Made by a program: the position numbers and the translations under genes. Below the pieces are notes generated by a model. The model had not been told where the DNA came from, did no database searches, and saw nothing but the letters and a program-made list of their open reading frames with translations. A stretch of DNA of 43,305 nt from Reclinomonas americana ATCC 50394 (lineage: Eukaryota): contig PS015600.1 of assembly GCA_048213135.1 (NCBI GenBank), positions 9,972 through 53,276 of the forward strand, written 5' to 3'. Below are positions 1 through 43,305 of the stretch, one piece after another; positions within the stretch are counted from its first letter, which is position 1, and every line of letters begins with the position of its first letter.

Positions 1-782
1 GTGCCGTTGGTGGAGCAGAAGCCGTGGCCCATGCAGGTGATCACCGGGTCGCAGAAGATGTCGCAGTTGGGGCCGTAGAAGTTCGTCGGGCAGCCCTGAG
101 GCGTCGGCGGAATGCAGCAGTCGGCACCACTCCAGCCACCGGAGCAGATGCACGTGCCGTCAGCAGCGCAGCTACCGTGGCCCATGCACGTCACGGCCGG
201 ATCACAGAACACGCTGCACGTGTCACCAAAGTAGTTGACATTGCAGACACACTGGCCATTGGCGTTGCACACGCCATGACCGCTGCAAGTGGTGGCCGGG
301 TCGCAGAAGATGTCGCAGTTCGGGCCGTAGAAGTTTGTCGGGCAACCTTGCGGTGTCGGTGGAATGCAGCACGTCGGGCCAGTCCAGCCACCGGTGCAGA
401 TGCACGTGCCATTCGACGAGCAGACACCGTGGCCCATGCAGGTGATGGCCGGGTCGCAGAAGATGTCACAGTTGGGGCCGTAGAAGTTCGTCGGGCAGCC
501 TTGGTTGGTCGGCGGTACGTTGCAGAAGGTACCGGTCCAGCCTCCCGTGCACACACAAGTGCCGTTGGCCGAGCACGTACCGTGACCGGTGCAGGTGAGG
601 TTCGGGTCGCAGAAGACGCAGCAGTTGGGGCCGTAGTACTCGGCGTTGCACACGCACTGGCCGTTGGTGTTGCACTGGCCGTGACCACTGCATGTGACAG
701 CAGGATCGCAGAAGATGTCGCAGTTCGGGCCGAAGAAGTTGGTCGGGCAGCCCTGGCTGGTCGGCGGAATGCAGCAGTTGGG
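1..782 (-). CDS. Cys-rich EGF/DSL-like tandem repeat protein, internal fragment (open at both ends)
   Basis: The minus strand reads without stops as ...NCCIPPTSQGCPTNFFGPNCDIFCDPAVTCSGHGQCNTNGQCVCNAEYYGPNCCVFCDPNLTCTGHGTCSANGTCVCTGGWTG... This is the same repeat family as 1577-2744 but more diverged. It runs from the gap off the left window edge. Confidence 0.8.
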
Positions 783-1576
783 NNNNNNNNNNNNNNNNNN
801 NNNNNNNNNNNNNNNNNNNNNNNNNNNNNNNNNNNNNNNNNNNNNNNNNNNNNNNNNNNNNNNNNNNNNNNNNNNNNNNNNNNNNNNNNNNNNNNNNNNN
901 NNNNNNNNNNNNNNNNNNNNNNNNNNNNNNNNNNNNNNNNNNNNNNNNNNNNNNNNNNNNNNNNNNNNNNNNNNNNNNNNNNNNNNNNNNNNNNNNNNNN
1001 NNNNNNNNNNNNNNNNNNNNNNNNNNNNNNNNNNNNNNNNNNNNNNNNNNNNNNNNNNNNNNNNNNNNNNNNNNNNNNNNNNNNNNNNNNNNNNNNNNNN
1101 NNNNNNNNNNNNNNNNNNNNNNNNNNNNNNNNNNNNNNNNNNNNNNNNNNNNNNNNNNNNNNNNNNNNNNNNNNNNNNNNNNNNNNNNNNNNNNNNNNNN
1201 NNNNNNNNNNNNNNNNNNNNNNNNNNNNNNNNNNNNNNNNNNNNNNNNNNNNNNNNNNNNNNNNNNNNNNNNNNNNNNNNNNNNNNNNNNNNNNNNNNNN
1301 NNNNNNNNNNNNNNNNNNNNNNNNNNNNNNNNNNNNNNNNNNNNNNNNNNNNNNNNNNNNNNNNNNNNNNNNNNNNNNNNNNNNNNNNNNNNNNNNNNNN
1401 NNNNNNNNNNNNNNNNNNNNNNNNNNNNNNNNNNNNNNNNNNNNNNNNNNNNNNNNNNNNNNNNNNNNNNNNNNNNNNNNNNNNNNNNNNNNNNNNNNNN
1501 NNNNNNNNNNNNNNNNNNNNNNNNNNNNNNNNNNNNNNNNNNNNNNNNNNNNNNNNNNNNNNNNNNNNNNNNNNNN
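783..1576. other. Assembly gap (N run)
   Basis: Ns. Other gaps lie at 15382-16090, 18891-19435, 28541-28761, 29454-30315 and 31924-32882. Confidence 0.99.
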
Positions 1577-2560
1577 TCCGGCTGTGACGTGCATGGGCCA
1601 CGGCACATGCGCCGCGAATGGCGCATGTGTGTGCACTGGCGGCTGGACTGGTCCGACGTGCTGCATTCCGCCGACGAACCAGGGCTGCCCGACCAACTTC
1701 TATGGTCCCAACTGCGACATTTTCTGCGATCCGGCCATCACCTGCAGCGGCCACGGCGTGTGCAACGCCACCACTGGCCAATGCGTGTGCAACACGAACT
1801 TCTTCGGCACCAACTGCAACATCTTCTGCGATCCGGCGGTGACGTGCATGGGCCACGGCACTTGCGCCGCGAATGGCGCATGTGTGTGCACTGGCGGCTG
1901 GACTGGTCCGACGTGCTGCATTCCGCCGACGAACCAGGGCTGCCCGACCAACTTCTATGGTCCCAACTGCGACATCTTCTGTGATCCGGCCATCACATGC
2001 AGCGGCCACGGCGTGTGCAACGCCACCACTGGCCAATGCGTGTGCAACACCAACTTCTTTGGCACCAACTGCAACATCTTCTGTGATCCGGCGGTGACGT
2101 GCATGGGCCACGGCACATGCTCGGTGAACGGCGCATGCGTGTGCACTGGTGGCTGGACTGGTCCGACGTGCTGCATTCCGCCGACGAACCAGGGCTGCCC
2201 GACCAACTTCTATGGTCCGAACTGCGACATCTTCTGTGATCCGGCCATCACTTGCAGCGGCCATGGCGTGTGCAACGCCACCACCGGCCAATGCGTGTGC
2301 AACACCAACTACTTTGGCACCAGCTGCAACATCTTCTGCGATCCGGCGGTGACGTGCATGGGCCACGGCACATGCTCGGTGAACGGCGCATGCGTGTGCA
2401 CTGGCGGCTGGACTGGTCCGACGTGCTGCATTCCGCCGACGAACCAGGGCTGCCCGACCAACTTCTACGGCCCGAACTGCGACATTTTCTGTGATCCGGC
2501 CATCACCTGCAGCGGCCACGGCACCTGCGACGTCAACGGCCAGTGCGTGTGCGTCGGTGG
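1577..2560 (+). repeat. Coding tandem repeat, 255-nt (85-aa) unit, about 4 near-identical copies
   Basis: tccggcNgtgacgtgcatgggccacggc recurs at 1577, 1832, 2087 and 2342, an exact 255-nt period. Confidence 0.95.
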
Positions 2561-2744
2561 CTACACTGGCGCAAACTGCTGCACCCCGCCAACTCCGCTG
2601 TGTGCGATTGGCTTCTTCGGTCCGAACTGCGACGTCTTCTGCGATCCGAACATCACGTGCCTCGGCAACGGCACCTGCGACAGCAGCGGCCAGTGCGTCT
2701 GCAACTCGGGCTGGACCGGATCCCACTGCAACATTCCCATGTGA
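1577..2744 (+). CDS. Cys-rich EGF/DSL-like tandem repeat protein, C-terminal part
   Basis: Open frame PAVTCMGHGTC...GWTGSHCNIPM* (TGA ends at 2744). Repeated CxxFCDPxxTCxGHGxCxxxGxCxCxxxWxGxxC modules. No C-terminal transmembrane segment. Confidence 0.88.
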
Positions 2745-2875
2745 TCAAGACAAGGCACTCTGCGGTGCGGTGCAGTGATATGTGTGTGAGTGGCAAGCAA
2801 GTAAAAATAGTGTTCTTCGTGTCCTCGAGCTGCTGCATGCAGTCGTCCGTCGTTGAGTTCCAGTACGCGCACACG

Positions 2876-5800
2876 ATGGGCTCGTCTTCGTCGAAAACAG
2901 CGGCCAGTGGTGATCCTGGTCCCGGTGAGTGGGTTGGAAAGAGAGAGAGAGAAAGCGAGTGACAGCAACACCAACATCGCCAACACGATGATGCACGTGC
3001 AGTGGAGGAGGAAGTCAGCGTGATGATGATGCCGGATGATGAGTGGCAGGCGCTCTGGCATGCCATTGCCGACGACGTAGGACGGCACATGTGGAGCATG
3101 GCCGCCGAGAAGCTCAACAGCTGCCCACTGTCCATGTTGGGCGTGCGAGAGAATCCCGCACGAATGCAAGAACTGAACTCATTGGCTGTGATGGTTCGTT
3201 GTTGTTGGTTCGTTGTTAGCAGTGTGCATTTCTCCGCTCTGCCTCAACACTGTCAATCATCGTGCGCAGCTGTTGGAGGAGGGCGCACCAATCGATGTTT
3301 TCGTTCCACTCGTGCTGGCATGCAAGTGCGTGATCATCATCTACGTATGTCTATTTATGCCTTTGTCTCTGATGATGATGAGTGGACACCGCCAAAGGTA
3401 TGGTCCCATGGTCAACGCAGCTGGTGAGCCACTGGAGGACATCGCGTCGAGACTCGAGCTGCCGGAACATCACGATCTGATCGTGGCGATTCGCAAGTCG
3501 ATGCAACCATCCGCTGCGCGTCGCCAGCGCCCGGTGTTGCTGCAGCGACCGATGCTGGTGACAGCCAAGAAGAACCTGCGCGACTTGACGCTGTGCGACA
3601 GTTTGTCGGCCGGCGTGTCGCAGGATAAGGCCGCGAGGAGGGTTGTGCGCGAGGAGCTGGATGTGCCGGGAGCGCGATGCTTTCTCTTGCACAATGTGCT
3701 CTCTCAGCAGGAGTGCGCGTATCTGATCGCGCAGGCCTCGGACACTGGCTTCATTGATCTGGCGTCCACGTTCCCGGTGGAGTACCGCTGCAACGATCGC
3801 GTTCTCTTCGTGTCGGACGAGATGGCCACTTCCTTGTGTTGCGTTGTTGTCCCTCGTGGGGCCAGACGATAGCGCGTTGTTCACTCGCGAAAAAACACAG
3901 GGCACCGCGTTGCGCCTCACCTGGTGCCCCAGGATGTGCTTCGTGTGCGGCCAATGGATTTCGGCAACCGCGGTGTGTGGCGGCCAACGCGTCTCAACGA
4001 GTGCTTCAAGGTCAATCGATATGCCAGCGGCGGTCACTTTGCGCCGCACATTGACGGGCCGTGGGTGCCGCGGTACGACGAATCGTCGGTCTACACTGTG
4101 ATTGTGTACCTCAACGACAACTTTGATGGTGTGTGTGCGCCACTACATGTGTGTTCTCGTGTCGGCGCTGACTGGCATCTCGAATGCAGGCGGGCAAACG
4201 CACTTTATGAAGGAGTCGTATCCGTTCTCTGGCCGCCTCGACCTGGAGCAGCCGGCAGTGGACGCCGCCAATACTGCCTGCTCTGTGCGGCCGCGCACCG
4301 GTACCGCTCTGGTGTTCAATCACGACGTGATGCACGCCGGGGACAAGGTGGAACATGGTGTCAAGGTCTGTGTGTGGAGATCGCCTCTTCAACAGAGTCC
4401 TCGATTCAACTCTCACGCGGTGTGGCAACAGTACATTATGCGCACAGAGATCATGTTCCAGCGAGTGGACACTCCCGCGCAGCCGGACCCCGATGCGTTC
4501 TTGTCAGATCCCAAGGTTGGTCCTTGACCGACAGCGCTCCACCACCACCTCATGCTTAATGTCGCACAGTACCTCCAACTGCTAACGCTGTACCAACGAG
4601 CACATCAACTGGAGGAGGAGGGCGATGCAGCGGGCTTTGTTGACACGTATCTGCAAGCGATTGCCATGCAGCGAGACGCGCAACGCTCCATACCGCCACC
4701 GGTGGAGCGTGGACATCTTCCGCTACCGCCAGACGTATTTGGGACGGTGCTCGAGTTCCTCAGTCCCCCGGAAGTGATGCGCACGCTCACCGTGAGCCGG
4801 GTATGTGCGGGATATGTAGAAGGCGTCACCAACGCCTGTGAGCTCACGCATGTTTCATCGCTTTTAGGCGTGGTACGAAATGGTATACGACGGCCGTGTG
4901 TGGATGGTGAGTGATGGATGTTGCCTGCTTCCTCGTGCATGCTGGCAAACGACTGAACATTGCGCAGAGCCGATGTCGTCGCGAGTGGCCGTTGCTGTAC
5001 GCTGCCGAGACGTTGCTTCACAAGGTCAGTGCTTTGCGGCCGCACCGCGCGCACCGACAGCTGTTGACCGTCGCGCGCCTCGTTGAATGCAGTGCCATCC
5101 GTCGATCGTGGACTGGTTCGGTCTCTATCGCAATCAGGTAAACACGTAACGCGAGGCAGCCGTCACCCATGTGTGTTCTCATGCGGGATTGTGTTTGCCA
5201 ATGCAGTACATTGTGGGCGAAGGTCGTTTGCCGTACATGGTGATTGACATTGGAGGTTACACTACCAAGGGCGCGACCATCTTTGTCAACAAGAAGACGG
5301 TGCGCACGCAAAAGATCCGCTCCGTGGTGGCGCAGGTACACTCGTGACGCGATCTCTTCCATGAAGCTCCCGATTGCGACCTCAGCGTGCATCGCAGGTA
5401 CCATACATATTCGATCTGCACATGCGGCGCGGACCGTTCGACCGCACGCTGGTTGGCAACGCTGCTCTTGAGAAACACAGCGCGTACGCGACACCAGTGT
5501 CGACGTTTGGTGCGTATTCTTCCGTCGACCACGTAGCCGCAGCGATTGCAATTGCTCATCATTCGACGCAGCCCAAATCAACATGACCCTGTTGCCGGAG
5601 CTGCTTGCACGCTTCCTCTTTGCCGCACTTGTCGAAAACCCTCGTGACCAGCGCTCGCTGAAGCAACCGCTTCTCTTTGCTGTACCTGCTACCGGCTGGT
5701 CGGCACGCTACCAGTTGACCTTGGCATCGAACATTCGCACCATCGCCAACCGCGCCGTGGTTCTCGTCCCTGCCCCGGTCTTGTCAGCAATCCACATGGG

Positions 5801-6368
5801 TCTCACGGAAGCTGTGGTGTGCTCTGTCGGGCATCACATGGCGACCGTTGCGTGTGTCGTCGATGGCGTTCTGACCGAGAAGCCCGTTGCGACAGTGGTG
5901 CGCGAGGCAGAGTATGCGTCTGCGGAGGAGATGGCGCAGGCTACTGCTCGTATGCTTGCCTCCGCCGCACCCTCTGTGAACCACGTCGTGCTGACTGGCG
6001 GTCGCACGACGCCAGCCGAGTACCGTGCAGAATTTGAGCGTGAGCTCATGACGTATGAAGGGTTGAGCGCGAGCTTGAAGGTCGTGTATCCTGAGGACCC
6101 GACACTGGATGTGGTGCTGGGCGGTGTGGCGGCCTCTGAAAGTGTGCGCGCCTCGGGAGCGGTCAGCAACCACTACCGCCCCACCACCGAAAAAAGTGAA
6201 GAGTACGTCCGATCGACCAACTTCTACCGCGTGGTGTACCAGTTGCGTCGTCATGTCGAGCTTCTGTTGTGTCGGGGTGCGTGGCTGATTGCAGAGCAAC
6301 GCAACACACAGAAACTATTGGCTCCGTACACACCGCCCGCATGCGGCTCCGGAGGGCGAGCGATCTGA
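2876..6368 (+). CDS. Multidomain protein (~877 aa, 14 exons): N-myristoylation motif, ankyrin-like region, 2OG-Fe(II) dioxygenase (prolyl 4-hydroxylase-like), F-box, divergent actin-like domain
   Basis: Phase-consistent GT-AG exons: 2876-2924, 3003-3193, 3270-3325, 3398-3837, 3901-4128, 4190-4365, 4432-4515, 4570-4800, 4868-4906, 4968-5024, 5093-5137, 5207-5335, 5398-5509, 5572-6368 (sum 2634 nt, divisible by 3). Motifs: MGSSSS; LLEEGAPID..PLVLACKYG; LHNVLSQQEC, RYASGGHFAPHID, IVYLNDNFDGGQT, FNHDVMHAG, KYIMRTE; LPPDVFGTVLEFLSPPEVMRTLTVSRAWYEMVYDGRVW; VIDIGGYTTKG, VVLTGG, DVVLGG. An extra intron near 6200-6293 is possible. Confidence 0.85.
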
Positions 6369-6413
6369 CCTGAGACTGGCGAGTGTGGCTGACAGCATGC
6401 TGTAAAATCAAAT

Positions 6414-7428
6414 TCACTCATCTCGATAAGCACGCTGTCTGTCTTGCCAGTAAAGCTTCCTGTCCTCTGAGAGACGCTCCTGAACCGCGCCGTGAACCTC
6501 CATTTGTGATCGGCCATGCAGTGAGGGTGGCAGTCCGCAGGCAACAGCATAGTCCTCGAAACCGTTGCCGTCTGTGGCGCACGAGAGAGTCAACAAAACA
6601 CGGGGGTGGTGCTCCACAGATACACAAACTCACGAATGCCAAGACGACGCAGACGAGGAAGACCCTCGGCCACCGCCAGCGCCGCCTCGCTGCCAATATT
6701 ATTCTCTGTGCAAGCGCAAAAAACGTCAGTCGCGTCACAAAGTTGACAAAACAACAGGAGCAACGACCATCACACCGTCAATGTACAACTCGCGAATGTC
6801 GGGCAGACCCTCCACCACATGCAGCGCGCCCTCGGCGCCGATCTCACACCCTGTTTTTTTGAGGGGGGATGTAAACGCCGAGGACTTGCACAACAAAAGA
6901 GACGCACAAAGGTGCAAACCGTGCACATTGAGCTCGCGAAGATGGCGCATGTGCTTGACGATGACAGCGATGCCCTGTGGACCCAGATTGTTGCCTGTCG
7001 CACACAATGTGTGAGTAACCCGCTGCTGTCGCACACACGGCTGGTGTAGGACGACGACGCACTGGTGAGCAGGAAGCGTTCCAGCGTCGGCAGTCCACGA
7101 GCGAGAACTTCAGCCAGCTCCGCAGTGATGGCGCTCTCTGTGCGAGAGGGAGAATGAGGGAGCAAAAGGGAATGCAGGGAAAGGGAGGGGTTGAGGGGGA
7201 AGGAGAGGAAGCAAGAAGAGAAGGAGACGGAGGAGTGAAGGCAGGGTGAGTAAGAACCGATGGGGAAAGAGAGGATAAAGAGGGTGGAGCAAAGGCAGGG
7301 AAAGGGAGGGGGTTGAGGGGAAGGAGAAAGGGAGGGTGAGTAAGAAGCGATGGGGAAAGGGAGGAAATGAGAGGGGAAATGAGAGGGCAAGAGGGGAAGG
7401 AGACTGAGGAGTGAAGGCTGAGAGAAGG

Positions 7429-7475
<47 letters not shown>

Positions 7476-9513
7476 AGGAGGAAAAGGCGTGGAAGCAACA
7501 GAGGATGGAGTCTGAGGAGCGACTGCAGGGAAAGAGAGGGGTTGGGGGGAAGGAGAGGAAGCAAGAGGAGAAGGAGAGACGGAGGATTATGAGCAGGGGA
7601 GAGAGGAGTTGAGAGAAGAGAGAGGAGAAGGAGATGGAGGAAAGACAGAGAAAGGGAGGAGTTGAGAGGAAAGAACGGGACCAACAGAGGGGGAGGAGAG
7701 GAGCTGAAAGGGAAAGAGAGAGGCAAATGGGGAACGAAGAAGGCAGGAAACGGAGAAACTTTACAGAGAAACAGAAGGAGCAACAGGAGAAGGAGAAGAA
7801 GAAAGAGGAGGAGACTGGAAGGAATTGAGATGGAATGAGAGGAGTAGAGCGGGGAAGGAGAATAAGAGAGAAGCGATGGGGAAAGGGAGGAGTTGAGATG
7901 GAATGAGGACAAGATAGGGGGAGGAGGAGAATGGGAGCGGTGGAGAGAGAAGAGAGGAGCAAGAGCGAACGAAATGGAGGAGCGAAGGCAGAGAGAGGGA
8001 GGTGTTAACAGGAGAAAAGGGCAAGCGAGGATGCAAGAGGCGATGGAGAGGGAGCAAGAGTTGACGGAGACAGAGGATCAAGGCGGGAGGAGAGCGTGGT
8101 TGAGAGGGAAAGAGAGGGAGCAACAGGGGAAGGAGACTGAGGAGTGATGACAGAAGAGTGAGAGAACAAAGGGGAAAGAGAAGGAAGAGAGAGAAAAGCT
8201 GCGAGAGAAAGAGGGAATCAAGAGCACATTGTCTCCGGAGCCGCACCTTGCAGACACAGTCGCTTGAGACGACTCATGCGCGCAATGGCCTGAATGCAGT
8301 CGGCTGAGGTGCTGTTGGCACCAAAGTCGGCGTCCTCCAACTGATCAGCAAAGGCGACTGCGAGCTGTTCAAGACCAGCGGCCTCCACCTGACAGCCTGC
8401 GAGTGAAAGAGTCAGAGGAGAGTTGAGAAAGAGGGCTACAGAGTGACAAAGCAACGAAACGGTAGATATGCAAGCGACGGAGCCGGGGCATGCGCTGCGC
8501 AATCACACGCGCTCCATCAAGACCAAGGGAATTCGCTGCACGTAGACGTGAGGGAGGAAGACACTCGTGCGCGCGCGCGGGTCTTTGCACGCAACAGCTG
8601 ACAATGAGTTGCTCCAGCGGCAACGCCGAAAGCGCTTCCAGGGCCTCGGCATCCAGCTCGCAACCTGCACGCGCGACAAGTGAGCAATCACCTGGCACAC
8701 ACAGGTGAACGCGGCCACTTGCAAAAACGCAACGCTTGGCCTCCAGACCGAGCAGCTGTGGGGCGTGCTCCGCAATGGCCACTGCGCCCACCAGCCGAAC
8801 CTTGTTGTCTACTCATGCACACAGTCAGCCTTCAACTACGTAGAGAACACGCGCAGACAGGCACGCAGCTGCTGATATCGAGGTACTGCAAGTGGCGCAA
8901 GAGACCGGCGTCGGCCGCCGATCGGAACGTCGACTTGAGCATGTCGGCCGCCAATCGCTTGTTGTACAAGTACGCCTGCGCCACTCGCCGTGAGATACAC
9001 AAAAAATAAAATCACGATATTGTTCACAGAGATCAGTGCGAAACAAAGGCCAGTGGCACGGTGCCCGACAGTGCCTGCACCGAGTCGGTGCCACGCAGGT
9101 CCTCGCCATCGTCGCCGACCAGCTTGACGCAGTCGCGGGGAACTAGGCCTTCCACGGCGCACATGCCAAAGGCGCGGACTTTGACCCATGAGTCGTCGAC
9201 CTTGTAACGGGGAAGGGAGGTAAAGGGAAAGGGAGGTAAGGGAAAGGGAGAATAAGGGAGGGAATGAGGGGGAGGGAGAGAACGCAGAGTGCACAGAGGA
9301 GGGTGACATGCAAGGTCGACGGAAGAATGCACTATCACGATCATGCACACTGTCACGACATGAATGCGTGTGTGTGAGAGAGAGGCGAGAGAGTGTTCTC
9401 ACAATCTGCGTCACGCGATACCAGTTTCCCGGAGTCAAGTCGCGCTGCCCAGCAGCAGAAGCACTGCACAACAACACACACACATCAACAACAACAACAG
9501 TCACAAACCTTAA

Positions 9514-9545
<32 letters not shown>

Positions 9546-9649
9546 CACTTGCACGCACACTGCACACACTCTCTCTCACACACACAATCACGCAACTCAT
9601 ACTCACGCAGTGCACACGCAGCCGCAAACACCACACTACTTCCACTCAT
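6414..9649 (-). CDS. SH3-like domain + RNI-like leucine-rich repeat protein (multi-exon)
   Basis: Spliced N-terminus ...RDLTPGNWYRVTQI|VDDSWVKVRAFGMCAVEGLVPRDCVK has SH3-like W and GLxP motifs. LRR exons follow, e.g. LRHLQYLDIS, NSLGLDGARVIAQRMPRLRRLHI, NNLGPQGIAVIVKHMRHLRELNV, NNIGSEAALAVAEGLPRLRRLGI. The stop codon ends at 6414. The start ATG at 9649 is inferred. Confidence 0.75.
7141..8225. repeat. GA-rich low-complexity/degenerate repeat intron including (GA)n at ~7433-7470
   Basis: Purine-rich on the plus strand, with recurring gggtgagtaagaaNcgatggggaaag and gaggggttgagggg motifs. Lies inside an intron of the LRR gene. Confidence 0.8.
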
Positions 9650-9721
9650 GATATGCAAACCACCACCAAAACACCACCAAAGTGACACTAAAATTCATGT
9701 TGATTTGCCTTTCTCTCTTTT

Positions 9722-12159
9722 ATGATTGTTGTTTCGTTGCTTCGACGTGTTGCGTGGTTGCCTCGGTGTCGTCTCATGGCCTCTTCTTCCGCTTCCTCTT
9801 CCTCTGCATCATCAACAATCGAGCAATTGGTGAGGAGAGAGGCAGAAAAGGCGACACTTTATCCTTCACTCTCCTTGCATGGTTTCTCTCTGTTCTTCTT
9901 CTTCTTCTTCTTCTTCCTCTTCTCCTTCTTCTTATCCTTCTTCTTCTTCTTCTTCTTCTTCTTCTCCTCTTCTTCTTCTTCTCCTTCTTCTTCTCCTCCT
10001 CCTCTTCCTCCTTTGCGTTCTTCTTTTCTTGTGCTTCTCTCTTCTCATCTCTTCTCCTCACTCTTCTTCTTCCTCTTCCTCTTCCTCTGCATCATCAACA
10101 ATCGAGCAATTGGTGAGGAGAGAGGCAGATAAGGCGACACTTTATCCTTCGCTCTCGTTGCATGGTTTCTCTCTCTCTGTCTCCTCTTCTTTCTCTTGTT
10201 CTTGTTCTTGTTCTTCTTCTTCTTCTTCATCATCATCATCATCATCATCTTCTTCTTCTACTTATTCTTGTTCTTCCCCTTCTTGTTCTTCTTCTTCTCC
10301 TTCTTCTTCTTCTTCTTCTTCTTCTTCTTCTCCTCCTCCTTCTTCTTCTTCTTGTTCTTCTTCTTCTCCTACTTCTTCTTATTCTTCTTCTCCTTCTTCT
10401 TCTTCTTCTTCCTCTTCCTCTGCATCATCATCTAGCAATTGGTAAGGAGAGAGGCAGATAAGGCGACACTTTATCCTTCACTCTCCTCTCTCTCTGTTCT
10501 TCTTTCTCTTGTTTATTCTTGTTCTTCTTCTCCTGCTCGTCCTCCACCTCCTTGTGCTTCTTCTCCTTCGCCTCCTATGCATTCTTCTTCTTCTTGTTTT
10601 TCTTCTTCTTCTTGTTGTTGTTCTCGTTCTTCTTCTACTTTTCTTCTTCTTCTTCTTCTTCTCCTCCTCCTCCTCTCCCTCCTCCTTTGCGTTCTTCTTT
10701 TTCTTGTGCTCCTCTTTCTCTCCTCATCTCTCCTTTCTCTCTCTTCTCTCTTCTTCTTCTCCGCAGCTCGGCGGCGTTGCGTACATTCGTCGCGATGGAG
10801 TCGACTTGCCGCCGGCGTCGCTGCCGAGTGCCACTGGCTTTGTGGTGGCGATCGACAAGGCGCAGGGCATGACGAGTGCTGCGGTCACGGATGCACTCAA
10901 GGGCATTGCGAGGAACAGTAAGATTGGGCATGCGGGGACGCTGGATCCGATGGCCACGGTGAGAGAGGGGGAAGGGGAAGGGGGAGGTAAGGGGGAAGAG
11001 AAATGTGAGTAGATGTAGAGACAGTGACTGATGGAGAGAGCGAGTGACTGAGTGAGCAAGCGAGTGCGAGACCCCAGTACTAAGTTGCGTCTAGGGCAGT
11101 CAAGGCGACGGCTTGTCGACGAAGTAGAAGATGAGTGGCTGATAATAAGTTGTCAGTTTGTAAATGAGCGAGCGAGTGCGGTGAGCTACAATGTTAGCCA
11201 CCAGGCGACGACTTGTCGGGAGAATGCACTTGTTGGTTGACTCAGTCTCTCACTGCCACAGGGCCTGTTGATCTGCTGCATTGGTCGCGAGGCCACGGTC
11301 AAGGTGAACATGCTGATGGGCCTGGAGAAGGAGTACGAGGCGACGGTGCGACTCGGCGAGCGCACGCCGTCGTACGACGCCGACACAGAGGTCTGCGAGC
11401 GTGTGGCGGGGGCGGAGTTGCTGACGAGTGAGCGCATCGAGGAGGCGTGCAAGACGTTTGTGGGGGAGGTGGAACAGACGGTGCCGTTGTACTCGGCGGT
11501 GCATGTGGATGGCGAGGTTTGTGTGTGTGTGTGTGTGCACGAGACTTGTCGTCCTCTGCGCGCCGTACACTCATTGCTATTGTGTCGGCAGCGATTGTAC
11601 TCCAAGGCGCATCGTGGCGACGATGTGGGCAGTGTGACACTACCGAAGCGCATGGTGAACATCACGGCGCTGGAGGTGCTCGGTCGCGATGGCGCCGATC
11701 TGCACATTCGCGTGCGATGCTCCAAGGTCGGTGTGCTTGAAAAACTGATGAGGCGAAATTTGTCTGACGCGTCCAACGCAGGGCACGTATGTTCGCTCGA
11801 TTGCGCACGATCTCGGTCAGCTGCTAGGCGTCGGCGGTCACCTGGTGGCCCTCCGACGCACTTGCATCGGTCCATTCTCGATGACGCAGGCGTGGACGCT
11901 CGAGCAGCTGGAGGCGCAGTACGGTCGCGAAAGCGGTTTCGGTGGGCGCGGTGAAGAGCGACAGCATCGCGGTGGTCGTGGAAAGCATCGTGGCGGCGGC
12001 GGCGGCCGTGGTGGTCGTGGACGAGGAGGTCGTGGAGATCGTGGCAAGGGTGAAGCAAGTGCCGCCGCCACTGACGCCCCCTCCTCGTCCTCTTCCTCCT
12101 CTGCCCCAGCACCACCAGTAGCGGCTGTTGTCTCTGCATCGAGCGCACCTGAAGTGTAA
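9722..12159 (+). CDS. truB: tRNA pseudouridine(55) synthase, TruB/Pus4 family, with C-terminal RGG-rich tail
   Basis: Exons 9722(or 9776)-9829, 10767-10958, 11262-11516, 11592-11726, 11782-12159, all phase 0. Motifs: [25 protein letters not shown] (catalytic Asp), [49 protein letters not shown]. Confidence 0.93.
9793..10760 (+). repeat. Triplicated exon1/intron1 junction interspersed with (TTC)n microsatellite
   Basis: ttcctcttcctctgcatcatca...gcaattggtRaggagagaggcagaNaaggcgacactttatccttc occurs at about 9793, 10077 and 10410. Confidence 0.9.
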
Positions 12160-12198
12160 TGCCAACGAGAAAACACACACATATTTTGTCGATCTTTT

Positions 12199-14030
12199 TC
12201 ACTCGCCATCCATCGATGCGTCGAGCCCCCCATCTCCATTGCCGTCGCCGTCGTCTTCCCTGCTTCGCTTCTGTCCGCGTTTCGCTTTCCGCGAACCACC
12301 CACTCGCGCACCCGGTCCCACCCAGCTGCTGCTAATCACAATCGCGGGCGGTGCCGGCATTGCTGGCTCCTCACCGTCGCCCATCTCATCGCTCCCATCC
12401 ACCGCCATTCCGCCAGCCGCCGGCGGCACCGCTGCCATTGGTGCAGCGGCAGCTGCCGTCACCCGCCTCTTGGCACGGTACTCCTTCACATTCTGGCGAC
12501 GACGACGATTCTGACTGGCCTCCACCTCGGGCGGTGGGGCGCGGTCCAGCTCCACCACGTTGCGCAAGTGCTCGGCGATGGTGCCGAATGGATCGGCGCG
12601 ATAGGTCGGATGCTGCGCGACATGGCGAGTATCAGTCGTTGCTCTCGACTTTAACCTCACTATTTGCGTGTGTGTGTGTGTGTGTGTGTGTGCCTTTCAA
12701 CCCTTCTCCGACTTATATGTCTCACTCCCTCTCTCTCTTTGCGCATGCGTGCATTGGTGTGTGCGTGTGCCTCCCCACTCTCCCTTACGTCTCTCCCTCA
12801 TTCTCTGCATGCGTGCGCGTGTATGTACGTGGACTTACACGTCTCTCTCCTCTCTCAATTCTCCTGTCTGCGTGTGTGTGTGCGTCTCTCTCTCGCCCCT
12901 CTCTCTCTCTGTGCGTGTACCTTCGCCTTCTCGCCTTGCGTCATTCTCGCTTTCTCTCTCTCTCTGTGCGCGTGCGTGCGTGTGTGCCTCCCTCCTCCCA
13001 ACTTCCGAGATACGTCGCTCTCTCTATCTCTCGTTGCTTCCGTTTCTGTCCCTTTCTCTCGCTCTCTCATTGCGTGTGTGTGCATTCTTCTCCCTTCTCT
13101 CGCCTTCCGTCTCTCTCTCTCTCTCTCTCTCTCTCTGCACGTAGGTGCGAGAGTGAGGGTGCCCTCCCCCCATTCTTCCGACTTATGTCTCCCTCACTCT
13201 CTCGTTGCTTCTGTTTCTGTGTCTCTCTCTCGCTCTCCCATTGCGTATGTGTGTGCATTCTTCTCCCTTCTCCCGCCTTCCGTCTCTCCTCTCTCTCTCT
13301 GCGCGTGAATGTGTGTGTGCGTGTGCCCTCCTCCCCCCGTCTTCCGACTCACGTCTCTCTCTCTCTCATTGCTTCTGCTCGTCCCGCTCTCCCCTTTTCT
13401 CTGTCTCTCTGCTTCGTTTCCTCCCTTCCCCCTCCCTCTCATCCCACTCACTCGCACCTCCAACACACTCTTGAACTGCGCCGACTCCTTAACCAGCAAT
13501 CGCTGTCGAGCGAGTCCATGCTTCGGCTGCCCGCCCAGTCGCCTCTGCTGCCCGACACGAGCAGCATCGGCCTGCTTCTGCTGCGCGCGCTCCTTCTCCA
13601 GCTGCATCAGCGATGCCCACAACGAGTTCGGCATGCCTCCAATGCCAATACCACCTCCAATGACACCACTAGCACTGCTGCTGGTGGTCGTGCTGCCTGC
13701 TCCCAGTGTTCCCAGTGCTCCCACTCGCGCCGCTCGGGCAGCCGCCTAAGCATGTGAGGCAACGCACATCAGCCAAGCTGCAGGGCGGGCAAAGAGAAGA
13801 GGGTTGCACGTAACCTTCTCACTCTCCTGCTCATGCGTCAGCTTGGTCACCAGTTCGGCGCCTGTGTGTGTGTCGAGTGTCGGTGATGTGAATGTGCACA
13901 TGGCGCGCACTCTCACTCTCTGCCACTCACGATTCTCTGCAGGCATGCACCAGACAGAAGATGCACACATACAGACACACAGAGGCCAGCACGCACTTCT
14001 CATGCATACACACTTGCACACACATACTTG

Positions 14031-14062
<32 letters not shown>

Positions 14063-14289
14063 CACTCATACACACAGGCATAGAGAGAGAGAGAGACCAC
14101 GCTGACACTGCCTTGTCTCGGGCTCACACACACACACAGAGAGAGAGAGAAAGAGCACTTGCAGACGCACACTTTCACACACTTTCACACACTTTCACAC
14201 ACACACACGCACTCGCTCACACACACATACTAGCACACTGCTCTCTCTGTGTGTCTGTCTCTCTGTGCGTGTGTGTCTCTCTCTGTCTG

Positions 14290-14332
<43 letters not shown>

Positions 14333-14633
14333 GCACCTCACACGCAACGTTTCGCGCCCTTCTTCTTCCGCTGCCTCCTCTTGTCGGCCGAGCCACCACC
14401 ATCGCTCGTCATTGACGTGTCGCCCTTGGACGGAGTCACCGCCGTCTTCACTGCCTTTTTCGCCTTGTTCTTCTTCTTTGTGCTCTCGCCATCCTCGGCC
14501 TGCGCTCGTTCCGGAGCAACAGAGGTGACCACTGCGGTGCCACTCTGTGTGTGTGGAGGAGAAGATGTCAGAGGGAGAGAGGGAGTGGGAGTGGGAGAGG
14601 GTGTGTACGGACCACCAGCTTCCTCTTCTTCAT
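12199..14633 (-). CDS. SLX9: SLX9/FAM207A-family ribosome biogenesis protein
   Basis: Phase-consistent exons 14633-14613, 14544-14349, 13861-13815, 13745-13458, 12612-12199. The spliced RQRLLVKESAQFKSVLE|HPTYRADPFGTIAEHLRNVV matches the SLX9 C-terminal motif (E..RF..VL.HP.F..NP...I..HL.N). The N-terminus is basic and K/R-rich. An in-frame upstream ATG at 14669 is possible. Confidence 0.8.
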
Positions 14634-15138
14634 CGTGGTGCAATATCGAAATGGTCGGAGGACACGCATGAAAGGACGTGGTTCTGAAGCACCGTGGGAG
14701 TGTATAAAGACGTGCCTTCAAGCATTGGATCGCTGCCCTTGTATGCAGCAGGCACCGGCGTGGATTCTCTTGCAGAACCGCCAACATTTGCGTTCGCGAC
14801 GTTCGCTTATCCTATGACCAAACAAGCCAGCACGCGATTGCTTGGCTTTGTCTCCTGAAAGGGAAGTTGACTGTTTGGAGAAGTGTATGGTAGTTTATGC
14901 CTTGGTTATTGTCGGCAAGGGATTTGCAACTGTGTCCGGACATTTGTCGCATTACTTGGAAGTGTTTTGTTTTCATCTCTGTTTCTGGCGATTGCTCAAG
15001 ATGGTGGCCTTCATGCAGCTGAACATGTGTTGCGGGTTGGATAGGCCATGTTGTTGTCGTTGGCGATGCAGATCGCAGTTCTCGACGTCGACGTCGAATT
15101 GTTCAAACTTCGTGAGCGAACACAGTGCAAGAAAACCT

Positions 15139-15221
15139 ACTGCTGCCCTCAAGACTGGTATGTATGTTGATGTTTTGGATATGGTTGGACCTGGTCATCA
15201 AGCCCGCTGTTGTTTATTTGT
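15139..15221 (+). repeat. Dispersed intergenic repeat, copy 1
   Basis: ctgctgccctcaagactggtatgtatgttgatgttttggatatggttggacctggtcatcaag aligns closely with 28261-28341. Confidence 0.8.
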
Positions 15222-16227
15222 GCGCGACGTCGTGATATCAACTGCGAAGTCAGCTCGTTTTCTTCAACGCAGCTGCTCCTGTCACCGCGCACACACCAGA
15301 GCAACACGACGCTGATACGATACACAACATCGCCGCCTTGTTATGCACGAGCGAACGGCAGGACACGGTGGTTGATTGTCANNNNNNNNNNNNNNNNNNN
15401 NNNNNNNNNNNNNNNNNNNNNNNNNNNNNNNNNNNNNNNNNNNNNNNNNNNNNNNNNNNNNNNNNNNNNNNNNNNNNNNNNNNNNNNNNNNNNNNNNNNN
15501 NNNNNNNNNNNNNNNNNNNNNNNNNNNNNNNNNNNNNNNNNNNNNNNNNNNNNNNNNNNNNNNNNNNNNNNNNNNNNNNNNNNNNNNNNNNNNNNNNNNN
15601 NNNNNNNNNNNNNNNNNNNNNNNNNNNNNNNNNNNNNNNNNNNNNNNNNNNNNNNNNNNNNNNNNNNNNNNNNNNNNNNNNNNNNNNNNNNNNNNNNNNN
15701 NNNNNNNNNNNNNNNNNNNNNNNNNNNNNNNNNNNNNNNNNNNNNNNNNNNNNNNNNNNNNNNNNNNNNNNNNNNNNNNNNNNNNNNNNNNNNNNNNNNN
15801 NNNNNNNNNNNNNNNNNNNNNNNNNNNNNNNNNNNNNNNNNNNNNNNNNNNNNNNNNNNNNNNNNNNNNNNNNNNNNNNNNNNNNNNNNNNNNNNNNNNN
15901 NNNNNNNNNNNNNNNNNNNNNNNNNNNNNNNNNNNNNNNNNNNNNNNNNNNNNNNNNNNNNNNNNNNNNNNNNNNNNNNNNNNNNNNNNNNNNNNNNNNN
16001 NNNNNNNNNNNNNNNNNNNNNNNNNNNNNNNNNNNNNNNNNNNNNNNNNNNNNNNNNNNNNNNNNNNNNNNNNNNNNNNNNNNNNNNNNNCTCTCTCTCT
16101 CTCTCTCTCGCTCACACTCACTCACACACACTCACTGCATTCTCTCTCTCTCTCTCCCTGTCTCACTGCATTCACTCACTCATTCACTCACTCACTCACT
16201 CACTCACTCACTCGTTTTTGTGTTCAG

Positions 16228-16689
16228 TTTGGTACGGTGGATGTTGTTGTCCGTGTCTAATGGGCACTGTCAAGGCGGCGCTGGATGATAGGCCTTGCAC
16301 GGCGTACGATTGCGTGTTTTCAATGACATGTGGGTGTCAGCAGTACTTTAATCGGCAGCAACTGCGGTCCAAGTATGGGTTTCAGCAGCAGGTGAGGAAG
16401 CGGGGAAGGCAAGGGGAAAGGTGCATTCACTCTCAACTAATTGAGTTGTCAGTCATTCCCTTGATGCACTCTGGTCCACTTTCTCTCCTTCTCCCTCTCA
16501 ACTCCCGTCTATCGTATCGATCGTTCTTTGTTTTCGCCTTGATGAACTCTCTCGCTATTGTACATTCTTGCTGTCACTGTTGTTTATTCACCTCTCTCCC
16601 TCTCATTGTTGCTGTCAGCCTTACCTTTTGTTGATCCTCTCTGTTGCTTTCTCTGTTTCGGGGTGTCGTTCGCGTGTCACCGCGATCCA

Positions 16690-16725
<36 letters not shown>

Positions 16726-18417
16726 TACACACACACACTCGTCTCTCATTGTTGCTGTCAACCTTGCTGTTGTTGATCTTCTCCTTTCGCTCTCATATTC
16801 TCGCGTCAACTCGATTCACTCTCTCCCTCTCCCTCTCTCTCCCTCACGCACTCATTCTATCAATCGCTCCTGTGTCGTTGCCAATAATCGATTCTCTCAG
16901 ACTATCACCCATTCTTGCAATCATCGTTCTCGTTCTCTGTCTCATTCGTGTTGTCAGTCGCTCCTTTGTCGTCACCGTAGATCACTCTCCTGCACTGTCT
17001 CATTCTTGCAGTCAGGTGCGCTTCTCACGCTCTTCTCAGTCACTCTCTCGCTCCCTGGCATTCCTCACTCGTCTTGCAGTCATCCTCGTCTTTGCGTCAC
17101 TGTTGATCACTCTCGTATATTGTCTCGTTCTTGCAGCAAGGCGTGCTTCCCTCGCTCTCTTCCACTCTCTCGCCCTCATTCCTCACTCATCTTGCAGTCA
17201 TCCTTATCTTTGCGTCACCGTTGATCACTCTCCTGCTTGTCTCATTCTTGCGGTCAGGCGTGCTTCTCACGCTCTTCTGAGTGGCTCTCTCTCTCTCCCT
17301 CTCCCTCTCATTCCTCACTCGACTTGCAGTCATCCTCGTCTTTGTCGTCGCCGTTGATCACTCTGCTGCACTCTCTTATTCTTGCAACAGGCTTGCTTCT
17401 CTCGCTGTCTTCCACTCTCTTGCCCTCATTCTCGGTGTCCATCGCTCATTTGTCGCCTTGATGCACTCCTCTCGCTCCCACCTGCTCACTTCCTCTATCA
17501 TTTTTGTTGTCAATTGCGTTGCTGCCGTTGCCATGATCCGTTCACTTGCCCTCTCGTTGCCTAACTCATTCGCCTTGATCCACTTTCCCTCCTTGTTCTC
17601 TCACTCTTGTTGTTGTCAATCTTGCCTTGCTTGTCGCCGTCCTGCACTGTTTCACTCTCTTTCACAAACTCAGTCCCGAGTGTCAACTGCTCCTTTGTTG
17701 TCGTCTTGCTGCTCTTTCTTGCTCCCTCTCACATCGCTCGTTGTTGTCGCTTACATCTCTCTCTCACCTCATTCCACTGAGATGTCATCGCGCTGTAGTC
17801 GTCGTCTTGCTGTTCTCCTCTCTCTTCCTCTCACATCGCTCGTTGTTGTCACCTTCGTCCACTGACTCTCTCGCTTCCTAACACTGTGATGTCATCGCGC
17901 CTTAGTCCTCGCCCTCCACCCCTTTCTCTCCACGCTCACCCCCTGCCACTCGCAGGCCTGCGCCGACTGCCTCGCTGTGTGCCTGTGCCCTTGCTGCGCC
18001 GCCTGTCAAGACTACCGCGAGATCAAGTTCCGCAACAAGATGGTGACGCCCTTCTCCGCGCACATGGGCCTCGAGTTCCAGTTCAACACCGGTCTCGACG
18101 ACGACGTCGGCGCCGTGCCACTCTCCACCATGACCAGCATGGAGGTCGCCGGAGCCGGAGGAGGATCAGGAGCAGCAGCGTCGCGCATGCCATCGCGCGT
18201 GTTCACACCCGGCACAGCGGCAGTGGCCGGTGTGCAACCGCAGCAGCGACAGGCAGTGCGATCGCTGGCCACCTCGCTCGTGTCGCGTGTCGCCGACAGC
18301 ACGAATCCGGTGCGCACCTCGCTGCGCAGTCTCAACATGTCGATCCCGCGTGTGCGTATGTATGATCCAGCACCGCGGCCGGATGAGCAGCAGCAGCAGC
18401 CTCCAGCCAGGCAATGA
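16228..18417 (+). CDS. PLAC8-family (Cys-rich) protein, 5' end missing (probably in gap)
   Basis: Exon 16228-16391 gives WYGGCCCPCLMG...NRQQLRSKYGFQQ and exon 17956-18417 gives ACADCLAVCLCPCCAACQDYREIKFR..., together the PLAC8 pattern CCxPC...R..KY...DC...C.C..Q..RE. A low-complexity C-terminal tail follows. Confidence 0.85.
16980..17440 (+). repeat. Intronic tandem repeat, ~120-130-nt monomers in A-B-A-B order
   Basis: gatcactct recurs at ~16980, 17105, 17223 and 17356. Copies 1/3 and 2/4 share diagnostic tails. Confidence 0.8.
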
Positions 18418-18472
18418 AACTGTGAAGTCTGTGTCCTCTCTGTCAGTCAGTCACTTTGGTCGAAAGGAGAGA

Positions 18473-21400
18473 ATGGGCGAGTTGCTTGGCATGTCGTTGT
18501 TCACGTTGCCGCCACTGGATCCCAGCTTGGCGGAGCTGGTGGCGCGGCCGGATACACTGAGTAGCACAGTTGTGTGAGAGGGGAGAGAAGGAGGAGGAGA
18601 AGTGTGAGAGGCAAAGGGTGTGTGATGGAGGAGGCTTGTTCTGTGTGCATGCTGCATTAGAGAGAGAGAGAGAGAGAGAGAGAGAACAAGTGGAAGAGTG
18701 TGAGAGAGTGGCATGCAAAGCTCCTTGTGGGTGCAGACAAGCAGAGAGAGAGAGAGAGAGAGACTTGGGAAGCTTGTTTGTTGTGCATGTTGCATCTGCA
18801 CAGAGAGAGAGAGAGAGAGAACAAGTGGAAGAGTGTGAGAGAGTCACATGCAAAGCTCCTGATGGGTGCAGCAGAGAGAGAGAGAGAGAGNNNNNNNNNN
18901 NNNNNNNNNNNNNNNNNNNNNNNNNNNNNNNNNNNNNNNNNNNNNNNNNNNNNNNNNNNNNNNNNNNNNNNNNNNNNNNNNNNNNNNNNNNNNNNNNNNN
19001 NNNNNNNNNNNNNNNNNNNNNNNNNNNNNNNNNNNNNNNNNNNNNNNNNNNNNNNNNNNNNNNNNNNNNNNNNNNNNNNNNNNNNNNNNNNNNNNNNNNN
19101 NNNNNNNNNNNNNNNNNNNNNNNNNNNNNNNNNNNNNNNNNNNNNNNNNNNNNNNNNNNNNNNNNNNNNNNNNNNNNNNNNNNNNNNNNNNNNNNNNNNN
19201 NNNNNNNNNNNNNNNNNNNNNNNNNNNNNNNNNNNNNNNNNNNNNNNNNNNNNNNNNNNNNNNNNNNNNNNNNNNNNNNNNNNNNNNNNNNNNNNNNNNN
19301 NNNNNNNNNNNNNNNNNNNNNNNNNNNNNNNNNNNNNNNNNNNNNNNNNNNNNNNNNNNNNNNNNNNNNNNNNNNNNNNNNNNNNNNNNNNNNNNNNNNN
19401 NNNNNNNNNNNNNNNNNNNNNNNNNNNNNNNNNNNGATAGAGAGAGAGAGAGGCATGTAGAGCTCCTTCTGGGTGCAGACCCTTGCATTCTCACTCACTC
19501 GTGCATGCAGATCGCACAATGGCTGTCGATTGGTGGCGATTCAATGGCTCGAGCACGCAGTGCGCAGCTGGTGTCGCGACTGTTGCTTGATTGCGAGGGC
19601 ACGATGCGCAAGGTCGTGGAGCGGCGTGCGGAGCCTGAGTTGGCCGACAAGAGGGCGTTGGCGTTGTTGGAGGTCGCTGCGAAGGTGCGGGAATGAGGAA
19701 GAGTAGATAGAGTGCGTGCAGTCCTGCTATTCCTTCCTCCTTTCCCTCCACTCACCCTCACCCCACAGGCGGTGGTCGGCTGCTCCTTCTCGCTACTGGA
19801 CGTGGAGGCCTTTCCCCCTCGCTTCCACAAGGTGCTGCTGCTGGAGTGCGCGTGGCACGACGTCACCAACTTTCCGTTGCGTGCACGCAGAAGCCTACTC
19901 TTCGTTCCCCCCCCCCCTTGCTCAACGCGCGTACAGGCGCCGCTTGGTCATGCTGCATCAGTGGCTCGTGCGCAGTGTGGCCGGGGAGAGACCGGCACCG
20001 ATGATGTTGTTCCCGTCGCATCCGGGTGTGCATGCGACCTCGTCATCGTCGGCCGGCCACCGACCACCATCCTACGACGAGTATCGGCTGTCGATGGCAG
20101 GGCAGCGGAACGAGCGTGGCTACCTCACGTTTTTCCCGCTGGCACGCGAGCACAGCTCGTCGCTGCTGACCGGCGGCGTGGCGGCACTCACCGGCAGCAC
20201 GCTGGAGGCGGAACAGCTGATGGTGCGCCAGCAGAGCGAGCAGTCGGCGCACTTTCTCGCGCAAGTCGTGGAGAACCTGGACTCGTACGGGGTGACGCTG
20301 GTCGACGCCTGCGCACTGTGTGCCGATCTCGGCGAGTACCACTTTTTCTGCGAGGACATGGAGAAGACGGCGGCGTACTTTGGCATGGTGCACGCCATGC
20401 TGGCCAAGTGTGAGGAGCAGGCCGCCAAGCTGGGCGTCGAGCGGGGCCGCGTAGAGAGTGTGCTGCAGGTGTGCGAGGCCACCAAGCGTGTCGCGCTGGC
20501 GGTGCCGGAGGACCAGTCGTCGTTCAGTGTCGCCGATTGCTTGCGGGGGGTGGAGGTGAGTAGAGAGGAGAAGGGGGAAGAGGAGGAGGAAAAGGGAAAG
20601 AGTGGAGGAGGGCGCATTTTTATCGGCTGGTATCGGTGTTGAGTGCTGAGAGAGATATTCGCCTGCAGTGCCAGTGGATTAGTTGTCGAGTAGAAAAAAG
20701 TATTCAGTGTGCAGTGCAGACATTTGGGGAGATTTGGTCGTTGTGTGTGAAAGAGAGACATAGTGAAGGCGATTGTTCGTCGACGCAGAGTTGCCAGGAG
20801 TAGAAAACAGGGGCTGGCGGCTCATGCGTGTGTTGTCGAATGCCGCCGAGTAGAAGAAAGTATTCAGTGCGCAGTGCAAGACATTCGGGGAGATTTGGTT
20901 GTTTCACAGTCGTTGTGTGTGAAAGAGAGACAGAGTGAAGGCGAATGTTCGTCGACGCAGAGTTGCCAGGAGTAGAAAACAGGCGCTGACTGCTCATGCG
21001 TGTGTTGTCGAATGTCGCCGAGTTGAAGAAGGTACTCAGTGCGCAGTTCAAGGCAGCGTGTTCGCGCTGTGTGTGAAAGAGAGATAGAGTGAGGATGAAT
21101 AGGGTGCCAGGAGGCTGACTGCTCATGCGTGTGCGCTTCCGCAGAGCTTGTCGGATTTCGTGGTGCTCCTGCAGCGACTGGTGCGCTCCGGGTCACAGTG
21201 GGCGGCGGTGGCCTCGTTGCTGAGCGTGGATGCGGTGTTTGCCGTGTTGCCCTTTGCACTCTGCGTGTCGCTGGTCAACGATCCGTCGCTGATGCGCACG
21301 GATCCGGCCTATGAGCAACTGTTGGTGGCTGTTGCGCTGCGCGTGCATTTGTGTCCTGGTAAGGGAGAGAGAGAGAGAATGTGGGTGGAGGTGGGATGGA

Positions 21401-24400
21401 CTTTGTAATCACCTTGCCCTGTGTGCGACTGTTCTTCTGTGAGATGCCACTCGCCCCTCTCGTGATTCCTGCTTTCTTTCCGTCAAACCTCTCTGCTCTT
21501 GTGTCTATTTCATCTCGCTTGCTTCGCCGCTCTTCCTGCACGCAATGCTCCAGAGACTCTCAAGCAGTTATTTCGTGCATTCCTCTTGCATCTGTCTGGT
21601 CTCCTTTGGCACACTTTTCGCCTGTGGTCTGCTCTGATGCGCCAGTCATCTTTGTTCTGGTTTGATGTCGTGCGACACTTCATTTACTCTCTTCTGCATC
21701 GGTGCTGTGCTCGTCTTGCCTGCATTCTTCCTTTCCTCCTCTTTTCCTGCATCCACGCATTCTCCTTATCTTGCATTCTTCTCTTCCCTGCATCCATGCC
21801 GTCCTCCTGTTTCCAACATTTACGCATTCTCCTTACTTGCATCCACGCAATCTCCTCTATTCTGCATTCGTTTCCTCCTCTTTCCCGCATTCACGTATTC
21901 TTCTCTTACCTGCATGCGTGCCTTCTCGTGTTACCTTCCCCCGCAAGCATACCTTCTCATTCCTACGTCCGCGCTTTCTCTGCATTTACGCTTTCCTTCT
22001 GTTTTCTGCATGCAGTTTTCCTCCTCCTCTTCTTGAACAGAGCGGTTGTCCACTTATCTGCATCCACGCCTCTGTTGGCTTTCTTGCATTCACACATTTC
22101 TTCTCTTCTTTTTACATTCATGCTTTTTCCTCATTCCTTCCTCCGCAGAACATTCCTCCTTTTTCCTGCATTCACGCATTGTTCTCTTTCTTGTGTTCAC
22201 GTTTCCTCTGCGTTCTTGCGTGCACACATTCTTCTCTTTATTGCGTTCACATTTTTCTTCTCTTTCTTGCATCCACGAATCCTCCTCTTTCCTGCAACCA
22301 CTGTTCCTCCTCTTTTTCCTGCATTCACGCTGTACTCCTCTTTCTTGTATTCGCGCATTCCTCTCTTTCCTGCACTCACCCTTTCCATCCTCCTTCCTGC
22401 ATCCACGCCTTCCTCCTTCAGCATTCCTTTTCTTCCCAACATTCACCCTCTCCTCCCCTCTTCTTCCCCCCATCCAGAGCACTCCTCAGTGGCCTACGCC
22501 GCCACTCTGCCGAGCACCGACGCCTTCATGTCCACTTGCCTGTCTGTCGGCAGTGCCATCCTCGCACACTTCCGGAGCGGCGACGATTTGCGCAGGTGAC
22601 CAACCGTAAGATTCTCTCTCGAGTGGTGACCTGCCATCATGCTCACCACTGTGACACAGGAGGTTACTCGGCACGGCAACGTCGCACACCGAAGCATCGC
22701 TGGTGGTCGACTTGCGACGCTTCATGTGCGCGCAGGCGTCGCGCATCAACTCGGTGGCAGTGTGGGAGACGCTGCTAACCAACGGCGACTTTCGGCGAGT
22801 CGACGAAGACGCCACGCAGTACACCATGGCACTGCTGGCCGAGTGTGTGCCGTCGTCGGAGGCATCGCAGCCGGAGCACTGGGCCCCACTGCTGATGTCG
22901 CACTCGGTGTTGCACGATGCCACTGTAAGAGTTGCGTCCGGTGTGCGACCTTGATTTCTTGTGGCATGTGTTGGTTGCTCACCGAATGGCGCACAGCGAT
23001 TTGTGGAGGATACGCTATTGTCGCGTTTCGGTGATGCTGGGGCCATCTCGGCCGCGCTGCAACACGTGCGACAGTGCGATGCGTCACCGGTGCGTGAGCC
23101 ACGCAAACAAAGGTGGAAGATTTTGTGTCAACTGCGTTCTCATGATTTTCTCTTGTTACAGGGTCCACGAATCGCGGCGATTTACCCATCTGTGGTGCAC
23201 TCGGGCGACATGCTGAGTCAAATGGTACGGAGTTGCTGGTGCTCTCCCCCCTTCTCCTTCTCTTCATATTGATTGTGACTGTGCTTGTTAGGGACGATTC
23301 GATGTCGCCAACGATGTCTTTAAAGCCGTGCTGAGTGACGAAGCACGGGCAAGCGATCGCGCCACGCAACTGCGCCTGGTCGTGACCTCGCTGCAGCAAC
23401 TGCAAATGGCAGAGGTGAGGGCGGCGCTGTGCTTGCCTGCTGTTTGCTTTGTGCTCACATTTCTCATCCCTCCCCGCCCAGCAACGTTCTGCATCGTCCC
23501 TGAACGACGTGGTCGTGGCACTGTTTACGCTGCTGGAGCATCCGGAAACACCGGCACTCGAATATTACGTTCGTCGTCCCCCCCATGCTTGTTCCCTCGC
23601 GTTTGCATCTCACTGTGCGCCTCCGGCAGCTGGAAACTGCCTGTGCGCTCGTCAACATGGGTGAATTCGGTCATGCTCGTCAGCTGTGTGAGGCCACGCA
23701 CATGTGGGCACAGCGGCGTCTCCCCATGCTTCGCGGGATGTCGGGCGAATCACACAGTTGCGTGAGAAGGGAGGAAGAGGAGGCGTGGTTGATTATCCGC
23801 TTTCCGTGTCGTGGTTGATTTCTGTCCGCGACAAGCGTTTGCTTTCTCTCTCTCCTGCGGCCGATTCTCTCCTTCATCTCCTTCTCTCACGCACACATGC
23901 ACACCCTCGATTCTGTCAATAATTTGCACATCCTCATCAGCCCAAGCACGAGTCTGCAGTCTGATTCTGCAATCCAGCGCTCTGTCCTTGTTTGTGCGAG
24001 TGAGAAGAAAGAAAGAAAGGAGGCGTATCGGTTGAGTGCTCTATTCACCTGCTTCGCACAGTCTGTCTCCAGTTTTGCACTGCGGAACCCATTTACCCTT
24101 ATGTGAGAAAGAGGAGGCGTAGCAGTTGGGTGCTCTGTTCACCTTCTATGTTGCAATCTGTCTCCTGATTAGCGCTGTGGAATCCATGTGCCCAAGCGGG
24201 GAGAAAATGAGGAGATGCATCAGATGAGTGCTCTATTCTCTCCTACTTTGTGCCGCCGTTGAACCCACTTGTTCTCGGGAAGGCAAGAGAGAGAGAAGAG
24301 GCTGCTTAGTGGTTGTTCTTCTGCTGTGTGGCAGTCTGTAACCCTTCTTTCCTGGTTAACCCACTTCTCCATTGAGAGAGAGAGAGAAAAGATAGGCGAC

Positions 24401-26066
24401 TTGCTCTCTCTTCCCCGGATTGTGCTCTCACCTCTTTCCTGCGCCGCACAGGCGAAGTGTGGAAACTGGAAGGCTGCATGCAGTTCGTGCGGCTGCTGGG
24501 CCCGCTGATGTCCAGTCTGGGTCTGTGGTGCGAGGTGATGCGCAGTGCACTTGGTGAGTCTCGCTGCACACTCGTCGCAGCGATGGTATCGTCTGACCTG
24601 CGGTAATCTATCGACAGGCGGAGATGGTGTGGTAACGCAACCGTGTGTTGCCGCGCTGCATGACTTTTTCCGTGCCATTCCACCGGCGTTCTTGTACTTT
24701 GCGGATGAGGTTCGTCGTGGACGGTCGGGGGCACCAGGAGCGGTGTGTTTGCTCATGACCTGCCTCTTTCCCGCGCAGAATGCGGACCTGTTTGAGCAGT
24801 CGTGGACTCGATTGCTGCGCTCGTGGACCGACAGACCGTCGATGGAGATGCTGGCCATGACGCTGGCGGCTCCGTACTGTGTCTCGCGGCGGAACGACGT
24901 GTCGATGCCGGGGACTCCTATTCAGTTGGAGAGCATGCCGCGTGCGTCGCGGTGCTTGCGACTCGACGCCGTCGATCTGAGTGCCATGTCTGTGCGGTAC
25001 GTCTGTCGTTCCGTTGTCGGTGGTGTGTCGATGAGCCTGTTTTTTTGCTGGACATCATCTTTTGCACGATACATCACTGCCGCCACCTCTGCTATCATCC
25101 CTATACCTGTCTCCATTCTCATTAGCTCACCTCCTTCCGCCCCATTCTTCTTTCCTCTCCGAACTTGTCCGTGCTCGCAGACCGACGGCGGAACAGGTCG
25201 ATGCCGCACTGCAAATGGGTGAGGTGGTGTCGGCTGGAGACAGGGATCCGGCACGCGATGCATTTGTGCTCTCCATGTTGCGCTTTGTGGCACTGCGATG
25301 GCTGGACTTGGAGCCAGTGTCGCCCGCCGTGTGTCGTCTGGTGGCCGACGTGTCGTTCGAGGCCAAGCAGCACCGTGAGTGCCTCAGGTGCGCTGTGTAT
25401 TGGACACAGGCGTTGCGTTTGTTTGTTTTTATTCGTTGCCTCACGGCGGACCGTGCGACAGGTACCACTTGCAATCGCTGGAGTTGTCCACTGTCAATTT
25501 CACGGATGCCGGCGCCCTCAAGCTCGAACCCCGCGCCGTGCGACAGTTGATCGACTCTCTCGTGCAACTGCGAGGTACGCGGATCTGTGTTGCTCTCTCC
25601 GTCTTCTTCTCGTATCTCACAAAATCGCAAAGGCATGATGCCTGCCATTGTGCTGTGCCAGTTTGATGAGCCGCCCGACTTTTCGGCGGCGTTCGCCATG
25701 TGTCACCGCGCCTTGGAGGTGAGGGGTGTTGCCTGTGGTGTCTGGAGAGGATGAACACTGACAATTGGTGGCGTGCAGCTGCTTGATGTGGAGTTTTTCG
25801 AGTATGTGTGGGAGATGCCGATCTTGGAGATTCTCATCCGTTGCGTTGCGAGTGGTGTGCGCACGCACAGTCTTCCTTTCGTCTCACCAGAGGGAAATGC
25901 AGATCTGTACACATTGCGAGGAGATACTACGCACGCGGCGCGTCTGACAGTGTTTGTGGAGTCGCCCGAGTTGAACATTCACAATGCGCCGTCGGTGAGG
26001 AGGCGCATGATTGAGAGGAGGAAGATGGCGTTTTTGCAGAGATTGGCGGGGTTGGTGGTGGAGTGA
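18473..26066 (+). CDS. INTS8: Integrator complex subunit 8 (multi-exon, spans one gap)
   Basis: The spliced C-terminus AIVLCQFDEPPDFSAAF...FFEYVWEMPILEILIHLYTLRGD...PELNIHNAPSVRRRMIERRKMAFLQRLA matches the INTS8 C-terminus as recalled (ILCQF..DY..AF..YIWD..ILE.L.YL...RGE..ELN..N......RRK..FLQ.MA). DLGEYHFF and ACALVNMGEF occur upstream. The start codon (18473 or 18491) is uncertain. Confidence 0.85.
20684..21143 (+). repeat. Intronic tandem repeat, three ~130-170-nt copies
   Basis: gNcgagtNgaa..aNgtaNtcagtgNgcag...gtgtgtgaaagagaga...gccaggag...gctcatgcgtgtg starts at ~20684, 20845 and 21017. Confidence 0.9.
21720..22445 (+). repeat. Degenerate pyrimidine-rich minisatellite (cctgcatYcacgc core) in an INTS8 intron
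   Basis: Many recurrences of tgcatYcacgc separated by CT-rich spacers. Confidence 0.8.
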
Positions 26067-26394
26067 AGGGTGAGAGGTGAAAGGTAAATAAGTATGGTGG
26101 CACTCGAGGGGTTCGCTTCACGCTGTTGGTGCAGGAACACCGCAATCGATGTCACCAAATGTAATCTTCCCACGGTATGTCCGACATCTTTGTTCTCACC
26201 TCCCCTGGCAACTCATATCCTCACCGCCCTTCTCCTTCGCTCCTGCTCCCCCCACTTCTTCCGTATTCTCCAGTGAGGACCTTGTGGCGTCGAGGGTCTA
26301 TTTTCTGACTTTTTGGCGGATTGGCGTGATTGCCCGAATCCGCCAGAAAAAATGTTGTCGCTCACCACACTCCTTTATCATCACTCAGCGAGCC

Positions 26395-27663
26395 ATGACC
26401 GACGTCGAGCAGCAACCACTGCCTCTCACCGCGCAGACTGCGCGGGACAGTGAGGCTGAGTTTCGTGGCATCCTCCACCGCCATCAGCGAGCCTTGGCCA
26501 TGTACAATGCGGAGCGGTACGCCCCGGCGGCGGAAGCCTTTGCCAGCTGCACTCGCGACTTTGCTGCTCTGCGTGGCGATGACTTTGAGTGGACTTTGTC
26601 GGCCATGCAGAGCCACGCGGCCGCCCTGGCGTGTCTGGGTGACAATCGAGACGCGCTGTCTATTTACAGGACAACCATTGAGCGCAGCCGGCGCTCTCGC
26701 GGCGTGGAGCATTCGGTCACGCTGCAGGCCACCGGCGACATGTGCAACGTCATGCTGCGGCTGCATCTGAACAACGAGGCCATTGCTCTGCTGCGCGATG
26801 CCAACCAGCGACTGGAGCGCACCACGTCGACCACTGACCGCCAGGTGCTCGGCAACATGGCCATGCTCGCCAAGGCGCTGGGCGATATTGGCATCCACGA
26901 CGAAGCGGCGCAGGTGCACCGCGACCTCCTCCAGCGCCACCGAGGAACTGGTCGGGGGCGCGACAGCTCTGAGGCACTGAAGGCGGCTCTTGACTTTGGC
27001 AAGTTCTTGTGCGGTGTCGGAGGATTGGAGCGCCTTACCGAGGCAGTCAGCATTTTGGAAGACACGCTCCAACGCCTTCGCCGCCTCCGCGGACACGGCC
27101 ACTCGGAGACACTCTTGGCCGCCTCGTGGCTGGGCGAGGCGCTGCGTGTACTAGGTCGACATGGCGAGGCGATCGAGCTTCTGCGGGACACGCACACCCG
27201 ACTGCAAGCTTCCAACAGCAGCTTCAACTTGTTCGGCGATGACGACGAGGAGGGGGAGGCCGTTGCGTCTGAAGCCTCGTTGCTCGTCCTCCACCGTTTG
27301 GCGCAAACACTGGCCGACAGCGGCGCCCACAACCAGCGAGAAGCTATTGCGATGTTCCGCACCGTCGTCGCTGACCGCACGCGAGTGCTGCCGGATGGGC
27401 GCGACAACCCTGCCACACTTGCCAGCGCACACTGCCTGGCTCGCGCACTTGTGCACAGTGCCGATGCCGACAACGTTCGCGAGGCAGTGGGCATCCTGGA
27501 GGACACGCTCGTCAGGCGCCGGCAGCTGCTTGGTTACTACAGCGCGGACACACTGGAGACTGAGGCAGCGCTGAGACAAGCGCGCACGACCCTGGCTGTC
27601 TCGGACGATGCACGCGAGAGACCGAGAATTGCTGACGAGGCGGTGGATGAGGTGGAAGGTTAG
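26395..27663 (+). CDS. Intronless tetratricopeptide repeat protein (42-aa TPR_10/12, kinesin-light-chain/NB-ARC-associated type), 422 aa
   Basis: Single ORF from ATG 26395 to TAG 27663. Repeats have HPxTL-like caps: GVEHSVTLQA, GHGHSETLLAASWLGEALRVLGRHGEAIELL, GRDNPATLASAHCLA, LGYYSADTLET. Confidence 0.88.
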   Translation: MTDVEQQPLPLTAQTARDSEAEFRGILHRHQRALAMYNAERYAPAAEAFASCTRDFAALRGDDFEWTLSAMQSHAAALACLGDNRDALSIYRTTIERSRRSRGVEHSVTLQATGDMCNVMLRLHLNNEAIALLRDANQRLERTTSTTDRQVLGNMAMLAKALGDIGIHDEAAQVHRDLLQRHRGTGRGRDSSEALKAALDFGKFLCGVGGLERLTEAVSILEDTLQRLRRLRGHGHSETLLAASWLGEALRVLGRHGEAIELLRDTHTRLQASNSSFNLFGDDDEEGEAVASEASLLVLHRLAQTLADSGAHNQREAIAMFRTVVADRTRVLPDGRDNPATLASAHCLARALVHSADADNVREAVGILEDTLVRRRQLLGYYSADTLETEAALRQARTTLAVSDDARERPRIADEAVDEVEG

Positions 27664-28260
27664 TGATGCCATTTCCCCAAAACAGGTGGCAGATTCGATA
27701 TCAGTTTTGCTCACTTATTTTTCTGTTTGTTGCAGGGGAGAGCCGACGACTAATGAGCGTCTTCGCGGCCATGGAGTTTGATGAGTAACAGCGAGAGTAC
27801 GTAATACACAGCAACAGAACTACTGGACTGTGAGTGCATGCGGCGGAATGGACCATTTTGCGCACTCGCGGCCGCACTGCATCCGGCCCGTTTTGCAGCG
27901 GCCTCCCTGTTGTCAACAAGACCCTATGAGCGCTCCAGCTGCGCAGCGAGTGCTGTCGATAGCACGGAGATGTGCTTGCCTCCGTGTGACGCCCAGTCGC
28001 AGAAAACTACAGGCTTGTTGAATCATTGCTGGTCGAAATCGAACTCGGGCAGCTGAACTGCGATCTGCACCGCATGAAGCGTGAATGGACCTCGATCAGG
28101 AGCCAGCTGTTTCCGCTGAAAGCCCCGCTGGCCGTTGTTTCTCTTGCAGATTTTCGAAACGCCAGCGCGTAACACGTCAACTTTCTCTCGCTTCCGCGCG
28201 ATGTCACAGTTTCCGACGCTCACTCGAGCTCACGATGATGATGCAGCTGTGTCGCTCTTG

Positions 28261-28341
28261 CTGCTGCCTCAAGATTGGTGTCTGTGTTGATGTTTTGGAT
28301 ACGATTGAACCTGGTCATCAAGACAGCTGTTGCTTGTTTGT
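28261..28341 (+). repeat. Dispersed intergenic repeat, copy 2
   Basis: Aligns closely with 15139-15221. Confidence 0.8.
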
Positions 28342-28790
28342 TGGTGAATGAATTGTTGTTGTTGTTGCAACGTTGCATTGCTCGTTCCAAGATTCCCAAA
28401 ACCAGCTAGCAGGCTCGACATTGCCGAAATTTCCACGCAGAATCTTCTCGACAACGCACGCAACGCACGCATCGCCACCACCTTCTCACACACACGAGCA
28501 GTGCGGGTGCAGCATAGAAAGGAGCAATAACACCAACACCNNNNNNNNNNNNNNNNNNNNNNNNNNNNNNNNNNNNNNNNNNNNNNNNNNNNNNNNNNNN
28601 NNNNNNNNNNNNNNNNNNNNNNNNNNNNNNNNNNNNNNNNNNNNNNNNNNNNNNNNNNNNNNNNNNNNNNNNNNNNNNNNNNNNNNNNNNNNNNNNNNNN
28701 NNNNNNNNNNNNNNNNNNNNNNNNNNNNNNNNNNNNNNNNNNNNNNNNNNNNNNNNNNNNNAACAAACGCGCAAGAAAAGTGGGGAAATA

Positions 28791-29052
28791 ATGGCCGCGA
28801 GTGACGCACTGTCACAGTGGCCATCGCCACAGTCGCCCGCCCCACTTTTATCACCCGCGACAACCACAACAACAACAGCAACAGCGCAACAAGGCAGTAT
28901 GTTAACTGCCAGTGATAATGTGGATCATTGTGATGATGAGGTGGAGGAGGTGAAAGGGGAGGAGAAGCACGCGGGAGCCAGTAGTCAAGAGCCTCAATCG
29001 TCGTCTTCAGCGGGATTGTGCTTGGAGTGCTCAGGGCCGAATAGCAATCAAC
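28791..29052 (+). CDS. Candidate first exon of the downstream LRR-phosphatase gene (low-complexity N-terminus)
   Basis: ATG 28791 opens MAASDALSQWPSPQSPAP...SNQL, followed by a gtatgc donor and TG/GA-repeat intron-like sequence. Linkage across the gap is unproven. Confidence 0.4.
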
Positions 29053-30945
29053 TGTATGCGCATGTTGCGTGGATGATGATGATGTGTGTGTGTGTGAGAG
29101 AGAGACACAGGGAGAGATTTGTGCAGCAGTGAGGTCATGTGCATGTGAAGATGAGCTTTGTTTGTTTGTGTGTGTGAGGCGGGAGAGATGAGAGGGAGAG
29201 AGTGCGTGTGTGTGTGCGTCAATGGCGAAGGGAGAGCAGTGTGAGCACGAGCATTTCCGTGTGTCTCGTCGGTCAGGGAGATGAGTAATCGCTCTCTCTC
29301 TCTCACACACTCTCTCACACGCGTGCTCTATGCGTTCGTTTGTGCGTTTGTTGGGAAGAGTGAGACTTGAGTGTCTGTTATGTACGAGCGATCACCTGTC
29401 TCGTTGTGTAGCATCGCGAAGATTGCTGCTGCCACTGCTACTCTCTCTCTCTCNNNNNNNNNNNNNNNNNNNNNNNNNNNNNNNNNNNNNNNNNNNNNNN
29501 NNNNNNNNNNNNNNNNNNNNNNNNNNNNNNNNNNNNNNNNNNNNNNNNNNNNNNNNNNNNNNNNNNNNNNNNNNNNNNNNNNNNNNNNNNNNNNNNNNNN
29601 NNNNNNNNNNNNNNNNNNNNNNNNNNNNNNNNNNNNNNNNNNNNNNNNNNNNNNNNNNNNNNNNNNNNNNNNNNNNNNNNNNNNNNNNNNNNNNNNNNNN
29701 NNNNNNNNNNNNNNNNNNNNNNNNNNNNNNNNNNNNNNNNNNNNNNNNNNNNNNNNNNNNNNNNNNNNNNNNNNNNNNNNNNNNNNNNNNNNNNNNNNNN
29801 NNNNNNNNNNNNNNNNNNNNNNNNNNNNNNNNNNNNNNNNNNNNNNNNNNNNNNNNNNNNNNNNNNNNNNNNNNNNNNNNNNNNNNNNNNNNNNNNNNNN
29901 NNNNNNNNNNNNNNNNNNNNNNNNNNNNNNNNNNNNNNNNNNNNNNNNNNNNNNNNNNNNNNNNNNNNNNNNNNNNNNNNNNNNNNNNNNNNNNNNNNNN
30001 NNNNNNNNNNNNNNNNNNNNNNNNNNNNNNNNNNNNNNNNNNNNNNNNNNNNNNNNNNNNNNNNNNNNNNNNNNNNNNNNNNNNNNNNNNNNNNNNNNNN
30101 NNNNNNNNNNNNNNNNNNNNNNNNNNNNNNNNNNNNNNNNNNNNNNNNNNNNNNNNNNNNNNNNNNNNNNNNNNNNNNNNNNNNNNNNNNNNNNNNNNNN
30201 NNNNNNNNNNNNNNNNNNNNNNNNNNNNNNNNNNNNNNNNNNNNNNNNNNNNNNNNNNNNNNNNNNNNNNNNNNNNNNNNNNNNNNNNNNNNNNNNNNNN
30301 NNNNNNNNNNNNNNNTCTGTTGCTCCTCGTCTCTGTTGAGTCCACTGCAGATCGACGATTGCCTTTTGCACACCGACACTCTCCCTCTCTCTCCCTCTAT
30401 TTGCGCGTGTGACGTGGAGTTTGCTCCTCGTCTCTGTGTGGAGTCCACTGCAGAATCGGCGACATTTGCTCGCCGACACTCTTTCCCTCTCTCTCACTCT
30501 TTCACTGTGCGTGTCTCGTTGTGAATTGACGTGGAGTGTGCACCTCGTCGTCTCTGTGTGCGGCTTGCAGTCTCCTCCTCCTCTGGCACATTCATGGTTC
30601 CGCTTTCTCTCTCTGCGTTCGTGTGTGCGTCTGTCGAACAGGGAGACTTGCGTATACTTCAGTGTCTCATTGCAGATTGGAGCCTGCTTCTGTGAGGAGA
30701 GAAGCGTCGTTTGGAACTCTTTCTCTTTCTCACTCCCTGGTTATTGTTGAAGTGCGATCACATCTGTGTGTAGAGTCTTCTTCTGCGCGTTAGGCGACTG
30801 TCTGTTGGTCAGTGTCTACGTGCACTTGCTTGCTGGTACTCTTTGCTCTTGCGTGTGGATTGCTGCTCATTCGTCCACTGGAACGCTCGTTCTCCATCCT
30901 TCCTTCCGTCGCCTGAGTTCTGTCGTTTCTTTTCCTGGATCTCTT

Positions 30946-30999
<54 letters not shown>

Positions 31000-31278
31000 G
31001 AACGCTGTCTATTTTCCACTGCTGCGTCGCTCTCCATCCTACCTTCCATTGCCGAAGTTCTGCGTTTCCTCAGTCGTTGTACTCAGTGGATCATTCTTTC
31101 TCTCCGTCTTGGGAACGCTGTCTACTGCTTCGTTCACTATCTCACTTTCTGTTATTCAAGCTCTGCGTTTCCTTGCCTTCTAGTCCTCGCTCTTTCTTCA
31201 TCTCTGAGTGCTCAAGAATTGAAAATCCACCCGCCTCACTTTTCCTCCTTCCCCCCTTGTACCCCCTTTCCCCCACAG

Positions 31279-33288
31279 CGCGACCGCTGGTCCCAAGTCG
31301 TCTTCCTTGACGTCTCCCGCACGCGCCCCTCCGACCTCCCGCCAAGCTTCGTGTTTGACCGCATGCCACAAATGAGCGTGCTGTCGATGGCCGAGTGCGC
31401 GCTGCGGGCGTATCCCAATCAAATTGGTACGCTTACTTGTCGCCGCCTCCATTCCTCTCCTCTCCTCTCCTCTCCTCTCTATGCTGACACTCGACGCGTA
31501 GCATCACTGGAGAACCTGGAGGCGCTCGACCTGTCACACAATCACCTGGAACAAATCACCGCCGAGGACCTCGGCACACTGCGCAGTCTGCGTGTGCTGA
31601 ATCTGGCCGACAATCGCCTCCGGAGGCTCGAGGTGCCGCGATACGGGCCCTCGGGTAGCAGCGACTCGTCGCCACCGGCGTCGGCGGCCGCGGCGATGGA
31701 CGGCGGCGGAGTGCGCAAGCACGGTCGCATGATGGAGGTGCAGAAAATGTTGCCAGTGTCGGACAGTGGCGCGGTGGCAGCGACGACTCCATCGGCGTCG
31801 GTGGCGGGCAAGGGTGAACCGGCCAGTCGTCGTCGTCTGTTCTTGGTGGAAAATCTACCCGAGGGCCTCTCTCCGCACGGCCTCGTGGTGCTTGTACTGA
31901 AGGGCAACGAACAACTCGGCGTCNNNNNNNNNNNNNNNNNNNNNNNNNNNNNNNNNNNNNNNNNNNNNNNNNNNNNNNNNNNNNNNNNNNNNNNNNNNNN
32001 NNNNNNNNNNNNNNNNNNNNNNNNNNNNNNNNNNNNNNNNNNNNNNNNNNNNNNNNNNNNNNNNNNNNNNNNNNNNNNNNNNNNNNNNNNNNNNNNNNNN
32101 NNNNNNNNNNNNNNNNNNNNNNNNNNNNNNNNNNNNNNNNNNNNNNNNNNNNNNNNNNNNNNNNNNNNNNNNNNNNNNNNNNNNNNNNNNNNNNNNNNNN
32201 NNNNNNNNNNNNNNNNNNNNNNNNNNNNNNNNNNNNNNNNNNNNNNNNNNNNNNNNNNNNNNNNNNNNNNNNNNNNNNNNNNNNNNNNNNNNNNNNNNNN
32301 NNNNNNNNNNNNNNNNNNNNNNNNNNNNNNNNNNNNNNNNNNNNNNNNNNNNNNNNNNNNNNNNNNNNNNNNNNNNNNNNNNNNNNNNNNNNNNNNNNNN
32401 NNNNNNNNNNNNNNNNNNNNNNNNNNNNNNNNNNNNNNNNNNNNNNNNNNNNNNNNNNNNNNNNNNNNNNNNNNNNNNNNNNNNNNNNNNNNNNNNNNNN
32501 NNNNNNNNNNNNNNNNNNNNNNNNNNNNNNNNNNNNNNNNNNNNNNNNNNNNNNNNNNNNNNNNNNNNNNNNNNNNNNNNNNNNNNNNNNNNNNNNNNNN
32601 NNNNNNNNNNNNNNNNNNNNNNNNNNNNNNNNNNNNNNNNNNNNNNNNNNNNNNNNNNNNNNNNNNNNNNNNNNNNNNNNNNNNNNNNNNNNNNNNNNNN
32701 NNNNNNNNNNNNNNNNNNNNNNNNNNNNNNNNNNNNNNNNNNNNNNNNNNNNNNNNNNNNNNNNNNNNNNNNNNNNNNNNNNNNNNNNNNNNNNNNNNNN
32801 NNNNNNNNNNNNNNNNNNNNNNNNNNNNNNNNNNNNNNNNNNNNNNNNNNNNNNNNNNNNNNNNNNNNNNNNNNNNNNNNNNGGGAGTGGTAGTGGTGGC
32901 GGCGGTGCCTACCGCGCCAACTCGCCGTTCTCTTCGCCGCTGCAGTCGCCACTCGATTCCATGTCCGGGTCGACGCCGTCGGATCGCAGCTCGTCGCCGT
33001 CGTCGTCGGAGAACGAGTCCGAGTCCGACGACGACATGCACTTGGGTGCGATTGTCAGTCTCGGACCCGGCTCGTCACCACGTCGCGTACTGTCGACTAC
33101 AGCACCCACCTCCGCCAACATGTCACTGGCCTCGCTGGCGGCGCGTGGCACCAGTGGCACCTCGCCATCCATTGCCGCACTGGCCGCACGCGGTGCTTCG
33201 CCGTCGTCCCTTCCGCGCCAGTCGCTGGCGTCGCAGGCGGCGCGTGGTGGAACCACACCAACAACAGAGACCGCAGCAGCGCCCGATG

Positions 33289-33319
<31 letters not shown>

Positions 33320-36300
33320 ACCGCCTTCATTCTTTGCTGTGGTTCGTCGCCGTTTCCCCTCACTAAGCGTGAGCTCGTATCCAACATCCTTGTTTCCTCC
33401 ATTATTCACAGAACGACAAGAAGGGCGATGCAAGCCGATCGGGGGCACCGGCACCCGGCCAGAAGCGCTCACTGCTCACCGAATCACTACAAGGACCCGC
33501 CAGTGTGCATTTTGCCGCGTCATTATCGGCAGCGTCGGCATCATCGCGACCGGAGCCGCAGCTCACCTCGCAAGTGATTGGCGTCAAGTCCAGTTTTGCA
33601 CATGGAGGCGGGCACAGCACAGGCGTCGCCACCATGGCAGCCGTGGCGGCCGCTGCCGCTGCCGTTACTGGCGCTCCCTCAAACGCCGCAACAGCAACGG
33701 GTGCTGGGGCAGCAACCGATGCCGCCAATGGTGCAACTGCAACTGCGGTGGCTGTTGCTGGTGGTGGCGGAGCTGCGGGTCGAGTGTCTCTGGCCTCACA
33801 GGCGGCCCGAGGCGGTGGTGGCAGCAGCAGCAGCAGTCATTCACGCAGCGGAAGCGGACGAAGGTACTAATTTGTTTTTCAAGTGTGGCATCACGAAACT
33901 CAAGTTTTCTCTCTCTCACTCTCTCGTGCACAGTCACAAGCGCAGTGAGGGTGGCCGACGAAGTGGATCGGCATCGCCGCTGCAGTTGATTGGCTTCGAC
34001 ACGACATCCACCGAATCGGCGGCCTCCATCATTCGTCACCACTCGCGCTCGACAACGCCTTCGCCGCCCTCCGAAGCGAATGGGAGGGCGTCGGCTCCGC
34101 GGTCGACAAGCTCCTCCAACTTGGCGGAGGAGAGCAATCGCCCAGGCTCCAGTGGTCTCTTTTTCCGAACAACAGTGGCAACCGCTACCGCTGCAGCGTC
34201 GGCGGCCGGCGGCGCTGGCAAGGGATTGCATGTGCCCGGTGGTGATGCTGTGAGTCGCGAGGTGAGCAGCCACAATGAGAGCTGTTTGGACTTCCTCTCT
34301 TTCTGACGTAATGCGCCTGAGCAGCGCTCACTGTCGGCGCCAAGCTCGCCCACCGACGGCGGCACACTGGACGCGCGATTTCCGCACTTGGCCAAGGGTC
34401 TGGACGAACTGAGTCTGGAGAGCGTGGCCGACATGTTCCCCAAGCTAGAGGTGTTGAATCTGGCCAACAACCAGTTCCACGAGATTCCGCACTGGTGCGA
34501 GACTACCCCTCACTGTGTTTTTCTCCTCCCCGACTCACACGAAATAACGCGTGCAGGGTGTACGAGCTGCAAAAACTGCGACACTTGGACGTGTCGGCCA
34601 ACCGGCTGGTGCGACTGGAGGGCCCCGACGGCACACTCGGCGATTTGGTGTCGCTTACCGCACTCAACATCTCCGGCAACAAGATCGAGCGATTGCCGAA
34701 CGCCAGCGCCATGCGATGTCTCGGCAAGCTCATGTTTTTCGACGTCTCACACAATCCGCTCCGCGTGCTCCCGTCGGGGTACGACTCGATCTGGAGGTCA
34801 TCGTTGCAGACGTTGAGCCTCGGCTGGTGCGATTTTACGGGCGTCGACAACTGCGTCGGCTTCTTTGGCGAGTTGCGCTCGCTCGACATTTCCTCCAACA
34901 AGCTCAACACATTGACGTTCCCGTTGAGTGCGCTGCGGTCGCTCAACTCGCTTCTGCTTGGCGACAATGTGCTGCGCGCGCTTCCCACGTCGCTGATGCG
35001 ATTGAGTGCCACCCTCACGCATCTGGATGCGCGTTCCAATGCGTTGCGCGATTTGCCAGTTGAGTGGGTGACTGGGGGGAAAGGGTGAAGGGTGAAGAGA
35101 GGAGAAGAAGAGGGGGGGGGGAGAAGATGAGATGTAAGTCAAGCGAGGGAAGAGAAGGGCAAAAGAGAAGGTGGAATGGCAGGAAGGAAGAGGGGAGTGA
35201 AGAAAGAGGGATGTGCTGAGAGAGTAAGACGAGTGCAGGAAAGGAGAATCAAGAAAGGAAGGGGTAGAGTGAGAGGAAGGAATGAAGTGGGGAGTGAAGG
35301 GAGGTGGAACGTGGTAATAGCCAGACGGGAGGACGAATGATGTGTCAAGCGAAGGAAGGGAGGGGAGTGTTGAGTGGGAGATAGGAAGAAGGCGAGATTG
35401 AAGAGAAGTGGAATGTGGTGGAAGGCAGGAGAAAAAGGAATGGAGTAAGGAAGAGGGGAGTGAAGAAAAGAGGGATGTGCTGAGAGTAAGACGAGTGCAG
35501 GAAAGGAGAACCAAGAGAAAGTTCGGTGCTCTTCCCCGCCTCGACTCATCTTCCCTCGCTATATACCTCTCGCCTTTTTTCTCTTTCTCCATCTGTCTCA
35601 CTTGAGCAAATCCCTCTTCTCTTCGCTGCTCCCGTTTACTACATCCCTTATTCTTCTCCCGTCTTCTTTCGTTCCTCCCGCTCCACCCTCCCCGTCCCTT
35701 CCTTCGCTTGACACATCTTTCATCCTTCCGCAGCACTTCCCACTTGACTCACCTTTGCTCGCCAAATCCTCTCGCCTTCACTTTTTCTCCATCCTTCTCA
35801 CTCGCAGCTCATCCCTCATCTCTTCTTCATCCCTCTCTTCTTTCTTTGAAGAGAAACACCTGGGTACGCAAACCTTGCTCCTCTCATTGCTGTCAGTGGT
35901 GAGTGAAACAAGAAGAGGTAGATACGCAGCAGCGGTGAAAAGTGGGCACGGAAATGTCCCCTTCTCCTTCCTCTCTCACCTCGATTGCTTGATGTCGCAG
36001 GACGGGCTCTTCCGCCTTCACAATCTGCGCACACTGGATCTGCGACGCAATCTGCTCGAGTCGTTGTCGCCGCGCATTGCCGAGTTGCACTCGCTGAAGG
36101 CCTGCCACTTCGACTCGAATCTCATTTCGGAGCTGCCGTGGAACGCGCTGCTGAGCATGGAGTCGCTGGAGACGTTTACGATCGACAACAACCGTCTCTC
36201 CGAGGACTGCGTGCAGCAAGGCCAGCAGTATGCGGCGGCCGTCGCGGAGCAGGATCATGCACGTGTGGCGGATCAAATTCACCGTTTGCCGCGCAGATTA

Positions 36301-38322
36301 CGCGCACACTCCGGTCGTGTGATCGCCACGTCGTCGTTGTGGGTTCGTCTCTTTTTGATTGATTGCGCACCTGAGATGATGAGAGTCTCAAGTTTTCACG
36401 TTGCAGGATTTCCCCGGCGAGGTCATGCCGGGACTCTACGTCGGCTCCATGTTCTCGGCGGAGAACAAGGGTCTGTTGGATCAGTTGGGTGTGACGCACA
36501 TTTTGATTTGTGCGCGTCAACTCGAACCGCGCTTCCCGGACTCGGTCAAGTACTACAAGGCCAGCTTGGATGACACGCCGACGCAGAATCTGTTCGAGTG
36601 CTTGCCCGGCTGCCTGCGCTTCATTCACGAGGCAATGGACGAGAGGAGAGCCATGGAGACGGTCGGCGAGGCGACGTTGCATCGCAGTCGTTGAGTACTT
36701 ACTTTTGCACCCCACACCTTGGTGCGTCCTCCTCTCACGCTGTGTGCTGTTGGTACAGGATCGGCGGCGGTGCTCAAGCAGGAGCTGGACAGACTTCGTG
36801 AAGAGGGCGACCGATTCCACAACCAGGCCGACCTGGCCGAGCTCCTCCTCAATCCCGCTGAGCGTGAGTCGATCATCAACTCGGAGTCAATGGCCATCTC
36901 GGGCGTCTACGAGAGTGTGCTGGGCATCCGTCCGCAGGTGTATGTGGAAGCAGCTGCAGGTCCCTCGACTGCCGCCTCCTCGCTGTCGAGCAGCGACGAC
37001 GCAGACGTGGGAGCCGGTGCGCTTGCCTCGTCGCTGACGTCGTCATCGTCGGCTGCTTCCTCGGCCGCCAGTCCCGTGTCACCCGCCGTGCCGAGCGCAT
37101 TCAAGGCGCTGGCGCCGAGTCTTTCAGCGGATGTGGTCGCTGGTGCTGGCCAGCAGTCGCTGGCAGAAGACGTGGCACGCCTCTACAGCTCCATGTCGGC
37201 AACTATGCTGTCGGAGACGCCGTCGCCGGCGGGTGGTGGCGTTTCGTCTGCCGTTGCCAGCAGCACGCCGGACGATTCGGATGTGTGCCCGGCCACGGGC
37301 TTGCGGAGAGCGCGTTCCGGCTACTTCCAGTCGACACCGCAGTTGTATCATCCACAGCTGCACAGCCCAGGCCCGTCTCAGCAACAACCGCAGTACTCAC
37401 CACAGCCACAACAACCACAGCAGCACGGAGCGGAAATGCAATCGCTGTTGCGACACGGTAGTGCCGTGCAGCGGCACCATCTCGTGCTTTCGGTGGCCGG
37501 CTCTGGCAAGTCATCAATGTCGGGTGGCTCTGGCGGCCTGGTGTTCGACTTGGGCGCATTGGTGGCCGGCGATCGCAACACACTGGACGACGTCAGTTCG
37601 GCGAGCTCGCTGGTCGGCAGTTCGGATGAGGAGCGCGACATTAGTGATAATGATGATGACGATGATGACGCTGGCGGCGCACTGGACCAGGACGAAGTCG
37701 CGGCCACGACGGCCGCCACGGCGACATTGTCAGCGTCGCCCTCTGCAGCTGCAGGGGGAGCGGCGGCGATGCCGTCGGCGGTGTCACATGGTGCCGCCAT
37801 TGTCGCTGGCGGCATCAGTGGCGAGTCAGCAGCAGCGATCGAAGGTGTTGCCGCCGGCCCATCGCAGTCGCCGCTGTCGTCGCCGATTCGAAGACCATCG
37901 CTGGGTGGCGTGCTGTCGTCGAGTTCAGTGGCCGACACCAAGCGCCGCAAGCCTGTTATTCTTGTGCACTGGTGCGCGCTCCCGTAGTTCTCCTTTTTTG
38001 TGTGTGTTGTGCTCACTCTCCACCACCACAGTGCGCAAGGTGTCTCTCGCAGCGTGTCTGTCGTACTCGCCTATCTCATGCAGGCAGAGGGCATGTCTCT
38101 CAACGACGCATTCCAGGTGCGCTTTCTCATGTCATGCCAACCCACTCTGTTGACCACATGATGCTGACGCGCTTCTCTCTTTTGCAGTTGGTCAAGCGAG
38201 CCCGTTCATGCATTCTGCCGAACCACGGCTTCATCTCGCAGCTGCGGGAGCTGGAGCAGGCATTCGCGGCTGGCAAGTCACTGCACGGAATCAGCCGCGC
38301 ACCAACAGTTAATGTTGCATGA
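31279..38322 (+). CDS. Leucine-rich repeat + dual-specificity (MAP kinase-type) phosphatase; 5' end upstream/uncertain
   Basis: LRRs: LENLEALDLSHNHL, LRVLNLADNRL, LEVLNLANNQF, LRHLDVSANRL, LRSLDISSNKL, LRTLDLRRNLL. DSP N-half: EVMPGLYVGS...LGVTHIL...LDDTPTQNL. Catalytic loop ILVHC|AQGVSRS is restored by intron 37972-38031, followed by AYLM...AR..ILPNHGFISQL. Same architecture as the Dictyostelium Mpl phosphatases. Confidence 0.9.
35090..35850. repeat. Intronic fold-back: GA-rich arm followed by complementary CT-rich arm
   Basis: gatgtgtcaagcgaaggaaggga (35339-35361) is the exact reverse complement of 35695-35717. There is also a ~65-nt direct repeat at ~35191 and ~35454. Confidence 0.75.
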
Positions 38323-38614
38323 TGATGAAAAGAAGAAAAAAGAACAACAAAGGACAGCAACCGCGGGATCGGTCGACCTGTCGTGCTGTGGTGGTGTTAT
38401 GTTGCTACAATTAGTGTAAACCTGTACCTGTTATTGTTTAAACAACAAACGTGTGAAAATCTTTTCTTTTGTTTATGGACATGAGGCGGTTGGGTGGCGT
38501 TGAGAGCGAAAAAAAGGTGGAAACGTGAGAAAGAAACACTAACTGGCTAGAGGAGGGACAGAGGGAGGGAGGGAGGCAGCACGCCACACGCACACACACA
38601 CAACGCCAGAAAAA

Positions 38615-41600
38615 TTACAGCTTGTGCATGTCCTCTGCATTGTCCGTGTCCACATCGTCCATGTCCATCACCTCGTCGCCATCCTGTGCATCCGGATCCA
38701 CAGTACGCCGTGTGCTTGTCACTCCCGTGACAGTGCCAGCAGCTGGTGGTGCGTGCTGTAGAAGACACAAAGCAATGAATGAGCGCACAGCGGCGTGGAG
38801 CAGTCACTGTCGTCCACTAGAAACAAACCTCGTCATCGGAGGAGTCATCATCCGACGAATCCTCGTCCATCCGTGTCACTCCCGAGCCCGATCCCGATCC
38901 TTCGGCAACTGCGGCCGGGATACCGCCAGGACCACGGCGACGATAGAAGAGCACGTACGCCGCACGACCGTCAATGTTGCTCGGCGATGTTTGCGACACA
39001 TGCCTGTGTGTGCGTGAGAATGTGCGTGGCGATCGTGTTCACAAAGAAAGAGTGCGTACGTAACGAGTCGTCAAACTTGTACCAAAGTCCGTTGCTGTTC
39101 TTGGCCACGGCGGTGTAGTGGCCACCACCGAGACCACCAAAGTGGTACGACACCGCGTACAGATCGTAGATTGGTGGTGGCTTGGCCGGGTCCACGTGCA
39201 TCACGTGTCTCGTCAGATCGAGTCCCTCGACGGGGAACGACACGTTCGTGTCCAACTTGTCCCTAAAGTAGCGCGAGTACGAGAAGCGCTTCAAGTGGAT
39301 GACCAAAATCTCCGGCGTGCTCCACAGGTCCATCTTTTTCCGTGCCTCCACATGTTGCTGGCACTTGGAGCAGTACCTGGGGTGGGGGAGAAGGGGGGAT
39401 GAGGGAAAGGGAGAAGGGGAAGGGAGAGGGGGAGGGAAGAGGGGGAGGGATGAGGGGAAGGGAAACTGGGAAGCGAATAGGGGAGCGAGATGAGGGGAAG
39501 GGAAAGGGGGAAGGGAAAGGGGAAGGAAGGAGTAGACGGAGGGAAAAGAGGGAAGAGCAAAGAAGGTAAATAGAGATGAGGGAAGAGGGAAGAGGGAAGG
39601 CACATAGAGACGAGGGACGTGAGAGGAACGGGGAGAGGAAGATGCGCACATTTTCCTCTCTCTCTTCTCAGTGGGGAGAGAGCAAGAGAGAGTCGCACAT
39701 ACAAGAGAGACAAAAAGAGAGTACAATGCGTGACAAAGTGGAGGCGAACGGCGCACAACCACCCACCCACAGAGAGAGAGAGCCAGAGAAAAAATAATAC
39801 TCTCTCAGAGTGCAACCATAACACACCATGCGTCCTCAGGTGACAGGGTCTCCTCCTGCGAGAAAAGCTGCAAGCAATCGTCCAGCGACACATCGCTCTT
39901 GGTGGTGCTGCGGTACGAACCGACACTGGCATCACGGCGGCATTCCTGGATGCACACACAGACACAGCGATCAGCACCACCACCACCACAAACACACAGC
40001 CGCTCTGCTGCACGCAAGGCGCACCACTTCCGCTTCGTGATTCCACGCATCGCCGACCTCGTCCAGGGTCCACGCAACGGCCAGGTAGTCCTTCGAGCGG
40101 TACTGCGCACTCGGCGGCAGCACCGCGTCGTCAGAGTACACCACCTCCTGGGCACCCGGCACGTCCACACTGTGCGGATTAAAAAAAAACGGGTAAGCGA
40201 ACTCCATTTTCCACCCTCATATTCTTCTCATTCACACTAGGCACACGCACCCGCTGAAATCGACAAACTTGAGCACAAACAACGGCTTGCTCGGCACACG
40301 CGGACCCGCTGCTGGCGCCGCCGCACTGCCGTCCACTTCGGCCGCCACTGGGCCATCGTCACCTGACGGGGCCGCAGCATCAACGTCGGCGGGTACTGGA
40401 CCGTCGGCAGCGCTCGTGCCACTCTGCGACATCGGCTCGTCGGTGGTCGCCTGGTACAGCAGTCAGTCAACAACAACAACGGTATCAAAACGGTGGGCAT
40501 CAAAACTCAACATCGTCATCGTCATCATCATCCTGCGCGTCGGCATCAGCAGCAACGGCGCCGGCGGCGGAGGCGGCACGTGGCAGAGGGAACAATTTGG
40601 TCAGGTCGGAGCAGTCAATCACGTCCTTCTTGATGAGGTGGCCTACTTGCGCCCACACAGCATCGTACAGCTGGCGGCCAGTGGTCTCGCCCTTGACAAA
40701 CGGCACCGCCGTCGGCACGCCAAACAGTGCCGGTCGCCACTCCTTGCGTTGATATCTGGGCAGCGATGTTGTTGAGCGTATTCGAATACGCAGGTCGACG
40801 ACAAAGAAGAAAACGACGCAACGACGAATGCGTGTAAATCGATCGATTGCTGCTGTAGTACGGATCGCGCTCCATCTTGCGATGCACGACCACCAGGTAC
40901 GGACGCGGTGGCGCCTTGGACGCGCTGATGCGGTAGTCCTCTTCTTGGTGAGCCACGGCTGGCAAACCCGGCACGTGAATCCTGTGGACATTGAAAATGT
41001 AAGTAACACAACAAGCCAGTGCTATGGAGAGAGCGAGAGGCAGAACGCACGCGTAGATCTTGTCGCGGTCGGTCAGATTGTCCACCGACTGGCCATCCGT
41101 GTAGATGGTGTACAGCCGGTAGTTGTACAGCTCGGCAATCAAAACCTCGTCCGGCTGACAGCAGAATGCATGTGAGTGCATGGGCGCGAGCAGCACATCG
41201 ACACAGCACACTGAGACAGACCTGGCACTTGAGCACTTCGGCCACGCGCGAGCGCAACAGACGCACACTGGCAAACTTGTTGACGACAAACTCGTGCTCA
41301 AACGGCGTCTCCCGTCGAGCACACGGGAAGCAGGTGACCACCACTGAGCGATTCTTCTCCACCGGCAGCGGCAATTGCAGGAACATGTACGGATCGAAGG
41401 TGACGGAGACACGACCAGTGGCCACTGCAGCGACGAGAAGGAGAAGGAGAGATGATTGTCAGCGCGATATGACAGGCGAGGAGACGAAGTTGTGGATGCG
41501 TACCGCACGATGGGGTCGTGCACGTCAGCGTGCTCTTCATCTGGCCCTGGAACAAATCCACAATGTATGACCGGTTGCGCATCGTGTGCACCTGCCACGC

Positions 41601-43305
41601 CTCGTCGGCCACCTGCAGCGACAAATATGAGCACCGTGGAAACATCAGATCGACACCCCGAAAACACACAAACCACTTGGTCTGGACGGTCGCCGCCCTC
41701 CACGGGCGAAGTGACGGGCTTCTCGCGCACGCGGTTCAAGTCCTCGTGCAGGCCATCCAACAAAAACGCCAGCAACTCTTGCGAGTCGTGTTGCGCATAT
41801 CTATACACACACAAGAGCAGAGTGTGAGTGAGCAAAACGTACGTGCGTTCATGTGCGTGTGAGACACACACGCACCCCGAAAACTGCGGCGCAAACTGCC
41901 CGATGCAGTGTTTGAAGTCGCGAGGAATCACGTACGAGTAGGCACCCTTCCACACCTCGGCCGCCAGCTTGGCGTACGCGATCGCCAACTTGCCGCCCAT
42001 GCCCAGTGGGTTCTGCACGTTGATGTCCTGCACGTGCCTGTAATCGGGGAAGAAGGGGGACAGCGAGAGGTGAGTTGAGAGAAATGGGAAAGTAAGGGGG
42101 AAGGAATGGGAAGGAAAAGGGGGAAGGAAAGGGGGAAGGAAAGGGAAGGGGGAAGGAGAAGAGGGAAGGAGAAGGGGAGAAGGGAAACAGGGAAGGAAAC
42201 GGGGAAGGAAACGGGGAAGGAAAGGGGGAAGGAGAAGGGGGAAAGCGAAGGCAGAAAGGGGAACGAGAGGTTGGGGAAGGCAGAAAGGGGAACGAGAGGT
42301 GAGGTAAAAGAAAGAGGAAACGAATGCGAGGAGAGATGAGTAGAGAAGTGGTAGTGCAGGTCAGATACGAAAAGACGGAAATGGGGTCTGAGACGTGAGA
42401 TGGGAGACAAGGGAGAAGGAGACGAGGCGATTGAGAGAGATGAGAAGCGAGGAGGGCGCAGAGCAGCGACAACTCGAAAGAAAGCAACGAGCCAGAGTCC
42501 ACATGCTGCCAAGGCGTGCCACGCAACTCTCCACGCAGAATGACATCGGTCAGCGGCTGCGTGTGCAGCAGGCACTGCAGACCCGAGTTCATGAAGCAGG
42601 TGTTGCCGAGATTCTGCAGGCCGCACACGCCGGGCACGGCATTTGGTGACGGCACACCACCGCTCGAGTTGTACTCGTAGTTGCGGCTGTATGACGAAGC
42701 TGTGGTGCACAAAGAAGAAGCACATATGAGGAGGGGAAAAAAACAACGCACGGTGAAGCGGGCAGAGTACGACGGCAACGCAACAGCCAGTGCCGGACCA
42801 GTAGCTGGTGGTGCCAGAGGTGGAGCTACCGACGCGGGTGATGCCACCCGAGTAGCCGCTTCCGTACATGCCACCAGCGCTGCTGCCGACCGTGCGTCCA
42901 CCCGAAATCGAGTCCACCGCCGCCACAGCTGAGACCAGCAAACGAAGTCAGCACTCGACAACCCACACAAGAACCCGCCGTCGGTGAGCGCAACTCTTCT
43001 TCTTCTCCTTGACAGTCCACTCGCCGTCGGCGGACTTGGTGTCGAGCACGAGCTTCATGCCACTCTCAATCATGCAGTCGTCCAGCGTGCGGTCCTCGTC
43101 GGAGAGCACCTTGAATGGGTTGTCGGCATGCAGGGACCACACACGCGCCTCCACCTCCTCCTTCACGTCGTACTTTGTGCGCAAGCGCGCCAGCACTGTG
43201 CGGATCTTGTCGTTCTTGGAGAAGCACACCTCCGTGGTGGCCATTGTGTCGGTGCACAGCGCGCACTTCAGGTAGAGCGGGTACACTTCGACTTGCGGCG
43301 TGCCA
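38615..43305 (-). CDS. USP15: Ubiquitin carboxyl-terminal hydrolase, USP4/11/15 family (5' end beyond window)
   Basis: UBL domain VEVYPLYLK...[11 protein letters not shown]; Cys box [53 protein letters not shown]; His box [20 protein letters not shown]...[17 protein letters not shown]. The stop TAA ends at 38615. The symbol is family-level (co-ortholog of USP4/11/15). Confidence 0.93.

What the first reader, a model, noticed from the sequence alone, without database searches (positions are those of the whole stretch)
3838..42994. A second, abundant class of 5' splice site (GTTRHGY): the normal donor shifted by one nucleotide
Seen: phase-consistent splicing that restores conserved protein motifs repeatedly needs donors of this form. 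GTTGCGT occurs at 3838+, 8595-, 8733-, 14348-, 19876+, 23757+, 25840+, 40822-, 42527- and 42784-; GTTGCGC at 42994-; GTTACGT at 13814- and 39064-; and probably GTTGAGT at 36690+. Each is the local consensus (GTGCGT/GTACGT/GTGAGT) with an extra T at +3, so the conserved G sits at +6 rather than +5. Thirteen of these 14 lack G at exon position -1, whereas 11 of the 12 ordinary donors in the 2876-6368 gene have it. That is about 14 of roughly 80 introns by hand count, across six genes. Established: rare human atypical donors (GUUAAGU type, e.g. GTF2H1, INPP4A) are read by U1 snRNA in a shifted or bulged register. Inference: this lineage uses such a register routinely, possibly through a variant U1 or U6 snRNA or relaxed spliceosomal geometry, giving a two-class donor code.
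Basis: partly seen in the sequence, partly recalled or inferred. Interest (0 to 1): 0.85.

Follow-up and report, generated by a model that had tools for sequence, protein, structure and literature searches.

The report
Second splice-donor class with extra T
About a fifth of the introns in this stretch of an unidentified, intron-rich eukaryote start with GTT plus the usual donor core, one base out of register with the normal donor, an arrangement that is only a rarity in humans.

Summary
All 14 sites exist. GTTGCGT occurs 25 times against 7.3 expected, with 18 sense and 3 antisense copies inside gene regions.

Four GTT donors are fixed by protein homology: 3838+, 42527-, 39064- and a new one at 6242+. 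Each spliced product aligns without a gap and restores a conserved residue or spacing.

A gene finder given only GT as the donor signal picked GTT[AGT][ACT]G[CT] for 14 of 68 introns, against 50 of 1793 GT sites (P=5e-9). The antisense decoy gave 1 GTTGCG donor in 57.

In two fully curated genes 8 of 28 donors are of this class. Only T occurs as the extra base. Exon -1 is G in 1 of 16 class members against 18 of 20 ordinary donors.

The introns share normal branch sites, acceptors and lengths and no other sequence, so they are not a mobile family. A shifted U1 register fits best but is untested. No genome, snRNA gene or RNA run was available. Three of the 16 sites have ordinary-looking alternative donors in the same frame.

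This is a new variant of a known kind. I found no description of it in print.

The parts
3838..3844 (+). Donor T|GTTGCGT of a 63-nt intron (3838-3900), phase 1
   Evidence: 14 of 18 homologues gave a tblastn match with a gap of exactly 21 residues here. The spliced product reads SLW-HRVAPHL and aligns gap-free with 6 of 6 homologues. The junction codon T+GG makes the conserved aromatic residue. An in-frame stop lies inside the intron.
6242..6248 (+).
   Evidence: Splicing restores NFY..V..QNYW, as at the C-terminus of homologue P0142. The local alignment score rises from 153 to 164. It completes an 866-residue stop-free reading frame for the gene.
8727..8733 (-). Donor C|GTTGCGT, 69-nt intron (8733-8665), phase 1
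   Evidence: Chosen by the donor-blind gene finder; forbidding it costs 4.15 nats. Removal keeps the ~24-residue leucine-rich-repeat period. CTCAC branch motif lies 17 nt before the CAG. The intron is in frame and has no stop, so it is not obligatory by frame.
8589..8595 (-). Donor T|GTTGCGT, 60-nt intron (8595-8536), phase 1
   Evidence: No other same-frame GT lies within +/-60 nt. Chosen donor-blind, cost 3.62 nats. Fits the repeat period.
14342..14348 (-). Donor C|GTTGCGT, 487-nt intron (14348-13862), phase 1
   Evidence: Chosen donor-blind, cost 4.92 nats. A stop follows in frame. The same-frame alternatives lack G at +5.
13808..13814 (-). Donor G|GTTACGT, 69-nt intron (13814-13746), phase 0; the only class member with G at -1
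   Evidence: Chosen donor-blind, cost 3.81 nats. An in-frame stop lies in the intron.
19876..19882 (+). Donor C|GTTGCGT, 61-nt intron (19876-19936), phase 2; ambiguous
   Evidence: Chosen donor-blind, cost 2.69 nats. An ordinary-looking same-frame donor A|GTGCGCG lies 30 nt upstream.
23757..23763 (+). Donor A|GTTGCGT, 695-nt intron (23757-24451), phase 1; weakest case
   Evidence: Chosen only once donor k-mers were learned, not by the donor-blind run. The long intron may hide an exon; GTTGAGTG at 24031 lies inside it.
25840..25846 (+). Donor C|GTTGCGT, 63-nt intron (25840-25902), phase 1; ambiguous
   Evidence: Chosen donor-blind, cost 1.42 nats. The intron is in frame and stop-free. A same-frame G|GTGTGCG lies 15 nt downstream.
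36690..36696 (+). Donor C|GTTGAGT, 69-nt intron (36690-36758), phase 1
   Evidence: A stop codon follows at once in frame. The only same-frame alternative is GTCGTTG 3 nt upstream; cost 0.49 nats.
42988..42994 (-). Donor A|GTTGCGC, 66-nt intron (42994-42929), phase 1
   Evidence: An in-frame stop lies in the intron and no other same-frame GT lies within +/-60 nt. Cost 7.11 nats.
42778..42784 (-). Donor T|GTTGCGT, 85-nt intron (42784-42700), phase 1; ambiguous
   Evidence: Chosen donor-blind, cost 2.31 nats. A same-frame C|GTGCGTT 33 nt downstream would leave a 52-nt intron. The region is a variable linker, so homology does not decide.
42521..42527 (-). Donor A|GTTGCGT, 490-nt intron (42527-42038), phase 2
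   Evidence: The spliced product [19 protein letters not shown] aligns without a gap to the 8 ubiquitin-hydrolase homologues displayed, of 20 aligned.
40816..40822 (-). Donor C|GTTGCGT, 67-nt intron (40822-40756), phase 2
   Evidence: Chosen donor-blind, cost 1.26 nats. The alternative is GTCGTTG 3 nt upstream. The protein region is variable.
40505..40511 (-).
   Evidence: A stop follows in frame. The only same-frame alternative lies 45 nt upstream and lacks G at +5. Largest cost of all sites, 10.75 nats.
39058..39064 (-). Donor C|GTTACGT, 61-nt intron (39064-39004), phase 2
   Evidence: tblastn matches of homologues are contiguous across it, e.g. P0075 residues 975 and 976. The spliced product WYKFDDS-HVSQTS shows no insertion or deletion at the junction against the 8 homologues displayed, of 20 aligned.
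8454..8460 (-). Tentative donor C|GTTTCGT (extra T before a TCGT core), 64-nt intron (8460-8397)
   Evidence: Chosen donor-blind, but the cost is only 0.67 nats.
9038..9044 (-). Tentative donor T|GTTTCGC, 69-nt intron (9044-8976)
   Evidence: Chosen donor-blind, cost 3.79 nats.
2876..6402 (+). Gene A (2-oxoglutarate oxygenase-like + F-box-like + actin-like): 14 introns, 2 of the extra-T class; end coordinate approximate
   Evidence: 866-residue stop-free reading frame from the ATG to TAA. Nine junctions are gap-free against homologues. Pfam hits.
38890..43305 (-). Gene J (ubiquitin hydrolase of the USP4/11/15 kind, 5' end outside the window): 14 introns, 6 of the extra-T class
   Evidence: 874-residue stop-free reading frame. 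Alignment to 20 homologues.

Best explanation
These are genuine GT-AG introns of the major spliceosome. Their donor is the local consensus core ([G/A/T][C/A]G[T/C], mostly GCGT) preceded by GTT instead of GT.

Aligned on the core, the two classes differ in one base. Ordinary donors read G|G-T-core and the second class reads |G-T-T-core. I propose that U1 docks on the T-core stretch in the same register in both classes. In the second class the intron's own first G then fills the slot normally taken by the exon's last G, and the base after it is a single U-C mismatch.

Cleavage then goes to the only GU available, which lies one base upstream in that register. This is the 'shifted register' known from a few human donors.

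Shown: the donors are real and form a discrete, T-specific class without -1 G. Inferred: the register, and that the organism's U1 pairs with C at +4.
For: Existence:
- Four junctions are fixed by homology.
- With these donors, genes A and J give stop-free reading frames of 866 and 874 residues.
- The donor-blind gene finder picks the class 14 of 68 times against 50 of 1793 GT sites (P=5e-9). GTTGCG alone is picked 8 of 68 against 28 of 1793 (P=1e-5). The antisense decoy gives 1 of 57.

Discreteness. Among sense-strand sites of the form GT-N-core, 18 of 39 with N=T are donors on my list. None of 35 (G), 23 (C) or 5 (A) is on the list.

Register:
- Exon -1 is G in 1 of 16 class members against 18 of 20 ordinary donors (Fisher 4.9e-7).
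- GTT donors that keep G at +5 keep -1 G (5 of 7), so T at +3 alone is not the cause.
- With a U1 carrying G at position 5, nearest-neighbour folding puts 11 of 16 sites wholly in the +1 shifted register, with G+1 paired to the partner of -1. It reverts to a bulge for 13814-, the one site with -1 G, and for 8733-.
- A U1 reading ACGUAC is reported for Mastigamoeba balamuthi, which also prefers C at +4 (bioRxiv 10.1101/2022.06.08.495308, section 15 read).

Ordinary 3' ends. The class has the same CTCAC/CTGAC branch motif, the same CAG acceptor and the same ~60-85 nt lengths as ordinary introns.
Against: - No transcript evidence exists for any junction.
- U1 and U6 of this organism are unknown.
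- With a standard U1 5' end the class pairs poorly (mean -1.7 kcal/mol) and only 7 of 16 sites fall in the shifted register. The model therefore needs an unverified U1 change, or recognition by U6 or proteins.
- The exon base at -1 is mostly C (7 of 16). The ordinary -2 slot it should mimic is mostly A or T (14 of 20).
- U6 would still have to accept one extra base between GU and the core.
- Three of the 16 sites have ordinary-looking same-frame alternatives.
- All counts come from one 43-kb window. The curated ordinary set comes from two genes only.
Confidence: 0.5

Rival explanations
1. Bulged-U register. U1, and later U6, pair with G+1 and U+2 as usual. One of the two U's at +2/+3 loops out, and the core pairs one base further along. 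This is the 'bulge +2/+3' register of human donors.
For: The register is validated in human cells. It has 68 predicted and 54 curated sites among 201,541 human donors (Tan et al. 2016, PMC4856993, passages and Table 3 read). Folding gives this form for the one site with -1 G (13814-) and for 8733-. It keeps the cleavage site in the normal place relative to U1. Some bulge is needed for U6 under any model.
Against: It gives no reason for the loss of -1 G (1 of 16 against 18 of 20), because a G there would add a pair. It gives no reason why only T is inserted, other than slippage. Folding prefers the mismatch form to the bulge at 11 of 16 sites.
Confidence: 0.25
2. A dedicated or altered snRNA. 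The organism has a second U1 (or U6) variant, or a single U1 whose 5' end matches GUUGCGU fully. The extra-T donors would then be the perfect sites and the ordinary donors the imperfect ones.
For: The class is nearly invariant (12 of 16 are GTTGCG), while ordinary donors are degenerate. Lineage-specific co-evolution of U1 and donor is documented for Entamoeba (GUUUGU with ACAAAC) and Mastigamoeba (ACGUAC) (10.1101/2022.06.08.495308, passages read).
Against: No snRNA gene is in the window, even at a loose threshold, so there is no direct support. Ordinary donors outnumber the class about 3 to 1. With G-5 U1 the ordinary donors pair better than the class (-8.9 against -5.4 kcal/mol).
Confidence: 0.13
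3. Mis-placed boundaries or artefact. The true donors lie elsewhere: nearby ordinary GT sites, a GC donor 3 nt downstream (GTT|GCGT), retained in-frame segments, or an extra T introduced by sequencing error.
For: Three sites have ordinary-looking same-frame alternatives. Four proposed introns (8733, 8595, 25840, plus 3326 in the ordinary set) are in frame and stop-free. There is no RNA evidence.
Against: Four junctions are exact by homology. A GC donor would add a residue at 3838, 42527 and 6242, where the homologues show no gap, and it is impossible for GTTACGT and GTTGAGT. Random indel errors would not fall on intron starts, would not be strand-biased 18 to 3, and would not remove -1 G.
Confidence: 0.05
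4. A family of recently inserted mobile introns ('introners') that carry GTTGCGT at their end.
For: The heptamer recurs. At 8733 the hexamer GTTGCG recurs just after the acceptor.
Against: Apart from the heptamer, the 18 introns share only chance 9-26 nt matches, mostly simple repeats in the long introns. Two of the introns lie at positions inside conserved domains.
Confidence: 0.02

Closest known systems
Shifted-register 5' splice sites of human genes (Roca and Krainer 2009, recalled and not held; described in Tan et al. 2016, PMC4856993)
   Same: The consensus bases sit one position further into the intron. G+1 can take the place of exon -1 in the U1 helix, and cleavage still occurs at the GU.
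   Different: In humans this is a handful of sites. All validated non-canonical registers together make up 1.5% of donors. Here the class is about 20-29% of introns in the window. It always has U at +3, so only one mismatch remains, and it is built on a GCGU core rather than AAGU.
Bulge +2/+3 register of human 5' splice sites (Roca et al. 2012, recalled; Tan et al. 2016 Table 3)
   Same: The sequence form GUU + core is the same, and one surplus U lies next to the GU.
   Different: There are 68 predicted (54 curated) cases among 201,541 human donors. The class here lacks -1 G, which a bulge model does not predict.
Lineage-wide transformed donors with a co-evolved U1: Entamoeba GUUUGU/ACAAAC and Mastigamoeba GUGCGC/ACGUAC (bioRxiv 10.1101/2022.06.08.495308)
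   Same: The ordinary donors here (GTGCGT, GTGCGC, GTACGC) share the unusual C at +4 reported for Mastigamoeba, Thecamonas and Mamiellales. A U1 with G at position 5 would explain both classes.
   Different: Those cases are one consensus in one register. No second, frame-shifted class is described in the passages I read. The organism of this window is not identified.
Tandem donors and flexible U6 registers (STAT3 exon 21; PMC11162779, abstract read)
   Same: They show that the U1 docking position and the cleavage site can be uncoupled, and that U6 can use a non-canonical register.
   Different: That is a single regulated human exon with two competing GUs 3 nt apart. Here there is one GU per site and the pattern is constitutive across genes.

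Membership tests
Major-spliceosome (U2-type) GT-AG introns | GT at the 5' end and AG at the 3' end | tested here: met
   All 18 listed introns start with GT and end with AG.
Major-spliceosome (U2-type) GT-AG introns | Branch-site motif and acceptor context like the other introns of the genome | tested here: met
   CTCAC, CTGAC or CTCAT lies 10-40 nt before a mostly CAG acceptor in both classes.
Major-spliceosome (U2-type) GT-AG introns | Removal restores the reading frame and conserved protein sequence | tested here: met
   Stop-free reading frames of 866 and 874 residues. Four class junctions are gap-free against homologues.
Major-spliceosome (U2-type) GT-AG introns | Junction seen in RNA | not testable with these tools
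   No RNA holder was listed.
Shifted-register 5' splice sites | Consensus intron bases displaced by one position, with G+1 able to occupy the -1 slot | tested here: met
   The core sits at +4..+7 in 16 of 16 sites, and -1 G is present in 1 of 16 against 18 of 20 ordinary donors.
Shifted-register 5' splice sites | Better predicted pairing to the organism's own U1 in the shifted register than in the canonical one | tested here: inconclusive
   The organism's U1 is unknown. With a standard U1, 7 of 16 sites are shifted and the mean is -1.7 kcal/mol. With a G-5 U1, 11 of 16 are shifted and the mean is -5.4 kcal/mol.
Shifted-register 5' splice sites | Rescue by suppressor U1 in the shifted register only | not testable with these tools
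   This needs an experiment.
Bulge +2/+3 register 5' splice sites | GUU followed by consensus bases, with G+1 and U+2 paired canonically | tested here: inconclusive
   The sequence form fits. Folding gives the bulge form at 2 of 16 sites with G-5 U1. The loss of -1 G argues against it.
Minor-spliceosome (U12-type) introns | Donor [AG]TATCCTT and a TCCTTAAC-like branch site (motifs recalled) | tested here: not met
   None of the 18 donors or branch sites has these motifs.
GC-AG introns | Intron begins with GC | tested here: not met
   Reading GTT|GC would add one residue at 3838, 42527 and 6242, where the homologues show no gap. GTTACGT and GTTGAGT have no GC.
Introner-like mobile introns | Introns of the family share sequence along their length | tested here: not met
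   Only 9-26 nt chance or simple-repeat matches were found among the 18 introns.

The most novel reading that the evidence does not exclude
This lineage runs a genuine two-register donor code genome-wide. About one intron in five carries its own 'exon-end G' inside the intron (|GU-U-core instead of G|GU-core) and is read by a U1 whose position 5 has changed to pair with C at +4.

The second register would be favoured where the exon cannot supply a G. The class sits in codon phase 0 only 2 of 16 times, against 11 of 20 for ordinary donors (p=0.014). If so, U1 docking and the choice of cleavage site are routinely uncoupled by one nucleotide in a whole organism.
Probability: 0.4. Interest if true: 0.85.

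Novelty: new variant of a known kind. Interest (0 to 1): 0.72.

Why it matters
In humans, shifted or bulged pairing between donor and U1 is a curiosity seen at a small percentage of sites and studied with minigenes. An organism in which a fifth or more of introns depend on it would be a natural system for three questions:
- how the spliceosome fixes the cleavage site when U1's register and the GU disagree;
- how U6 copes with an extra base;
- whether snRNAs co-evolve with such a code.

There is also a practical point. Gene finders with a single donor matrix will mis-model many genes of this genome. My own donor-blind model missed 3 of the 4 homology-proven sites until donor k-mers were learned, and still missed 3838 afterwards.

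Tried and rejected
Resources that were unavailable or blank:
- Whole genome: none is held.
- RNA evidence: no RNA holder was listed for 33300-43290.
- snRNA genes in the window: none at gathering thresholds. At E<=1 there was only a weak MIR408 match.
- Earlier scan notes: nothing on this genome, and the one note returned was unrelated.

Searches for the organism's own proteins or close relatives:
- A 53-residue exon searched in 'longer' mode found nothing.
- A region search gave 4040 ubiquitin-hydrolase relatives, none close. The best full-length identity is about 37%.
- The representative search for gene A gave at most about 50% identity.
- Cluster look-up gave no organism names.
- The metagenome scan gave 40 loci with at most 63% identity (best segment), so no orthologous introns could be compared.
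- The organism stays unidentified. The donor consensus resembles lineages with C at +4 named in 10.1101/2022.06.08.495308. The figures for Mastigamoeba (3.4 introns per gene, 137-nt mean intron; PMC8136499 passages) do not obviously fit a window with 14 introns per gene.

Methods that failed:
- The first self-trained gene finder over the whole window merged genes across strands and was dropped.
- The region-restricted version without 3' signals mis-placed many introns.

Literature:
- Searches for the heptamer as DNA or RNA, alone or together with donor, intron and consensus, returned only primers and unrelated uses.
- Searches on shifted or bulged registers returned human, yeast and tunicate work and the Entamoeba preprint. 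None describes an abundant extra-T class.
- Roca and Krainer 2009 and Roca et al. 2012 are not held and are cited from recall and from Tan 2016.
- Supplements were not opened. Those of PMC8136499 (structural RNA genes) and of Tan 2016 (site lists) could bear on the U1 sequence and on the human counts.

Readings rejected for the reasons given under rival explanations: introner family, GC donors, U12 introns, sequencing indels.

Full report
THE WINDOW. The window is eukaryotic, about 55-60% G+C outside six runs of N. It is packed with genes broken by many short introns. No genome is held for it, no RNA run was listed, and no Rfam family reaches threshold. I defined nine gene regions on known strands from Pfam hits, homology and reading frames. 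They include gene A (2876 to about 6400, +; oxygenase-like, F-box-like and actin-like) and gene J (38890-43305, -; a ubiquitin hydrolase of the USP4/11/15 kind).

THE OBSERVATION: ENRICHMENT. GTTGCGT occurs 25 times against 7.3 +/- 2.8 in dinucleotide shuffles, and none of 100 shuffles reached 25. Inside the gene regions 18 copies are on the sense strand and 3 on the antisense strand. That bias fits a signal read in RNA.

HOMOLOGY PROOF: 3838+. Of 18 relatives of gene A found by an exhaustive HMMER search, 14 gave a tblastn match spanning the site with a gap of exactly 21 residues. After removal of 3838-3900 the product aligns gap-free with 6 of 6 relatives. The codon made across the junction (T + GG) supplies the conserved aromatic residue.

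HOMOLOGY PROOF: 42527- AND 39064-. Here the spliced products align with no insertion or deletion at the junction to the 8 relatives displayed, of 20 aligned. tblastn matches abut at residues 975 and 976 of P0075.

HOMOLOGY PROOF: 6242+. It restores a C-terminal ..QNYW.. motif present in relative P0142.

WHOLE-GENE CHECK. With these donors gene A gives an 866-residue and gene J an 874-residue stop-free reading frame, each with 14 introns. Eight of the 28 donors in these two genes belong to the extra-T class.

A DONOR-BLIND TEST: METHOD. I wrote a small Viterbi gene finder. It scores codon-periodic composition, a branch-site matrix, an acceptor matrix and a fixed intron penalty, and it accepts any GT as a donor.

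A DONOR-BLIND TEST: RESULTS.
- With refined composition models and still no donor term, 14 of 68 predicted donors matched GTT[AGT][ACT]G[CT], against 50 of 1793 GT sites on the sense strands (binomial P=5e-9).
- GTTGCG alone was picked 8 of 68 times against 28 of 1793 sites (P=1e-5).
- The same procedure on the antisense strands gave 57 decoy introns with one GTTGCG donor.

A DONOR-BLIND TEST: CAVEATS. The refined composition models were trained on a run that had used learned donor words, so the first-pass figure is the cleanest. Nineteen of the 68 predicted donors had G at neither +5 nor +6 and are probably mis-placed. Three homology-proven sites (3838, 6242, 42527) were among those the blind model missed.

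HOW SURE IS EACH SITE.
- Forbidding each site and re-solving costs 0.5 to 10.8 nats.
- With the acceptor held fixed, 8595- and 42994- have no other same-frame GT within 60 nt.
- Most other sites have only alternatives lacking G at +5.
- 19876+, 42784- and 25840+ each have an ordinary-looking alternative.
- 36690+ and 40822- have a poor one 3 nt upstream.
- 23757+ was chosen only after donor words were learned.
- A cautious count is 13 firm sites, 16 probable, and 18 with two GTTTCG[TC] donors in the repeat gene.

NATURE OF THE CLASS.
- The inserted base is always T. Among sense-strand sites GT-N-core, 18 of 39 with T are donors on my list, and none of 35 with G, 23 with C or 5 with A is on it. 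One GTGAAGC site was picked by the blind model in the pseudouridine synthase (TruB) gene.
- The cores used are the strong ones of the ordinary class (GCGT or GCGC 12, ACGT 2, GAGT 2, TCG[TC] 2). Cores with T at the fourth slot, common among ordinary donors, are absent.
- Exon -1 is G in 1 of 16 class members against 18 of 20 curated ordinary donors (Fisher 4.9e-7). In the blind set the figures are 1 of 15 against 22 of 31.
- T at +3 is not the cause. GTT donors that keep G at +5 (GTTCGT, GTTTGT, GTTGGT) have -1 G in 5 of 7 cases, and one of them (41673-) is itself gap-free against homologues.
- The class lies in codon phase 0 in 2 of 16 cases against 11 of 20 (p=0.014).
- Branch motifs, acceptors and lengths match ordinary introns, and the introns share no other sequence.

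MECHANISM. Aligned on the core, the two classes read G-G-U-core and G-U-U-core. The only difference is the base before the U-core and the place of cleavage. This is the geometry of the shifted register described for rare human donors. A one-base bulge at +2/+3 is the alternative (Tan et al. 2016, PMC4856993, passages read). In humans the bulge +2/+3 group is 68 predicted sites of 201,541, and all validated non-canonical registers together are 1.5%.

The loss of -1 G is what a shifted register predicts, because the slot is filled by G+1. A bulge does not predict it.

DUPLEX FOLDING.
- A standard U1 5' end pairs well with ordinary donors (-6.7 kcal/mol, 19 of 20 in the canonical register). It pairs poorly with the class (-1.7 kcal/mol, 7 of 16 shifted).
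- A U1 with G at position 5 is reported for Mastigamoeba balamuthi, which also prefers C at +4 (10.1101/2022.06.08.495308, section 15). With it, ordinary donors give -8.9 kcal/mol and the class gives -5.4 kcal/mol. Eleven of 16 class sites fold wholly in the shifted register. The bulge form appears at 13814-, the one site with -1 G, and at 8733-.
- This is modelling with an assumed U1, not evidence about this organism's U1.
- U6 must in any case accept an extra base. Flexible U6 registers have been proposed for one human exon (PMC11162779, abstract).

WHAT IT IS NOT.
- Not U12-type: no such donor or branch motifs.
- Not GC-AG: that reading would add a residue at three gap-free junctions and cannot apply to GTTACGT or GTTGAGT.
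- Not a mobile intron family.
- Not plausibly sequencing error, given the strand bias, the position at intron starts and the -1 pattern.

NOVELTY. Full-text searches for the heptamer, and for shifted or bulged registers across species, found no description of such a class. The library lacks many subscription papers, and supplements were closed. The organism could not be named. No protein in the collections is closer than about 50% over an exon or about 37% over the full length. I file it as a new variant of a known kind: a known non-canonical register raised to a major constitutive class.

LIMITS. The evidence comes from one window of about 39 kb of called bases. There is no RNA, no snRNA gene and no relatives. 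The gene models outside genes A and J come from my own finder.

Noticed in passing
window 2876-6402 (+): Gene A fuses a 2-oxoglutarate/Fe(II) oxygenase-like domain, an F-box-like stretch and an actin-like ATPase domain in one 866-residue protein. Unnamed relatives P0126 (685 aa) and P0142 (837 aa) share the same order of parts.
   Followed up: partly
window-wide; e.g. introns listed: The branch-site motif is unusually uniform. CTCAC accounted for 28 of 65 best motifs, followed by CTGAC (11) and CTCAT (10). It lies about 10-40 nt before a mostly CAG acceptor.
   Followed up: partly
window 42527-42038 (-) and 39826-39377 (-): Two long introns of gene J consist largely of C/T-rich simple repeats (CCCTT-like). 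The long introns 14348-13862 and 23757-24451 hold GA/GT/CA microsatellites.
   Followed up: no
window 36383-36690 (+): The dual-specificity-phosphatase-like exon of gene I ends without the catalytic HCxxGxxR motif that normally follows (motif recalled). No Pfam hit was found at the threshold used. It may be a pseudophosphatase, or the gene model may be incomplete.
   Followed up: no
window 8733/8665 (-): The hexamer GTTGCG at the start of the intron recurs immediately after its acceptor (..AAGC|GTTGCG.. and ..CAG|GTTGCG..). The junction could therefore be drawn at either copy only if the GT-AG rule is ignored. It may be chance, or a trace of how the intron arose.
   Followed up: no
window 3326-3397 (+), 8733-8665 (-), 8595-8536 (-), 25840-25902 (+): Four proposed introns are multiples of three and contain no in-frame stop. 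If retained, they would add 20-24 residues without breaking the protein.
   Followed up: partly
window 24031 (+), 9596 (-), 11084 (+), 20638 (+), 34923 and 35059 (+): Further sense-strand GTTGCGT or GTTGAGT sites are not used in my models. They lie in poorly modelled stretches (inside a 695-nt intron, at gene ends) and could be more donors of the class.
   Followed up: no
window 16369-16509 (-): A weak match to the plant microRNA family MIR408 (26 bits against a gathering score of 64, E=0.023). It is most likely chance.
   Followed up: no
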